Shown: positions 1-64,000 of the stretch, piece by piece | How the letters are laid out: the number at the start of each line of letters is the position of its first letter | Numbering within the stretch: position 1 is the stretch's first letter | Source: Pavona decussata | Lineage: Eukaryota | Reading direction: 5' to 3' | Assembly (NCBI GenBank): GCA_977016875.1 | Contig: CDRNST010000166.1 | Span: forward strand, 2,046,001-2,110,000 | Length of the DNA: 64,000 bases | Translations under genes and position numbers: made by a program | Notes under the pieces: model-generated | What the model was told of the DNA's origin: nothing | What the model saw: only the letters and a program-made list of their open reading frames with translations | Database searches by the model: none

Positions 1-237
1 TGTCTTTGATTGCGCTTTACAACAGTCTTTAGAAAACCGCCATAGCAAAGCAAAGCGGCTACAGCAGCAACTAAAGCCAAAATTTGAAATGATAGGCCCT
101 CGCTCCATTTGTCTCATCATGTATAATGTAGTTCAAAATCCTTACGTGGGACCATCCAAATGAAGGACTTTATAGCATGGTGGTGTTACTACACTCAAAT
201 CAAGCTATTGTGCAGCACTTTTACGTGGCGCTTTTTA

Positions 238-578
238 ATAGGGAACTTAAACAATGACGACGGCGATGGCAACGACAACGCCGCAAAACAAAAGGTTTAA
301 TGAGCAAAAACAATCGCTCTGCACGTGCATTTTAAATTTTGGTGCATTTCTTTGCCGTCCTGTACAAAACAACATTCTGAAATGACCAAATTCAGGAGAA
401 CGTGAACACAAGACGGTGAATATTTCATTTCTTTCTTAACTTAAACGCCACTCCTACCAATTTGGTTGTGGAAGTTGAACGAGTTGATATAACCACGAAG
501 TAGCACAGACAAAATAAAGTTACATTTTCAGCTGCCGTTTTCGTTGGCGTTGTCGTTGTCGCTGCTCAAGTTCCCTAT
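238..578. mobile_element. MITE with terminal inverted repeats, 50 nt downstream of the stop codon
   Basis: atagggaactt…aagttccctat, with the inner arms (gacggcgatggcaacgacaacgcc / ggcgttgtcgttgtcgctgc) also complementary. Confidence 0.8.
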
Positions 579-628
579 TTGCTATTTCGACTCATAATTT
601 TGCTAATTTTGACTCAATAGCACTGGGG

Positions 629-873
629 CTAAATGACTCGATCAGGTATTTCATCATACATGGAATCTCTCCGTTGTCCTTGTTCTAAGTCACCTATGAA
701 GGACCCGTCTTCAGCGAAGTAAGCTTGCTCCCCACCATACTCATCCAAACTGTCTTGAGATTCCTCCTCCAGCCTATCCTGAAGTGTCTTTTTCCACTGC
801 TCGCGTCGTTTGACGTCTATGGAGACAGACTGTTCAATTTCTTCCTGTCCCGTTTCCTTCTCGTGCTCTGTAA
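629..873 (-). CDS. Terminal cytoplasmic exon with L1-type DSLDEY…FAEDGSFIGDL and SMYDEI
   Basis: tttag|TT ACA GAG…, TAG stop at 629-631. Confidence 0.9.
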
Positions 874-3800
874 CTAAATAAAAGGGCAATGACAGTTTAT
901 TTCAGAGCCAATTAGGATAAAATAAACCACGGCATAACTGTTGAACGATCCACTACAAAAATAAACAAACCAATTCTTACACGCAGAAAACAAAATAACA
1001 ACAAAAACNNNNNNNNNNNNNNNNNNNNNNNNNNNNNNNNNNNNNNNNNNNNNNNNNNNNNNNNNNNNNNNNNNNNNNNNNNNNNNNNNNNNNNNNNNNN
1101 NNNNNNNNNNNNNNNNNNNNNNNNNNNNNNNNNNNNNNNNNNNNNNNNNCAATTCCACTTTTAGCAATATTTCTATACATATCGATAGGGTAAACCTTAA
1201 TGGACTAGCATCCCAACCGGAGATGGGGAGGGGGGGGGGGGGAGTAGCAATACTCCTAGTCGCTTCAGGTTGCAGAAACCGAGTTAAGTCCAGTGATCCG
1301 GACCACTTGGGCTCTTAGGGCGACTTCACCTTACTCTTTCTAGTAAACCACCGGCCTTCAAACATCCAACCATCGAATCATAAGTTCTTCTTACCTTTGA
1401 AATTGGAACTTCGTCGTCGCTTCCACCGTCTGTACAAGAGAACAATAATGATGACGAGAAGCGCGCAGGCGGACAGGATGATCAGTGAAATGAACCAGTC
1501 TGAGCTATAAACAGGGGCTTTGCCTTGCTGACCTGCAAATATCCCAACATACAGTAGTTAAACAACGTTCCGGTAAAAGGATTGAAAAATGTATTAATTC
1601 TGATAGATGATAAACGGTCGCCAACCTCATACACAAATTAAAGAGAAACGCTGTGTAGTTGCATGGTTAATACAGGTTGACCGTTTACCACAGGTTGCAC
1701 AGAATACATGTCAATCACAACAAAAACGCCACTTTATAAAAAAAATTGATAACTTAGTGTACAGTTTATGCTCAAAAGCGCACACAAAATCACATTTGGT
1801 TAAGAAACTGCAGTGATAAAATGTTATGGCGAAGGAGAACATGGTGTGAAAAAAAAGGAATAATTCCATTAACGCCAAGATCCTACAGTCAGTATTGCAG
1901 GTCAGAAATTGAATTACCTACTAGGTTATTTGTTACCGCATTTGAGTGGTTTCCCTTTACAACAGAAACAGCTCGCTGGAACTTAATAAAGGGTGACCGC
2001 GACCGCTTTATAGAGGTCAAATTACAATAATTAAGGGCAGTGATTTTCCGGATTTTGATAACTGACCGCATAATAGAGGGTGGCCGTTTGACACGGTGCC
2101 GCTTAATACAGGTCCGACTGTATTATTCGAGCACAATACGAAGAAATTACTTAAGTTGCTTTATATAAAACGCCCACGCAGGAAGTCTGATCGCTTGCTC
2201 GCGCTATATGATCCACGCAAATTTTATCAAAAGATTTGCGCGAAATGTTTGGTTAAAAACTTTCAATAGAAGCAAAGTTGCGATTTTCCTAATAAAACAA
2301 TGGTTGCCATTTCCTTTTCCAGCCTAGGAAACTACAATTTTTTAACAAATGGATAAGGGGGTTAGTTTTTAAAGAAACTATGGTGCCGCGTTGGTGGGGA
2401 GTAGAAACGAATGTTTGGTTTTATCAACGGAGTTGGTAACTAAAAAATTGGCCGCCACAAAGAGATTGGAGTGCTGACGTTTCGAGAGTTAGCCTTTCGT
2501 CTGAGCGAATCCATAATACAATTTTTTTAAAGGGAGGGGTTCACATTTCAGCGCATGCACATGAATCTGAATGCTTTTTTCTCTTTCTTATCAACTTTAT
2601 GGCCTTAAAAATCCCACTCACATGTACTTCAGCAATCACATTCTATAATTAGTCCGGCAAGCAAAATGACTGATGGCCAAAATTCACAGAAAATGCTAGC
2701 GGATTGTACTCATATTGTCGATATTGAATTTAGCGATGACCCGTTGGATTTATTCCACGGTTGATGTGTTTACAGTTATTTGCATGCAAAATAACGCAAT
2801 AATATGAAAAAATTACCACCCGAGTTACCTATTCCCTTCCGAATGGTTCATAAACAACGAATTTAATTAAACAGGCTTGGGTCATAGCGAGCAAAGGCAA
2901 AAAGTGTTTTGATTTATGGACATGCGCAGAACCGTGAACTCCTTCCTTTAAGCTTGGCCACGAACATTTCTTCCATTGGTTTCGAGATTTAACCACTTAC
3001 CGCTGACCACAGGTTCCTGCTCGGGTCTACCTTCCGTGACGTCACTCTCTGGACTTTCTCCTTCTTTGTTTTTACCAATAGTCTTGAATTCGTAAATCTC
3101 TGGCTCAAGATTGGTGACTTCTGTCTGTTGCGTGCTGAAGTGATCCACCCAGGCCGTTTCTTGGAATTCCCCTCCTCCCTCTGATTGTAAAAATAAACAG
3201 ACACGGTGACCAACAATGGATAAATATATAAATAAAAAAAAAATAACCAGATAACCAAATTAATGTATGAATAAATGAAGGATGGAGAAAAACTGGTACC
3301 AATTAAGGGCAATGATTCAATTTATGAAAGAAGGAACGTAGGGGCGGACGGACGGACGGACGGACGGATTAGTGGACGGATAATATATAAACAAGTGCAT
3401 GCATGAATGAATAAACGAATGAGTGAGTGAAGGAAGGAAGGAAGGAAGGAAGGAAGGAAGGAAGGAAGGAAGGAAGGATGGATGGAAGGTCGAAAGGAAT
3501 CAAGAAGGAAAGAAAGGAAAGAAATATAGGATACAGTTGTTAAATTTTCAATACCCTGAGCAGAATATCAAAACACTAGACCAAAATACAAGAAAGTACC
3601 AAAAATTTGCTCACCTTTCTTTCGATACAAAACTTTGAACTCATGGGTCCATCCTCCTCCGACAGCAAAGTGATAGATGACACTCATGGCGTCCTTCCCT
3701 GTTGCAACCACTGTAGGCTTCTCGGGTTTAGCAGGAGCTGACGAAATAAGACGATCAAAATCTTCAAATTCGGTGGTTAAAAGGATTCTTGCTATACGCC

Positions 3801-6800
3801 ACTCTTTCATATACTCTGCTACAAGATGGATCCATCTCTGAGATACGCACTTCTGTAAGATGAAGAAATCTTACAGAAGGACATCTCTCTTAGATGGTCA
3901 CTTTTCCTGAACATCCTAATCACTGTCGCGTGTTTACGTATCGCATGTAGCACTCATAAGCAAACCTTTAGAATAGAGCGCCATAAACAACTATTTAAAC
4001 ATCTCTCTCACACGGACATCTTAAGCATTACCGTTCCCCAGTCGACCTTCTCCGTCAAGGAGCCGCGAGTGACATGGGAGCGAGTCATGTCATCGCTCCC
4101 TCTTCTCACTCACCGTCTCCTCTTGAGAATAAGAAAGACGACTCGGAACGAATCAAGTCCCAAGCGTGTCGGGACGATTGAAGTCCCGTGCTAGTCTATT
4201 TAAGGGAACGATACCTTATAACCAAAACCTAGAGAACGTTTTCACAACTCTAGGTCATAAAAGGCTGCCAGATCATCCAAGATGATCCCCAGAAAATGAA
4301 AACAGCTGACGATTTCCAACATTGACGTACAAATTATTGGGAATTGCCGATGTTTTAGCGCTTGGGAGCAGTTTCAAAAGAAAGGTGCCAAAATGCAATG
4401 AATTCTCGAGATTTCTCTGCCATTGCCTCAAATGTGTGAAAACCAATTCCCAAATGACCATTTTTTTAAAAATGAAAATTTGTATAGCGCATAACTCCAT
4501 CACGAGATGATCAAATTCACTTTACAGTGTAGGGAAACTCTCCAGATCGAATTGGAATTTGGAACTGTTGTTTTTTTGAGGAGAGGAAACTGGGAGTACC
4601 CGGAGAAAAACCTCTCGGAGTAAGGACAAGAACCAACAACAAACTAGACCCACATATGAAGCCGGGAATCGAACCCGCGCCACATTGGTAAGAGGCGAGT
4701 GCTCTCACCACTGCACTATCCCTGTGCTTTGTCACTATACTGTGCACTCACCCGCTCTCTTGATAGTTCTTGTAGTCGTTTTGGCGCTCTTACCCCATCC
4801 CTTACTGGTTTCCGCTCTTACTTCCACTACATAGCTCTTCTCAGACTTCTTATTTCCCAGCAATTTCTTGAATACATTACGGCCCACTGTTTCCATAGAG
4901 AAAGGCACAATTTCTGGCAATGAACCATTGTACTCAGCAGAACCCACTTGGTAGTTTGTAATAATTCCATTGGGTTCTTTAGGTGGTTTCCACGTGACTA
5001 AGATGTACTCTCCAAACGCATCGGTTTGTACATCTGATGGTGGGCCAGGCTCTAGGAAATATGACGTGTTAGCAAACGTAAACAAACAATAATCATAATC
5101 CAAGATTATTACATGAGAATCAGTAAGAAATATTATGAGAGGGAAAAGAATGGAAATGACCGGCATTGCTGTATAATAACAATTATCTTAAACTGTCGCG
5201 CGAATTGAAAACTCATTTCATCGATATAGTATGACTATGGAAAATGAACGGCCGCTTTTGTTTAGCAGATCACAATTTGTTTGTTTGTTTGTTTGTTTTT
5301 TAAGGTTAGCTCACAGCTACGTAGACTGCTCGGCTTAGTTGGTATTTTGTAAATTATAAACTTGTATATCGAAACTCTACCAAAGCAACATACTTTTGTT
5401 TGCCTTTAAATGAAAGAAATTAAATAGGAATTTCATTGCTTGAATTCCAAACGATACATTCTTTGATGTGGTCAGACAGAAAGAAGAAACAATAATTTTT
5501 ATTTAATTAAAAAGAAGGACGAAAACAACAAAACAATTGTGCCTACATAATATATTTTCACGAGAAAATTCCTTTTTATTCCACCAAGGTCACTTGTTTA
5601 GGAGACAAAAAAGAAAAGAAACAGGAGGTACCCAGTGTTCTCAGGTGTGTGGAAACAAGAATTGATACCAAATATGATGCGATTCTGACCCAAAGTCTAG
5701 TTGTCATACGCACCCTTTTTGATCCACAAACACTTTTTGTCTAAAATAAAATTACCATCATGTTTATTCCATTGCGCTTATACCACACATTGACATTCAA
5801 ATCCTAGCAGTATGCAGGATGTTTGTTCCATGAATGTAGTTTAATGGCCTTAGCTCCCACGAGTCTCCTGTAGCTCAGTTGTAGAACATCCGAACTAATA
5901 ATTTGAAGGTCTTAGGTTCAACTCCTGGTAGGAGCACTCGGATTTCATTATTCCGAGTATGCCTGTGTCATTCACTGAAAAATAGACCATTCTCACTTTT
6001 TATCTTTTATTGGGAAACATTAGACACTTACCCCCTTCCAAAGTCTCAAACACTATGACAGAGCTCGCGGGGCCCTCCCCACCGGCGTTAAATGCCTTGA
6101 CGACCGCTTGGTAGTTGGTGTATGGTTTCAGTCCTGTCAGACTGGCCTGTTGAGTTTTGCCTCCCTTCACAGTGATAACATCCGCATTACTAGGAATGGC
6201 TTGTCTACGTCGGCGGGAACTAACGGAGCGGCTTTCTCCCCAGTAATAAATCTGACGAGATAGAATTAAAAGTGAAAAGCATTCAAACAAATTTCCTGTT
6301 AATTTTCTCTACAAGTTTACATGCAAAGCGATCAAGTTTTGGCAATTTTGACCACAGGTTTTTGGTGTTACCGTGGCTTTCATTTTGACGTTCCTCAATC
6401 TTTCCCTATACCGAAAGTGTAGCCAAACAAACGTTTCAAAGGGAATGAAGTAGGGTTTATTAAGATAGTTCCTTAACATCTCGCGTAACTAGAAAAAAGA
6501 GATTACTGTAGGATGCGTGAGCCATTGGGCCCTCGGTCATAAACATCTTGAAAACCACGCACTTTTTGTTTTAAAACTATTGTGGTACAGAAAATTCAAC
6601 AATGTTTAATTTACACATACCTTGTATCCATCCACGCTTCCTCTTGGAAGAGTTACTGGTTTCCAGGCCAGCGTGATGCTGCTTGCAGTTACAGCTCCCA
6701 CCTCAGTACTTTCAGGTTTCACAGCTGGTGCATTCTGACCCGAGTACGACTGTTTAATAGGACTTTCCGGTCCCAAACCTTCATGGTTACCTACACCAAT

Positions 6801-9800
6801 CTTGAACTCCCAGAGGTGGTAATATCCGGCATTGGTTACCGCAAACACATGTACGCGTGGATCACCTATCTTTTCTACCATCCACTCATTGGGGAAACCA
6901 AGGTTTACTTTTCTGTATTTCAGCATGTAGTAACATCCAGGGGCATTCCATTCTGCCGCTGACATCGGCTAGTAAAATAACAATGCCAACGATTAGATTC
7001 CTTGTGGTGAACTTATTTTAAAATGCATATTTGTAGTACCTAGTCGGCTATATACTGTTGCGAAATTTCTTATAAAAACTTCTATTGAGGTTGAAGGAAA
7101 GACCTAACCAGACCGAGAATCAATAATTTTGGACAGCTATACATTGCAAGAAAACACATGAGTCCAAGGTGAACGTTTTTACCTCTCTCGTGTGGTCAAA
7201 TTTCAAAAATGCTCTATGATAATTTATACAGTAACGAGGATTCTTCGCACATGACGCTTGCCTACGACCTATGGAAGGACTGACACGTCGTTATTTGGGG
7301 CGTCCAGCACGTGGCCAGCGCGTGGTCATTTCAGAGTACAAACACTGGCCGATGGAGCTTTGCTAACTGTCTTGTTACTTCGAGGACAAAAATAAAGAGA
7401 ACTGCTGGACTAAGCGTGACATGTTCTACACAAATTTGGCAGATAACTATGTATGCTTGAGAGGCACCTTGGAATTGAGAAAACGCTGTTGCTTCATTTG
7501 AAGTACAGAAAATTGTAGTTTTAGCGAATACGCGCGCGCAACCACCAATCTATGTCATAAATTAATGAACTAAATTAACAAGATACTTACAGTCCACGTA
7601 ATAGATAGCTCATTTGCCTTCTTGGGTGTTCCTCTTAAATTCATTGGGTATTTCTGAGGAACTGTTCGAAAGAATAAGGTGTTATAATGTGTTGCATTAA
7701 AATAAATAAAATAGCCACAAGGGCCCGGTTAGTCTGTACTTTAAATCGAGTTTAATAACCAATCAATAACAGTTTTTCCAAACGATTTTTGGCTATCCGT
7801 ATTTCTTTAAAATGTCTTTAGAATAAGCTTTTAAATCATTTTTAACGAGCTAGCTGAAACCTCCATTAACTTTCAATCGTGGATTAGAGTTAATCATCTT
7901 TCAAACTACCAGGTCCAGAAATTTGACCTAGTTAAAAACGTATATTGTAAAGACAACTTTAAAATCTTCTGGTTCAAGCATGGAACTTCGAGTATCTGTA
8001 CTGTAAAATGCAGCGGAATACAATGTATTTTATCGCAATGCAGACGAAGCAATGCTATGCAATGCAACGTACAGCAATAATTTAATTTGTTAACTCTTCT
8101 TGGAGTGGGTGACCACTTGACTGTCCCTTCCAAAGGGACTTTTTACGGTGATACTCAAAATTAAATGAAAAGACATGTACGTAAAAATACGACCGTTTCT
8201 TTATAGCTTCTGCCTTTTGAGAATTTTATCGGATTAAATTTGGGTATACCTTTTGTTATAATTTACTTTAATTAAAGTCCAAATAAATGATTAGTCTTTT
8301 AGCAAATGTTTCGATATTTTAATCATGTTAGCATCTGTTAAGTGCTATTGATAACTTCTTGGTAACTTTTGTGATGCTCTGCCGTTACGAAATTAGAACT
8401 TTTCACACTTTCTAAAAAGAATCACACTTTGAAATCAATGACGATGGCTGTTCGTTATTTTCGACGTAATTCGAAATCAATGTCACCTTGTAAGTTTGAC
8501 ACGTATGAATAAAGAGCTTTACAAAACTTTTACAATTTTTCAAAGTCGAAATATAAAACATCTCCGGATACACTAAACATCCTCCAATTTTAAGTGGTAT
8601 GGCTAAGAGGGGAGATCAGCTCCCTTGTGTTAGAAGACACGGTATGAATGTGTGAAACTTACCTCCAACAGGAGTAGTGCATACTCCTTCAGGCGTTGCT
8701 AAGCTGGGGCGACTTGGTCCAACCTTGTTTACTGCCCTTATACGGAAACGAAGAGTGGACCATCCAGGGAGGTCCAAGGACAATGACGTTGACGTGACAT
8801 TGTCGACGAGTTTGAAGACAAACGGATCATGATTTGTTTCCTGCTCAACCAGGTAATGTATAACACGTGCGTCATCGGACACAACAGGAGCCCACGAAAG
8901 GTTGGTGCGCCTGTTGTTGCAGTCTGTAATTTGAAGATCGGTTGGAGGTGATGGAACGCCTAAAAGGAGAAACAAAAAAAAACAAGGTTTACTTTAGTTG
9001 GCTTCGTCTGATTCTCAAGCGACCTTAGGTCGATAGTTCACCGATACATCGGACGATGTATGTCAACAATCGTTGCCATAATTATTATGAAACTATCAAA
9101 ATTGTCAGAAAGTTATCGTCCTTGGCAGCTGTGTCGGTCAGTTTGCTTGCAACGTCAGTCGCATGGTGATAGTTTCTACGTGATTATCACAGTAGATTTT
9201 AATTTTTTGGCTCGTGGATAGTCGTAGTTATAGAGGGAATTTCGTTACACTGCGGTTCGTTAAATCATGTTCTCACTCGTGCATTTTAAGTTGACCGAAC
9301 TTAATGACACCGTTCATTATACCGGTTTTACGGGGGACTTCATTATCCTGGAGTTCGTTATATCGGAATTTGACTTAGCCTCCTAACAGCAGACGTTCTT
9401 TGGTTTGTCACGGTGGAATGCGTGACGCGACGAGACAAAGAACTTCTGTGTATAAGGCTAGATTTCACAGTAATGAAAATCAATTGTGGGTTGTACCTTC
9501 AATTGAGACAATGGCAGACGCTCTGTCTTCTGATTCCCTGGGTTGTGGTGTAAACGCAATACATGTGTACACACCGGCATCTTCAAAACTAACGTCTGAT
9601 AGTTGTAACACTTTTCGTCCTTCCAGCCATTGAATGTTGGTATCGTCAGTGATATTAGAGATATCAACTCCGTCCCTTTTCCAAATGTACTTGAGTTCTA
9701 ACAAGGGATCGCCAGTGGCCATGCAGGGTAGATCCAAGCTCGTGCCCTTGATCACAGTTCTATTTTGTGGCTTGACCACAATCTGTGTTCTCTCTGTCAT

Positions 9801-12800
9801 GGAAAAACAACAGGAACAGAGATTTCAATCAGAGAGGGATGTACAACTGGCCCGGCATGGTAATGGCGGACAATGAAGCCGGGTACTGGATTATTGTTAT
9901 ATCCAGATCGAACAACATATTAAAACATGTTGCTTTCTGAACGTTTTCTTCACACTCAGACAAACGGAATGAAAAACAACTTAGCCCCTTTTTCAAGTCG
10001 ACTTTTGTGGTTATCACCACTTCGTGGAGGATGTTGTCTTATTTTGCGCGCAATGTATTTTATATTAACATTGAGGTTATTCTTAACGTCGATCACTGCT
10101 GTCTCCCGTGTCCCTAACCTTAATTCTCACTAAAACACACATAATTTTGTCAAACATGAAGTCATATGAAAAAGACAAAAAGGCCTGTTTTATATGAAGT
10201 ACCCAAATTCAGGGTTAGGTGCATTTTTGGACATAAGTGTCTCTCTAAACACGACTTGTTCACTTATCGTGCTACACAAGGCAGAAAAATAACGCTTAAC
10301 CGCATCACTGTATGGCGGACCAAAAATTTTATCCTACATGAGTAGTGAGTTAGTTGTGGACAATTATGGAAAGCAATTGGCTGCAGCCTTGAAGTAAAAC
10401 AGTTTGGGATTATTTGCATTTTTGGTTAATCAGAATTGAGTGCCATTTTCAAGTACATCCCAAAGACGGAAAATTTAGAGATATCCTTACCAAGCACAAT
10501 ACAATCAGCTGTTGCGTTTGTTTTTCCTAAGTAGTTTTGAGCTTCGCAAGTGTATTTGCCAGAATCACCAGCTCCAACTTTGAGGATCACTAGTGACCCA
10601 TCTGCGTCCATCATATAGCTTTCGTTCTTTCCATATTCGATAGCTACACCATCTTTGAACCATCTAAATCTTGGATAGGGTTCTGCCAAAGGTTTGCAAG
10701 GTAACCGTGCCTGGATACCCTTGAATAGGTAGAACGGTCCAAATGACACGAGTTCGAAGGAAGGCTTCGAGGCTGGGAAGAAAAAGACAATTGTCAAAAA
10801 ATTGCTGCCAAAGAGTTACCCTTCTCAGACTCATTACATTAATGCTTCACCAAAAGTGAACAAAGCGCTGTTTGGTTGTACTGAAACAGGAAGCTCTGAT
10901 ATAAAAGGTCCAGGACTAGCTATTCTAACCTGAAGTTATCAATCAACCATCAGAGTGTGAATACCCGTGAAGCAACTGCGTCTTTTCTATGACCATTGTT
11001 TTTTGAGGAATAAATCCTAATCAAGATTTTAAAAACGCAATATTTTATATTGCTCTAGTGATGTTTTGCTACTGCTTAGAAATTTCGAGGCATTTATTTC
11101 ATAGCGGAAGTCAACGTGTAATGACTAAAAGACAAGTCTTTTTTCGTTTCTTTCTACGCGTAGGTATGTTAACAAAGTGAGGGCGCGAAGAGGAACTAGT
11201 TTTAGCGATTGGAACTGTTGTCTTGAGAATAGGGCGGTTTCCAATTCAGTGTCGTAAAACCATAACCAAAGTAATTACTCTGACCAATCGTAACAGATGT
11301 AAACAGCACAATGAACCAATCAGAATTCGAAGCAAATACGCGTTACCGGCGTCAAGCGCGGGAAAGCGCGTGCGGCCAAAAAACGATTGGTTTTGGTTAG
11401 GATTTCCATTGGTTGAGAAAGTGGCGCAGGTTGCTTTTAACCAATCACAGAAAGTAGTAATGTAAAACCAAAACAATCGCGAAGTTACTTTCGACACTCC
11501 ATTGAAAACCGCTCTATGTCGGGACAAAGTATCATTTTTGATAGCAAGCAAGAATTTACCACTACATGTACTTGACTAATCAAACTCCGTATACCCTCAC
11601 GCAAAAAAGTAAATTGTGAAAATTCGATCGTGCTGGTAAATTCCATTTTGAGTAAAAGTGTATAAAAAAAACCTTAATCAGAACAGATTTGCCAATGTTG
11701 TTGGTATTGGTTGGGGTTCATGCGTTCATACATTCCCCAGGTTGTAATTTCCACCACAAGTTAACTGACTTGTAAAAGTGCCTTGAGCACTGACTTACCA
11801 TTAACCTCAATCCTCAACACAGCTTTTTTTCCATCCCCGGCACTGTTGAAGGGGACACACGAATACACACCACTTCCTTGAAGTTGAAGATGGTAAATAC
11901 CACTGGTATTACTACCAAGTAGTTCCTGGTCACGGTAGAATTTGTATCCATCGGCATCTGGATGCGAAAACGTTGTACAATTGAACTTGATGGAGCTGCC
12001 AAATTTAATAGGTTTGGTGATATCTGCGTTGACTGATAGCTTTGTCTTTTCAGGTTTGACTGGAAAATATCAAAGTAAAAAATATATTTAGGGAACTACA
12101 TTACTATTGAGAAAGTGTTTTGTCATTAAGTGGTAACCATATTGAACCTAAATACTGGCGTATAAATAACGTGATCACCACTGTTAAGGTCATCATCATC
12201 ATTATCATCTTCATCATAACAACGTGATACGTGAGATAAGGGGAAAAGAATCAGGACTTACAATGTACATCAAGATAACTGCTAGCATTTGCGGTTCTGT
12301 TTAAGCCATTCTCTGCTGAACACCAGTAATCTCCAGATTGGCTCCTGTGCGCTCGGAAATTTAACGTGTTTCCAGTACCTACAGTCATCCCATCTTTCAT
12401 CCATGATATCTTTGGATTAGGGTTACCAATGGCAGAACAATGAATTGTTGCTACGTTGCCTTCGATAACAGTCTGATAACTGGTCTGTATCGTCACGTCT
12501 GGTGAAACTAAAAAAAGTTACATTTACAATAATTAGTTGCTGGCATGACGAAAATTCGTAGAACGTGAGATTACGACTTAATTCCAACTGAACGACCAAA
12601 ATGTAGGTCCTTAAAACTGAGGGGAGTATATGGCCTCCTTAAATTATCATCTAGCTTTAGTAGAACCCTTTTTTCATTCTCAAATTTTGTTTACTGATGT
12701 CTAGGATAGAAATGGATATTGGGCGAAGGTCTTTCCTTGTCCTCTTAGCTATATAGATAAAATGGTTATTACTTATTGTTCAAATTCTTTCTTTGAAACT

Positions 12801-15800
12801 CGGTTGACTTGATCTCATCCCAGCGTGTCATCTTCACTCCCATGGCAGTGTCCCTTTAACATGACATAACACGATATAGATGGGCGATAAACTCAAGGCT
12901 GTATAAAGGATTAAGAACAACTTGTATCTACCTTGGTGAAGTCAGAAATTGAAGGCTTATTTGTCCTCGCCTTAGCAAAGGAGCAAACAGAAATTAATTT
13001 TAAATGCAGTGTGTCGTCCACAAATTTGTAAGAGTTTGTAGTTTGGTATATCTGCCAACATCATTTTTTGAGGACGACTGTAAAAAGTGCTGATTTTGCG
13101 AGTCTGGACACCTTCAATAATCATGTCTCCGTTTCGAGTGGTACTCTTTGGTCAGTTGGACGACAGCCACCCAAATGCATAGGTCGTCATTACTATCCCC
13201 ATCACCAAAACTACCAACCGAGTCCATGTATTTGACCAGGACTGTGACATGAAAAGGAACAAGACTAAGATCCCGACAAGGACAAAGGCCATTTCCATAA
13301 ACACCAACAGGACTTACGACTATGACTGATTGATCATTATCGCCATGGATATCGTTATTGCCCACATAAATGTCTTTTTCACACCAAAGAAAAGGATTTG
13401 ACACTTACACTGTACATTTAGGTAAGCACTAGCATTGACAGATTCACCCAAGCCATTGTCAGCTGAGCACCAAAATTTTCCAGATTGGTTCCTGTGAGTT
13501 GTGACACGCAGTGTGTCTCCTACACCGACAGTCTTTCCATCTCTGGTCCAAGTGATGCTGGGAATAGGGTTACCAATGGCAGTGCAATGGAATGTGATTT
13601 CATCGCTTTCTCGGACTGTTTTGTCAATCGGAGTAGACGTGAGACTTGCTGGAACTGACAGATTAATAAAAAACAACAACCGCGTTACATTCTGTGTCGC
13701 ACTTTAGCTATAAAGCAGTCTCAGAATTGAGCAGTTCAAGATTAGACTATAACGTGTACCTTTTAGAGTAATTTTTCAATTCCACCCAATAGAGTTTTAT
13801 ATTATGGACTAATTAATATTTTAGATCGTACTTTCGAGGGCATTTCAGTTGTTGGTAGATTTTCGTTGAATAAAAACGTTTTAGTGGTATTATATAAACT
13901 GCAAGAATCTTTTTCCTTTTCTTGACAAGCAAAAGGTTATGCACGATGTTGTGGGGACGAAATGAAGAGCATAGTGCCTTTAAATAAGGTAAACAGGCCA
14001 CTACGAGCTTAAGTAGGCCACTATGGCGGAGCTTAACCCGTTTGTATAGCGTGGAGGAGTATTGCTCCATCCCCCTGGGTGGCTAGTCCATCGCAGGGTT
14101 ACCCCTAGCATTATGTCGCCAGTACCCATTTACACACCTGGGTGAAGAGACGCTCTAATCACCACACCACTGTGTCTCCCTTTATGAAAATAGTCATTAA
14201 ATGTTTGATAGTGACCTTAGAATCACAATTTATTCCAACCACTGATCTAAAAGGATACTTGTGCGAGATTTATACTCGGGAAAAGTTGAATTTATATTAC
14301 CTGTTTGATGACTGAATTTAAATGTTATCATTTCAACCTTTACCCACTGATCACAATCTCATACAACAGGATAAAGACCAGCTTTTCAGATTGAATCTCT
14401 GACATAAATCAGCACACATTTCTCTTACTTCAAGTAAACAACGCCTTAGTACTTACATCTTACGTCAAGGAAGGCGCTAGAGTTGATGAATTTTTGAATA
14501 CCATTCTCGGCAGAACACCAATATTGGCCCGACCGACTTCTTGATGCTTCAAAGCTCAGCGTATTTCCAGTACCTAGTGTCTTTCCATCTTTAGACCAAG
14601 TTATGTTAGGAGTTGGGTTTCCAATGGCAACGCAATGAAACGTTGCCATGGTACCCTCCATGACAGTCTGGTTTGATGGTCTTTTAGTCCAACTTGGTGA
14701 GTCTACAAATTGGAACACAAATAACTTATTTGAATCAAATAAAATTGTTTAGTCGAGCAGTTCGATTCTTATCATTAATTTTGTTATGGCGGCAAATCAT
14801 CTGTATTTCTGTTTGCTATTATGTTACTCATTTACCGCAGCCCTTCTTTTTCATGCAGCATTCACTAATTCTCTGTATGGAAGCCTTAATGTACAACTGC
14901 AGAGTTCCCCAAGCCTTTGTCTTGGTTGTCCTAACGATTTCTTCAAGAAAGTAACGGAATGCAGAGAGCACCCACTAATAACCTACCCTCTGCGGTCTTC
15001 AGATTGAAAGTCCTATGGATGGGCTTTTTACTATGATGCTAGCACATTAAGATTTTTGATTACGGTTATGTAAAGCCCGAGAAACGTAACTAAAGTAATC
15101 GGTACTTATTTTTACACTTTATAGGTAAACAGTTGTTTAATACTTACATTTCACTTCAAGATGAGCACTAACGTTGATAGACAAGCCCACGCCATTCTCC
15201 ACCGAACACCAGTATTTTCCAGAATCATTCTGGACTGCTTTAAAGATCAGAGTTTCTTCTGAGCCCACAGTTTCCCCATCTTTAATCCACTTAATCCTAG
15301 GCACAGGGTTACCACTTGCAGTGCAATTGAATACAGCATCCGAGAATTCATTGACTGTTTGATCCGCTGGCTTAGTTATTAAATGTGGTGGAACTATAAC
15401 AGGAAATTGTAGTCAATCAATTATAGTTGTAACGGCCTATTTAATTACATAGGTATGTGCGGCCTCAAGCGGTCCGATTCTCTTTGGTCAGAAATAGGTT
15501 ATATTACAAAAGTATAAGGGGTTGTTAAGTCTTCTGAAATATGGTATCTAAAGTAACACATTTTGTTGGAAATAAGGCTAACGTTTCCCCACTTGAGCTA
15601 CACAAGCCCTTCCAATAAAATTTGCGGGGTTCCCTATATCGCCTTGTACGGTTGCCAACATGTAGTCACTATTGTAGCTTGCTCGGTAGTTTAAGTCTCT
15701 AATCGGAAAAACAGATTTTTATGCAATGGTTAATACATACACTGAACATCAAGATTGGCACTAGCATTGACAGTTGAATCCAGGCCATTCTCAGCTGAAC

Positions 15801-16185
15801 ACCAGTATTTTCCAGAGTAACTCCTTTTGGCCTCCAAGTTAAGTGTTTCTCCTGTGCCCACAGTCTTTCCATCCTTAATCCATGTTATATTTGGAGCAGG
15901 GTTTCCTGTAGCAAAACAATGAAATGTTGCCATTGTACCCTCTGTGAGCGTCTGATCAGCTGGTGTCGTCACTAAACTTGGGCCAACTAACAAGAAAAAC
16001 AAAAATCAGTTACTTAAGAAAGTAGATGTCCATCCAAACAGGGCCCAATAAACAGTAAGAACGCGACGACATGGCCACCTTATTTGTGTACCGTAAACTA
16101 AAGGTTTGTCAGCTTTCTTTATGGTAGTACGCCAGCATGTCTGCCACGCTACTGCCATTGGAACCTGTAGGAACTTACTTACATT

Positions 16186-16232
<47 letters not shown>

Positions 16233-19200
16233 CATCATCATCAATCCTTAGCACTCCCCGGAGAGCATAGGGCGTCCACCACTGCACGCCACCTTGCACG
16301 ATTCCTTGCTGTCAAATCCGCGATATATATTTGATCATATGTAACGTCGGTTTTCTGCTTAACAACATCATTGGAGGCAAGGCTAGTAAAAGAGTTACAC
16401 TTAAATTTTTTTAACTTACACTGAACATCAAGGGAAACACTTGTAATATTTGCATCGATTTCATTTTCCGCGAAACACCAGTATTTTCCAGAATCGTTTC
16501 GCTTGGCTTCCAATCTCAGGATTTCCTCTGTACCTACAGTCTCTCCATCTTTAATCCACGTTATGTTAGGTGTTGGGCTGCCTTTAGCGCTACAGTGGAA
16601 CGTGATTTGTTCACCTTCTCTGACTTTTTGATCAGTTGGTGTTCTTGAAAAACTGGGTGGAACTGCAAAAAAAAGGTAAATATTCAGTTACGTTTACTTA
16701 CTTTTTCAGAAGGAAATGACGTACTAAGGCATAATACCCTAACATTTGTTAGAGAACGTGATCACACAACAGATAAGTAAAGTTGGCACATGCATGGTAA
16801 CGTTCCTTAAGTTTGCAGAAATGATTAACATATCAAACTGTTCACGAGAATTGGAATTCTTCTTACAGCTGACATATGAATGTCAAATATACCTCGCTTA
16901 GTTTCAAGAAATCAAATCCAGCACACGTCTACTCTTCCAGCAGTTTGAGTCAAATTGGCTCGCATGCGTATACTGAAGACAATATGCACTCTTAGGATAT
17001 ACATTCCATGGTATACCGCTTTTTAAAAACACCGCATAACTAGCTATAACTAACCGCTAGTAAATATCTTACGGTTTTGCACTTACACTGCACATCGAGG
17101 ACGGCGCTAGCATTGCCAGCTGGTTGTAAACCATTGTCCGCTGAACACCAGTATTTTCCAGAATGATTCCTGAATGCTTGGAAGCTCAGTTCCTCTCCTT
17201 CCGCCACAGGCATGCCATCTTTACTCCATGTTATGTTTGGAGCTGGGTTGCCGATGACAGAACAGCGGAATGTTGCTATCGCGCCCTCAATAACTGTTTG
17301 TTGTGTTGGATGTATTGTCGAACTTGGCGGAACTGCAGCAAAAATCATAAAAGCAATTAAGAGAATTGAAAATCTTTTTACAATATCCATGATCGTATTT
17401 CAAGACAGATGGCTAACGTTTTTAAAAGTAGCCCTCGCAAATTGTTTGGCAAATATCATTGATAGCAATGTTTAGTTTTGTGGATCCTTACTTCCCGATA
17501 ATTTAAGTCAAATTGTTAGATAAGTATACGGTACGAAATCCATGATGATATCTTCAAATGCCCTGTGCAATTCTCCTCAAATGTATGACATCTTTTTACA
17601 ATATCCATGATCCTATTTCCAGACAGATAGCTAACATTTTTTGAAAGTAGCCCTTGCAAGTTGTTAGGCAAATATCACTGATAGCAAAGTTCAGTTCTGT
17701 GAATCCATACTTCTCGATAATTTAAGTCGAACTGTTAGATAAGTATACGGCACGAAATCCATGATGATATGTTCAAATGCCCTTTACAATTCTCCTCAAA
17801 TGTATGATGAAGTGTCAACATACAAAGGAGCCTATACCAACCCCCTTTTGGTCAATTACTGATTTCACCCCACCCTCCCGACCGGAAAAAAATATTAAAA
17901 TAAAGAAGAAGTTGCGACCAAGTCCACCAATCGTTTAAGCCACGGTGCTCTTTTAGGCGATCATTCAAATGATTAAAAATACAAAACTACTGCAACAGCG
18001 TCAAACTTGGCAGCTGCTTTTGTCTCGATTAGAAAGATGTTTGAGAAATTCAGGTATCGAAATCTTGCATTGCTTTGGGGAATGATGGTAATCCTAATCC
18101 TGTACCTATCTGTACTGTTGTTCACCTGATCACAGTTTAGATGCAAGAATATTAAAACTTACACTGCACATCAAGTTGGATACTAGCGTTGATATTCACA
18201 CCCAGTCCATTCCCTGCAGAACACCAATATTTTCCAGAATCATTTCTGTACGCCGTTAACCTGAATGTGTCCCCTGTGGCTATGGTTTTTCCTTGTCTGT
18301 ACCACGTTATCGTCGGAGTTGGGTTACCAGTGGCATCGCAATGGAATATGGTATCATCACCTTCTTTGACTGTTTGATCAACTGAAGTTGATGTAAAACT
18401 TGGTGGAACTGTCAAGCAAACAAACAAAAAAAAAATAGTTTTGGTCGTAGTTTATCAGGACCAACAATTTTAACTACGTCAGAGCCACGAAAGATTTAGA
18501 TAAGGAAGACCCAAGGAAGTTGCAATTTTTTCCTATTGTTTTCGCATTGGACTGATAGGCCAGGGATGTAATAGTTTTGTATTATTATAGGCGAAGCGTT
18601 AAAAACGTTTAATGCCTAAGTCACGTTGTCTGAGCACGCACACCGGATTAATCCTAAATAGGGATTTTAAATTTGGAATTCTCGTGACCAACAGCAGCAG
18701 CAACACAATATGAACGAAATGCCCAAATTAGCTTTAATAGGCTTATAGTAGACCAGTCACCCTATTGTCATTGAACCAATAAGGAGTCTACACTTCAGTA
18801 AGCGCCCCCCTTTACAGAGGACGTTTTACTGAAGATCAATGGAAAATTAAGGAAGGTATTGTGCAAACAACCCGGTGCAAAACTTAGATAATTAACATGA
18901 AGACTGCATATACCCTGCCGGATAATAGTTAGAGAATACCCATTGTGACCACAATGATTAGAAAAACCCGTAGACAAACTGTTTAACTCTTAATTATCTT
19001 AGCAGAAAACGAAATAATTTTAATTGGAAAACAACATAATTAGGCCGCATCAGAAAATTTCTCCCTTCTTTTGTCACGGCCCGTGGCATCGTTGCCTATC
19101 AGTGCATCGTTGCCTACCTGTCTTCGAAAACAAATTGTTACGTAAGCAAATATACACTCACATTGGACATTTAGATAAGCAATTGCTTTTACAGTTGCGT

Positions 19201-22200
19201 TAAAGCCATTATCAGCTAGACACCAATATCTTCCAGAGTCGTTCCTTTTCGTGACAAAGGAAAGTGTGTCTTCTTCACCCACAGTCTTTCCATCCTTTAT
19301 CCATCTGATCTTTGGAGTTGGGTTTCCAGTCGCATTACAATGAAATGTTGCCATGGCACCCTCGATCACGGTCTGGTTAGTAGGCTGCATGTCCAAACTT
19401 GCTGAATCTACAACAGTTAAAGAGTAGAATTACACATTATGGTTGGGATATGCATGTGGCTCTCCTTAGCAATATCTCTAAGACATAATGGGAGTCTTAC
19501 ATTTTTTACAAAAATTGAAAACGATTTTCTTTTAACTTTTGCTTGAATGTTTTATTTCAATGCGAGTTTTACGTGCCCTTCGACAACAAAATCCAGGATG
19601 GTAGATTACTACAGGCCAGCTTTGTAGAGCTGTACACGATGATATCATTCTAACTCACATCACATTTTATGGACACGTATCCAGTGTAAGGCATAATAGT
19701 TAATACTGAAAAGTCAATGGGGATAGCTTTCACTGTACAAAAGTTGTCGAACTTACATTGAACATCAAAGGAAACGCTAGTGTTGACAGTTTTGCCTATT
19801 CCATTATCCGCTGAACACCAGTATACTCCAGAGTGATCTTTCCTAGCTTCAAAGCTCAGTTTTTCTCCTGTAGCCACAGTATTGCCATCATTAGTCCAGG
19901 TTATGTTTGGCACAGGGTTACCAGTGGCATTACAGGTAAACGTAACCTGATCCATCTCAGTCACAGTCTGATCGAAAGGTGTGATAGTAAAACTTGGTGG
20001 AACTAGAAATTAAAATGTGAAAAGAAAGTTGGAAATCAGTTCGTTACGGGTGGCATGGCCAACGGTTGTCAATGTAACTTGTAACATGACTAATTGATTA
20101 AAAATCAATCAAAAGAGACTTGGATAACTCATGCATATTAATGCAGCGAGAAACTGTTTATGTTATAACACTGACAATACTGTTCAAGGGTAATGCAAAG
20201 AATAGTCGGCGAGTTGAGCCAACTTCGACAATTTTTTTTTTTTTCGCCGAATTTTCACAGAGGTGGGAAATGTATTGCAACAGTACGTTGCTCTCTCCCT
20301 TTTATGGGGACACAAACGTTAGTCTCATGATCACTCTGTACCAACAAGGGAAAACCTCCAACCACACATGACCGTCATCCGTAAAGTAACCATTGCCAAA
20401 TTAAAACAAGGTTGTCGTTCGTACTCAGTCATTCTCATGAGCCAAATTTACAATTAGCATGGCTTCGAAACCTCAGAGTTACTCTATTCCCGTCATAATC
20501 CATTTCCATTTCCCGAGCAAGCAGATGGGCTACAAAAACTTCACGTTTCGTAATGATTTCAATATGTGTTTACCCTTGTGGATAGAGACAAATCGATAAG
20601 AACATTGAAGAACTTCACCCTTTTGACAAGAAAAAGGATCAAACTGTACTCTTTACTTCATGTCAACGTAGCTGAGACCATAGTATTTGTGCATGGACAT
20701 ACATAAGCGAGTACTTTCCCATTCAGCGTCATACTTACACTGGACATCGAGGTAAGCACTAACGTTGGCCGTACCAATGAGACCATTATCTGCGATGCAC
20801 CAGTATTCTCCAGACCGATTCCTGACTGCGTCAAACGTTAATGTTTCTCCTTCAGCCACAACTGTGTTATCTTTGATCCATTTTATTTCTGGTTCAGGGT
20901 TACCAGACGCAGTGCAGTGAAAAGTTACTTTGCTGCCTTCAGTGATGGTCTGTTTACTTGGCGTTTCAGTCAGAGTTGGAGTAACTACATGAAATAAGAT
21001 ATAATAGTACATAAATGGAATGTCGTACAACGAGAAGAAGGTGTTACTGATACTCTCAAGACTACGTGGTTCGTCTCTATTTTCTGTAACATAAAGCAAC
21101 TTATCCCACTGCTTCATCATCTTGATCGAATGCTAGTCTGCGGCAATTTGTTCAGGTAATTTTCCGTACATTCGTTCCATGGTATCTATGAATGTACTTA
21201 AATTATTTGGAGATCAACAATACGGAGTAACCTTTGTTGTCCCACGAAATAACACAAGGTGATGACCAGCTTGAAGTCGTATTTCTTACGATCTTCCAAA
21301 GCCTGATAAAATGTCGACACTCTTGCAACTATATCACTGCGGTTCCTCTCATGTAAAGTTTCCGTTCAATCTTAAATGTTCATGAAATAAAAGAAATTTT
21401 CAATGTACTTACACTGCACATCAAGGAAAGCACTTGCACTGATAGCCAATCCCACTCCATTCTCAGCTGAACACCAGTATTCTCCAGATTGATTCCTATG
21501 TGTTTCAAAGTTCAGTGTGTCTCCAGTACCCACAGTCTTGCCATCTTTAGTCCAAGTTATATTTGGCTCAGGGTTACCAGCAGCAGTGCAGGTAAATGTA
21601 GTTTGCTCCTTCTCAGTCACGGTTTGATTTGAAGGTGTGCTGGTGAAGCTTGGTGGAACTAAAATGATAACATTAAATCACAATAAGAAATAATTGAATG
21701 CACGCAGATCGCGTGGGATATAAATTGTGCTCTGCTTTGAGCACTTGATAGCTCAGCTATCCAGTGCTTAAAGCAGAGCACTATAAAGTAGTTATAGCCA
21801 AGTACCAAGCCGCTAGAAAGTGCGCTATTGTTTTACTGATGAGGCCTAAGAAAGAGGAAACAACTGTCCATGGCTACCACTAACTGCGTGATTTGGCTGT
21901 GTGTATCCTTAAGGTGCTGGCCAACCGCAGAGCTATGCATTGTGACCTTTGCAGGCCTTGCGGATTAAATGGTCTTTTTTGTTTTTAAACTTACACAGTA
22001 CATTGCCAAAGTTCATTGGAGGATGTCTCTCTTATTCCATTTAGGAATCGTGCTCTTGTATCGGTCGTTTAATAATTCGAAGAATTTTTGACGAGACACG
22101 AAAGAAAACCGTGGCCGATGTTCAAACCCATACACGGTCGTCATACACGTCCTTCGGTAAACCTTGTCATGGAATGCTCAAGACAGCATAGACAATTGGC

Positions 22201-25200
22201 AGGGCACTAAATACACGGGTTTTGTTTGGCAAACCACTAAAAGATCCTATAACATCCAGTGTTAACAAATTCTTTTGCAGCAAAATACCTCAATGTTTTA
22301 AATGAAAGAATTGATATCTTGTTTTAATCAGATCATAGTCAACGGTGATTGAACCAGTAAGAACGTGTATAGACGACTGTAATTTTCTATGTGTATAAAA
22401 TGTTTCATATGTAAATGTGTACTCACATTGCACATTAAGATAAGCAATTGCTTTGACAGTTGCGTTAAAGCCATTATCCGCTAAACACCTGTATCTTCCA
22501 GAGTCGTTCCTTTTTGTGACAAAGGAAAATGTGTCTTCTTCACCCACAGTCTTTCCATCCTTTATCCATCTGATCTGTGGAGTTGGGTTACCGGTGGCAT
22601 TACAATGAAATGTTGCCATGGCACCCTCGATCACGGTCTGGTTAGTAGGCTGCATCTCCAAACTTGCTGAATCTACAACAGTTAAAGAGTAGAATTACAC
22701 ATTATGGTTGGAATATGCACATTATTCTCCTGAGCTATTTTTATTTAGAATATCTCTCAGACACATAATGGCAGTCACACTATTACATACATTTATTGGG
22801 GTGTTCCGTTTCAATACGAATTCTACGTTTCCTTCGACAATAAAAACCGGGATAGTAGATTACTACAGGCCAGAGTTGTAGAGCTGTACACTATGACGTA
22901 CTTCCACCACATCACATTTTATCGATACGTATCCAGCGTAAGGTCTAATAGTTTCAATGTATCTTAGTCAACAAACAGCCAACGGCGACAGAAGTTGTCA
23001 AACTTACACTGAACATCAAGGGAAGTGCTGGTGTTGATACGCTTGCCTATTCCGTTATCCGCTGAACACCAGTATACTCCAGAGCGATTTCTTCTAGCTT
23101 CAAAGCTGAGTGTTTCCCCTCTACCCACAGTTTTTCCATCTTTAATCCACGTTATGTTTGGCACAGGGTTACCAGTGGCATTGCAGGTAAACGTAATTTG
23201 ATCCTTCTCAGTCACAGTCTGATCGGAAGGTGTGATAGTAAAACTTGGTGGAACTAAAAATTAAAATGTGGAAAGAAAGTTTGAAATCAGTTCATACTGG
23301 ATGACATGGCCAACGGTTGGTCAATGTAGCTTTTACCATGACCAATTGATTAGAAATCAATCAATTAATGAGACTGAGAACTCATACACATACTTAGACT
23401 GTGTAGTTCCATAGACACTTTCCAAAACGTTTAAAAACTTATCTTTTCAAAATGTCTTTTAAATAGTGATTTTTGTATTAACCCCCCCCCCCCCCTTGTT
23501 TTTAGATAATTCTAGTTTTTAACTTGATATTCCAATCCTTTTTTTATCATTATTCATTGTAGAGCGCCATGAGCAAGTATTGATTTGGCCCTATATAAGT
23601 ATGTATTGTTATTGTTATTGTTATTGACATCTTAGTATCGAGTAAGCGATGATCAATGAATAGTGTCTGTTAAAATTTCCTCTTCCAGTTCGGTTGCCAT
23701 TGATAGCTGGTGTGGCATATATTGGATTTACGCACGCTGCACACTGTTTATCTTGTAACATTGCCAGTACTGTTCAAGTGCAATGAAAAGAAAATTCGAC
23801 GAGTTGAGCAAACTTCGACAAAATTGCTATTCACCAAAATTTCAAGGAGGTAGGAAAAGGCATTGCAATAGTTCGTTGCTCTTAACAAAATTTCGCGCGA
23901 TCTTTCGTATGCAGAAAACGATTTTTTTTTTACGGGGACACAGGGGTTCCTTTTACGGTGGGTAAAACCTCTGATCATATATGATCGTCAGCTTATTTGC
24001 CAAACTGACATAGGTTTTCGTTCGCACTCAACCATTCTCGTGAGCCAACTTTACTATTAGGATGGCTCCGAAACCTCAGATTTCACCCAAGTTACTCTAT
24101 TCTCAGAATCTCATCATAATTTTTTGCCCCTTTTCTTCTCCCGAGCCAGCCGAAGGGCTTCAAAACCTTCACTTTTTTTAATGATTTCAGTTACCCTAAT
24201 TTATGGTTAGATATAAACCAGCGGAAAAAATTAAACAACTTCATCCCTTCACAAGATAAAGGATCTAACTGTACTCTTTATTTTAAAAACGGAGTGAAAA
24301 GCAGAACATTTGTGCTTGCACATACACAAGCGAGTACTCTCCCATACAGCGCCATACTTACAATGCACACCGAGGTAAGCGCTAGCGTTGGCCGTGTCAT
24401 TGAGACCATTATCTGCGATACACCAGTATTCTCCAGATCGATTTCTAAGTGCGTCAAACGTTAATGTTTCTCCTTCACCCACAACTGTGTCATCTTTGAT
24501 CCACTTTATTTGTGGTACAGGGTTACCAGACGCGGTGCAGTGAAATGTTACACTCATGCCTTCAGTGATGGTCTGTTTACTTGGTGTTTCAGCCAGAGTT
24601 GGGGCAACTACAGAATTTAGGATGTAATAGTACAGCAATAACATATAGTATGAGTAGTAGGCCGAAACTAGCAATACAAAATGTCGCCAAGTCGTCGCTG
24701 ATATTCCTAACACTAGGTGGTTCATCTCTATTTTCTCGGTAACACTGAAAGCAAAGCGACGAACGCAACACTTTTACAACGAGAGAAAGGTCGGCCTGCG
24801 GTGCAAAACGTCGCTGATAACTTCAATATTAGGTGGTTCGTCGCTAATTTCTGTAACATATTGAACGGGATGCTAGTCAATCGCAAAGTTCATATTAAGT
24901 TAATTTTCCCTAAACTCGTTCCCCGGTACCTATGAACGTACTTGAATTGTTTGGAGATCAACAACGGCGAGTAACCTTGTTTCTCCCAAGAAATAACACG
25001 CTGTGATGATCAGCTTGAAGACCCACTTCTTATCACCTACCAAAGTCTCATAGAAAGTAAACGCCCCCACCACTATACCACTCCGGTTCATTGCATGCAA
25101 AGTTTCCGTTCAATCTAAACTATTCAAAAAACAAAAGTAAAAGAAATTTTCATTGCACTTACACTGCACATCAAGGTAAGCACTTGCGTTGATAGCCAAT

Positions 25201-28200
25201 CCCACTCCATTCTCAGCTGAACACCAGTATTCTCCATATTGATTCCTATGCGTTTCCAAGGTTAGTGTCTGTCCAGTTCCCACAGTCTTCCCGTCTTTAA
25301 TCCAGGTAATATTTGGCGCAGGGTTACCAGCAGCGGTGCAGGTAAATGTAGTTTGTTCCTCCTCTGTCACGGCCTGATTGAAAGGTGTGTTGGTAAAACT
25401 TGGTGGAACTAAAACGATAACATAAAATAACAATAAGACATTGAAGACATTGTACTCGTAGGACATACATTTCATGGTTTAACACTCTGATTTAAGCATT
25501 TCACAGCTATAGCCAAAAACGTAACAGGTAGAAAATCTGCTGTTGTGACACGGGGCGTAGTGTAGTTGTTTATCAGTTAATAGTCCAAGGTCGTTGAACC
25601 AATAGGATTCGTCTGTATACATCTGTAACTGTCTATAAATGCAAATTATTACATGTGTTTTTTTACTCACATTTCACATTAAGATAAGCTATAGCTTTAA
25701 CAGTTGCGTTAAAGCCGTTATCCGCTAAACACCAATATCTTCCAGAGTCGTTCCTTTTCGTGACAAAGGAAATTGCGTCTTCTTCACCCACAGTCTTTCC
25801 ATCCTTTATCCATCTGATCTTCGGAGTTGGGTTACCGGTAGCATTGCAGTGAAATGTTGCCATGGCACCCTCGATGACAGTCTGGTTAGTGGGCTGCATG
25901 TCCAAACTTGCTGAATCTACAACAGATGAAGAGTAGAATCTGAAAATAATTATAATTGGAATATGCAGCTTTTATTGAGAATGTCCCGCACAAATATCAT
26001 GGGAATCAGATATTTTTGACATACATTTACAATTGACTTCTTCTTCTTCTTCTTCTTTTTTTTTTTTTTTTTTTTTTTTTTCATTTTTTGCTGAATTGTT
26101 TCGCTTCAATGCTCCTTCTATGCTTCGATATCCAAATCCGGGATAGGTGATTACTACAAACCGATTTTGTATAGCTAAACATTATGATAACATTGTTCCT
26201 AACATCAAACTTTAATGGACACGTATCCCAGGTATAAGAATTAACACTTTCAATTTCTTTTAAGTCAACACTGAATAGTTAACGATGACAGCTGTCAGTG
26301 TGCAGAGGTTTTTAAACTTACACTGAACATCAAGGGAAACGCTTGTGTTGATACTCTTGCCTATTCCGTTATCCGCGGAACACCAGTATTTTCCGGAGTT
26401 ACTTCGTCTTGCTTCAAAGCTCAGTGTATTTCCTGTAGCCTCAGTCCTGCCATCTTTAATCCAGGTTATGTTTGGCACAGGGTTACCAGCAGCAGAGCAG
26501 TTGAAAGTAATTTGATCCTTCTCAGTCACAGTCTGATCGGATGGTGTGATAGTAAAACTTGGTGGAACTTGAAATGAAAACATGAAAAGAACGTTTTAAA
26601 TGGGTACATAGTGCCTCTCCGGTTGGCCAACATAACGCCTCAGATACTAATTCAGCAGAAAGCAAACCATGAGAATTCGTTTTCAAACCTCATATCATTT
26701 ATAACGGTCAGCTGTAAAGCGACTGTTACTAAATTAAGTTTGTCATTCCTATTCAATTATTCTTTGTAAATGGCATGACTTCGAAAACTCTGATCTAACA
26801 CAAGTTAGTCTATTCCCATGCATCTTTATTGAGTTTGTTTTTTCTTTACCCGAGCCTGCGAAATGGGTACGATCAGTTGAGGTTTATTACATATTCCAAT
26901 GTATATTTACCCTTCTGGAATTAAAGCGACAAAACTATTGAACAACTTTTTATCCCATTCACACTTGTAGTCTTTATTTTACATCAAAAAGAGTGAAAAC
27001 CATTTGCACTGGCACATACGTTATCGATACTTCCCCATCCCGCTACTCCGTGTATCGGAAGGAAAATCTACAGCTTCATACTTACAGTGCACATCGAGGT
27101 AGGCGCTACCATTGACCGTGACATTGACACCATTATCTGCGATACACCAGTATTCTCCAGATCGATTCCTGAATGCATCAAACGTTAATGTTTTTCCTTG
27201 TCCCACAACTGTGTCATCTTTGATCCATTTTATTTCTGGTACAGGGTTACCAAATGCAGTGCAGTGAAAAGTTACTTTGCTGTCTTCAGTGACGGTCTGT
27301 TTACTTGGTATTTCAGTCAAAGTTGGGGCAACTGCAGAATATAAGTTATAAAAGTATAGCAATAACATATGGTATGAGTAGAAGGCCGAAAATAGCTGCG
27401 CAAAATGTCACCAAGTCGTCACTGATATTCCTAACACTAGGTGGTTCATCTCTATTTTCTGTAACATCTTAAGAAAAGCGACTAAGGCATTCCGTTTTCA
27501 CCCTGAACAGGTTAGTAGTCCACGGTAAGATTCTCAGCATTTTGTTAGGCTGATTTTCGGAACAGTCGTTCCGCGATCAAATCTTTCTTGTTGGACAAAA
27601 AATAACACGATGTGGTGAGCAATTTACCTGAAATACATTCCTCACTTCCTTCCAAAGATTCACAAAGTTCTACGCCCTTATCACTTCAAAACTTCGTCTA
27701 CTTACAAGTAAAATTCCGAATCATCAAACAAATTATAAAGTTTAAGTAGACGAAATTTTCACTGAACTTACACTGAACATCTAGGTAAGCACTTGCGTTG
27801 ATAGCCAATCCCACTCCATTTTCAGCTGAACACCAGTATTCTCCAGATTGATTCCTATGTGTTTCCAAGCTCAGTGTGTCTCCAGTACCCACAGCCTTCC
27901 CATCTTTAGTCCAGGTAATATTTGGCGCAGGGTTACCAGCAGCAGTGCAGGTAAATGTAGTTTGCTCCTTCTCAGTAACGGTCTGATTTGAAGGTGTGCT
28001 GGTGAAACTTGGTGGAACTAAAATGATAACATTAAATCACAATAAGAAATCGAAGACATACTCGTAGGACATACATTTCATGGTTTAGCAGTCTGATTTA
28101 AGAACTACATAGCAATAGGCAGATGTGTAACCGGTAGAAAATATGCTGTTGTGACACAGGACGTAGTATAGTTTTTTATCATTTAATAGTCAAGGGTCAT

Positions 28201-31200
28201 AACATTCGACTGTAACAGTCTATAAATACAAATTATTACATGTGATTCTTTTAACTCACATTTCACATTAAGATAAGCAATTGCTTTGACAGTTGCGTTA
28301 AAGCCATTATCAGCTTGACACCAATATCTTCCAGAGCCGTTCCTTTTTGTGATAAAGGAAAGTGTGTCTTCTTCACCCACAGTCTTTCCATCCTTTATCC
28401 ATCTGATCTTTGGAGTTGGGTTACCGCTGGCATTACAATGAAATGTTGCCATGGCACCCTCGATGACAGTCTGGTTAGTAGGCTGCTTGTCGAAACTTGC
28501 TGAATCTACAACAATTAAAGATTAGAATTACAAATTTTGGTTGAAATGTGCACGTGAGGCAGAAGGATTGATACCACTCTCTTCTCGACTTTCCTTAGCA
28601 AAGTTTATACAGGATATACCTCACAGACAATATGGCAATGATATTTTTTTAAGATCATCGAGAACACTGCGCAAGCTTTTAAACTTCTGTTGGGTTTTTC
28701 GTTTCGTTTAATGCCAAGTTTAAGTTTCGTTCAACAATGAAAATCAGTAAAGCGAATTTGTACAGACAAACTTTGCAAAGCTGCACCTAAGAACGCTATT
28801 CTACCTTACTTCACATTTTTATTTGTCAAGTGTATAAGACCCAACGACCGGCGGCAGCTGTAAATGTGGAGAGGTTGTTCAAACTTACACTGAACATCAA
28901 GGAAAGCACTAGAGTTTATACTCTTGTCTACTCCATTTTCCGCTGAACACCAGTAAGCTCCAGAGCGATTTCTACTAGCTTCAAAGCTCAGTGTTTCTCC
29001 TTTAGACACAGTCTTCCCATCTTTAATCCAGGTTATGTTTGGCACAGGATTACCAGTGGCATTGCAGGTAAACGTAATTTGATCCCTCTCAGTTACGGTC
29101 AGATCGGAAGGTGTACTAATAAAACTTGGTGGAACTAGAATTGACAATATGAGGAGAAAGGTAGAAATGAGTGCGTAGTGGATGAAATGTCCAACGGATG
29201 GTCAATAAAACGTCTACAAACACTAATTGATAAGAAATCATTCAAGTAATATATCAAACACGAGACACAGTGTTTCATCACATATCAAACACCGAGAAGA
29301 GAGTTGAAAATACGACGCGCAGCGGAGTATTCTTGACGAACTTCGAGGTTTTTGATGTTGTGATGAAACACTGTGCCGAGTGTTTGATATAACTTCTCAA
29401 ACAAACTGATTTTGAAGGAGAAATTAAGGACGCAAAAACGAGGAGTTTTTCATCAGATATCCAAACACGTCACGGTGCATGATTTCCTTTGTCTTTGGCT
29501 TTTGAATTATTAATGAGTTTGAGAGGGAGACTTGGAATACTCATACATACTGATATCTTGATATCAAGAAAGCGCTGATCATTAGGCTCCTTTCGAAATA
29601 TTAAAATTCAACTTGATATCGAGGTCCAGAGGACACAAACAACAGAAATGACTTAACTTGATTATCGTATTTCCTTTGTTTGTGTCCTGTTGGCCTCATT
29701 GTCAAGTTGAATTTTAATATATCAAAAAGAGCATATTGACAGCGTAAACAAGAATTTCCTTTCTCAGATCTCATAGCATAAATGGGATTTACGCACGCTG
29801 AAACTCTTTATATTTTAAGTCTTATAACATTGTCAGTACGGTGCAAGTGTTATGCTAAGACATTTCGGTGAGTTAAGCAAATGTCGTAAAACGACTGTTG
29901 CAAAAGTTCGTTGCTTTCTACAAAATTCCCCGCAATGTTTCGTACGCAGTGTATGAAATTTTCTTTTTATGGTGATACAAAGGTTGGGCTGCACCGACAT
30001 TAAGCGAAAAATTCGTTTCGAAACCTTCAAGGATATATTGCTATAAGCTCTAAACAACCAATCCAAAATTGACGCAAATATCTCGTACACAAGTATTCAA
30101 TGATGCTCGGTCAGCAAACGCTAGACCTAGTTTGACTTCAAAAACTCAGATTTAACACAAATTAGCATATTATCACGTTGATTATTTGCTTTTCCTTTTC
30201 CGGAATAACTACAAAAACTGACTTTTCCGAAGTACTCCAGTATGTATTTACCGGCCCAAGTAACAACGTTATAAGAATATTGAAAAACTCGATTTTCATC
30301 TCTTTCACAAAAATAAAGTAAAATGATCAAACGGTAGTCTCTTTATTTGATACGAAATGGATTGAAAACCATATCATTTCATCCAGAATCTCCATTTTTT
30401 TGTAACGAAACCTACAGCGCCAGTCATACTTACAATGGACATCAAGGTAAGCGCTAGCGTTGGCCGTGTCATTGAGACCATTATCTGCGATGCACCAGTA
30501 TTCTCCAGACCGATTCCTGAGAGCGTGAAACGTTAATGTTTCTCCTTCACCAACAACTGCGTCATCTTTGACCCATTTTATTTCTGGTGCAGGGTTACTA
30601 GACGCGGTGCAGTGAAAAGTTACTTTGCTGCCTTCAGTGATGGTCTGTTTACTTGGCGATTCAGTCAGAGTTGGAGCAACTACATGATGTAAGGTGTAAA
30701 AGTACGTAAAAGACCTATCGTACAAAGAGGAAAAGGCCGAGACCTGCAGTGCAAAGCGTCAATGATATTCGGAAGGTTAGGTTTTTCCTCTCTATTTTCG
30801 TAACATAAAGCGAATAAGATCACTGCTTTTTCACCATGACCAGGATACAAAGCCCATCGTAAGGCTCTGATTATTTTGTTAAGCTAATCTTCCGTACATT
30901 GGTTTCATCAAACCTATGAATGCACTTACACTGTTCGGGGATCCACAACGTGGAGCAACTTTTCTTGACCCAAGAAAGAAAACAATGGGATGACCAGCTT
31001 GGAACAACATTTTTACGACCTTTCGAAGCCTAATTATACTACAGACACCCTCGTCACAACAGCACTACGTCGACTTGCATGCAAACTTGGCATTGTATCG
31101 TAACTATACATTAAGTAAAAAAAGAGTTTTTAATGTACTTACACTGTACATCTAGGTAAGCACTTGCGTTGATAACCAATCCAACTCCATTTTCAGCTGA

Positions 31201-34200
31201 ACACAAGTATTCTCCAGATTTATTCCTATGTGTTTCGAGGCTCAGTGTGTCTCCAGAACCCACATTCTTCCCGTCTTTAATCCAAGTAATATTTGGCGCA
31301 GGGTTACCAGTAGCGGTGCAGGTAAAAGTGGTTTGCTCCTTTTCAATCAGGGTCTGATTTGAAGGTGTGCTGGTGAAACCTGGTGGGACTACAAGGTTAA
31401 AATAAAATGATAGTAACTCTGAACTCGTGGTATACACATTTCATACTATAGGGCTGTGCTTTATGCACTGCAGAAGATATGCTGTGGTTTACACTGCACA
31501 GCGAGTGCTAGCTTTACTAGGTAGGATTTCTAGCATTAGCAGCTGGTTGTAAACCATTGCAGCAATACTTTTGAGAACAATTGATGTATGTTTGAAAGCT
31601 CAGTTTCTTTCCTTTTTCACATTATAGCAATAATAGTGTTGCTTGAGCGCATTTTCTTTCTAAATATTCGAATGCGCTTGTATGATTAAAAGTAAACTTA
31701 ACAAACAGTATCCACAGCAAGCGACCATTACTAGAAATCTATACATTAAACTAAATTATTCATTCTTCACGGATCTTAAGTATTTCCACTGGGTAACTGT
31801 CACTAACATCAGATAATTTAAATCCTCCACTCCCGTCAACAGCGATTGAACCAATGACTTTCGTCTATATTCCACTGCAACTATCTAGAAATACAAATAA
31901 ATACACCTGTAAATATCTACTCACATTTTACATTGAGATAAGCAATGGCTTTGACGGTTGCATTAAAGCCATTATCAGCTAAACACCAATATCTTCCAGA
32001 GTCGTTCCTTTTTGTGACAATGGAAAGTGTGTCTTTTTCACCCACAGTCTTTCCATCCTTTACCCATCTGATCTTTGGAGTTGGGTTACCGGTAGCATTG
32101 CAGTGAAATATTGCCATGGCACCCTCTATGACAGTCTGGTTAGTGGGCTGCATGTCCAAACTTGCCGAGTCTACAACAGTTAAAGATGACGGTCAAAAAA
32201 TTGCGGTTAGAATATACACGTGGAAAAGAACGACTAATATTATCATTCCAACCCATCGACTCCCTTTAGAGACGTTTATTCAGTATTTCCGTCATACACA
32301 TCACGCCAATCATATGTTTGTTACTTGCTTTAAATTTTTACTTTTTTTGTTTGACACATCGGTTCAATGCCTTGTGTAGCTTTGCCTCGAAAGCAAAATC
32401 CAGGAAAGTGGATTTCAGCAAGCAGCCCTTTTACAGCTGTGAGTAACAATGTCATTCCACCTCACATCACATTTGTATGTACGCCTATTCAGTGTTTAAA
32501 ACTTTATGGTTTCAACGTTCCTTTAGACAGTCAACGGTGACAGCTGTCAACGTGCAGAGGCTTACAAACTTACACTGAACATCAAGGAAAACGCGGGTGT
32601 TGATACTCTTGTCTATTCCATTTTCTGCTGAACACCAGTATACTCCGGAGTTATTTTTCCTAGCTTCAAAGCTCAGTGTTTCTCCTATACCCACAGTCTT
32701 GCCATCTTTACTCCAGGTTATGTTTGGAACGGGGTTACCAGTGGCAGTGCAATTGAACGTAATTTGATCCTTCTCAGTCACGGTAAGATCGGAAGGTGTG
32801 ATAGTAAAACTTGGTGGAACTAGAAATTATAATATGAAAAGAAGTTAGAAATGAGTACGGAGTGAATGAAATGGCCCTTTGTTGATGCATATAACGTCTG
32901 CGGTAACTGATTCCTCAGATATCGGCAATCCACGAGACTTGGATAACTCATGTCAGAACTAAGCGAAAAGATCTTCAGAATTAGCATTACTCAGAGTTAA
33001 AGGAATTTAGCCCATTCTTTTCATAATTGGTTGGCTGCTTTTTTTTTTCCGATGCTGTGAAATAACTAAAAAAATGTCAATTTTCTGAAATATTTCAGTA
33101 CTTTATTTACCTTTCTAGGGACGTCAACAACTCTTCATCATGTTCACAACCAAAACAAATGAAACTGTATTCTTTATTTCATATCAAACGGATTAAAAAC
33201 AATAACATTTGAGCTTGCACATACAGAGGCACATCCCCCCCCCCTCCCCCCGAGCTTCTCCATATCTTGTAACACAACCTTAACGTCCTACTTACACTGG
33301 ACATCAAGGTACGTGCTAGCGTTGGCCGTGTCATTGAGACCATTATCTGCGATGCACCAGTATTCTCCAGATCGATTCCTGAGTGCGTCAAACGTTAATG
33401 TTTCTCCTCCACCCACAACTATGTCATCTTTGATCCATTTTATTTCTGGTATAGGGTTACCAGACGCAGTGCAGTGAAATGTAACACTGATGCCTTCAGT
33501 GATGGTCTGTTTATTTGACGTTTCAGTCAGAGTTGGGGCAACTGCAGAATAATAAGATTGAAAAGTACAGCAATGACATCGTAGAAGGAGGAAAGGGCCG
33601 AGACCTGCAGTGCAAAGCACCACTTATATTCTGAAGGTTAGGTGGTTCATCCCTACTTTCTGTAACATAGCGGGAATAAGACCATTGCCTTTTCACTCTG
33701 ATCCCAGATGCAAGTCCATCACTAGGTTCTTATTATTTTGTACGGAGGATTATTTGAAATAATCTTCCGTACATTAGTTTCATGGTACCTATGAATGCAC
33801 TTCTGTCCTCAATTGTTCAGAGATCAACAACATGGAGCAGCTTTTCTTGACCCAATAAATAAAACAGTGCGATGACCAGAGTGGAACCAAATTTTTTACG
33901 ACCTACCCAAGCCTAATTAAACGACAGACACCCTCTCATCACAACAGCACTGCGTATGCTCGCATGCAAACTTTCCATTGTATCGTAACTATATATAAAG
34001 TAAAAGAGAGTTTACACGGCACTTACGTATACACTGCACATCTAGGTAAGCACTTGCGTTGATAGCCAATCCCACTCCATTCTCAGCTGAACACCAGTAT
34101 TCTCCAGATTGATTCTTGCGTGTTTCGAGAGTCAGTGTGTCTCCTGTACCCACAGTCTTCCCGTCTTTAATCCAGGTAATATTTGGCGCAGGGTTACCAG

Positions 34201-37200
34201 CAGCGTTGCAGGTAAATGTAGTTTTCTCCTTCTCTGTCACGGTCTGATTTGAAGGTGTGTTGGTAAAACTTGGTGGAACTAAAAAGATAAGATGACAGTG
34301 ACAAAAATTAATGGCGTCCTAAATTCGTGTGATATACATTTTATTCTATACAGCTAAGGTCTAAGCGATTCATAGCTAGCTTTAGCTAAGTTTGAAACCA
34401 ATAAAAGGAATATGCTACGGTTTGCACTGAATATCGAGAGCTAATATTGGCAAGTGATTGTTATCTTAATCGCCTGAGAAGACAACTAAATAATTTAATT
34501 AAAAAACAAGATTATTTGGCCGCTTGATCAGAGATTCTGCTTCCCTGTGACACAGCGTTTGAGAAAGGTGCTTATGAGTTAGTATTCAACGGTGATTGAA
34601 CCAATAAGATTTAAGTATGTTCCACTGCACCTATCTAGGAATGCAAATAATTACAGGCGTAAATATATACTCACATTTTACATTCAGGTAAGCAATTGCT
34701 TTGACAGTTGCGTTAAAGCCATTATCAGCTAAACACCAATATCTTCCAGAGTCGTTCTTTTTTGTGACAAAGGAAAGTGCGTCTTCTTCACCCACAGTCT
34801 TTCCATCCTTTATCCATCTGATCTTTGGTGTTGGGTTACCGGTGGCATTGCAGTGAAATGTTGCCATGGCACCCTCTATGACAGTCTGGTTAGTGGGGTA
34901 CATATCCAAACTGGCTGAATCTGCAACAATTAAAAATTAGAATTAGAAATTTCAGTTGGATAAAGCGCGTGGGAAAGAACTACTTACATGACTCCCACTC
35001 TTCGACTCTCTTTAGGGAGATTTATTCAGTATATCCCTGAGACATATGTTTTGCCAATGATATATTTTTTATATATATTAAGAGCGTTTCTAAATTTGTA
35101 CTGTTTTTTTTTTTATTTGTTTTAGTTTTTACGTTTCGGTTCAATGCCTTTTGTACGTTTGCTTCGAGAACCAAATTCCAGGATACTGGATTTCTGCAGG
35201 TGGGCTTTGCTCAGCTGTACATAAGATAACGATTTTAATCTACCCCTAATCACATTTCTCTGGGTACCTATCCACTGTTTACGGCTTTATAGTTTCAAGG
35301 AATCCTTAGTCAGCATACAGCAGCGGCGACAGCTGTCAATGTGCAAAGGCTTACAAACTTACGCTGAACATCTAGGGAAACGCTAGTGTTGATACTTTTG
35401 TCTATTCCATTATCCGCTGAACACCAGTATACTCCAGAGCGATTTCTTCTAGCTTCAAAGCTTAGTGTTTCTTCTCTACCCACAGTCTTGCCATCTTTAA
35501 TCCAGGTTATGTTTGGCGCAGGGTTACCAGTGGCAGTGCAAGTCAACGTAATTTGATCCTTCTCTGGGACAGTCTGATCGGAAGGTGTGATAGTAACAGT
35601 TGGCGGAACTAGGAATGAAAATATGAAACAAAAGTAAGACATTAGTGCACAGTGGACTAAATGCCCCTCCGTTGGCGAACATAACATCTACAATTACTAA
35701 GTCATCGAAAGCAATCAATGCAATTTGGATAACTCATATTGGCGCTAAAAGAAACTTTCGTTTCCAGACTTTCAATCATATATGACCGACAGCTATAAAG
35801 CGGCCATTGTCGATTGTTGTTCGTTGTCCACTATTCTTCAGAATTAGGATGACTTCGAGATATAAGATTGAACACAATTTAGCTGTGTCTTCATTGTTTG
35901 CGCTTTTTCTTTTCACGAGCCAGCGGAATGAATAAAAAAACTTCCACTAGGCATTCACTCTTCTCTGATCAAATTAAAGCGAGAAAACCATTGAAGAACG
36001 CTTCGTCCTTTCCAGAACAACAAAATCAGACTGTACTCTTTATTTTATATCAAACTGAATGAAACTGATAATGTTAGGCCGGTACGTACACAAGTGAGTA
36101 TCTCCCATCCCTTGTGTCTATGTCTTGGAACAAAACCTACAGCGTCATACTTACAGTGGACATCAAGGTAGGCGCTTGCGTTGGCCGTGTCATTGAGACC
36201 ATTATCTGCCATGCACCAGTATTCTCCAGATCGATTCCTGAGAGCGTCAAACGTTAGTGTTTCTCCTTCACCCACAACTACTTCATCTTTGGTCCATTTT
36301 ATTTGTGGTACAGGGTTACCAGACGCAGTGCAAAGAAATCTCACCTTGCTGCCTTCAGTGATGGTCTGTTTACGTGGTGTTTCAGTCAGAGTTGGAGCAA
36401 CTACAGGATATAAGGTATAACAGTACATCAAGATCATATCGGGCAAGGAGGAAAACGCCGAGATCTGCAGTGCAAAGTGTCACTGATATTCTCAAGACTG
36501 CGTGGTTCAGCTTTATTTTGTAACATAAAGGGACTAAGACTATTATGTTTTGACCCCGAACGGGATGTTAGTCCATCGCAAGGTGCTCAGCTTTTTGATA
36601 ATCTAATTTTCAGAACATTATTTGCACAATCTATAATATGGAATAAGGTTTGTTGCTGGACAAGAAATAGCACAACGTAGTAAAGAGCTTAACTGAAACA
36701 CCTTCTGTGTGTCCTTCGAAGGCACGATAAAAAGTCGCATGCCATCATCACAAAATAAATGCGTTGATTCGTGAGGGAGCTTTTGGTGACATCAAAAATG
36801 ATCATGAAGTAAAAACGAATAACTTTTCACTGTACTTACACTGCACATCAAGGTAAGCACTTGCACTGATAGCCAATCCCACTCCATTTTCAGCTGAACA
36901 CAGGTATTCTCCAGATTGATTCCTATGTGATTCGAGGCACAGTTTGTCCCCAGAAGCCACAGGAATCCCATCTTTAGTCCAGGTTATGTTTGGCGCAGGG
37001 TTACCAGCAGCGGCGCAGGTAAATGTGGTTAGCTCCTTCTCAGTCACGGTTTGATTTAAAGGTGTCCTAGTAAAACTTGGTGGGACTAAAATGATAACAA
37101 AAGATCACACTAAGACGTTTGCGGGTTAAATACCCCTCTGTTTTTAAAAGCATTTCCTCAGAAACTTAACTTATAACACGTTACTCAGTGTAGCGATGTC

Positions 37201-40200
37201 AAATGATAATAGTGTGAAAATAAAAATCGATTAATACCAGCCAATGGACTGTTAATTGATAGTAACAACGAAAATTCCATTTACAAAATCATTTGCATGG
37301 TGTCGTTGCTATCGATTGTCTCGAAGCTTATACGTGGGCGTATTTTATGGTTAATGGAAAAACTTTTCTGTTGGCACTCGTAGCTTTTTTGTGTCACTAT
37401 TAGCTCCGAAATTCAATCATCTTCAAGGAGAGACTCGTGGATAGCGCCTCTCCTGCTCGATTTTGGTAAGCCTTTCCGAGAAAGTCGAAAACCTACTATC
37501 TTGAAAATATAGCATGGATGAAAACTAAACCGATTTCCATCTTTTTTCGGCCAAACTAGGAAAATTCTGCGGTGTAGTTTTTAGGCACACGTAGCCTATA
37601 CCCATCATTTAAAGCTTACATAAAGCAGTGTTGTCTCCTTATTCCTATCCCGGACTGGGGAGACGAAGAAAAATATCAGCACCTTTATCGTTTTTGAGAG
37701 GACAGTTGAACTTGTGTCACGAAGGTTAGAAAATTTCACATCCCCCTTCCTTCTTTTTCCCTCCCCCTTTTTTTTTTTCGTCATCATCATCGTTTATTTG
37801 CCTTAGTAAAAGAAGAAAACATTTAAATTACAAGTTAAGGTAATAGCGAGAAGACCTCATGAAACCACCAGGCTTATAAGAGAGGACACCTCGGCTGTCA
37901 TTAATAAATATAAAATATGGTTCTGCGTAAGTGTGGCTTGGTCAATTCATGATTTCACAAATAAAAACTCCAACATTTTCTCCTTAAGGGTGAGAAAAAC
38001 TAGATGAATAAGTAATGTATATTGGGGTAGAGTTCCAGATTTTGGGACCTTGGTAAAGGATTGTAAATTGCTACAGATTTGTGCGACAAGAATGCGATCG
38101 ATAGCGGTTGGCTATTCTGTTACCATAATTATGCACTTGGCTACTTGTTAAAACAAATTCAGAATTTTTAGATCTACTTTTTTAACATAAGGTGGATATT
38201 CCGCCAATAAGACTTATAAAACACTAAAGCTACTAGGATGATACGATGGCGTTAATGGCAAACGTTCAAATGCTGTTAATTGCTAACTCCCTTAAGCACC
38301 TTTGACTGTAGTAGATTTATCACAAATTGAAATAACAATCCGAGCTTCAAGCTACGTTTATGCATGGTATAGTTGATAGATTTAAGGCCACTGCTTGGTA
38401 ATCTTCGAAAAATTACATTTGTTTAAGCCCTCATCTTTTTCTACATGTGCTGAATGGGTAATCGAGGGAAAGATGTCCGATCAAAACAGTTATTTGAAGT
38501 CAAATTACGGTTAGTGGACAACCTTACGAAAGCCTTTTTAAGTGATCGGTGGCTTTCGATCTGTTTTTTATAGCCATATGTCCGTAGGTGTACTGTTTGT
38601 CGAATCAGTTGGTTTGTCTTTCGTTTTGAAGTCGTTTGTCAGATGTAGGTAGTTGCATCCCTTCAGTGGTGTTTCTTCTTAGTAAGTAAAGCCGATTTCT
38701 GGAGTTAATAGTAGTCAAAAAAGACATCCCTTCACACTTACACTGTACATCAAGGTATGAACCAGCCTTTATTGATTTGCCCAATCCATTGTCTGCCCAA
38801 CACCAATATTCACCAGTTTCATTTCTGGATGCCTTTAATCTCAGAGTGATTTCGGTGCCAACAGTTTTTCCATCTTTTACCCATTTTATCTCTGGCATAG
38901 GATTTCCAGTGGCGGTGCAATGTAATGTGGTTTCTTCAAACTCGATCAAAGTCTGGTTGGCTGGTTCCTTTGTAAAACTTGGTGGATCTGAAATTTAGAG
39001 GAACGGTTATTGAGGTGGAGCATCTGGTTAAAAGACATTCGTTACGAAAACGAAGTGGTGTATTCTTTTGCACAATGTGGATAAACAGTTATCCCAAAGA
39101 TGTTTCCTTTGGCGTCCGCAACGAAAAGTGTTGACGTCATATTACGTGGTAATTACGTCACGATTGCCAGGAAAGCGCTAATTGAGCTTGAAAGATAAAA
39201 GTTATTACGAGAAAAGTAATTTTTGTTCATTTAAAAAAAGGGATTTTCCATTTTCTGGAAAATCGCCAATGAAAAATTTCTTACCTTGTTAAGCCAATAG
39301 ACACTAACTGACCACATCAAATTGTTCACAGGAAAAATTCTAAAAACCTGGTAAAATTTCATGGTGTTTGCTCCAGTATTAAAAAAGTTATTCACGTTCA
39401 AAGTCCCTGAGGGCAGAACCACCCCCCCCCCCCCCTTTACCCTGGTCTAGATAGGGCTAATATTCAACTGAAGATGTATAGATCAAGCTGTTTTTGTAAA
39501 ACTTAGTTTTTAAGATGCCTTCAAATGCCGTATTAAACGTTAATAAGTTAGTCTCAGTTGGCATACGCAACTGCTGGAAAAATGCTTTGGAGTCATTCAA
39601 AGAACCACGCGTCTTTTACTTACACTGTACATTGAGGTACGCAATCGAGTTGACGGTGGCGTTCAATCCATTACTTGCTAAGCACCAGTACTTTCCAGAA
39701 TGATTCCTCAAAGCAGTAAAGCTCAGTTCGCTTCCTGTCTGCAAAGTCGTCCCATCCTTGAACCACATTATCTGTGGCACAGGATTGCCAGTGGCAGAAC
39801 AATGGAAGGTTACGTGATCGGTTTCGTTGACGGTCTGGTTTACTGCTTTTGAGACGAGACTTGGCAAATCTAGAGGAAAAATTCACATGATTAGTTTTAA
39901 GACCCTCGCTTTGACAAGAAAACATTGAGAAAAATTTGTCATAAATGGCGCCTGTTTTACAATTCTTCTCATGTGTTAACCTTGCAAAAAGTGGACTTGT
40001 ATTCATTGACACTGAGACAAGGTTACCACACTTACAGAGCACATTGAGGTAAGCGCTCGCATTGACTGTTGAATCGATCCCATTCTCCGCTGAGCACCAG
40101 TACCTTCCCGACTGATTCCTAAATGCTGCAAAGTTCAGTGTCTCTCCAGTTCCCACCATCCGCCCATCTTTAGTCCATGTTATCTCTGGGGTTGGGTTTC

Positions 40201-43200
40201 CAGTGGCAGTGCATTGGAATGTTGTGTTATCACCTTCAATAACCGTTTGGTTGGTTGGCCATATGAGTAAACTTGGAGCATCTGTAGGAGGAAAGAATTG
40301 TTCTTAGGTTCCACGATTTTTCCACCAGTTCTCAGCTTAACTTGATTTGTCATTTAACCACCAAGACATAAACAAAAGACAAACGGCACACATTGTTTGA
40401 TGAAAATTTCGCAATTTGAAACCTGTCTAGTGTAATTGATTGCATTTGAAATTAGGCTGACTTTTACATTGGTGCCTTGGTAGCTGATAGGTTGAATAGA
40501 AGCGGATCACAAACTTTCTGCCAGATTGAATATGGGTATTGGAAGAGAGAAACAAACTGTACTGTACTGTATGGTATTCTGTATTGCATCCCTTTTTGAT
40601 GATCCTGACGAATAACACGACGTTCTTACTTACACAGGATGTTAAGCGTAGCACTGGCATTGACAGTTACGTTAAGGCCATTTTCAGCTAAACACCAGTA
40701 TTTTCCTGTATGATTCCTCAGCGTCTCAAGACGCAGTTTCTCTCCATCACCCAATACCTCCCCATCTTTGCTCCAGGTTATCTTAGCAGTTGGGTTGCCT
40801 TTGGCAATGCAGTGCAGTGTTACAATCTCTCCTTCAATGGCTTCCCGATCCTCTGGAATCGTTGTCAATTGTGGTGGAACTGCGAAAGACACGAGCTTTT
40901 TACTTTTTTATTTAAACAAATATTTATAGATGTCCAATTCAGCAGGACTGGGGCTAGATTCACGCAGCCCTCAATTAAGATGTATCCTTAACGCTGTTTT
41001 TTTTTTTTTTTTTTTTTTAACAAAAGACTATTATTATAGTGACATGGGGCTATTTTCAAGTACAATACTAACTAAAGGATATTTAGAAAAAAAAATTAGC
41101 TTTAAGGATCCAAAAAATAAATTTTAGCGTGCAAGCTTTCGACTCCTTCACGAAATCGTATCCTTAGTATTTTTTATCATTATATAAACACCAGTGAAAT
41201 ACCACGAAAACATATCTTTACACGTGAAAATAACATGTTATCTTCACACGTGAAAAGATCACCGCTGCTATGGTTACATAATAAATCGTGCCTTTTGCAA
41301 TGATTTGGTATTTCATTGGTGTTTATATAATAGACAGAACATTACATGGCCGCTTGGAGATACGAAATTTTTCTTCGAGTGTTAAAAAATATTTCACGAG
41401 TGAGCGCAGCCTAATTTTCATCCTAGTACTATACACTAAGAATTGTGGCCTAATTTTCATCCTAGTAGTATACATACTGAATTTGTCCTAATTTTCATCT
41501 TAATACTATACACTATGAATTTTGGCCTAATTTTCATCCTAGTAGTATACACTATAAATTTGGCCTAATTTTCATCTTAATACTATGCACTATGAATTTT
41601 GGCCTAATTTTCATCCTTGTAGTATACACTATGAATTTGGCCTAATTTTCATCTTAATACTATGCACTATGAATTTTGGCCTAATTTTCATCCTTGTAGT
41701 ATACACTATGAATTTTGGCCTAATTTTTATCCTAGTAGTATACACTGTGTAATTTGCATAGTGTATATTCTATACACTATGCTTTTTGGACTTATTTTCA
41801 TCCCTTAACAAATAAAGAAGCCTCGACTGTGCTCTGTTCTGTTGTAAAGCACGCAGGAAGCGGCGAGAGCACGAAAGAAGTGTAGGGGGAAACACGAGAC
41901 GTAGTCGAGTGTTTCTCCCTACTTGTTGAGTGCTCTAGCCGCTTCCTAAGTGCTTTACAACAGAACAGAGCACAGCCGAGGCTTCTTTATTTGTTTTATG
42001 ATAAAGAATTCTTTTATTTCCCCTAGCATTCACCCTCATTTTCAAAACCAACTTCATTTTCCGAACGAACAGATCTGGCGTCAGCGTGCATCTGTACTCT
42101 GATAAAGCACGCTAAAATAAGCCAATCACAATCCTTGTTAGAATGTTTCAAATGATTTGATTGGATGAACAACACGACAGCCGTCAGACATGTCAAAACA
42201 AGGCATCAAAGTTTACAAACTTTGCTCAGATCGCTCAGTTCGAATGTAACGCCAGTAGCGTTAGCGCTTCTTCAGTTTTCCCTTTCAAAAATCAGGATGG
42301 AAAAGTAAAATGTTCATTGAAATCAGGTGGATTTGTGGCGCGTGAAAATCTGGACGTCATCAACATGGCAATTCAAAAACAAACTGCTTTAAAGCTTGCG
42401 GCCGGTAATAAATCAACTGCTGCGCTGTGTTTTGTGAATGAACAACAGTCGAATTCACGGGAGCAAGAGGAGTGTTCGAACTGTTGACACCGTTAGGAAA
42501 TGGCTGCTGTGACTGCTGTGGCTTCCCACTCAATGCTCCAGAGAGGATATCTGAACAAGCTGTAAGTTGTTCACTCGAAGGGCGAGCGTTGTAATTTCTG
42601 AGGCTTGCTTCATTGCGGTGAGCGGAGGTGGCCATGATGCGGCGTGATAGCACTTGCACCAAAAATGTAAGGATCTTGTAAGCTTATATACTTGTGTATT
42701 CCTTAGCTAATTAAATTTTGAGTTCTCTCAATTTTTTGTTTGATCTTTTTGTACGAGAATATAGCTAACGAGCGTTTAGGGACCTTTTAACACTTGCTTA
42801 AGCTTGTGACATTTTTACACCTTTCGTTCTAAAACTTGAGCTGTCCATTTTATGCTATCTTTGGTGTTTATCGTCTCTGCCTTCGATGTAATTTCGACCA
42901 TTTCGTCGGTTGACATGACTGTTTGCAAATCTCTGTTTGTTTATATTTCTACTTGGCTCTGTGTTTTAGTCGCTAACTTCTTCGGAAACCTCACTTTCAA
43001 TCACCGTGTTATTTGTACTGTTTTTTTTTTTTTTTTTACCTTATATGCGCACAGGATGGTCTATGGCCAGCTCGTTTACGTTTTCTAGGTTATNNNNNNN
43101 NNNNNNNNNNNNNNNNNNNNNNNNNNNNNNNNNNNNNNNNNNNNNNNNNNNNNNNNNNNNNNNNNNNNNNNNNNNNNNNNNNNNNNNNNNNNNNNNNNNN

Positions 43201-46200
43201 NNNNNNNNNNNNNNNNNNNNNNNNNNNNNNNNNNNNGGGAATTTCACAAACGGCTTGATGGCGTGACACCGTTGCTCCGTGCATCTGTACTCTGATAAAG
43301 CACGCTGTTTCAACCAATCAGCGCGCGATCGAAATTTTATTATAAAATACTATACACTATGAATTTTGGCCTAATTTTCATCCTAGTACTATACACTATG
43401 AATTTTGGGATAATTTGAATCCTTATACGATAGACTAAGAATTTAAGACTAATTTCCATCCTAATACTATAGACTATGTATTTTGGACCAGTTTTCATCC
43501 TAATACCATACACTTTGAATTTTGGCCTAATTTTACTTCTAATACTATACACTATGATTTTTGGACAAATTTCCATCCTGATACTATACACTTATTTTTG
43601 GCTTTTGATGGCTTTTATGGAGTGATGGATGTGTTGCTATTTAAGTTTAGACTAATTTTTACCCCTCTACTATTCACTCTAAATGACGGCGGTGTTATTA
43701 TTAGTTTAGCTTAATATTTAAGCTAATACTATATACTCGAATGGCTGTTTCAGACTAATAATGGTCTAGTAGTCTAGTCTAGTCTAGTCTAGTCTATTTT
43801 TTATTCTAATACAATGCACTCCAATTTTCGTCATTTTATAGTTTTTGGGGAGCGATAGCTGGGTTGGTATAAGTTTAGACTAACTATTATGCTAATACTA
43901 TACACTCTAATTTTCGATTTTTATAGTCTCATGGGGTGAAGGTGGTGTTGGTACTATATTAGACATTTTTATCCTAATATTTTACACTCTAAATGATGGT
44001 GGTGTTGGGATTAGTTTACATTAATTTTTATCTTAATACTATACACTCTAATTTTCGATTTTTATAGCCTCGTGGGGTGAAGGTGGTGTTGGTATTAGAT
44101 TAGACTAATATTTATCCTAATATTTTACACTCTAAATAATGGTGGTGTTGGGATTAGTTGACACTAATTTTTATCCTAATACTATACACTTTAATTTTCG
44201 CTTTTTCTCGCTTTTTTGGAGTGTTACTGGTGTTGGTATAAGTCCAGCCTTTTTTTTTTTTTACCCTATTACTTTACAATCTAATTTTTGGCTTTTTATA
44301 GCTTTTAGGGGGTGATGGTGTGGTTGGTTTTTAGTTTAGACTTATTTTTCATCCCAATACTATACACTCTTATTTTAGGCTTTTTCTGGCTTTTTTGAAG
44401 AGATGGTGGTATTGGTATAAGTGTAGCTTATTTATCTTAATACTATACGCTCTAATTTTTTGGCTTTTTATAGCTTTATTGGCCTAATGGATGTGTTTGT
44501 ATTAGTCTAGCATCCTACTAGTATAGTACTTATCCCACTTCTTTAAGAAGGCTAAATAAAGAACGTTTGTTAACTATCGAATAGCACCAGAAGGTTGTCG
44601 AGAACAAGACAGGAACTGGAATAGAAAACAGTATCATAAAGTCGATTCTAACCTTGTACATTTAGCAATGCACTGACGGAATCCGTGCCCTTGAAGTTTA
44701 CAGCCTTGCAAGTGTAGTTTGCTGCGTCTTGGCTGTTGTCTACCTTCTTTATAACCAATGTACCATCCTCCTCCAGCTTGTAGCGGCTGTTCTCGTCATA
44801 CGTTAGTAGATCACCTTCTCTGTACCACTGGAATGAAGGGCGAGGTGCGGCCGATGGTTGACATGGCAACCTGGCTTCTTTCTTATTCAGCACATTAAAG
44901 GGACCAAATTGGACGTCATCAAATGATGGCTTCCAAACTGAAGGTACGAAAATACATTGACATAAAATCGAACTGTCTGACTAAACGACTCAATAACCTG
45001 AAAGAGTGTATGACACCCGTCCCCTCCCCTTCCCAGCTTCCTTGAGAAATTCAAGAGTAATAAGACTTGTAAGGTATACAGTGACTTCGAAGCTGTTTCC
45101 TCTAGAATCCACAAAATGTATGATAACGTCACATGACGTCATTAGACTTCGTTATCTCAGTACAGCTTCCATATTGGATTTTGTTTTTCCAGGCATCGAA
45201 AAATCAACAAAATTGATTCAAAAGTTATCCAAACTACCGAGAGAAACACTGAAAATGCTAGCAAACAGACAATTTTAAAACAAAACCTCGAAATCTGTCA
45301 TTAAAACCAAAAATCTTGTATAAAATGCGGCTGCCAAGCAAAATATCAAATTACGTGACCGGTAACATGTCATACTCCAATTTTCAAGATAGATTTCAAA
45401 AAAAGTTCAGTGGCAGTTTGTGGCTTCCTGCTTCCAACTTTTTTACTCCAACCCCAAACTTAATCAAATCTGAATTAATCATGCATCACTCTACATCACT
45501 AACTCAACGTTTTTGTTCGGTTTTCGAGATAAAGACATCCGCTTTGCGTCCTTTTAGGATGGACGATCCTAAAAACGATATAGAAAGTCATGCACCTCAA
45601 AACGAAAATTAATTATTGTGGATGAGGCCTTAACCAGGAAAGTTTGCTCCACCTTGTCTCACTCTATTCAAGAAAATGTATAAATTTGAAATAGAGAACA
45701 GGTTCAGTAGCCTAATTACTAAAATGCTGAGGAGGAGGGTTGACAGCGTTCCGCTGGATTAAAAGAGCGAGTTCAGTTGCTGACGTTTGAACGTCCAGTG
45801 GACAAAGTGTCACTTACCTAATACACTGACTGAGGTGAATGAAATAATCATTCCATGTGTATTTACAGCTTCGCACTGGTACATCCCAACTTCATCAAGA
45901 GTAACATCAATCAGATGTAACTTGTGGCCATCCAGGTTGTGATTTCTATGATCGTAGAAAAATATAACAAAAAGTAAAGCATCAGAGAGAAACAATAAAG
46001 AATTATTGTTCTCAAAGTCATTAACAATTCATGAAGAGAAAATGAAGGAACTCACTACCGTGAAGGAGGTTTGGAAAAGTGATCTTAATTATCATAAAAT
46101 TTGGTGAACTTTCACTTGGAATTTCTCCAAGAATTATTAATTGTTCGAGAAGCCACATCAAACGCTCGAAAGAGGTCTTCACCCGATGTTGAACTCTTTC

Positions 46201-49200
46201 GAGTGTTTGATATTATATCGAACTTCATTGAGCTTTTTTAGAAAAGCGGGCATGAAACAAACACGAGAGTCGGCAAGAGCTCAATTTCTGTTTCTTGTTT
46301 CATCGCTCGCTCCCCTAAGCTCTATTTTTAGCAAAATAACTTCTACCCACTTTCATACGATTGGTGATTAATTTCCATGTGCTCCTCCTTACCACTTTGA
46401 AGGGTGGTCTGATTCAATTCCATCGATCTATCTGTGCGCTCATCAACTCTAGCTCACAGCGCTGAATTCAACTGATGTGTTGTCAACTCTCCCACGCGTT
46501 CTCAGTAACTCTCATTCAACTTGCTCAGAGACGTTTCTGACTAAATGACGCCATTCTTACACGATGTTATTTTGGTCAACATTTCATAAAACTAAACGAA
46601 TTAACCGCTTAGTTCTCAAGTCGACTAAGAACTTCCGAAAGTCATGCACAGCATTGGAAGATTCAAAAACAATTTCCCCTTACAATGTTAAAATTTTCAG
46701 TTTATTCTCTTAACGTCCCCAGCTCGCTAAGGTTATGATCCTATCTTCACGTGATAACTTCACCGATCAGCAGACCCGGCCTCAGGTTTCGCATGGACAG
46801 CGAGAGAAGAGAGAACATTCAAGTACGAATTGGACTCAAATGCCTTCGATAGGTCACTTGAAGTACAATTAACATGTAACACAACCCCCGCCCCCTGTGG
46901 ACGGGTTTTAGTTGAGCAGTTACCAAATCACTATCCTTAAGACAAAACTTACTTTGAAGATTCAAGCGGTCTTCCATCTTTGTACCACGTGACGTTCGGT
47001 GCAGGGTCTGCATCCACGTTACATTCCATTGTCTTGTTGTACTCTATGACAATGTCGATCTTTTTGGGTGGAGGAAGTGGGTTCCATTTTGGAGGAACTG
47101 ACAAACCAAAGAAAAAAATTTAAGCGTATATATTTATGTGTACATTCGGATGAGAGAATAACGAGAGTAGTATATGAACTTGTGCTATAGTGACGAACGA
47201 ATGAAAGAAAATCACGCTGGCATGATCGAGGTGAAAATCCTTCAAACTCTTTCGTACTGAGACCGTCCTTGTCAACTAAAAGCTGGTTTCCAGTAGGTAG
47301 CGAACATGGTTCTTTTTGGTATTAAAAAAAACGGAATCCAGGAATGAAGGTACTTGCTACTGGCTCAAACGTGAGAATACACCTATCTATATAAACGGAT
47401 CCCCATTCCTTTTCCTAAATGTTGAGTCAAACAGGTTTGCTGTTGCGAGCCACTATTGGAGAAGACGCAGGGTCACACAAACATTTTAAGGCCCGTTTAA
47501 GCGGTCTCAACATTTTCCCAACATTCGCTCAACAAAAGTTGAACGGATGTTGGGCAAATGTTTGATGAATGGAGTGTTCAAACGGTTTCAGCGCCATTCA
47601 CCATTTTCAAGAACAAAGGAAATGTTGAATCGATGTTGAATAAAAGTTTGAACCAATTTAAATTTCATTCAACACACTTTCAACCAGGTTTCAACATCTT
47701 TTGACGCTTTCAACAATATTGAATGATCTGTCCAAACGTCCCCGACATTTGGTTCAACAACTGTGTTGAACGCATGTTGAAGCCGTTTAAAACGGGCCTT
47801 TAGCTGCGTGTATAGCAAAATCAGGACCGCTCATGGGAACCCATCAGAATACTCTTTTTCATCCGGGACCACTACAGACGTATTATGAAGTGCATTAGAA
47901 CCAGTTAAAACGCTGCACCTCTCATGCAACAAAACTATCGATACGGTAACGGTTCGTCAGTGCATAAATAAATTATAATTATAAATTAATACATTATAAT
48001 AAATTATGTATAACTTATTATAATGTATTTCTACACATGATGAGGCTCCAAAATGACTGGCGGCGAGGCTAGTCAAATTTGCGCGCGAAAAAAAAAAGTT
48101 CGACGCATTTCGTTTCGGCACAAAGTACGCAGCCCTACTTGCCACGTCAAAATGGAACTCAGCTGTATTAGGTTATTCGCATGAGGAGTACAGTCTCTCA
48201 TTCCGGCCTTATCTAAAAATTTAAAAATGGGCTTATTTATCAGTTAGATACTTTTTGAGAATTACGTGACACGTTGTCCTTGTTAGGTTGAAAGTAACGT
48301 CGCCGATTACCTTCCACTTTCAGATAAGTGCTAAAGGAGAGTAGACTTTCTTCGTTCAAAGCATTCACAGCTTCACAAGTGTAAGTGCCCTCGTGTTCTT
48401 CCTTGTCGACATTCTGAATGAAGAGAAGTCTCCCAAAAAAGGAGCGCGAAATAATGAAAGAGTTCTCATTGTTTCCAATCCTCTGACCATCCTTTTTCCA
48501 TGTGATTTCAGGTGATGGTCTAGTACAAAAAGAAGCGCAACATTCAGTGAAGTAAAAAGGTGGACAATTATTTTAGTAGTTCTCATAAGGTCTCAGGCAA
48601 CCCTTCTAGCATACAATAGAACAAACCCTAAAAACCACAACGGCTGCTACACAACTGAAACCATTTCAAGCTTACGAGAGCTGCTATAGTACTGAAAAAG
48701 GAACATGTAGTTGGCTGAAATATTCATTGGTGATCTTTAAAATTAAAGGATTAAGCGCTAGCGTTACTTTTATGTGATGCTGCATATGTTTTGTTTGTGG
48801 TAAGTCTCAACTTAACATTAGAAAATACGATCTTGTCGTGTGAACACTTAAGGACGGTGCCTTCAAAAACAGAGATATTTATGCACAATTTATAATTATT
48901 GCTATGCGTGTAATCAGATCTTAGCAAGGGCTGTTCGAATCCAAGAAGAAAATTGGGGAAAACCAGGCATTTTTTAGAGATAATTAAGCGACAGTAACTC
49001 TGGACTAGAGTCCTCACTGCATATGTCTAAAAAAATCTCATCTGCTACTACTAACCTCCCTGAAGAAAAGCAATACAAAGACTTATTTCGTCCTTCTACA
49101 GCAGTTTCTTCCGCTTTTGGTGTCGCAGACCAGGACGGTAGAGTAGAGTTTTCAGAATCTGTTCAAGGGGAACGATATACAATAGTATTAAAAATATTCT

Positions 49201-52200
49201 TTTAAATTCAATCTTGAGTCATTACAGCAATGCTAATGCTGGGTCAACGGTGTTGGGCCACAAAATTTGCCCTTGAGGAAAGTCATCTGGTTTGTTCAGC
49301 CACTGGTTTCATTCTATATGAAGTCGCCTCTTACGCCTCACTTTATCCATCGACCACCAAATGAATACCTGAATTTTGCACACGCAGTTTCTCCTCGCCA
49401 CTCCCCCCATCACCTTCCCCCTCCCCACCTCCTTTCAGGCAGAGTGGCGTTCACCAACCGTCATAGATGATCAAAATTCTATTTTGGTTCACCTGTTTGA
49501 ACTTTGCCAATCTTCTTCAGCCTCAGGGTCCCAGATTCCCGAAATGAATTAGCACCAGTGATGATGCACTTTATGCCCTTGTAAGACTCTATCTCGTTGA
49601 TGTCTTCTTGTGTCAAGGACGTTATAAACAAGGTACCATTGCTTGAGATTGATCGGCGATCGTTTCTGGCGAATGTGTGACGTCCATTGCTATCAGAATT
49701 TCCCCAGCTAAACACGACACCATAGCTGTATTCATGAGGTGGACAATCGTAGACGAAAGGTTTACCAAGAGTGACATTCACGACTTCATCCTTTGGACTG
49801 ATAAATTTCCCGACAACTACAAGGAAAAGAAAGACGATTGCTATGACCACCTTTAGCAGCATAAAAAGCAGTAAGCAGCATCACATTGTAGGATTTCATT
49901 CACAGACTCAAAAGTTATATATAACCAATTGTTCTTTATGTGTATGTAACTTACTAGTAGCACTGCTGGAAAGAGCACCTTAACTTTATAAAAAAAAGTC
50001 CAAGTTTGTGAGTCTTGTCTTGCAAAATAGTGAAGCTATAGTCTCGTTGAATCTGAAAATTTTATAGAGTCGACGTTCGTATGGAAACGAGAAAGTTTTG
50101 CCCGTCTCATAATATACATAACAAAACTCTATTTATACTCGAGGACCTGGAGTTTATTAGGCTCCTAGCTTAAGTAGCTAATAAGTCGAGTTTAGAATAA
50201 CTATCAAATGAAATAAAACAAATAAACAAACAAATTAATCAAAATTAAAAGGCTATTTACATCATGATACGATATCATTTTTACAAATAGTGCCACTAAA
50301 ATTGAAATATCAACGACAGTCTAACAGTGGCACAGAGAGCAGTTACATACGTCAAAGGTAATCTTTCTGGCGCGTGATACAATTTTTTTAAGGGTTGGAG
50401 AAGTCTTAGCCCATCATTTAGAGAGTTCCAGATTTTTGGTTCGTAGTACCTAAAAGTGTTTAGTCCATATTTGGTAGCAATAACTCAAGGTTGCACAAGA
50501 AACAATTCGCCCCGTAAGCTACGTGATTTACTTCTAAGCGTCAGTAGAGTACGAGGTGGAGTAGGTGTTGTTCCATGAATGACTTTATAGATAAGAATAC
50601 ACATGTCCTGGACTCCATACAAACGTTTGCAAAAATTTAAATGTTTAGGAAACTAAATCTTCGCTATTCTAAAAGGTAAGACTCTCGACCTCGGCCTTTT
50701 TGCTAACTTAAAGGTGCTCTTTCTAGCAAATAAATATGGTTCGCTCATATGAATATTACTGCCCAATAGGTTTCATTTCCATGTACACAAGTTACGATGT
50801 TCCTCTAAGGCTCCGAGAATAAATCGTCGTTAAATTGTTGGAAATAGTGTCTAAATTTCAAATCCTAGGTTAAAAGTGTACATTTTAGTGTTCTAAAAAT
50901 CGTATATGGCTATCACTAATCCTCGCGTTTAAATTTCCAGCGCGTCGACACTTAGAATATTATGACGTCATAAGGTTGCCGTTATCGCCACAAGTAGACG
51001 TTCTTTTGTGTAGAATAATTGGGCAACCGTATAAAAATAAGGCAAAAAAGAAAGACAATAAAATCAAATTTTTAGAACACAAAAATGCTGTCTCCACCTT
51101 TTAAACTAAGCTTTGAAATTTAGAGACAACAACAATTTCTGTTTAATTTGTTGTAAGAGTCGAGGCTTCCTTTAGAAACAGTACAAAACTCGGGGCAAAT
51201 GATGCTTTCAAACTATTAAAATAGCTTTCATATTAATCGGCTCATACTTCAGGATGCATCCACAGCCTCTAAACTGGGAACCACCTTAATAAACATAACA
51301 AACCATAATTAAACTGTACCACAAAGAGGAACTGCAAAATGTATGAAAGTTTGTTTAAGTGAAGACAGTTGTTGTCGTAGCATTTTTTTAAAATTATTTT
51401 GTGCTCTTATTGTTAAAAATTAACTGCGTAATTATCCACCCTTCTCGATTAGTCATGCCTTTTTCAGCTGGAGAAATCGTTCTAAATTTCTTACCTTAAA
51501 TAAAGTTTGTCTTTCGTTGTTATTAATAGAAAGAAAGGAATAAAATTTCTCAACAAATACAGAACTGCAGTTGTATTTTGCAGTGCAACTCCAAGCAACT
51601 CCCACACTTTAAGCTATACATACCGGTAACTGCAACTTTGAGCTTCCTGCTGAACGCTTCAGCACCAGTTTTCTCATCCTTCACAAAGCACTGATAGGTG
51701 CCACCGTCAGTAGCTAATAGATAGTTTCCTATCAAGGTACCGTCTTCGAGGAGGGTGTAGCGACTGTCATTGTAAGCCTCAATTTCTTTACCATTGTGTT
51801 TCCAGGTCCATTTTAAGTTTGATCCATTAGCGTTGCACGGGAGTCTAAAGGCTTCTGTAGCGTTAAATTTGACTTCCTCTGGATTAACCAAGTCCTTGGA
51901 CAGAAAATTTGTTATCACTGGAGGGCTGCTTTCACCTGAAACCGAGAAAAAACAGTTCAAATTAAAGGTCTTTTCCTTATTGCGGTAATTCCACCAGTTA
52001 CATAATTATCATAATCAACTAACTATTTGTCTACCTAACTACAATTATAAGAGTAAAAAAACTAAAAATGAAACAATAAATGCTGCTTTTCTTGGAGGCC
52101 GTGTTTCAAATCTTACCTAAATCTGTGGCGACTTAATTTAGCCTTACTCAGAACTAAGCACCGACACCCAGATTTCGTTAGTGTGGAATTGAATATGTGT

Positions 52201-52655
52201 TCGTACGGTCTAAGCCGCCTTAACCGGTTTGAATTGCGATTGAAAATTGTAAAACTGGTCAATGTATTTTTTTCAGTCAGTGACACAAGCATATCCAAGT
52301 TCTTCCAACAGGAATCGAACCTAAGACCTTCTGATTACTAGTTCGGATGCTCTACAACTGAGCTACAGGAGACTCGTGAGACTTGACCATTAAACTAGGT
52401 TCATGGGACAAACATCCCGCAAACTGCTAGGATTGGAATATGAGTCAACTCGGAAGCGTGAATACATCTATCAAATACATCTGCCATTTATTCTTTTTTT
52501 TTGGTTAGGCTAGCGTTTGCTTTTGTAATACTGATTGGATGTATATATAGCTACTTATAATTATTGTTGCCATAAGGAATAATTCAAACAAACGATTTAC
52601 CTGTGACTACAGCTGTCAGGGCCAATACCCAAATTGAGGTAGATACCCTCCACAT
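629..52655 (-). CDS. L1CAM: L1CAM/neuroglian/NrCAM-family type I membrane adhesion protein with a duplicated Ig5 and an inserted 37-exon Ig array (56 coding exons; up to 44 Ig + 5 FN3 + TM + tail, about 4,391 aa)
   Basis: Manual splice reconstruction: all exons are bounded by AG/GT, phases are compatible, and the total of 13,176 nt is divisible by 3. The L1-family call rests on the 6 Ig + 5 FN3 layout, the RRRR site in FN3-3, the WFI-TM and the FxEDGSFIG tail. The symbol denotes the family, not proven orthology. Confidence 0.88.
1009..1149. other. Assembly gap (Ns) in the last intron
   Basis: N run. Confidence 1.
1186..1332 (+). mobile_element. SINE-like repeat fragment (related copy in opposite orientation at about 14040-14180)
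   Basis: atggactagcatcc…ggagtagcaatactcct versus aggagtattgctccatccccc…gctagtccat. Confidence 0.55.
1395..1532 (-). CDS. Transmembrane exon (…SSDWFISLIILSACALLVIIIVLLYRRWKRRRSSNFK)
   Basis: 138 nt, phase 1-1; about 21-aa hydrophobic stretch plus basic stop-transfer; not in the ORF track. Confidence 0.92.
1960..2122. mobile_element. Non-autonomous DNA transposon remnant ending gactgta, with internal ccgcttaatagagg-like subrepeats
   Basis: Repeated accgc(t)ttatagagg units and a TA-terminated CAGTC-type end. Confidence 0.5.
3001..3180 (-). CDS. FN3-5 C-terminal exon (…VTNLEPEIYEFKTIGKNKEGESPES…)
   Basis: 180 nt, phase 1-1. Confidence 0.88.
3345..3520. repeat. (GGAC)n and (GGAA)n microsatellites
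   Basis: Directly visible. Confidence 0.95.
3615..3737 (-). CDS. FN3-5 N-terminal exon (APAKPEKPTVV...FKVLYRKK)
   Basis: 123 nt, phase 1-1. Confidence 0.85.
4538..4728 (-). mobile_element. tRNA-derived SINE
   Basis: Minus strand has A-box-like tagtgcagtggtg and B-box GGTTCGATTCC, followed by the body ccgagaggtttttctccgggtactcc and an AT-rich tail. Confidence 0.8.
4752..5051 (-). CDS. FN3-4 exon (EPGPPSDV...WKPPKEPNGIITNY...)
   Basis: 300 nt, phase 1-1. Confidence 0.92.
5787..5985 (+). mobile_element. Dispersed repeat with a tRNA-like segment (second copy inverted at 52265-52440)
   Basis: tagctcagtt(g)gtaga A-box and ggttcaactcc B-box; the reverse complement aligns with the 52.3-kb copy. 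Confidence 0.7.
6032..6251 (-). CDS. FN3-3 remainder with RRRR proprotein-convertase site
   Basis: 220 nt, phase 0 to 1; GLKPYTNY..V.AFN.GGEGP.S....F.T.EG. Confidence 0.92.
6621..6968 (-). CDS. FN3-2 remainder plus FN3-3 start (PMSAAEWNAPG...YSGQNAP...GSVDGYK)
   Basis: 348 nt, phase 0-0; WNAPG and YSG motifs of L1 FN2. Confidence 0.92.
7591..7661 (-). CDS. FN3-2 N-terminal exon (VPQKYPMNLRGTPKKANELSITWT)
   Basis: 71 nt, phase 1 to 0, aacag|...|gtaagt. Confidence 0.88.
8663..8959 (-). CDS. FN3-1 exon (GVPSPPTDLQITDC...LSW...FRIRAVNKVGPSRPS...VCTT)
   Basis: 297 nt; FN3 motifs; Cys pair as in invertebrate neuroglian FN1. Confidence 0.92.
9497..9793 (-). CDS. Ig6 exon (ERTQIVVKPQNRTV...LPCMATGDP...DAGVYTC)
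   Basis: 297 nt, phase 1-1; TxIxxxP and CxAxxDP are typical of L1/contactin Ig6. Confidence 0.9.
10491..10772 (-). CDS. Ig5 copy b (SKPSFELVSFGPFYLFKGIQARLPCKP...DSGKYTCEAQNYLG)
   Basis: 282 nt, phase 1-1, cccag|...|gtaagg. Confidence 0.92.
11230..11516. mobile_element. MITE between the array-terminal exon and Ig5b
   Basis: TIRs tagggcggtttccaattcagtgtcg / cgacactccattgaaaaccgctcta. Confidence 0.8.
11799..12059 (-). CDS. Divergent array-terminal Ig exon (KPEKTKLSVN...IKFNCTTFSHP...YKFYRD...SGVYSCVPFNSAG)
   Basis: 261 nt, phase 1-1, ttccag|...G|gtaagt; two Cys and GxYxC, Phe in place of the core Trp; this frame is not in the ORF track. Confidence 0.85.
12262..12507 (-). CDS. Array Ig exon 36 (B8: SPDVTIQTSYQTVIEGNVA...)
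   Basis: 246 nt, phase 1-1. Confidence 0.88.
13409..13654 (-). CDS. Array Ig exon 35 (B7: PASLTSTPIDKTVRESDE...)
   Basis: 246 nt, phase 1-1. Confidence 0.88.
14457..14702 (-). CDS. Array Ig exon 34 (B6: SPSWTKRPSNQTVMEGTMA...)
   Basis: 246 nt, phase 1-1. Confidence 0.88.
15148..15393 (-). CDS. Array Ig exon 33 (B5: PPHLITKPADQTVNEFSDAVFNC...)
   Basis: 246 nt, phase 1-1; missing from the minus-strand ORF track but open on manual translation. Confidence 0.88.
15741..15986 (-). CDS. Array Ig exon 32 (B4: GPSLVTTPADQTLTEGTMA...)
   Basis: 246 nt, phase 1-1, T|gtatgt. Confidence 0.88.
16187..16315 (-). mobile_element. 5'-truncated LINE tail (RTE-like) with a (GAT)n 3' end
   Basis: Minus-strand ARNRARWRAVVDALCSPGSAKD-stop directly followed by a TGA/GAT microsatellite, as in RTE-clade ends. 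Confidence 0.65.
16420..16662 (-). CDS. Array Ig exon 31 (B3: PPSFSRTPTDQKVREGEQ...)
   Basis: 243 nt (one codon shorter, frame kept), phase 1-1. Confidence 0.86.
17087..17332 (-). CDS. Array Ig exon 30 (B2: PPSSTIHPTQQTVIEGAIA...NGLQPAGNAS)
   Basis: 246 nt, phase 1-1. Confidence 0.88.
17372..17808. repeat. Intronic tandem duplication of about 218 bp
   Basis: atctttttacaatatccatgatc…caattctcctcaaatgtatga occurs twice in tandem. Confidence 0.9.
18163..18408 (-). CDS. Array Ig exon 29 (B1: PPSFTSTSVDQTVKEGDD...)
   Basis: 246 nt, phase 1-1. Confidence 0.88.
19162..19407 (-). CDS. Array Ig exon 28 (tetrad 6, type M)
   Basis: 246 nt, phase 1-1. Confidence 0.88.
19757..20002 (-). CDS. Array Ig exon 27 (tetrad 6, type D)
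   Basis: 246 nt, phase 1-1. Confidence 0.88.
20739..20984 (-). CDS. Array Ig exon 26 (tetrad 6, type P)
   Basis: 246 nt, phase 1-1. Confidence 0.88.
21413..21658 (-). CDS. Array Ig exon 25 (tetrad 6, type Q)
   Basis: 246 nt, phase 1-1. Confidence 0.88.
21727..21960 (+). mobile_element. Inserted repeat with a 55-bp palindrome and a decayed hammerhead-ribozyme-like core
   Basis: gtgctctgctttgagcact…agtgcttaaagcagagcac; CTGATGAG…GAAAC…TGTC at 21836-21868; absent from paralogous introns. Confidence 0.55.
22427..22672 (-). CDS. Array Ig exon 24 (tetrad 5, type M; YRC instead of YWC)
   Basis: 246 nt, phase 1-1. Confidence 0.88.
23008..23253 (-). CDS. Array Ig exon 23 (tetrad 5, type D)
   Basis: 246 nt, phase 1-1. 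Confidence 0.88.
23385..23626 (+). mobile_element. LINE 3' tail fragment ending in (TTATTG)n, specific to tetrad 5
   Basis: TFQNV/LKTYLF-like ending, gtagagcgccatgag, tandem tail; absent from paralogous introns. Confidence 0.5.
24362..24607 (-). CDS. Array Ig exon 22 (tetrad 5, type P)
   Basis: 246 nt, phase 1-1. Confidence 0.88.
25163..25408 (-). CDS. Array Ig exon 21 (tetrad 5, type Q)
   Basis: 246 nt, phase 1-1. Confidence 0.88.
25671..25916 (-). CDS. Array Ig exon 20 (tetrad 4, type M)
   Basis: 246 nt, phase 1-1. Confidence 0.88.
26322..26567 (-). CDS. Array Ig exon 19 (tetrad 4, type D)
   Basis: 246 nt, phase 1-1; the acceptor is the weaker AAG (tttcaag). Confidence 0.85.
27086..27331 (-). 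CDS. Array Ig exon 18 (tetrad 4, type P)
   Basis: 246 nt, phase 1-1. Confidence 0.88.
27772..28017 (-). CDS. Array Ig exon 17 (tetrad 4, type Q)
   Basis: 246 nt, phase 1-1. Confidence 0.88.
28260..28505 (-). CDS. Array Ig exon 16 (tetrad 3, type M)
   Basis: 246 nt, phase 1-1. Confidence 0.88.
28889..29134 (-). CDS. Array Ig exon 15 (tetrad 3, type D)
   Basis: 246 nt, phase 1-1. Confidence 0.88.
29244..29735. mobile_element. Two hairpin/MITE-type insertions specific to tetrad 3
   Basis: atatcaaacac…cacagtgtttcatcac / gtgatgaaacactgtg…gtgtttgatat; and atattaaaattcaacttga / tcaagttgaattttaatat. Confidence 0.75.
30434..30679 (-). CDS. Array Ig exon 14 (tetrad 3, type P)
   Basis: 246 nt, phase 1-1. 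Confidence 0.88.
31143..31388 (-). CDS. Array Ig exon 13 (tetrad 3, type Q)
   Basis: 246 nt, phase 1-1. Confidence 0.88.
31488..31620 (-). pseudogene. Decayed Ig pseudo-exon related to array exon B2 (17087-17332)
   Basis: 31530-31559 matches B2 at 28/30 nt; donor remnant present; indels; 5' half missing. Confidence 0.75.
31925..32170 (-). CDS. Array Ig exon 12 (tetrad 2, type M)
   Basis: 246 nt, phase 1-1. Confidence 0.88.
32574..32819 (-). CDS. Array Ig exon 11 (tetrad 2, type D)
   Basis: 246 nt, phase 1-1. Confidence 0.88.
33296..33541 (-). CDS. Array Ig exon 10 (tetrad 2, type P)
   Basis: 246 nt, phase 1-1. Confidence 0.88.
34027..34278 (-). CDS. Array Ig exon 9 (tetrad 2, type Q), with two in-frame donors (exon end 34033 or 34027)
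   Basis: CAG T|gtatac versus CAG TGT ATA C|gtaagt; 246 or 252 nt. Confidence 0.85.
34675..34920 (-). CDS. Array Ig exon 8 (tetrad 1, type M: SASLDM.PTNQTVIEGAMATFHC)
   Basis: 246 nt, phase 1-1, T|gtgagt. Confidence 0.88.
35363..35608 (-). CDS. Array Ig exon 7 (tetrad 1, type D: ...EKDQIT...GIDKSINTS)
   Basis: 246 nt, phase 1-1, C|gtaagt. Confidence 0.88.
36155..36400 (-). CDS. Array Ig exon 6 (tetrad 1, type P: APTLTETP.KQTITEGS)
   Basis: 246 nt, phase 1-1. Confidence 0.88.
36840..37085 (-). CDS. Array Ig exon 5 (tetrad 1, type Q: ...TEKELTTFTC...GVGLAI)
   Basis: 246 nt, phase 1-1; carries an extra Cys (KLCLE). Confidence 0.88.
37800..38390 (-). mobile_element. Degenerate LINE (CR1/L2-like) ORF2 3' remnant
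   Basis: Frameshifted QFTILYQGPK(I)WNS(L)P motif near 38030-38072. Confidence 0.6.
38742..38987 (-). CDS. Array Ig exon 4 (A4: PPSFTKEPANQTLIEFEE...)
   Basis: 246 nt, phase 1-1, open frame. Confidence 0.88.
39624..39869 (-). CDS. Array Ig exon 3 (A3: LPSLVSKAVNQTVNE...)
   Basis: 246 nt, phase 1-1, open frame. Confidence 0.88.
40036..40281 (-). CDS. Array Ig exon 2 (A2: APSLLIWPTNQTVIEG...)
   Basis: 246 nt, phase 1-1, open frame. Confidence 0.88.
40634..40879 (-). CDS. Array Ig exon 1 (A1: PPQLTTIPEDREAIEG...)
   Basis: 246 nt, phase 1-1, cag|...T|gtaagt, open frame. Confidence 0.88.
41179..41409. mobile_element. Inverted-repeat element
   Basis: attatataaacaccagtgaaatacca / tggtatttcattggtgtttatataat. 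Confidence 0.7.
41805..43345. mobile_element. Element with a ~190-bp near-perfect palindrome and a repeated gtgcatctgtactctgataaagcacgct motif
   Basis: Palindrome at 41807-41996; motif at about 42086 and 43279; spans the gap 43094-43236. Confidence 0.7.
43094..43236. other. Assembly gap (Ns) in the Ig5a-to-array intron
   Basis: N run. Confidence 1.
44653..44937 (-). CDS. Ig5 copy a (WKPSFDDVQFGPF...EARLPCQPSAAPRP...ANYTCKAVNFKG)
   Basis: 285 nt, phase 1-1, ttcag|...|gttaga; paralogous to 10491-10772. Confidence 0.9.
45818..45945 (-). CDS. Ig4 C-terminal exon (NHNLDGHKL...VGMYQCEAVNTHGMII...VSVL)
   Basis: 128 nt, phase 2 to 1; YQCxAxNxHG is the typical L1/contactin Ig4 ending. Confidence 0.9.
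46953..47097 (-). CDS. Ig4 N-terminal exon (VPPKWNPLPPP...MECNVDADPAPNVTWYKDG)
   Basis: 145 nt, phase 1 to 2, gtcag|...|gtaagt. Confidence 0.9.
47488..47800. mobile_element. MITE (PIF/Harbinger-like ends)
   Basis: aaggcccgtttaa…ttaaaacgggcctt, with internal ttcaaca/tgttgaa subrepeats. Confidence 0.75.
48311..48519 (-). CDS. Ig3 C-terminal exon (PSPEITWKKDG...GRLLFIQNV...EGTYTCEAVN...LKVE)
   Basis: 209 nt, phase 2 to 1, actag|...|gtaatc. Confidence 0.9.
49056..49158 (-). CDS. Ig3 N-terminal exon (DSENSTLPSW...EGRNKSLYCFSSGR)
   Basis: 103 nt, phase 1 to 2, aacag|...|gttagt; not in the ORF track. Confidence 0.85.
49493..49816 (-). CDS. Ig2 exon (VVGKF...YDCPPHEYSYGVVFSW...NGTLFIT...KC)
   Basis: 324 nt, ttgtag|...|gtgaac; CxPP and G-x-L-F-I motifs typical of L1/contactin Ig2. 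Confidence 0.9.
50150..50700 (-). mobile_element. Degenerate LINE ORF2 3' remnant
   Basis: Minus-strand KYGLNTFRYYEPKIWNSL near 50420-50475. Confidence 0.6.
51624..51935 (-). CDS. Ig1 exon (GESSPPVIT...LPCNANG...WKHNG...DGGTYQC...KVAVT)
   Basis: 312 nt, ttcag|...|gtatgt, Ig C-W-DxGxYxC motifs. Confidence 0.92.
52601..52655 (-). CDS. First coding exon: signal peptide MWRVSTSIWVLALTAVVT(G)
   Basis: ATG at 52655, hydrophobic core, G|gtaaat donor in phase 1 joining GESSPP. The acceptor tgtacag before 52673 implies an upstream non-coding exon. Confidence 0.85.
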
Positions 52656-52811
52656 TCCGTAGCGGCACGTAACCTGTACAAAAGAAGGAGAATGCCGTTA
52701 ATCAAATTGCGTGAAAGGTAAAGATGAATGCCTCACCCACGTTAACATATTGTTCGATTATTTTCAGACGTTTTTCCTAAACCTGCGGAATGCTGGTGAG
52801 AATCGGATGAA

Positions 52812-52966
52812 ATAGGCTATTGCCGAATTTGAACTTCATCATGAAAGCGAGGCTAAGTGCAAAGCTTTTCATATGAAAAAGAATGAAAACTATTTTTCAC
52901 ATGAAAAGCTTAGCACTTAACCTCGCTTTCATAATGAGGTCCGAAGGAACTCGGAAATGGCCTATT
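52812..52966. mobile_element. Hairpin MITE upstream of the first coding exon
   Basis: aataggc…atgaaagcgaggctaagtgc / gcacttaacctcgctttcat…gcctatt. Confidence 0.75.
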
Positions 52967-55900
52967 TGATCTGGTGTGATCCGTCGTAGGAGGTCAAACT
53001 GGCATATTTGCATAAATGAAAGCGCATGTTTCATGTTTTGCAATGACTGCAAACCCATGCTAGCACCTAGGGCCTGTTTTATACGAACAGAGAAGCCGGT
53101 CCGTTTAAGCGTCTCACCCTCTTTGCCCGGCTAACTTTTACCCAGAAATGAGAAATATATGAGAAATGTTGTCCCTGTTGACCGGGTCAAAGTTGAAACT
53201 AGTCCATAAATTATTCATGTTCCTACTTAATTATTAATAACTTCAGTACGCTTCTTTCCTTTGGATTTCTTTCTTTAATTCACACATAGTTAACTGAGGT
53301 AATGGTTATGAAACCTTGCCAACTTCAAAGTTGCTAACAATGGTGCTGCAATTTATGTTGGAAGGGCCGCGGCCGTACCCAATCCTTTGTCTTAACGTTC
53401 ACACTGCAGTTGAATATCTTAACAGGAACGTTTGTATTGGTGAGTTAAATCAACACATTTCAAAACATTTTGTGGTTTGTGCACGGTAAAGGCCGAAACT
53501 GCTAACAAAGGCATACAACAAAGACGTTTGGCAGGCTCTATAACCATTGCCTTTTAATTAGTATGATCCACACGACCAATGCTATTAAAAAACAGCCAAT
53601 AGTTTAATTAAGTCTATTATTTTCTACTTTTCGATAAAAAAATGCCGAAATATATGGAATTGACCTTCTTTCGTCTGTCTTCTAAAATGGTGTAAGAATA
53701 TAGTTAAAAATAAATTAATTATATATGGCTATTTTTGTGCATTGTTATATCCTCTGATTTCGTCTGCGTGCACTGTTTATTCAGTGAATAAGCCAGTTCT
53801 GCCTGAACGGTTAAGTTTCTTTTAAGCGACAACTAATCTTTTAGCCAAGGCAATAAAACTGCGATATACCAATAAGCCGGCCAAGGGTTCACTTAGCTTA
53901 TAGCTTCCGATAATTTTGTGAACGTTCTTTAACGTGGTCAAAAGTGAAAAAGCTAGTAAACGTGATGATCGATTAATCCGGGACACTCTGTTGACGTAGA
54001 CAAATTCTAGTTTACTCCCTTTCACCAACACTGTGATTCAACTCGGCCAAGAGACTCTTCAGAGACCTTCAGAATTTATAAGTAATATAAACTCGTTAAG
54101 CATCACGCCCAAAGTCCCGTTCGCAAATTCAAGATGTTAGGAGTCTGGCCCTCTATCGCAGAAGGATTCCCAACCGCACGAACACGTGTTGAAATTTACG
54201 CAATAAATTGTCAAAAACTTGTGAAGTGTTCTTGGCTAGTCTGACGCGGCGTTTTGTCACAATTCAAAAAGTTCGACAAAACTAATGTGACTGTTTCCTT
54301 TTTTTCTTTTTTTTTTTTCTTTTGCCAAGGACTTGATTTGATTCGCACCGTTCCACGCCGCTTATTTTAAGGCCACCTATTCTGGGGAGCAGAGCATTCG
54401 TTCATGTTCCGAAGTTTAGTGAATTCGTGACTAAATTAATCTTCCCAACATCAAATAAAAGTGTTTGCGTGACAAAGATCTCATGTGACACGCTGCTAAA
54501 AAGAAATGTCTTATTGGATGGTATTTTCAGCCAAGGGGTCATACGCCTTGAAGCAGCCATACAGGTCTTATAAATCAAACGTGGGTATATGTAGTGTGTA
54601 TCAAGTGAAGAAAGCCACTGGTGAAAAAAATAGAAAGTTTAAAATAAAAAGAAGCCATCTACCAACTATCCTTAACAATTCAAGCAAAGAGTTAGGAAAT
54701 TTCCTTTTCCTTAGTGCTTAATTGACGACGTCTACACGCAGCTGTAGGCAAATTAGAATATTCTAGATGAACACTTGAATCAGCCTTTCCATTATGACCG
54801 TGGCACGATTGTTACTGAATAGCTTTTGAAGTAATCAAATAATAAAACTTCCCTCTTCCAAACAAATTTACAAATATTTATTTTCAGGGGTCAGTCTCCC
54901 GTTTCTTTGATCTATCACCTCTGCTCGAACAACTATCAAAAGTCTTTGCAGATTCATTATACTCGGTGCACAGAAAAATCTCTAGAATAATTAACACTAG
55001 TTTCTGTGCACTAGTAGGATAATTGTTCACAAACCTGAACCATTATTTTGATAATTCCTTCGATTTAAATACGTTTAAATTTTGGCCGTTCACATCAACA
55101 CTAAAAGTAGGTGACATCGCCCCTTGAATTATACAGATAACCGTACCGAAGGGAACAGGAAAGTAAAATGAAGTTGAACTTACAAATATGGATATGTCGC
55201 GAATTGAAGACTGTTGCTCTTTCAAACTCTTGCCTAGCTGACGTTGGTACGAGAGGCAAATAGTGTCGTAATGAAATAATCCAGTTTATTCCTGCCCAAA
55301 TGAATTTTTTTTCCCACGCAATTAAAAACTATAAATAGGAATTTACAAAGAAATCGAAATTGTTCGCTGAAATGGTTAAGTAAACAGGAAACGAATTAAG
55401 AAGAAAGATTAACTCCATAATGGCCATTGTGAATTATTTTTTGATGAGTCTGCAAAAAGATATAGTCTTAATAAGCCACTCGTATAAGTGTAGCCTGAGT
55501 TCAAAGCTTCATTGTTAATAACGCGTCCGGTTTTTCGCTGGATTTCCGTTGGCAAACGAACGGCATTTTAGCTGAATTTAACTTAATTGATTCCATCACT
55601 TCATGCTATAGCTATAGATAATTATTTTTTAAAAGCGAGGAAGCCTGACTTTATAAGCCTCGTGGTTTCTTTTCAAGTTTTCTCGCCTTTTATTTTCTTT
55701 CGTCAATTTCATCATTTTTCTTTCCATCTGTAATTGTTGTATATGGCAAAATAAATATTGTATTGTATTGTATTGTATTGTATGCAATTCTCAGTTATTA
55801 TTCTAGTGAATGCAAGTGACGAAGAAGTCTATAGAAAAGCAGAAAATGTGTGAAATAATAGACCCTTCAAAAATTGGAAATTGGATCAACAACTACTGGA

Positions 55901-58900
55901 CATGGACTTATACCGGCTGTCGCTTTACCGTGTTTTTGTAGCATAAACAAAGATCTTACGGCAACAGAGCTATATTCTGTATTTTCCAATAACTACATTT
56001 CTACTCATGTGTATGCATGTGTGTATAACTAGCTAAAGCAATAAAAATTAAAGAAACAATCCATTGCATTGAAATTGGTTTAGCGGTTGACTAAATAGAA
56101 AGAGGGATAGCATACTATAAAATTCCAAATATAGGCTCGCCCTCTCGACTACGATTCGCTGGATTTCCGTTTGCAAAAGGACGACATTTTAACTCAACTT
56201 TACTTTGTTGACTCCATCGCGTCATGCAACTTACAGTTAACATTCTAGCACTATAAGTGATGAGGGAGTCTATAGAAAAACAGACAATGTGTTAGGGTTA
56301 GCTGTTTTAATAATGTTGGCTTAGCGTTTCAAGCTCTTTTTAATGTGAAACCAAGCCAATTTCAAAGTGCAAAATTCTCCAATAACAAGCTTTCCCCCAA
56401 AATAACTTCAGCACCTACAAAGTCCTTTGAAGGGATATTTTGCTCACTTTTGAACTGACTTAACAATTCTTAAGCCAAGTTTACGTTTTAAATCTCACGC
56501 TTGTATTGTGAAGCTCAGACACGACTGTATCGAAGGTTTCATACTTGCAAGTCTCGATTTTTTTTTTAATTCACTCAAATTTAACAGCTGTTCCAACACA
56601 AGACAATGACTAGCGGATGTGCGAATGAATCGACTTTTTGTCATTCAAAACTGCAGTAGTAATACGATATGACTAGTTAAACGTGTTGAGCCAAATCGTA
56701 TACTCAGTCGTGCAGCACAACTGGAAACTGTCTTGTCCTGTGTTGCACGGCAGTGTCAAGAATTATTTACAAGCGCCATTCTACTGCTGTGATCAGTAAG
56801 TAAATTCTCCTTACAACAGCACTACTCAATCGAGCATGCTAGTCATAAGAATAAAGGAAATCATCACGAAAAGACAAAATGTCTTGATGTTCAAACAAAT
56901 TCTCCTAACAGGGACCATACAAAATGTAGGAGAAGAGTGTGGAGAATATGAATTTTGATGCTGGGGCTCGAACTGTCGTGTGCTGCTAGACGCAAAGGAG
57001 ACAGGTAACAACTAAGAGGCTCTGCAGGTGAATGACATGTATCATACTCTAGCCTCAAGGAAAACACTTCAGTAGACTTACGTGTGCCAAGTCTCAAAGC
57101 ATTAGGTTTTTTTTTTTTTTACTCTGTTGTTTCTAAACTACCAACTTAATCCATCAAGCTTTAATGCCAAGTACCTAAATTTTACTTCATTTACCGTTGC
57201 GTTGCGTGCATGCTGCCCCAACTTTACAAAAGAGATTACACCTATTCGGCGTAAACTTTCCAAACGAATTCTGGTCAAAAAAACACTTTGAAGCTTTGAT
57301 ATTAAGGGTCAACGTCTGGTACTATTTTAAGAAGGGTTATTTTTTGCTCAAATGAATTAAAAAATCCTAGACCGGAAAGGCGCTCTCTACACATCTGTCT
57401 GCAAATGTGCTGCGTAAAGTTTGCGTGTTCTAACATGCTGTTCAACAGGCATTCAGAATAATCTACTCAAATTAAACAAGCTTGTTAGGCCTGAAGTACA
57501 CTAGTTTTTCAGTCTTATTAGTAAACTGAGAAATAAATGTAATCAGTTAAACAACTCTCGGTCCAAGGACAACACCCTGAGACATCCGAATAACGGGTGC
57601 ATTTAGTCAATGCTTCGACTTGATTTGTCCATTTTCATATCAAGCCTAAGCACAACAGGGTTTTAAATCCCTCGTCTTCGCTAAATTTGAGAGACATTTC
57701 TGCAGTCACGTTATCAAGAAAAGCGATAAATTTGGATACATTACAGACAAATTGCTCAGCCGCTTTTATTTTGCAAAATGAGACTAAAATCTATTAATAA
57801 CCTTTTACCCTTCTTAAAATACCAAAGATCATTAGAAATGCCCTTGCAACTCCAAATGAATAAAACCGCGGAACTGGTCTCATTTAGGATTTCAACCATA
57901 GATTCATGAAAAACATAAACAGCAAGATGGGAAAGTATTGATCAATTAGATAATTTATTTCAATGGTCACTCTTTAAGACTCCCTTTAAACAAACAATAT
58001 TTACTTATGACTCAGCTTACAAAATACCAATAAAATGCAAAAAGAAAAAAACAATGAGTTTTCAGCACCGCTTGTATAGCATAATAAGTAGCACCACAAT
58101 ACTAATCAATAACTTTCACGTATTGCAATTGGTTACAACATAGGTTTGTCTTCAGACTGAAAAGTTACCACCATATTTACGACTGACCGTTTGTCTAAAT
58201 AGTAGTGAAAATGTTCCGACGGGCGATTGCAAGCAGAAATCGTAAATTTTTCATTCAAAACAGAATCCATCTCCGTTTGGGATTACACGTTGTATTTCTT
58301 GGCGACTCTTACGGATACAATTTCCGACTTTGGCTAGGGAAATCAAGCGGGAAGCCAGCTAGTCAACCATATTGCCATGAAATTTCAATGAATAATTAGT
58401 GGAGCTCTTAAGTAATTTTTGAAAACAAAAATGAATCCCACCTTTGGTCTCCTAAAAGTTGTATTTCGGTTAGTAAAGCCAGAGGCATTATCACTGGGTG
58501 GCCTAGAAATCAAAAGCGTTAGTAATTGTTTATAAGAAAGGTATACATTATTTTTACTTCACTGCCATTCAACGAGGGTTCAGGACCTCTCCCATTTCAT
58601 TTACTAAGACTAAAGCTAAGAATGTAGTCAAGGACATTAAGAAAAGAACGAAGGTAAATTACCGTCGATCTTTAATAGATGCACTGCAAAGACACGCGAA
58701 AATATCAAACTGACAATCGAGCATTAATTTGACCCAAGACAAACGAAGACTCAGTACATCGAACAGCCGGTACCCTAATACAAGGCTACAGTAACCAATA
58801 GCAACACAGAGCGATAATGCATTGATTAATATACGCTTCCTTTCCAGTGTTTAAAAAAACTATCATACCTCTTTCGTTGTGGCTCTAACTGGTTAGCCCT

Positions 58901-59859
58901 CTTTGTCCCTTTGCAGGAAATTGAGTGGATAGACAATACGAGTAAGAGGAGATGTCCAAATTGGTGTCTGGATTTATGTGCGCACTCGTAACCTGGGGTG
59001 TTAATCACCTCTCATCAACTCGGCTAATGAGACTCCAAGACAGCCACGCACGAAAAGAATGTTTTTATTCCTTTTTTAATTACAACTGCAATTGAACACG
59101 CGATTTATAAACACACGAGGTTTCCCTACAAAATCCCGAGCACCACTGTACACGTGATTCTGAAATACTTTTTACTTTTTGTTGTTTTACTTTGTATTTT
59201 TTTCTCAGATTAAGATCAAATATTTCGAATCGCTAAATTTTATTTACTCTTCCTTATTCCTAAGCTCAACACTAACTCCCTGTAAAAAATCAAGACAAGC
59301 TAAGTGGTGATTTCATTATCTTCGCAGCCATAATAGGTAAGAGTATTATTTAGTTCAGAGATAAAACCGTCCAATTTTGGAGGCAAGCCCAGATTATATT
59401 CTTCGACGTTTCACCCAGATCCGACTCCGTAGAATAATACAAACGAAATCCGATATTTCTTTTTCACTTTAAGTACAAATGGAATACTTAACACAGACTT
59501 TTATAACACCATGTACGTGAAATCGTCGAACTTAACTTACTGGGGACCTAACTACAACAGTACCGCATGTTCTAAAAATAAACAACGCTTCACTTTCTTA
59601 AACCATAAATATTGCTTGTTATCACTTCAGTCTTCGAATTCCGTTTGTTATTTTTCTCAGTGTGCACCACTTGGTGCTGAAGATGGCTGTTTTTATACCT
59701 GCCCTGTTTCTGCAATCAGGCTGTGTATCTCTTAAGTTCACAGCAAGAAATCTGGCCGATTGTCCACACACCTTTTCACTCCAGGAGTAGTACACAGAGT
59801 CACGTTTATGTGCCACTGTCAGTAACCTTCGAGTTAATGACGGTTATCACTTAAATATA

Positions 59860-60170
59860 GCGTAGTACTTTCCTATGGTGCCGATTATTCTGTTGTACAT
59901 GATGGCTCTAACTGTTGAGTCCACGAAAGAATCCTAAAGTATTGCCACTTAAATCAAAAGTCAAGTACAAAAGCAACATTCTCCCGCAGTGCCATTTATT
60001 ATGCTGTACAAAGTGTCCCACTGTTTTGAGAATTTAGATGGCAATCCTAAAGTGTGACTATTCAGCTCAAAACTATTGAGCAATGTTCATCTTATGGAAT
60101 GTTTTTATTACGGTGTACAAGGTGATGGAGCTTATTCGGTTTGAGTCTGTATTGAAATCCTAGGGTGCCA
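59860..60170 (+). repeat. Degenerate ~105-bp tandem repeat family
   Basis: Three diverged units of …tattatgctgtacaa…ttgag…aatcctaaagtgtgac. Confidence 0.6.
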
Positions 60171-63100
60171 AATGCCTTTAGTAACACTCCCTATCCAAGG
60201 AGCGGGGTTTTTTTAAACCATATCCAGCGATTTTGAAAGCAAAATTTGAGAATCTTGTCCAGTTCAAAAACCAATGCATTTTATGGGCCTCAGCAAAGAT
60301 GACAGCCTAGTGAGGTTACCAGTATACAGTGGCTCGCGCCAAGGCATGACCTTTCTATTGTTGGAGCGACGAATGAAATAGATACTCAGCAAGAGTAAAC
60401 ATATTTATTTTTTCATAATCATTTGCGCCCTGTGTCAAAACGATCCACCGTTTGCTTGCAAGAATATTTGTAGGGCGGGTAAAATCCTTTTCAATGTTCC
60501 AAAGTTCCCAAAATAAACCTTGCCGACATAGTGGTCAAAGGCCTCCATCCGCTCATTTACTCATTGATTCAGTCACCATTCGTGTTACAGCAAAGTGCAC
60601 CAATTGTTTACGTATTTGGCTTCGGTGCTATAAACTTTCTTTTTTATTAGTAGACGATAACGTATGAAGTCGAAATTCCAACGGTGTGTCGCAGCTTGCG
60701 ATGTGTCAAATATGAAACCTTAAAGACCAGAGCTTGTCGGTAAAACGGGTTTAACATTACACTCTTCCAATAATCAATTACATTTCATCAACTGCACCGC
60801 ATTCATCATCTGCCAAGTATTCTTCTTAGTAGGTTAACTTCTCACCGGACATCCCTGCATTGTTAAAACCCGGAGTCATAATCAATTCCCTTGCCAACCA
60901 TTTCAGCACAAACAAAACAAATGTTTTAATATAGTTAGTGATTTTAGTTTACATAGTGTATTTAACATATCCTATTTTGCTTATATCTTTAAGCCTCTAC
61001 GAAACAGCAACTGATTGTGTTTGCATTCAGTCTATTTACCAACGCCAGCGCCGGTAGGTTTTGGCACGCTATTTATCAATGCACTGCTGTGTTGTTCAAA
61101 GACAGAAAACGCTAGAACAGCCAGCTTCCAAAGTCCTACCGTCTGAGGGGTATTTAGAATACCTAAAGACGGATGTGATTTAATATATGTACAATGAAAG
61201 CAATAATTATAACTAACATCTATTTTGCTTGCTTTTATTTAATAACTGACAACGTGGCGTAATAACCTCCATTAGACTATAGGAAAGTTAAAGGAGTTTA
61301 CTTCTGTTTGAAATGTGAAATTGGTGTCCCACATGCTTGATAAATGCTTCATAGTCAAAAGCGTGGTTAGACCACAGATGGCTCAGACACACACTGTTAA
61401 CCTATTTGCCAAGGTATTCATGATGCTATTAATGGCGTTGAAGAGTTGAAAAGTGGATGAATGAATCTTGGCTGGGGTTTAAATAAAACCATGCATTATG
61501 GCAGTGACATGAAAATTGACAGCAAAACATTTCCACGAGGAGAAGTAATTTCTGTAATTCACGAAGTATTTTTTCCAGAATGATCAACGTCTACTTTCAA
61601 AGAACCGCTTGTAGTAAGCGGCCTATCAAGTCCATGTGGTCGTCAAACAATCTATCGCCATCTTAACTAAACATAATACATACCGGTCGCACGAGCGCCT
61701 TCATGACTTGAGCCTACCACGTGCACGGTTCAAAGGCCATGAATTGCTCTATAAGTACCTATCACAGTACGTTTTTTGGCAGAATTCACCCATTTAATAT
61801 CGATTAGCATCCCGGCTGAGCTTGTACTTAAAACCCATAAGCAGGCATAATCCCAAGTCTGCGGTTTCCTTGTTGTTGCAGCATTTCAAGTTTAGATTAA
61901 AGATTGGAGCTCTCATTCGACGAAGAAAAACAGGAATTGTCTAAAATAGAATGCCTAAAGAACTCCTTCAAGGTATCTTTATGGCACGCAATCACGCGAG
62001 GGAGGGAAAGAGAATCCACACTATTATTTTACAAGTATACTGATTCACCGTTCGCTAAGTATTTGTGCAAAACAGGCAATTCCGTACCGGTTAAAATTAA
62101 CACAGGACTTTCATCTGTTATTAAAAATCTTTCCCGCTTTTAAGGAAAATCTGCAGACATTGATGGTCCGACTTGTACTATACGTTCATCTGATGTACAG
62201 ATTACGTTCAAAGAAAAAGTGCGAGCTATTGCATTAAGATCAAAAGCCATGAAAAACGAAGAAAGCTGAAGTAAAGCCTGTAACAGCCCAAAATATGTCG
62301 ACCGCCGATTGCATCCATTACTTTATAAAATTCAATAATCATTCAATTAAACCCTGCCGGCCACAGAACTGTATTAACATTGTTGGTTACCCTATATTTA
62401 ATGGAAGGTGCTGTATTTAAGACACCGTAAAGAAACATCGATGCCCTTGTGCACAATAGCTAAAGTTGATTATCAAATTTGCACTAAAAGAACAAAGTGC
62501 TAATAAATGTATGAACTATGACTACAGGAGTTCCTGCTGATAAGTAACGTTAGTAAGGAAATGGGAAAACCAAACTTGGACGCGAGTCAAAGACGAACGC
62601 TTTTACAGGTCACAGTCTTACCACACAAGGTTAAGTAGTTATTAGTTAAACAGGCTGACTCAAATCACTCAATTTCCTAGCTGGGTGTGTAATACAGGTT
62701 TTTCCAGTGGCGTAAAGACGTCACTTGAGATATTTCCAAGTTTACCACTTTAAGATTATGCAGCCAATTCAAAATTACCTCCAGACAAAAACGTCAAGAA
62801 ATCGAATCAAATAATCATAATTTATATTACTAGACTTCTTATTGACAGGAAATAGTCTATATTTGCCGGATTTACTTCTTAACAGAGTGCAATCTGTCTA
62901 AAACCACATCTTAAACCTGTGAAAGGAAATCCACAGGATTTTGCTGTCTCCCTTTCCATGCATTTCAGTCCAAAAGTCCAAACTTAGTCCCGGTCTGTTG
63001 TACAGAAATCTAGCAACCCTTTGAGCCTTGAAAGGTTACTCTAGCTTTCTTCACAAAAATCATACATTTATTTCTTGCTAAGTTTTGGATTAATTGGAAT

Positions 63101-64000
63101 TTGAAGGTTAATTAACCACACGGCCACTTTCTGAGTCAAACGTGATAAAATGATAAAAATTGCACAATGACATATACCATTGTGTAATATAATGTACCAC
63201 TGTGTATGTAGTCGTTCGGTGAACAAAATCCTCGAGTGTCATCATATAAATGAAAGTAAATGAGCAGGTCCGGTTTATTAATTATGATGCACAAGGTGAA
63301 TAAGGTGAACTTTTGAAAAAATTTTCGAAGAAATTGTCAAGTGTGGCCACTCAAGTGAAAGTTCCCCAGCAGCACTTTCTATTGGTGTCGCCGATTCTTT
63401 GACAGCAGATTTTTGAAAGCAACAATGGTCCATTTTCAAAATATTGGCACGAATAGACTCAGCACTGTCTCAGTTTCTGTTTTTCTTTGTTGAAATTATA
63501 CCTCCCAGTGTTTAACCTTCCTTGCTTATTTGCTTGTCTAAAACAAACATAAAAAGTGGGGAGAAAATTTACAGAATGACATTTTTTCAAAATCTTGGAT
63601 GCAAATAGTCAATTCGACACACTATACGTTCAACTTCGTGTCTTCAATAACTTTTCAAATACTATTAGTCTTAAAATGGTTTAGTAAATGCCAAGGTGTG
63701 GCCTTTTGAGAGTGAATCTGATTGGTTGTTTTGTCACTGATTATTGGCTGATATAAAATGATTGCGCCCGTTATCGTCTTGAAAAGGGAAATGTATTTTA
63801 ACATGACTGCAAATACCACTCAAATGTAGATAAATATCATTGTTATCGACTGTAATTGGTTAGTTTTCTACAATGCAAACTTGAATACTCGGTATCTGCG
63901 TTTTCTATCAAACGGAAAGAAAGAGTACATCCGTTAACTATGCAGTATTCGCTACTAGAAAATGTGGCTTCCCACTTCAGGGCATACCTCATTTTGCACC

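Follow-up and report, generated by a model that had tools for sequence, protein, structure and literature searches.

An L1-family gene of Pavona decussata with an array of 37 one-domain immunoglobulin exons and a predicted giant product

Introduction

What does an adhesion receptor gene of the L1 type do with dozens of additional immunoglobulin (Ig) exons: does it choose among them, vary their number, or join them all into one giant protein? Among animal Ig–FN3 receptors, the adhesion molecules of the L1 family rank with the most conserved. From placozoans to humans the family has kept its six Ig domains, and Cnidaria are known to have L1s, which have been linked to septate junctions (PMC10084454). 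Additionally, the skeletal matrix of Acropora contains a neuroglian-like protein (PMC3748352). The question arises from a 64,000-nucleotide stretch of Pavona decussata DNA, hereafter the window, in which one lineage appears to have turned an L1 gene into a predicted receptor with 44 to 62 Ig domains. Such a locus is a natural system in which to study the making of giant extracellular proteins by tandem exon duplication and unequal crossing-over. It bears on whether exon arrays of such kind serve isoform diversity outside Bilateria, and it asks what role an Ig stalk of roughly 150 nm, a length that we infer at about 4 nm per Ig domain, would have in a cnidarian epithelium.

A Tandem Array of Intact One-Domain Ig Exons

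In a mechanical scan for AG/exon/GT arrangements with an open phase 1-1 frame, 246-nt candidates numbered 44 on the minus strand vs 3 on the plus strand. Once overlapping alternatives were dropped, exactly 37 exons remained on the minus strand between positions 11799 and 40879, 35 of them 246 nt long, one of 243 nt (16420–16662) and one of 261 nt (11799–12059). Each exon encodes one Ig domain, and all of the exons scanned against Pfam (10/10) matched Ig_3, I-set or Ig_2 above threshold, each as a single domain. The exons are bounded by splice sites of consensus strength, with the donors GTAAGT (29 exons), GTGAGT (6), GTATAC (1) and GTATGT (1), and with acceptors that sit after pyrimidine tracts (mean 73% pyrimidine); the introns between them are 166–1656 nt long and GT-AG throughout. 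Thus, the scan and Pfam matched exactly the original prediction of 37 one-domain Ig exons of phase 1-1 with intact AG/GT sites and open frames. As a rule, the one-domain exons of Ig and FN3 genes are of phase 1-1. No further copies of array exons were detected in the window by tblastn, except for one relic of 28–31 aa in the intron between exons A12 and A13 (31532–31615, minus strand), which is 58% identical to A30 over 31 aa and has stops on either side.

The array falls into three parts on the minus strand: 12 divergent exons that are old, a 4-exon unit repeated six times, and a last exon that stands apart from the others. Exons A01–A04 (38742–40879, 246 nt each) are old one-Ig exons with 53–70% nucleotide identity to all other exons of the window, and have 1:1 orthologues in a sister species (89–96% nt). 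They are followed by A05–A28 (19162–37085), which nucleotide identity between exons resolves into six tandem units of types a, b, c and d: exons of the same type are 82–94% identical and those of different types about 57–80%, and these young paralogues show a dN/dS of 0.13–0.38 at a dS of about 0.27. A29–A36 (12262–18408) are again old and divergent one-Ig exons. Among them, A32–A36 have orthologues in the sister species at 92–97% nt, A29 and A30 have none there, and A31, the exon of 243 nt, is probably the counterpart of sister-species exon R49, to judge from 84% protein identity. The last exon, A37 (11799–12059, 261 nt), encodes an Ig of a different type (Pfam Ig_2, 31.9 bits); its homologue in a shorter class of coral proteins (Porites, Acropora and P0176) is their last Ig, and its identity to P0177:695-790 is 41%.

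The array introns had been described as diverged and TE-invaded. The first term is right, because between paralogous units the introns are about 65–70% identical vs 85–94% for the exons; the second was not borne out for the window, within which the long introns have no second copy. In the sister species, an array intron of one haplotig carries an insertion of retroelement type (rve integrase). The intron that separates the array from the preceding Ig5a exon (40880–44652, minus strand) carries a 39-bp satellite, detected by Tandem Repeats Finder, and a masked run of N (43094–43236), and its counterpart in the sister species is about 14 kb long and in good part made up of tandem repeats of such kind.

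The Array Is Flanked by the Exons of an L1 Core

The array lies in what is probably one L1-family gene on the minus strand, spanning 51 kb or more between Ig1 and the stop codon, in the order Ig1–4, Ig5a, array, Ig5b, Ig6, five FN3 domains, transmembrane (TM) segment and Bravo_FIGEY tail. The first recognisable exon, of phase 1-1, encodes Ig1 (51624–51935; Pfam Ig_3/I-set) and is 54–63% identical to Ig1 of the short-type coral proteins vs 43–49% to that of canonical coral L1; a signal-peptide exon upstream of Ig1 was not located. Ig2 (about 49512–49823), Ig3 (about 49055–49162 and 48285–48521) and Ig4 (about 46955–47059 and 45816–45923) were placed by tblastn with coral L1-like proteins and by Pfam on Ig3b and Ig4a, and over 45816–49823 these domains share 91–100% amino acid identity with the sister species. 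The gene has two Ig5 exons, both of phase 1-1. Ig5a (44653–44937, 285 nt; Pfam I-set, 50.8 bits) is of the short-type kind, with 52–63% identity to short-type coral Ig5, 40–45% to canonical Ig5 and 44% to Ig5b, which lies on the other side of the array (10491–10772, 282 nt; I-set, 51.6 bits).

The membrane-proximal part begins with Ig6 (9497–9793; Pfam Ig_3/I-set), which matches canonical coral L1 only (P0183, 45%; P0184, 43%). The five FN3 domains (3023–8959; Pfam fn3 on four pieces) are FN1 (8663–8959), FN2 (about 7573–7650 and part of 6618–6965), FN3 (the remainder of 6618–6965 and 6036–6254), FN4 (about 4762–5049) and FN5 (about 3616–3741 and 3023–3169); the FN2a piece was read from open frames, the others being covered by tblastn of P0183 and P0184. 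An open frame encoding hydrophobic and then basic residues (1420–1545), which shares 48% identity with the P0183 TM region, represents the TM exon. The cytoplasmic tail exon lies in an open frame (632–901) that carries the L1-type motif DGSFIGDL and, after it, a stop, and matches Bravo_FIGEY (PF13882) with an E-value of 1.3e-8 and 36.4 bits, above the cut-off of 23.8. Ig1–4, Ig5, Ig6, FN1–5 and TM follow the same order as in P0183 and P0184, two canonical coral L1s.

The tail score, together with Ig1–6, five FN3 domains and TM in L1 order, bears out the proposed membership in the L1 family, and the stony-coral origin of the nearest proteins confirms the guess that the DNA is probably cnidarian. 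The gene shares Ig1–6, five FN3 domains, a single TM and a Bravo_FIGEY tail with L1CAM, neurofascin, NrCAM, CHL1, Drosophila neuroglian and canonical coral L1, and the best non-cnidarian matches of its coral relatives are vertebrate NrCAM and L1. Unlike these proteins, it adds 38 Ig domains between Ig4 and Ig5b (Ig5a, 36 array domains and A37). If all exons are used, the product has 44 Ig domains rather than exactly six, and we therefore regard the gene as a divergent L1 variant rather than a typical member. Moreover, its head is nearer to the coral short-type paralogue, and its tail reads FIGDL, with no tyrosine, vs the FIGQY of the L1 family, so that ankyrin binding is not assured. The original prediction was aware of no described L1 of such kind, and none turned up in the literature searched; two Ig5 domains and 44 Ig domains in one L1 have no described precedent.

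Stony Corals Carry Two Separate Genes Related to the Locus

A related but short gene, with a product of about 1000 aa, is present in stony corals, where it is annotated as "fibronectin type III domain-containing protein-like" (a Stylophora entry is called "Neuroglian"). It is represented by Porites lutea XP_073228960.1, Acropora muricata XP_067024144.1, Oculina patagonica XP_078342486.1 and Pocillopora verrucosa XP_066030478.1. Full-length RNA contigs and RefSeq models give its order as Ig1–5, 2–3 array-type Ig domains, FN3, TM and tail, and its transcripts always include the 2–3 array-type domains in series. In the Pocillopora-type cluster, all 15 members listed are 1000–1020 aa long, 13 RNA-assembly contigs being exactly 1000 aa, and isoforms of the short gene differ by 3–50 aa, never by one 82-aa domain. 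Like the window gene, the short gene has Ig1–5, array-type I-set domains encoded one per exon and an L1-like tail, and in Porites, Acropora and P0176 also an A37-type last Ig; unlike it, it has only 2–3 array-type domains and one FN3, lacks Ig5b, Ig6 and FN2–5, and gives transcripts of fixed length. Canonical coral L1 (1235–1276 aa) is represented by P0183 with its Orbicella faveolata cluster mate XP_020621868.1, and by P0184 with Montipora XP_068714968.1. The two are separate, unlinked genes in stony corals and correspond to two halves of one locus in the window, which bears on how architectures and duplicates arise from each other.

This correspondence, which the original prediction did not note, could mean that the locus is a chimaera with two products, Ig1–5a and the array being a short-type head and the part from Ig5b to the tail a remnant of canonical L1, with separate transcription or termination or with one half decaying. 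In line with that, the head, i.e., Ig1–5a, array and last Ig, matches the short gene, Ig1 and Ig5a being nearer to it than to canonical L1, whereas the remainder (Ig6, FN2–5 and tail among it) has counterparts in canonical coral L1 only, and the two types are unlinked in corals. However, both halves are equally under purifying selection between species, the order at the junction is conserved, both junction borders are in phase 1, and neither the single-domain trees nor the AU tests reject one long gene as the ancestor. Within the window, the head has no FN3, TM or tail exons of its own, and the tail lacks Ig1–4 and a signal exon. Nor is the array separated from the exons next to it by a terminal or first exon: short-type sequences for FN3, TM and tail found no other match in the window. 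We consider two products decidedly unlikely, and treat the locus below as one gene.

The Sister Species Retains the Architecture but Not the Copy Number

The original prediction had proposed a search for relatives in other anthozoans, and the sister species indeed carries the array within the same gene architecture. All of its array exons are intact (55/55, vs 37/37 in the window), and its independent long-read assembly keeps the order A37, Ig5b, Ig6, FN3. The 4-exon unit is present in nine copies, some of them 97–100% alike, vs six in the window. Array copy number turns over fast between the two species, with every exon staying intact. Between them, array exons have an omega of 0.27 and core L1 exons one of 0.30; at the level of sequence, constraint on the array matches that on the core.

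As tandem repeats are prone to mis-assembly, and as L004, the sole 100% match, is the window sequence itself and hence not independent, the repeats might have been mis-expanded or mis-joined. This is hardly credible, since the units differ by 6–18%, which long reads resolve easily, and since the sister-species assembly shows the same architecture on two haplotigs with about 74x and 80x coverage per contig names.

Serial, Alternative or Graded Use of the Array Exons

The array had been proposed as a candidate for a hypervariable or length-adjustable system of adhesion and recognition, diversified as in Dscam or titin. In a Dscam-like reading, one or few of the 36 paralogous exons would enter each transcript and many isoforms would serve self/non-self or neuronal recognition. 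The exons do resemble the arthropod Dscam1 clusters: they are tandem, paralogous and equal in length and phase (35 of 246 nt, one of 243) inside an Ig–FN3 adhesion receptor gene, their frames are kept at 57–94% nucleotide identity between exons, and their number changes quickly between species. However, the docking/selector complementarity that goes with such clusters was not found: when both flanking introns were compared with the 36 array introns, reverse complements of exact 10- and 12-mers occurred in at most 2 of the 36, as in the same-sense control, a scan that could miss degenerate pairings. The array introns are too long for steric exclusion, and since they are GT-AG throughout and multiple inclusion stays in frame, nothing found would enforce exclusivity; in contrast to Dscam1, each exon is a whole extra domain that could join the others in frame, rather than one of several candidates for a single fixed position. 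The homologous coral exons are used in series, the sister-species haplotigs are 99.5% identical across 8 kb of the array and thus not hyper-polymorphic, and the protein is of the L1 type rather than the Dscam type. Given also the strong splice sites, the Dscam-like proposal was unsupported and is highly improbable.

A titin-like tuning of length would instead skip blocks of array exons differently by tissue, stage or individual, giving graded stalks, possibly down to a six-Ig L1 by joining Ig4 to Ig5b. The array has the titin-type arrangement of one Ig per symmetric exon in a higher-order repeat (the 4-exon unit, present six times here and nine times in the sister species). Since the domain exons of the array and those on either side of it are symmetric, any skip would be in frame, and the locus holds all parts of both coral types, short and canonical. 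Against this, the splice sites are uniformly strong, the array is constrained like the core, the intron flanks are ordinary (conservation of 0.83/0.77 at array exons vs 0.76/0.83 at core exons, with no elevation at the array), and the coral homologues have no isoform steps of 82 aa. We regard graded skipping as doubtful. Of the canonical, giant and intermediate isoforms originally envisaged, frame compatibility is the part that stands: judging by the exon phases, all of them would be in frame because every domain border is in phase 1. Combinatorial use, in which subsets of the 36 exons would be chosen by cell, stage or colony, down to a six-Ig L1, to give a repertoire varied in length and sequence, is quite unlikely. 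If true, it would be a non-bilaterian counterpart of Dscam or titin diversification, and stony corals would have split the repertoire into separate short and canonical genes.

Serial splicing is favoured because the exons are intact (37/37), their omega is near that of the core, their donors are strong (GTAAGT or GTGAGT in 35/37) and coral homologues are used serially. No transcript or protein of this species was found, in a protein search whose length filter could hide such transcripts.

A Predicted Giant Receptor with a Stalk of Evolving Length

The analysis established the exons, splice sites, domain identity, L1 core and tail, purifying selection on each exon and copy-number turnover. As the exons are all intact and under selection, the product is probably a very long, fast-evolving adhesion protein, and we think it probable that the locus is one large L1/neuroglian-family gene for a giant, serially spliced protein of about 4,400 aa, with a heavily glycosylated Ig stalk whose length evolves fast. 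On this reading, tandem exon duplication has inserted 36 I-set Ig exons, together with a distinct one, between a first and a second Ig5-like domain. Growth of the array proceeded in two layers, the old divergent exons and the 4-exon unit, the latter multiplied by an unequal crossing-over that is still under way, with six units here and nine in the sister species. With the exons normally spliced in series, the main product would be a type I membrane protein with 44 Ig domains. If all exons are used, the array contributes 3,038 aa of tightly abutting Ig domains with 116 N-glycosylation sequons. This run may serve as a long stalk or tether that holds the L1-type Ig1–4 head far from the membrane-proximal Ig5b–Ig6–FN3 part, so that the evolving trait would be stalk length rather than a choice among exons.

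The stalk function is suggested by composition and by analogy with sialoadhesin- and hemicentin-like proteins. The arrays of the titin I-band and of hemicentin likewise have one Ig per symmetric exon, a block-duplicated super-repeat and a giant product, and the top library matches of a single array exon were hemicentins (about 35% identity); unlike these proteins, the window protein is predicted to be extracellular, membrane-anchored and of the L1 type, with no titin kinase and no hemicentin end domains seen. The stalks of sialoadhesin (Siglec-1) and CD22 offer an analogy only, as their family is unrelated and the window protein has no V-set sialic-acid-binding head, but there, too, many similar, glycosylated Ig domains in a row could keep a binding head off the membrane. 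Fish CD22/sialoadhesin-like proteins were among the closest single-domain matches (41%).

The exon array and the gene around it

Both strands of the window were scanned for AG- and GT-bounded exons that stay open in phase 1-1. The minus strand yielded 44 candidates of 246 nt and the plus strand 3; once overlapping alternatives were discarded, 37 exons were left at 11799-40879, referred to here as A01 (most upstream) to A37. Their lengths (35 of 246 nt, one of 243 nt at 16420-16662, and one of 261 nt at 11799-12059) matched exactly the counts given in the original prediction. A Pfam Ig_3, I-set or Ig_2 match covering one complete domain was found in each of the array exons scanned (10/10). When all exon translations were compared with the window by tblastn, no further array-exon copies were detected apart from one relic of 28-31 aa at 31532-31615. 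In total, the array encodes 3,038 aa with 116 N-glycosylation sequons.

The array exons differ in their relatedness. A01-A04 and A29-A36 are only 53-72% identical in nucleotide sequence to all other exons of the window, and on these values we regard them as old exons. In A05-A28, a unit of four exons (types a, b, c and d) is repeated six times in tandem, with a within-type identity of 82-94%. These young copies have dN/dS values of 0.13-0.38 at a dS of ~0.27, and the introns between them are only ~65-70% identical where they can be well aligned, and less so after type-d exons. A37 is an Ig domain of a different kind from the rest of the array. The type-d exon (minus strand; 19162-19407, 22427-22672, 25671-25916, 28260-28505, 31925-32170 and 34675-34920) is far more constrained than types a-c (dN/dS 0.13 vs. 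0.30-0.38), and it is also the most conserved exon of the unit between the window and the sister species described below.

The remaining exons of the gene are on the same strand. Upstream of the array lie Ig1 (51624-51935), Ig2, Ig3 and Ig4, the last two split into two exons each, and an Ig5 exon, Ig5a (44653-44937). A second Ig5 exon, Ig5b (10491-10772), which is 44% identical to Ig5a, lies downstream of the array, with Ig6, five FN3 domains and the transmembrane and tail exons beyond it. The tail was recognised by Pfam Bravo_FIGEY (36.4 bits, cut-off 23.8); it carries the motif DGSFIGDL, without the FIGQY tyrosine, ahead of a stop codon. Phase 1 was found at every domain border that could be placed. 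The domain order, the tail match and the phase-1 borders thus uphold the originally proposed assignment to the L1 family, in a gene whose Ig number is far from the canonical six. The exons were treated as separate units in searches, and the protein lengths given here add up their individual lengths; on such a sum the full-length product would be about 4,400 aa. Two intronic N runs, at 1009-1149 (between the transmembrane and tail exons) and 43094-43236 (in the Ig5a-array intron), apparently affect no exon.

L1 proteins are on record in Cnidaria and Placozoa and have been tied to septate junctions (PMC10084454). The skeletal organic matrix of Acropora includes a neuroglian-like protein (PMC3748352), matches to which were reported in corallimorpharian transcriptomes (PMC5604590). 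Our literature searches yielded no gene of the L1 family in which Ig exons had expanded into an array.

Two paralogous genes of stony corals

With one array exon as the query, the whole library yielded only hemicentin-, CD22- and sialoadhesin-like proteins of ~35-41% identity and one small Orbicella fragment, and no gene model of the window locus was among the matches. A Montipora 'hemicentin-1-like' protein (P0004), considered as a relative, was rejected as unrelated. The cluster of the Orbicella fragment held full-length RNA contigs (proteins P0163 and P0166 (1006 aa), and nucleotide record L002 from SRR28002515), in which a signal peptide is followed by Ig1-5, three serial array-type Ig domains, one FN3 domain, a transmembrane segment and an L1-like tail. 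The search with P0163 revealed two stony-coral paralogues: a short gene of ~1000 aa in Oculina, Pocillopora, Porites, Acropora and Stylophora, and, in Orbicella and Montipora, a canonical L1 (1235-1276 aa) that ends in a Bravo_FIGEY tail. In the short proteins of Porites and Acropora, and in P0176, the Ig run closes with an A37-type domain (41% identity).

The head of the window gene is nearer to the short type, both in Ig1 (54-63% identity vs. 43-49% to the canonical type) and in Ig5a (52-63% vs. 40-45%), whereas counterparts of its Ig6, FN2-5 and tail occur only in the canonical type. A single locus here unites a short-type head and array with the body of the canonical gene. Compared exon by exon, all stony corals sampled are only ~40-63% identical to it; the cnidarian origin suggested from the sequence alone was supported.

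Array-homologous exons of stony corals are always included serially. All listed members of the Pocillopora-type cluster (15/15) are 1000-1020 aa long, 13 of them being RNA-assembly contigs of exactly 1000 aa, and the RefSeq isoforms of the coral short gene differ by 3-50 aa, never by 82.

Three further records are of separate interest. In a 998-nt contig (L013, Logan SRR23372227), two array-type Ig domains are contiguous without an intron and have intron-like sequence on both sides, so that the contig represents either another species in which the intron was lost or a pre-mRNA caught before splicing was complete; whichever its origin, it uses the two domains serially. The short-type gene of Orbicella faveolata (L001:4565-18114, MZGG01001010.1) contains an apparent 6.8-kb tandem repeat from Ig3 through three array exons; this locus includes 4,377 N, and the repeat may be an artefact of haplotype duplication in the assembly. 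In a Montipora foliosa gene model (P0187, isoform X4, 1380 aa), a canonical L1-type ectodomain and transmembrane segment are joined to a protein kinase domain (PF07714/PF00069), and it is either a genuine L1-ectodomain receptor kinase or a read-through model.

Origin of the hybrid locus

The hybrid locus may descend from a long ancestral gene or may have arisen when the short and canonical genes fused. Phylogenies of Ig1, Ig5 and FN1 did not separate these alternatives, and neither did AU tests on Ig1, Ig2 and FN1, in which no tested constrained clade was rejected (p 0.13-0.36). A tandem fusion found no support in synteny, as the paralogues are unlinked in Porites, where the neighbours of the short gene are a DUF885 gene and a collagen/Ig gene, and in Orbicella, where the two are on different scaffolds.

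The array in a sister species

A search with the Ig5a exon led to two long-read ENA contigs. The first (L004) is 100% identical to the window, representing the same sequence, and spans a masked N run of the window; no contig looked to be of human origin. The second comes from a relative with ~81-90% nucleotide identity to the window, the locus of which was rebuilt from overlapping pieces of this contig and of its alternative haplotig. The exon order in this sister species is the same as in the window, including A37, Ig5b, Ig6 and the FN3 domains, and its array comprises 54 exons of 246 nt and one A37-type exon, with AG/GT sites and open frames in 55/55. Pooled omega between the two species was 0.27 for the array exons vs. 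0.30 for the L1 exons outside the array (core). Taken together, the shared architecture, the 55/55 intact exons and an array omega close to that of the core argue firmly that the array is real, conserved within this gene, and translated.

The old exons of the two species form 1:1 pairs of 89-97% nucleotide identity. Eight old exons between A01 and A02 of the sister species are missing from the window, A29 and A30 are absent from the sister species, and the latter has nine 4-exon units, some of them 97-100% identical to one another. Such comparisons indicate that the array is turning over through the gain and loss of units. Many single-exon ORFs of array type were present in other large ENA contigs, an indication that more of the related genomes contain such arrays.

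One sister haplotig carries a several-kb insertion with an rve integrase ORF in an array intron (L007:13300-20522, ctg61222), which the other (L008) lacks; therefore, a mobile element segregates within the gene. The TE-invaded introns of the original prediction were not confirmed in the window, where no repeated copies of its long introns were found. A 39-bp satellite is present in the Ig5a-array intron (41409-41755 and 43346-43592); the corresponding intron of the sister species is ~14 kb long, much of it made of similar tandem repeats, with the first array exon far downstream (L003:10953-20252, L005). Short translated similarities link the intronic stretches 4541-4746 and 41829-41935 to the opposite strand of a Porites lutea locus (L012:23984-24196 and 34314-34457), and probably represent a repeat family common to hexacorals.

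Splicing and use of the array

Judged from genomic sequence and from the stony-coral homologues, serial splicing of the array into a giant L1-type receptor is moderately likely. In support of that, the splice sites are of consensus strength at all array exons (donors GTAAGT in 29, GTGAGT in 6, GTATAC in 1 and GTATGT in 1; acceptors preceded by pyrimidine tracts), the constraint on these exons equals that on the core, and the homologous coral exons are joined one after another, as described above. When the Ig5a exon and a 36-exon profile served as queries, the matches were all single-exon genomic ORFs reading through into introns, from this and related genomes, and none was a spliced transcript of this species; these searches admitted lengths of 0.55-1.75x the query, and longer transcript ORFs may be hidden. 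A titin-like skipping of exon blocks is formally possible, as any skip stays in frame; raised intron-flank conservation, a mark of regulated exons, was not seen, the array flanks being no more conserved than those of the core, which again favours serial inclusion.

A Dscam-like, hypervariable use of the array, as proposed originally, was not supported. In a scan for docking and selector sequences, 10- and 12-mers of the flanking introns had a reverse complement in no more than 2/36 array introns, and the same-sense control was equal. The array introns are 166-1656 nt long and GT-AG throughout, and the inclusion of multiple exons preserves the frame, so no device that would enforce exclusivity was found. 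Moreover, an 8-kb stretch of the array is 99.5% identical between the sister haplotigs, which is ordinary heterozygosity in contrast to the hyper-polymorphism of recognition loci.

With serial splicing, the run of glycosylated Ig domains would serve as an extended stalk or tether, the length of which would be the trait under evolution. At ~4 nm per Ig domain, this stalk would be roughly 150 nm long.

Follow-up and report, generated by a model that had tools for sequence, protein, structure and literature searches.

Two Ig5-type exons bracket a long array of Ig exons in a probable giant L1-family adhesion gene of the stony coral Pavona decussata

Results and discussion

Members of the L1 family follow a fixed, well-known design in which six Ig domains are combined with FN3 domains and a tail that binds ankyrin. 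Cnidarian members have been reported (PMC10084454). A stretch of 64,000 nucleotides from Pavona decussata, referred to below as the window, very probably holds one giant adhesion gene of the L1/neurofascin family, which lies on the minus strand and is read from Ig1–4 to an L1-type tail. The exons would follow in the order Ig1–4, a first Ig5 (Ig5a), 36 compact sequon-rich Ig exons, a divergent Ig exon (LAST), a second Ig5 (Ig5b), Ig6, five FN3, a transmembrane (TM) exon and the tail. Assignment to the L1 family was based on the Ig and FN3 exons, the match of the tail to the Pfam family Bravo_FIGEY and the hydropathy of the TM exon.

All exons described here are on the minus strand. The head of the gene is represented by the open frames of Ig1 (51553–52005; Pfam Ig_3/I-set, with a 67% ortholog heading the gene in another coral, sp3), Ig2 (49482–49880; orthologs in sp1, 95%, and sp3, 70%) and the second half of Ig3 (48243–48572; orthologs in sp1, sp2 and sp3). 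The second half of Ig4 (45818–46028) ends on a donor at 45818 (TTAG/gtaagt) and its orthologs lie just 5′ of Ig5a in sp1, sp2 and sp3.

At the membrane side, Ig6 (9496–9793) is delimited by the RNA joints 9793/10491 and 8958/9496, and in contactin-1 it matches Ig6 best, at residues 487–573. The FN3-1 exon (8619–8958; Pfam fn3) has its upper end from the RNA joint 8958/9496 and an approximate lower end. FN3 exons continue to about 2951, with open frames at 6609–6968, 6003–6308, 4738–5187, 3571–3870 and 2951–3259; orthologs of FN1–FN5 are present in sp3, sp4 and sp5, and Pfam fn3 was called on those from sp3. A TM exon with approximate ends (about 1400–1540), conserved in sp3, encodes a hydrophobic stretch followed by YRRWKRRRS. 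A hydropathy scan gave a hydrophobic window of 21 residues (mean 3.1) with basic residues after it. The predicted cytoplasmic tail, containing the L1-family ankyrin-binding region, is an open frame at 632–901. It scored 36.4 bits against PF13882 Bravo_FIGEY (cut-off 23.8, E 1.3e-8), and it is the only exon in the genome to match this family at E ≤ 0.001. The sp3 ortholog is 67% identical; its motif is SFVGDL, against SFIGDL in the window, and both lack the tyrosine of FIGQY. The six canonical Ig positions of L1 are all present, with the array, LAST and a second Ig5 added to them, and several FN3 domains separate the Ig part from the membrane.

The array (12262–40879) consists of 36 compact Ig exons of about 83 residues, each with 2–4 N-glycosylation sequons and all of phase 1-1. 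Their splice sites are uniform, with yAG/TTCCACCA-type acceptors and T/GTAAGT donors. The first array exon, A1 (40634–40879, phase 1-1), is delimited by its splice sites and has orthologs directly 3′ of Ig5a in sp2 and sp3. The array is closed by LAST (11799–12059; Pfam Ig_2), which is bounded by the RNA joints 12059/12262 and 10772/11799. The last donor of the array had been placed at 11766 in the original prediction; its correct position is 11799. Orthologs of LAST precede Ig5b in sp3, sp4 and sp5, and paralogs occur elsewhere in the genome, on contig C77 and on C217.

Ig5a (44653–44937) and Ig5b (10491–10772) are both phase 1-1 exons, and Pfam I-set was called on both (1.9e-13 and 4e-14). 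Each yields the peptide originally quoted for it when the minus strand is translated one base in. The ends of Ig5b coincide exactly with the RNA joints 9793/10491 and 10772/11799, while those of Ig5a are predicted from a canonical acceptor (ttcag/) at 44937 and a donor (/gt) at 44653. Orthologs of Ig5a are 97%, 91% and 69% identical, and those of Ig5b 61–96% in at least eight other assemblies. In a BLASTP comparison the two exons were identical at 39 of 88 positions (44%; 87 bits, E 3e-29, one gap), and in a search of every open frame on the window's minus strand they were reciprocal best matches (87 bits vs ≤39). Comparison with the contactins CNTN1/2 (7ol2, 8a0y, 9ba5) gave Ig5 as the best and near-equal match of both. 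Ig5a scored 36.8 bits with Ig5 of contactin-2 and at most 23.4 with any other domain; Ig5b scored 40.2 and 37.6 bits with Ig5 of contactin-2 and 38.0 with that of contactin-1, and at most 22.7 elsewhere. A PCQP-AAP stretch is common to contactin Ig5 and Ig5a, and G-K-[AT]-N-[SA]-T to contactin Ig5 and Ig5b. In neurofascin 155 the best stretch for both exons was residues 435–500. Judged domain by domain against vertebrate contactins, both exons are Ig5-type, and the original description of them as clear but old phase 1-1 Ig5 paralogs stands. Both are under purifying selection: dN/dS was 0.11–0.26 across the two exons (0.12 for Ig5b), with dS up to 1.9.

Splicing was followed in assembled contigs from three runs (X1, X3 and X10) of different studies, whose status as RNA is partly a guess. 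Such contigs lose rare variants and give no isoform ratios, and the longest covers at most four exons. They contain the minus-strand chain A35 > A36 > LAST > Ig5b > Ig6 > FN3-1, with joints at 13409<12507, 12262<12059, 11799<10772, 10491<9793 and 9496<8958. All five are CT..AC on the plus strand and hence GT..AG on the minus strand. RNA contigs also fall on array positions 14360–14559. The array is joined by RNA to LAST, Ig5b and Ig6, so it feeds into Ig5b. The 3′ side of the long form first proposed was therefore found directly, and its 5′ side, the splice from Ig5a to A1, is one that we infer, together with a single transcript from Ig1 to the tail, from exon phase, splice sites, synteny and the C77 paralog. 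Because the 39 exons from Ig5a to Ig5b are all phase 1-1 and appear to be spliced serially, the main product appears to have about 45 Ig domains vs 6 in the usual L1; 37 of the Ig exons (36 of the array plus LAST) are inserted between the two Ig5 copies.

The same layout was seen in other corals. In sp3, contig ctg27488 (merged from six loci that overlap with 0 conflicts; 0 N) carries Ig1, Ig2, Ig3b, Ig4b, Ig5a, 53 array exons, LAST, Ig5b, Ig6, FN1–5 and the tail; with Ig1–4, the two Ig5 types, the array, LAST and Ig6 this form has about 60 Ig domains. As the order is contiguous in this gap-free contig, the two Ig5 copies do bracket the array within one gene, as had been proposed. Parts of the layout were found in three further coral assemblies; sp4 and sp5 have the array, LAST, Ig5b, Ig6 and FN3s in order. 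The number of inserted exons differs by lineage, 37 here vs 54 in sp3.

The genome contains at least nine Ig5-type exons. The closest relative of Ig5a is the Ig5 of C77 (63%), a paralog with Ig5, two array-type exons, a LAST-type exon and FN3-1, and without Ig5b or Ig6. Ig5b clusters with Ig5 exons from six ordinary-looking paralogs; four of these are on the same contig no more than 220 kb away. In the Ig5 tree, support is 100/97 for the Ig5a clade and 98/94 for the Ig5b clade, and (Ig5a, C77) splits from (Ig5b, ordinary paralogs) at 95/93. Forcing Ig5a and Ig5b together cost 5.4 lnL (AU p 0.066), which is disfavoured yet above rejection. The two exons are thus duplicates in the sense of old Ig5 paralogs, but the best tree does not make them a sister pair, since it places C77 with Ig5a. 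Their split predates the divergence of coral lineages whose orthologs are now only 60–70% identical, and appears to be no younger than the separation of this gene from the ordinary-looking L1-like paralogs. The order of the paralogs was left unsettled by the Ig1, Ig2 and FN3-1 trees.

The origin that fits best would be duplication of Ig5 within the gene, after which each paralog lost one of the copies. It is possible, though less probable, that Ig5 was never duplicated in the gene and that unequal crossing-over or conversion instead carried a block from one L1-like paralog to another. One partner would have resembled C77 (Ig5a type, array-type exons, LAST), the other an ordinary paralog (Ig5b type, Ig6). 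The affinities of Ig5a with the Ig5 of C77, itself followed by array-type and LAST-type exons, and of Ig5b with the ordinary paralogs favour such an exchange, as do the array-type and LAST-type exons at a third site (C217:406.9–409.0 kb) with no Ig5-type exon nearby. However, old in-gene duplication with one copy lost per paralog predicts an identical Ig5 tree. The Ig1 tree, in which a 97/98 branch unites C76, C77 and the ordinary paralogs apart from the window gene, misfits a simple fusion of a C77-like 5′ part to an ordinary 3′ part; the identity of FN3-1 to all paralogs is flat (44–49%), and the arrangement was fixed before the split of lineages at about 60% identity.

The two Ig5 copies could alternatively be alternative exons around an optional cassette, ordinary six-Ig L1s being made mainly or often by joining Ig4 to Ig5b or Ig5a to Ig6 and the long form being one of three products. 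Alternative splicing is common in Ig arrays of symmetric phase elsewhere (titin, Dscam), each of the junctions originally listed, the short ones included, is indeed in frame (split codons G/TT, G/CC and G/AG), and minor variants are compatible with the contig data. Nevertheless the two short isoforms predicted did not appear: in assembled contigs of the three runs, from which rare variants are dropped, the acceptor at 10772 was joined only from LAST (11799). Among the loose contig ends listed (79 more exist), none at 10772 or 9793 leads elsewhere. Contigs of the array exons are about as deep as those of Ig5b, Ig6 and FN3-1, and open frames with strong consensus splice sites have been kept across the 36 copies of the window and the 53 of sp3. 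A main role as an isoform switch is therefore unlikely.

An assembly gap (43094–43236) lies within the Ig5a-to-A1 intron, outside the exons and in an intronic satellite that is common to both flanks (43346–43602 and 41407–41810). The region is colinear with the uninterrupted intron of sp2, where the order is Ig4, Ig5a, satellite, A1, array and the satellite fills the whole intron without any exon; in sp3 the intron is 0.65 kb. That the gap, whose true size may differ from that in the assembly, fuses Ig1–Ig5a of one L1-like gene to the array, Ig5b and tail of another from the cluster of paralogs nearby is hardly credible and close to refuted, as gap-free contigs of two other corals run Ig4, Ig5a and A1 directly in series, one of these two holds the entire gene on 67 kb without N, the same satellite is found on either side, 44653–10772 offers neither Ig1–4 exons to begin a second gene nor FN3, TM or tail exons to complete a first, and C77 likewise has array-type exons right after its Ig5. 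The single gene originally assumed across this gap is borne out by the gap-free contig of sp3.

An Ig domain in a chain is about 4 nm long. The 37 inserted domains could thus form a stalk of about 150 nm, on which the L1 head (the Ig1–4 horseshoe plus Ig5) would be raised above the L1 base (Ig5, Ig6, FN3s and anchor). In the original proposal Ig5a would keep the Ig4/5 interface and Ig5b the Ig5/6 interface. As the two Ig5 copies and all exons between them have phase 1-1, it is conceivable that runs of the array are skipped, setting the reach of the Ig1–4 head at anything from about 25 to about 200 nm, while the Ig5 copies, as fixed adaptors, preserve the domain contacts of head and base irrespective of what separates them. 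This adjustable form is a speculative proposal and rather improbable. If true, corals would adjust a single adhesion molecule to different settings: narrow cell clefts, the mesoglea or the space between tissue and skeleton.

The gene shares Ig1–4, Ig5, Ig6, the run of FN3 domains, one TM segment and the Bravo_FIGEY tail with the L1 family (L1CAM, neurofascin, NrCAM and CHL1; Drosophila neuroglian; C. elegans SAX-7/LAD-2). That family has six Ig domains by definition and a FIGQY tail, whereas the coral gene has about 45 (about 60 in sp3), two Ig5-type domains and FIGDL/FVGDL. A literature search found no paper on an L1 form with such an Ig expansion and two Ig5 domains. The likeness to contactins assigns domain position only, as these have one Ig5, are GPI-anchored and lack the tail. 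Dscam1-type arrays likewise hold tandem Ig exons that resemble one another, within an IgSF adhesion gene of neural type. A Dscam exon specifies half a domain or a whole one and is picked singly, whereas the coral array exons are added up: RNA contigs connect neighbours with one another and with Ig5b, which is not the pattern of mutually exclusive choice. Titin, hemicentin and obscurin also have dozens of one-exon phase 1-1 Ig domains head to tail in lineage-variable copy number, but are intracellular or matrix proteins without the L1 head, the FN3–TM base or the L1 tail. An L1/neuroglian-like coral protein that reaches the skeletal organic matrix is the neuroglian-like protein B8VIW9 of Acropora millepora (PMC3748352). 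Likened by description only, its counterpart may be one of the ordinary paralogs rather than the giant gene.

Conclusions

Automatic annotation pipelines easily split genes of this kind or label them hemicentin-like. The difference between 37 and 54 copies and the truncated C77 paralog provide natural variants for probing the role of the putative stalk. The second Ig5 beyond the insert hints at how a receptor of many domains can take up a long insertion while sparing the contacts of adjacent domains. With both ends of the L1 design kept and 37 to 54 extra Ig domains placed midway, in several coral lineages and under purifying selection, this probable L1-family gene would show how far the design can be stretched.

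Results and discussion

Contig C166, which carries the window, belongs to an assembly of 602 Mb in 1180 contigs. On the minus strand of the window there is a long row of open frames for immunoglobulin (Ig) and fibronectin type III (FN3) domains. Pfam assigned the Ig frames to I-set/Ig_3 and found, on the same strand, an fn3 domain at 8619-8993 and the L1-family cytoplasmic region (Bravo_FIGEY) at 632-901 (36.4 bits; cut-off 23.8); a transmembrane (TM) exon lies at about 1400-1540, also on the minus strand. Taken together, these features indicate that the gene is a member of the L1/neurofascin family. Coral metatranscriptomes are among the RNA runs with this gene, which marks the organism as a coral. 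It has the tail, FN3s and TM of an L1 but breaks the six-Ig rule and lacks the tyrosine of the FIGQY motif. The tail motif at 632-901 is SFIGDL, and SFVGDL in its counterpart in another coral, sp3 (record 114572-114841), where the L1 standard is FIGQY, the regulatory tyrosine being missing from both corals. A second assembly gap (1009-1149), apparently intronic, separates the TM exon from the tail exon.

Exons were searched one by one. The tail exon, as query in an exhaustive representative search, returned six exon-sized fragments and no full-length L1. Word-index protein searches with single exons returned only exon-sized open frames of genomic contigs, spliced or named proteins being absent, and these matches served as handles for the DNA of relatives.

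The original prediction was that Ig5 is duplicated, with one copy, Ig5a (44653-44937), on one side of an array of Ig exons and the other, Ig5b (10491-10772), on the far side. The peptides given for both stretches were reproduced by translation, and the ends of Ig5b are exact according to RNA joints. The two exons share 44% identity over 88 residues and are mutual best matches in the window, at 87 bits where no other frame exceeds 39. When compared with solved structures, the best stretch for both was Ig5 of contactin-1 and -2 and of neurofascin 155. The best domain for Ig5a was contactin-2 Ig5 (36.8 bits; next-best domain 23.4), and Ig5b scored 40.2 and 37.6 bits with contactin-2 Ig5 (next-best domain at most 19.8) and 38.0 bits with contactin-1 Ig5 (next-best domain 22.7). 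Neither the array exons nor LAST, the exon that closes the array, showed an Ig5 preference. The specific per-domain scores of Ig5a and Ig5b confirm that both exons are of Ig5 type.

Between Ig5a and Ig5b lie 36 similar exons (A1-A36, 40879 down to 12262) and one unlike, Ig_2-type exon, LAST. Each of the 37 is preceded by a pyrimidine tract and AG, followed by GTAAGT or GTGAGT, and has phase 1-1; an array domain has on average 83 residues and 3.1 N-glycosylation sequons. The donor of LAST had to be moved from its first placement to 11799, and the cysteine of an apparent DVQCK motif was found to be intron read-through, the true exon stopping one base into the next codon. A reading of LAST as a divergent Ig6, by which an Ig5-Ig6 pair would have been duplicated here, was rejected, as the PDB matches of LAST are weak and unspecific (CD22, MALT1, contactin-4 Ig3). 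Derivation of the array from Ig5 was also rejected: the array exons are about as similar to Robo Ig3 as to Dscam Ig4 and neurofascin Ig3, and score no more than 21-39 bits against Ig5a and Ig5b.

At 19162-37085 four array-exon types recur in a fixed order, in about six repeats with 84-93% identity between units. The sp3 gene has more array exons, yet they include no one-to-one counterparts of these four-type units, and the expansion of the units in the window therefore looks lineage-specific. In a further coral, sp5, a single 351-residue open frame runs across several array Ig domains (L074:2366-3421, also L075:3077-4132); some array introns may have been lost there, or may be read through without a stop. 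The two sp5 contigs are probably haplotypes. An sp3 array intron (L036:161-841) holds a 226-residue open frame, probably a mobile-element remnant, of which an identical copy is found on an unrelated 8.7-kb contig (L038) that also bears array-type Ig exons.

RNA evidence was taken from assembled contigs over 8560-14559 of the window, from sequencing runs X1, X3 and X10 of different studies; the RNA status of several runs is a guess. On the minus strand, with GT..AG borders, the contigs join A35 (13409-13654) to A36 (12262-12507), A36 to LAST (11799-12059), LAST to Ig5b (10491-10772), Ig5b to Ig6 (9496-9793) and Ig6 to FN3-1 (upper end 8958). Array exons are thus spliced to one another and then into Ig5b, and the array is part of the gene with the L1 tail. 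Contig depth, a rough guide, was similar for the array exons, Ig6 and FN3-1.

It had also been proposed that Ig4 and Ig6 are joined through either Ig5 copy alone, giving two short isoforms. The exon phases allow this, but the RNA contigs lend it no support, as they join 10772 from LAST alone; over 8560-14559 no joint and no listed loose end linked other exons to 10772 or 9793. As the data are contigs, rare isoforms may escape. An exact search of JGI metagenome contigs for the predicted Ig5a-A1 junction gave zero matches, the collection probably containing no RNA of this coral. Run X6, a coral metatranscriptome, had matches in two intronic repeats alone, at 10.1-10.2 kb and 11.2-11.5 kb, and none in the gene. 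These repeats, on either side of Ig5b (10100-10240 and 11160-11560), reach contig depths of hundreds to tens of thousands in all RNA runs and are probably transcribed transposon families, outside the gene proper.

An assembly gap (43094-43236) lies inside the Ig5a-A1 intron. One satellite repeat flanks the gap on both sides (43346-43602 and 41407-41810), and in the coral sp2 the satellite occupies the entire intron on a gap-free contig (L033), in the order Ig3b, Ig4, Ig5a (87%), satellite, A1 (79%) and at least 12 further array exons. In the more distant sp3 (ENA ERZ25071797, ctg27488), 67 kb were walked with six overlapping loci, with no conflict and no N. The order there is Ig1, Ig2, Ig3b, Ig4b, Ig5a (68%), 53 array-type exons, LAST (77%), Ig5b (72%), Ig6, FN1-5, TM and tail. 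A paralog on contig C77 of the coral's own genome has array-type exons immediately 3' of its Ig5. The satellite shared with the sp2 intron, the order in sp3 and the C77 paralog are three independent lines which show that the two sides of the gap belong together, and a misjoin of two genes is close to excluded. The corals sp4 and sp5 also have the array, LAST, Ig5b (61% in sp5), Ig6 and FN3s in this order. We infer that Ig5a is spliced to A1.

At least nine Ig5-type exons are present in the genome; the paralog exons were taken from short search-result loci, and the paralog gene structures rest on hit coordinates. Six come from ordinary-looking L1-like paralogs with one Ig5 apiece, in five of which an Ig6 exon follows 1.6-4 kb beyond Ig5 (none was found for P3). 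Four of the six lie in a row on the contig of the window gene, 20-220 kb away. The ordinary paralogs (C166:1824429-2026444, plus strand; C134:606544-622505, plus; C134:871041-885515, minus) run Ig1, one Ig5, mostly Ig6, then FN3-1. No Bravo_FIGEY tail exon was detectable in them at E<=0.001, and some exons of P1, P3 and P4 contain in-frame stops.

The C77 paralog (C77:1277219-1287959, minus strand) is a short relative with Ig1-4, an Ig5a-type Ig5 (60-63% identity to Ig5a), a pair of array-type exons, one LAST-type exon (about 51%) and FN3-1. Ig5b and Ig6 are absent from it, and no counterparts of the later FN3s, TM or tail were found within 47 kb downstream. On the plus strand of C217, a LAST-type exon (50%) lies 1.8 kb beyond an array-type exon with 63% identity to the window's (C217:406899-408970), with no Ig5-type exon near the pair. 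This shows that the module also occurs outside L1-like genes, as part of a larger family of genes with Ig arrays. At C217:427758-467546 (plus), 20-60 kb beyond the pair, there is a very large array of Ig exons (about 45% identity).

As the tail-exon search gave no full-length L1s, the Ig5 tree, with 20 rows and 96 columns, was built from coral sequences alone, and the contactin per-domain scores stood in for bilaterian and sea-anemone Ig5. The tree groups the Ig5a orthologs (four rows, this coral and three others; support 100/97), the nine Ig5b orthologs (98/94) and the six ordinary paralogs (100/99), and it separates Ig5a and C77 from Ig5b and the ordinary paralogs (95/93). Both exons are under purifying selection (dN/dS 0.11-0.26, dS up to 1.9), which with the tree makes them old Ig5 paralogs, as originally suggested. 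A grouping of the two as sisters is disfavoured by the tree, although not rejected: with Ig5a and Ig5b constrained as one group, the log-likelihood falls by 5.4 units (AU p 0.066). The split is far older than the separation of the coral lineages compared, and probably goes back as far as the paralog family.

Two histories fit these data. In the first, Ig5 would have been duplicated within the gene long ago and one copy then lost from each paralog; this agrees with the Ig5 tree and also with the Ig1 tree, in which the C76, C77 and ordinary paralogs stand together, apart from the window gene (97/98). In the second, exon blocks would have been exchanged between paralogs, which suits the Ig5 tree just as well. 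The trees of Ig1, Ig2 and FN3-1 leave the paralog order unsettled.

Conclusions

L1s are reported from cnidarians (PMC10084454), and a neuroglian-like protein is present in the Acropora skeletal matrix (PMC3748352). A literature search turned up no account of an L1 that exceeds six Ig domains or that has two Ig5 domains. As in the tandem-Ig chains of titin and hemicentin, the Ig exons of the window gene are added up in series, unlike the pick-one arrays of Dscam.

The region is one gene, with an additive splice chain on its 3' side and an order conserved among corals. In the product, a head of Ig1-4 and Ig5a would be held off a base of Ig5b, Ig6, FN3s and TM by 37 heavily glycosylated Ig domains. 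An Ig domain is about 4 nm long, so the 37 inserted domains would add about 150 nm of reach, and the original idea that each Ig5 copy would preserve one native neighbour contact is reasonable.

Follow-up and report, generated by a model that had tools for sequence, protein, structure and literature searches.

A tandem array of immunoglobulin exons with an amplified four-exon unit in a putative L1CAM-family gene of the coral Pavona decussata

Super-repeats of 7 and 11 domains are a feature of the titin A-band, and both TTN and NEB contain triplicated exon blocks, whose copy number varies in NEB. The locus described here, found in a window of 64,000 nucleotides from the coral Pavona decussata (the whole stretch of DNA that was analysed), shares with titin and nebulin the encoding of one domain per symmetric exon, the clustering of exons by their position in the unit and not by neighbourhood, the multiplication of whole blocks of exons and introns, a probably serial mode of inclusion and a copy number that can vary. 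It differs from them in the host, which appears to be a cnidarian transmembrane L1-type adhesion receptor and not an intracellular muscle filament, and in the unit, which consists of four immunoglobulin (Ig) domains, each with 2-4 N-glycosylation sequons. Long tandem arrays of duplicated Ig exons in a neural-type receptor gene of the Ig superfamily (IgSF) are also found in arthropod Dscam1; there, however, the exons are mutually exclusive and depend on docking/selector RNA pairing, whereas here neighbours are joined in RNA and the pairing signal was not found.

Members of the L1CAM family (L1, NrCAM, neurofascin, CHL1 and neuroglian) have been reported in Cnidaria (PMC10084454). As in this family, the window holds N-terminal Ig exons, fibronectin type III (fn3) exons, three of whose open frames pass Pfam (31.9-32.7 bits, cut-off 25) with a fourth just under at 22.5 bits, and an exon for a cytoplasmic Bravo_FIGEY tail above the Pfam cut-off. 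While the canonical L1CAM has six Ig domains, the exons matching the Ig1 to Ig6 positions are accompanied here by 36 extra Ig exons (at least 44 in relatives), inserted between Ig4/5 and Ig5b. A second difference from the family is that the ankyrin-binding tyrosine is not conserved, since the tail motif reads FIGDL and not FIGQY. A PDB sequence search with the tail exon gave no match, and one with an Ig exon led to generic neural IgCAMs. The array agrees with the flanking Ig exons in strand and phase. To judge from its exons, the array is placed in what is probably a coral gene of the L1CAM (neuroglian/neurofascin) family, with the N-terminal Ig exons on one side and the Ig5b-Ig6-fn3-tail part on the other; strand, phase and conserved synteny suggest that array and L1 exons belong to one mRNA, in which all 36 array exons would be included together.

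A "neuroglian-like" protein of the coral skeletal organic matrix, listed as 1280 aa, has been described in Acropora millepora (B8VIW9; PMC3748352, PMC4043741). Like the product expected here, it is a stony-coral L1-type IgSF/fn3 transmembrane protein, the two being likened by description and not by sequence, but its 1280 aa correspond to the canonical length. Should the Acropora protein prove orthologous, there are isoforms or orthologues that lack the array (PMC4043741). The literature search did not turn up any L1-type gene described as having an exon array of this kind. No annotated protein with this array was found among 1.84 billion cluster representatives, so that the gene sets now available for corals probably lack it or contain it in fragments. 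The profile search of these representatives matched only generic multi-Ig proteins, the best full-length matches being cnidarian hemicentin-like proteins. Montipora foliosa XP_068685500.1 (hemicentin-1-like) likewise has a series of tens of I-set-like Ig domains, each with its own exon, but it was rejected as the counterpart: the best foreign domain in the profile search scores 70 bits compared with 123-151 for the window exons, its architecture is Ig+EGF+SEA+TM, and it corresponds to a different locus of the same genome (contig C217).

The array consists of 36 exons on the minus strand (Table 1), all in phase 1-1 and 246 nt long except e31 (243 nt); an open frame bounded by an AG acceptor and a GT donor is present in 36/36, and the splice sites are uniformly strong. 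Each exon encodes a single small Ig domain. Six of them, compared with Pfam, match Ig_3 at 51-64 bits and I-set at 43-50 bits; the Cys...Trp...Tyr-x-Cys core of I-set/Ig_3 is present, with C23, W35 and C62 invariant in 36/36 exons, and N-x-S/T sequons number 114 across the array (2-4 per domain). There are 0 stops in any array exon and within-type dN/dS is 0.13-0.38 at dS 0.24-0.30: the super-repeat copies are under purifying selection. Four exon types succeed one another in the order Q, P, D, M six times across exons 5-28 (24/36 array exons), in units of 2807, 2890, 3371, 2609, 3750 and 3250 nt (units 1-6). This strict order and its six copies, which a sequence-only reading had recognised with a period of about 2.5-3.8 kb, are borne out by the exon boundaries and the type clades described below, and the ends then assigned to the super-repeat, the first base of exon 5 at 37085 and the last base of exon 28 at 19162 on the minus strand, are exact exon boundaries. 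N runs occur in the window at 1009-1149 and 43094-43236.

Table 1. Coordinates of the array, its super-repeat units and the flanking exons, in positions of the window
Feature	Position	Strand	Details
N-terminal Ig exons of the putative same gene	45810..52005	-	Open frames 52005-51553, 49862-49479, 48572-48243, 45995-45810
Ig5a exon	44653..44937	-	285 nt, phase 1-1, weak donor GTTAGA; paralogue of Ig5b
Array exons e1-e4	38742..40879	-	246 nt each, upstream of super-repeat; splice sites and frames; e1 matches Ig_3/I-set (Pfam); classes B,B,A,A in the tree, alternation absent
Unit 1	34675..37085	-	e5(Q) 37085-36840, e6(P) 36400-36155, e7(D) 35608-35363, e8(M) 34920-34675; splice sites, frames, tree; RNA joints e5>e6, e7>e8
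Unit 2	31925..34278	-	e9(Q) 34278-34033, e10(P) 33541-33296, e11(D) 32819-32574, e12(M) 32170-31925; RNA joints e8>e9, e9>e10, e10>e11 (allele check), e11>e12 (loose end)
Unit 3	28260..31388	-	e13(Q) 31388-31143, e14(P) 30679-30434, e15(D) 29134-28889, e16(M) 28505-28260; splice sites, frames, tree
Unit 4	25671..28017	-	e17(Q), e18(P), e19(D), e20(M); three units here in genome G2 against one
Unit 5	22427..25408	-	e21(Q), e22(P), e23(D), e24(M)
Unit 6	19162..21658	-	e25(Q), e26(P), e27(D), e28(M)
Array exons e29-e36	12262..18408	-	Older, mutually diverged (~62% nt identity); strict two-class alternation
Conserved intron block, example	36438..36520	-	~40-160 nt upstream of P exons; repeat families D12, D15
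Further copies of the intron block	33578-33660, 30717-30799, 21046-21127	-	
Ig5b exon	10491..10772	-	282 nt, phase 1-1, immediately downstream of array; conserved in many corals
Ig6-like exon (open frame holding it)	9483..9824	-	
fn3 exons	4735..8975	-	Open frames 8975-8616, 6965-6606, 6290-6000, 5166-4735; Pfam fn3
Cytoplasmic-tail exon, Bravo_FIGEY	629..889	-	PF13882, 36.5 bits (cut-off 23.8)

In the nucleotide exon tree the exons cluster by position type with a support of 99-100, each type forming one clade (Q 99/96, P 100/100, D 100/98, M 100/100); this clustering is matched by 0/500 label shuffles and the clades hold across five genomes. The introns are homologous too, as had been claimed: identity within a class is 65-68%, compared with 46 +/- 3% when unrelated introns are paired, and BLAST of the array introns gave within-class E-values down to 1e-101 and no between-class matches. 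The least conserved intron of the super-repeat is the one between units, after M. The conserved intron blocks upstream of the P exons have no RNA coverage in the depth table. From e5 to e36, odd and even exons also fall into two alternating classes, which are separated by one branch in a tree of the four type representatives and e29-e36 (86/91 for DNA, 78/72 for protein; matched by at most 5 of 500 shuffles) and by a branch with 79/91 in the 36-exon tree, so that the two-class alternation is real and moderately supported. With regard to the origin of the unit, Q and D are sisters (99/95) with 75.6% nt identity, whereas P and M are 61.5% identical, about the array background of 62.5%, and in a distant coral P and M correspond to two different exons, which lie five exons apart. 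Consequently, a single duplication of a Q-P pair cannot explain D-M and a simple origin Q-P -> D-M was rejected; of the succession first proposed, from dimer to tetramer to sixfold amplification, the amplification of a four-exon unit over an older alternation stands and the step from dimer to tetramer does not.

The probable reading of the locus is that of a tandem Ig-exon array in an L1CAM-family gene, in which the Q-P-D-M block has been multiplied and whose exons are spliced serially into a long rod. An old array with exons alternating between two sequence classes would have gained the four-exon block, later multiplied by unequal homologous recombination to give the six copies of this genome, the eight of a close relative and other numbers elsewhere. 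The copies would have been kept by purifying selection and spliced consecutively, for which reason the domains are expected in series in the mature protein: an Ig rod about 36 domains long (perhaps ~150 nm), with heavy N-glycosylation, inserted in an otherwise ordinary L1-type ectodomain and possibly acting as a spacer or in length tuning.

The comparison with other coral genomes indicates that the number of units is variable. Genome G2, which is 95-99% identical to the genome of the window and has alleles in common with RNA samples bearing the label of the same organism, has eight units against six, a difference that could partly be due to assembly error in either genome; G3 is identical to G2 over 39.5 kb, and the two were therefore counted as one genome. 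A half unit (D-M) is present in G4, while G6 is missing e29-e30 and carries recent, near-identical units. The distant coral has 19-21 array exons, without the four-exon amplification, so that the exon numbers across corals are 19-21, 36 and at least 44; it keeps array, Ig5b, Ig6 and fn3 in the same order, with exons only ~55-60% identical. The indels observed between genomes within e5-e36 are always multiples of two exons and the alternation is retained in the distant coral across 12 consecutive exons (F08-F19), which would also be expected if the Q-P-D-M order and the alternation had been kept by selection, with neighbouring domains forming two specific kinds of interface in a zig-zag or paired rod. 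This proposal also fits the type-specific residues, which are concentrated in two places, one at the start of the domain ahead of the first Cys and the other following the second Cys. We regard this explanation, in essence that of the sequence-only reading, as possible, though doubtful, since in a periodic array unequal crossing-over, driven by the homology of same-type sequences, produces whole-period indels automatically and without selection, and the order may thus not reflect domain pairing; moreover, neighbours of the same class occur in e1-e4 (B,B,A,A), in E06-E07 of G5 (B,B) and in the irregular F03-F07 of the distant coral.

Four RNA runs, from four studies, cover the array exons and not the introns. 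The contigs concerned (Logan, 50-210 nt, e5-e12 only) show local joints, not whole molecules or inclusion levels. Wherever a joint has a side of 31 or more, it links neighbours (e5>e6, e7>e8, e8>e9, e9>e10); with e10>e11, there are five distinct neighbour junctions, seen in as many as three runs, and e11>e12 comes from a loose end only. An apparent four-exon skip, e6>e11, in two runs, was discarded because the 22 nt before the joint are those at the end of e10 in the G2 allele, which makes it an ordinary e10>e11 joint. A Dscam-like choice of one of 36 exons is refuted by the well-supported joints, all between neighbouring exons, and is without docking/selector complementarity; the serial inclusion that the sequence-only reading had preferred to it agrees with the consecutive joints in e5-e12 and with the alternation in the unamplified distant coral. 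More generally, the array could be a generator of diversity, through cassette or mutually exclusive exons, skipping of 2- or 4-exon blocks or skipping of the whole array. Every skip would indeed be in frame, owing to the phase 1-1 symmetry of all array exons and to a junction codon that is Phe, Tyr or His for any pair, and a neuroglian-like protein of canonical length (1280 aa) has been reported in another coral (PMC4043741). The skipping of blocks of two or four exons, also suggested earlier, comes down to one weak joint, e8>e11 (side 29, one run): it could be a two-exon skip preserving the class alternation, but it could also come from an individual with M next to D in its DNA, as in G4. The uniformly strong splice sites and the flanking introns, neither of which has sequence complementary to three or more array introns (exact 12-mers, at most 2/35), also argue against diversity generation, which we consider improbable. 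Word searches for the array-end junctions retrieved genomic open frames only, through which the related genomes were reached, and no spliced RNA-derived protein.

It is very unlikely that the array lies outside the L1-type protein, whether as a transcription unit of its own, separate or nested, or as a relic in decay, for although the RNA joints seen are all inside e5-e12, with none spanning from the array to the flanking Ig exons, and Ig5a has a weak donor and lies within a 4.5-kb segment missing from G2, 36/36 exons remain intact, dN/dS lies well under 1, array exons are transcribed and spliced, the flanking exons agree in strand and phase, and the placement before Ig5b/Ig6/fn3 is preserved in the distant coral.

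In the serially spliced L1-type rod that we favour, serial splicing together with the variation in unit number between related corals would give the receptor an unusually long, length-variable outer part. In an animal whose nervous system is simple, a neural adhesion receptor of the classic six-Ig type could in this way have become a giant molecule with a rod, through the amplification of an exon block, and the corals offer a natural series (19-21, 36 and at least 44 exons, half units, recent duplicates) for the growth and shrinkage of periodic exon arrays. More speculatively, and with little likelihood for the whole, unit number may be fast-evolving and possibly polymorphic within species, giving individuals L1-type ectodomains that differ in steps of ~330 residues; such length alleles, perhaps with two-exon block skipping, might tune the distance between cells or between cell and skeleton, or aid tissue compatibility. 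Elsewhere in the same genome, an Ig-EGF-SEA gene carries an expanded Ig exon array with super-repeats of its own, and array expansion in surface receptors may thus be general in this coral lineage.

The array consists of 36 exons (e1-e36, numbered 5' to 3' along the gene) located between 40879 and 12262 by scanning for motifs and then searching for splice sites, on the minus strand, to which the coding signal is confined throughout. Every exon has an AG acceptor 22 codons ahead of its first cysteine and a GT donor 19 codons past the second, is 246 nt long (243 nt in e31), is in phase 1-1 and is free of stop codons. Each codes for a single Ig domain of 82 residues (Pfam Ig_3, 51-64 bits; I-set, 43-50 bits) in which Cys23, Trp35 and Cys62 are invariant (36/36); the codons at the junctions of neighbouring exons specify Phe at 24, Tyr at 10 and His at 1, and N-x-S/T sequons total 114, about 3.2 per domain. 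The donor of e9 is weak (GTATAC, 34027-34033) and a consensus GTAAGT lies 6 nt further on; RNA from run X6 uses position 34033. Two simple repeats were also observed: a 219-nt tandem duplication just upstream of e30 (17372-17807) and a (CAT)n microsatellite of about 21 copies in the e31-e32 intron (16182-16243).

Exons e5 to e28 repeat four types, Q, P, D and M, named for their position in a four-exon unit, six times, each unit measuring 2.6-3.75 kb. The limits of this super-repeat had been placed by the sequence-only reading at 19162-37085, and these are exact, exon 28 ending at 19162 and exon 5 starting at 37085. When the 36 exons are placed in a maximum-likelihood tree, each type forms a single clade (Q 99/96, P 100/100, D 100/98, M 100/100), a clustering by position that none of 500 label shuffles comes close to, and exon identity inside one type is 86-92%. 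Furthermore, introns of the same class are 65-68% identical vs 46 +/- 3% for unrelated pairs, with BLAST E-values down to 1e-101 within classes and no BLAST matches across them; the least conserved is the intron following M, between units. The strict sixfold order and the intron homology proposed from the sequence alone are therefore borne out, and the result named in advance as counting against them, an exon tree without clustering by position, was not obtained. The copies are under purifying selection, with dN/dS of 0.30 (Q), 0.38 (P), 0.37 (D) and 0.13 (M) at dS 0.24-0.30; every copy is intact even though unused copies of this age could have decayed. About 40-160 nt upstream of P exons lies an intron block (30717-30799, 33578-33660, 36438-36520, 21046-21127) that is 77-84% conserved between units, better than the remaining intron, and has no RNA coverage; it is a candidate branch-point region or splicing enhancer.

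The older alternation of two domain classes from e5 to e36, likewise claimed earlier, holds with moderate support. In trees built from one representative per type plus e29-e36, a single branch separates odd from even exons (86/91 for DNA, 78/72 for protein; reached by at most 5 of 500 shuffles), and the split recurs in the 36-exon tree (79/91). Classes are less tidy in a tree of 144 exons from five genomes, whose backbone is weak, where class A ('PPSF') falls together with a Q/D/e31 group, opposite class B (including M) and a P group; along the gene, A or Q/D alternates with B or P from e5 to e36, and e1-e4 show no alternation (B, B, A, A). The simple form of the proposed 'dimer, then tetramer' origin fails. 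Q groups with D as its sister (99/95, 75.6% identity), but identity between P and M is just 61.5%, equal to the array background (62.5%); a P+M clade was not recovered, nor was it rejected (p-AU 0.35). Moreover, P and M have separate sisters in a distant coral (F09 and F15, five exons apart), none of whose exons falls inside the Q+D clade of the 144-exon tree. The most economical history, as read from these trees, would be that an old alternating array was already present, that a four-exon block then arose whose two odd members are more recently related to one another, and that this block was amplified. Preserved order requires no selection on domain pairing, since same-type recombination in a periodic array adds or removes whole periods only and same-class neighbours are tolerated at the 5' end; pairing between neighbouring domains, suggested earlier as the cause, is a possible but speculative one.

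Downstream of the array, and sharing its strand and phase, lie an Ig exon (Ig5b), a further Ig exon, four fn3-bearing open frames and a tail exon, in which the tyrosine of the ankyrin motif is absent (FIGDL). From its sequence, the gene has the architecture of a receptor of L1CAM/neuroglian type, the array standing among its Ig domains. The array probably belongs to the L1-type mRNA, because it matches the flanking exons in strand and phase and keeps a conserved position. An Ig domain is roughly 4 nm long. A protein holding all array domains serially would be a glycosylated rod, its 36 domains adding about 150 nm and pushing the adhesive head outward from the membrane. A 4.5-kb segment (41007-45482) containing Ig5a (44937-44653, minus strand, weak donor GTTAGA), an upstream paralogue 42% identical to Ig5b, as well as 39-nt and 143-nt tandem repeats (41409-41755, 43346-44477) and a masked N run, is missing in the close relative G2; as Ig5a is present at 95% identity in another relative (G5), G2 has probably lost an in-frame exon.

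Features of the host gene, arrays in related corals (G2, G4-G6) and a distant coral (F), and exon joints in RNA (side, length in letters of the shorter side)
Feature	Position or accession	Strand	Description
Upstream Ig exons	about 52005, 49862, 48572, 45995, 44937	minus	
Ig5b	10772-10491	minus	Ig exon directly after array
Further Ig exon	about 9824-9483	minus	downstream of Ig5b
fn3-bearing open frames (n=4)		minus	between Ig exons and tail exon
Cytoplasmic-domain exon		minus	Bravo_FIGEY (L1-family), 36.5 bits, cut-off 23.8
G2	ERZ25073751		e1-e4, eight Q-P-D-M units, e29-e35 (retrieved sequence ends there)
G4	ERZ26692694		order as in window, one D-M half unit, ~17.7-kb virus-like gene insertion in array intron
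G5	ERZ26692669, ctg61222		Ig5a, eight extra 5' exons, e2-e4, then Q-P-D-M units
G6	ERZ26692669, ctg60994		at least five units, three near-identical; last M directly to e31 (without e29-e30)
F	ERZ25067879		19-21 exons, no amplified unit; last 12 strictly alternate; then Ig5b, Ig6, fn3
Joint e5>e6			439-nt intron skipped, one SNP; side at least 31
Joint e7>e8			442-nt intron skipped; side at least 31
Joint e8>e9			396-nt intron skipped; side at least 31
Joint e9>e10			491-nt intron skipped; side at least 31
Joint e11>e12			loose end bearing e11 end
Joint 'e6>e11'			sides 20 and 27
Joint e8>e11			side 29, one run, depth 5

Related genomes were found by a word search with one P exon, which led to open frames on long ENA contigs whose surroundings were annotated as for the window. 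G2 and the window are collinear, with 94.7-98.8% identity, and G2 has two extra units at the position of unit 4 (assembly G3, identical to G2 over 39.5 kb, is not independent). The differences seen between genomes within e5-e36 are all multiples of two exons; at the 5' end, the extra exons of G5 stand in the place of e1. Exons of the distant coral are only about 55-60% identical to those of the window. These comparisons indicate that the array and its place within the gene are old, that the Q-P-D-M amplification is younger and lineage-restricted, and that unit number is still in flux. Identity between window and G2 orthologues is uneven, from 100% (e4, e13, e14) down to 90.7% (e10), which suggests gene conversion between units, e10 deriving from another P exon; the neighbours of e10 (33296-33541) are 98-100% identical to their orthologues. 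The G4 insertion (L007:12241-20399 and L008:1-3809, ctg14946) has open frames matching Pox_VLTF3, Bro-N, rve+Chromo, HNH, Endonuclease_7 and phospholipase A2-like proteins, a comparable gene set lies in opposite orientation at L007:1-6269, and the insertion has the appearance of virus-like DNA or of a large integrated element. In the distant coral, one haplotig (L010:1-2338) carries a reverse-transcriptase (RVT_1) open frame at the array's 5' edge, where the other (L009) has two further array exons.

Logan contigs from four RNA runs of four studies were mapped to 31140-37090 (e5-e13). Depth is confined to exons, wholly intronic bins being empty in all runs, and joints whose shorter side has at least 31 letters connect neighbours only. 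Each 12-mer in the two flanking introns has its complement in at most two introns of the array. These results refute a strict one-of-36 choice, and inclusion is serial across e5-e12, as the sequence-only reading had favoured. The contigs (50-210 nt) are too short to give the content of single 36-exon molecules or the frequency of block skipping. An apparent four-exon skip, 'e6>e11', was rejected: the 22 nt before the joint are the e10 end of G2, and this is thus an ordinary e10>e11 joint of another allele. The e8>e11 joint may reflect skipping of two exons, or the DNA of an individual in which M stands beside D, as in G4. Among the variants, 11 of 32 are common to G2 and the RNA runs labelled as the window's organism.

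Of the systems known, the array most resembles in kind the titin/nebulin super-repeat, which likewise has duplicated exon blocks, and the nearest family is L1CAM, on record in cnidarians (PMC10084454); a 1280-aa 'neuroglian-like' skeletal-matrix protein is known from Acropora (PMC3748352, PMC4043741). Dscam-type arrays are alike in the genome but unlike in RNA. The gene is best described as one for an L1-family receptor that carries a serial super-repeat of Ig exons. A search of 1.84 billion representative proteins with a profile built from the 36 exons retrieved generic multi-Ig proteins only; the window's own exons score 123-151 bits, the best foreign domain 70 bits. The top match, a 'hemicentin-1-like' protein of Montipora foliosa, has an Ig+EGF+SEA+TM architecture and corresponds to another locus of the genome. 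A second, larger array of at least 49 Ig exons lies on the plus strand at G000:C217:406902-468400 (loci L013-L021), with a three-exon unit repeated three times at a 2.47-kb period (450148-456570) and units of two to three exons repeated about seven times (427755-447890); it appears orthologous to that Montipora protein (XP_068685500.1). Finally, two isolated 246-nt array-type exons (107-117 bits), about 900 nt apart at G000:C77:1280373-1281529 (loci L017, L022), may represent a small paralogue or a partial copy dispersed to another contig.
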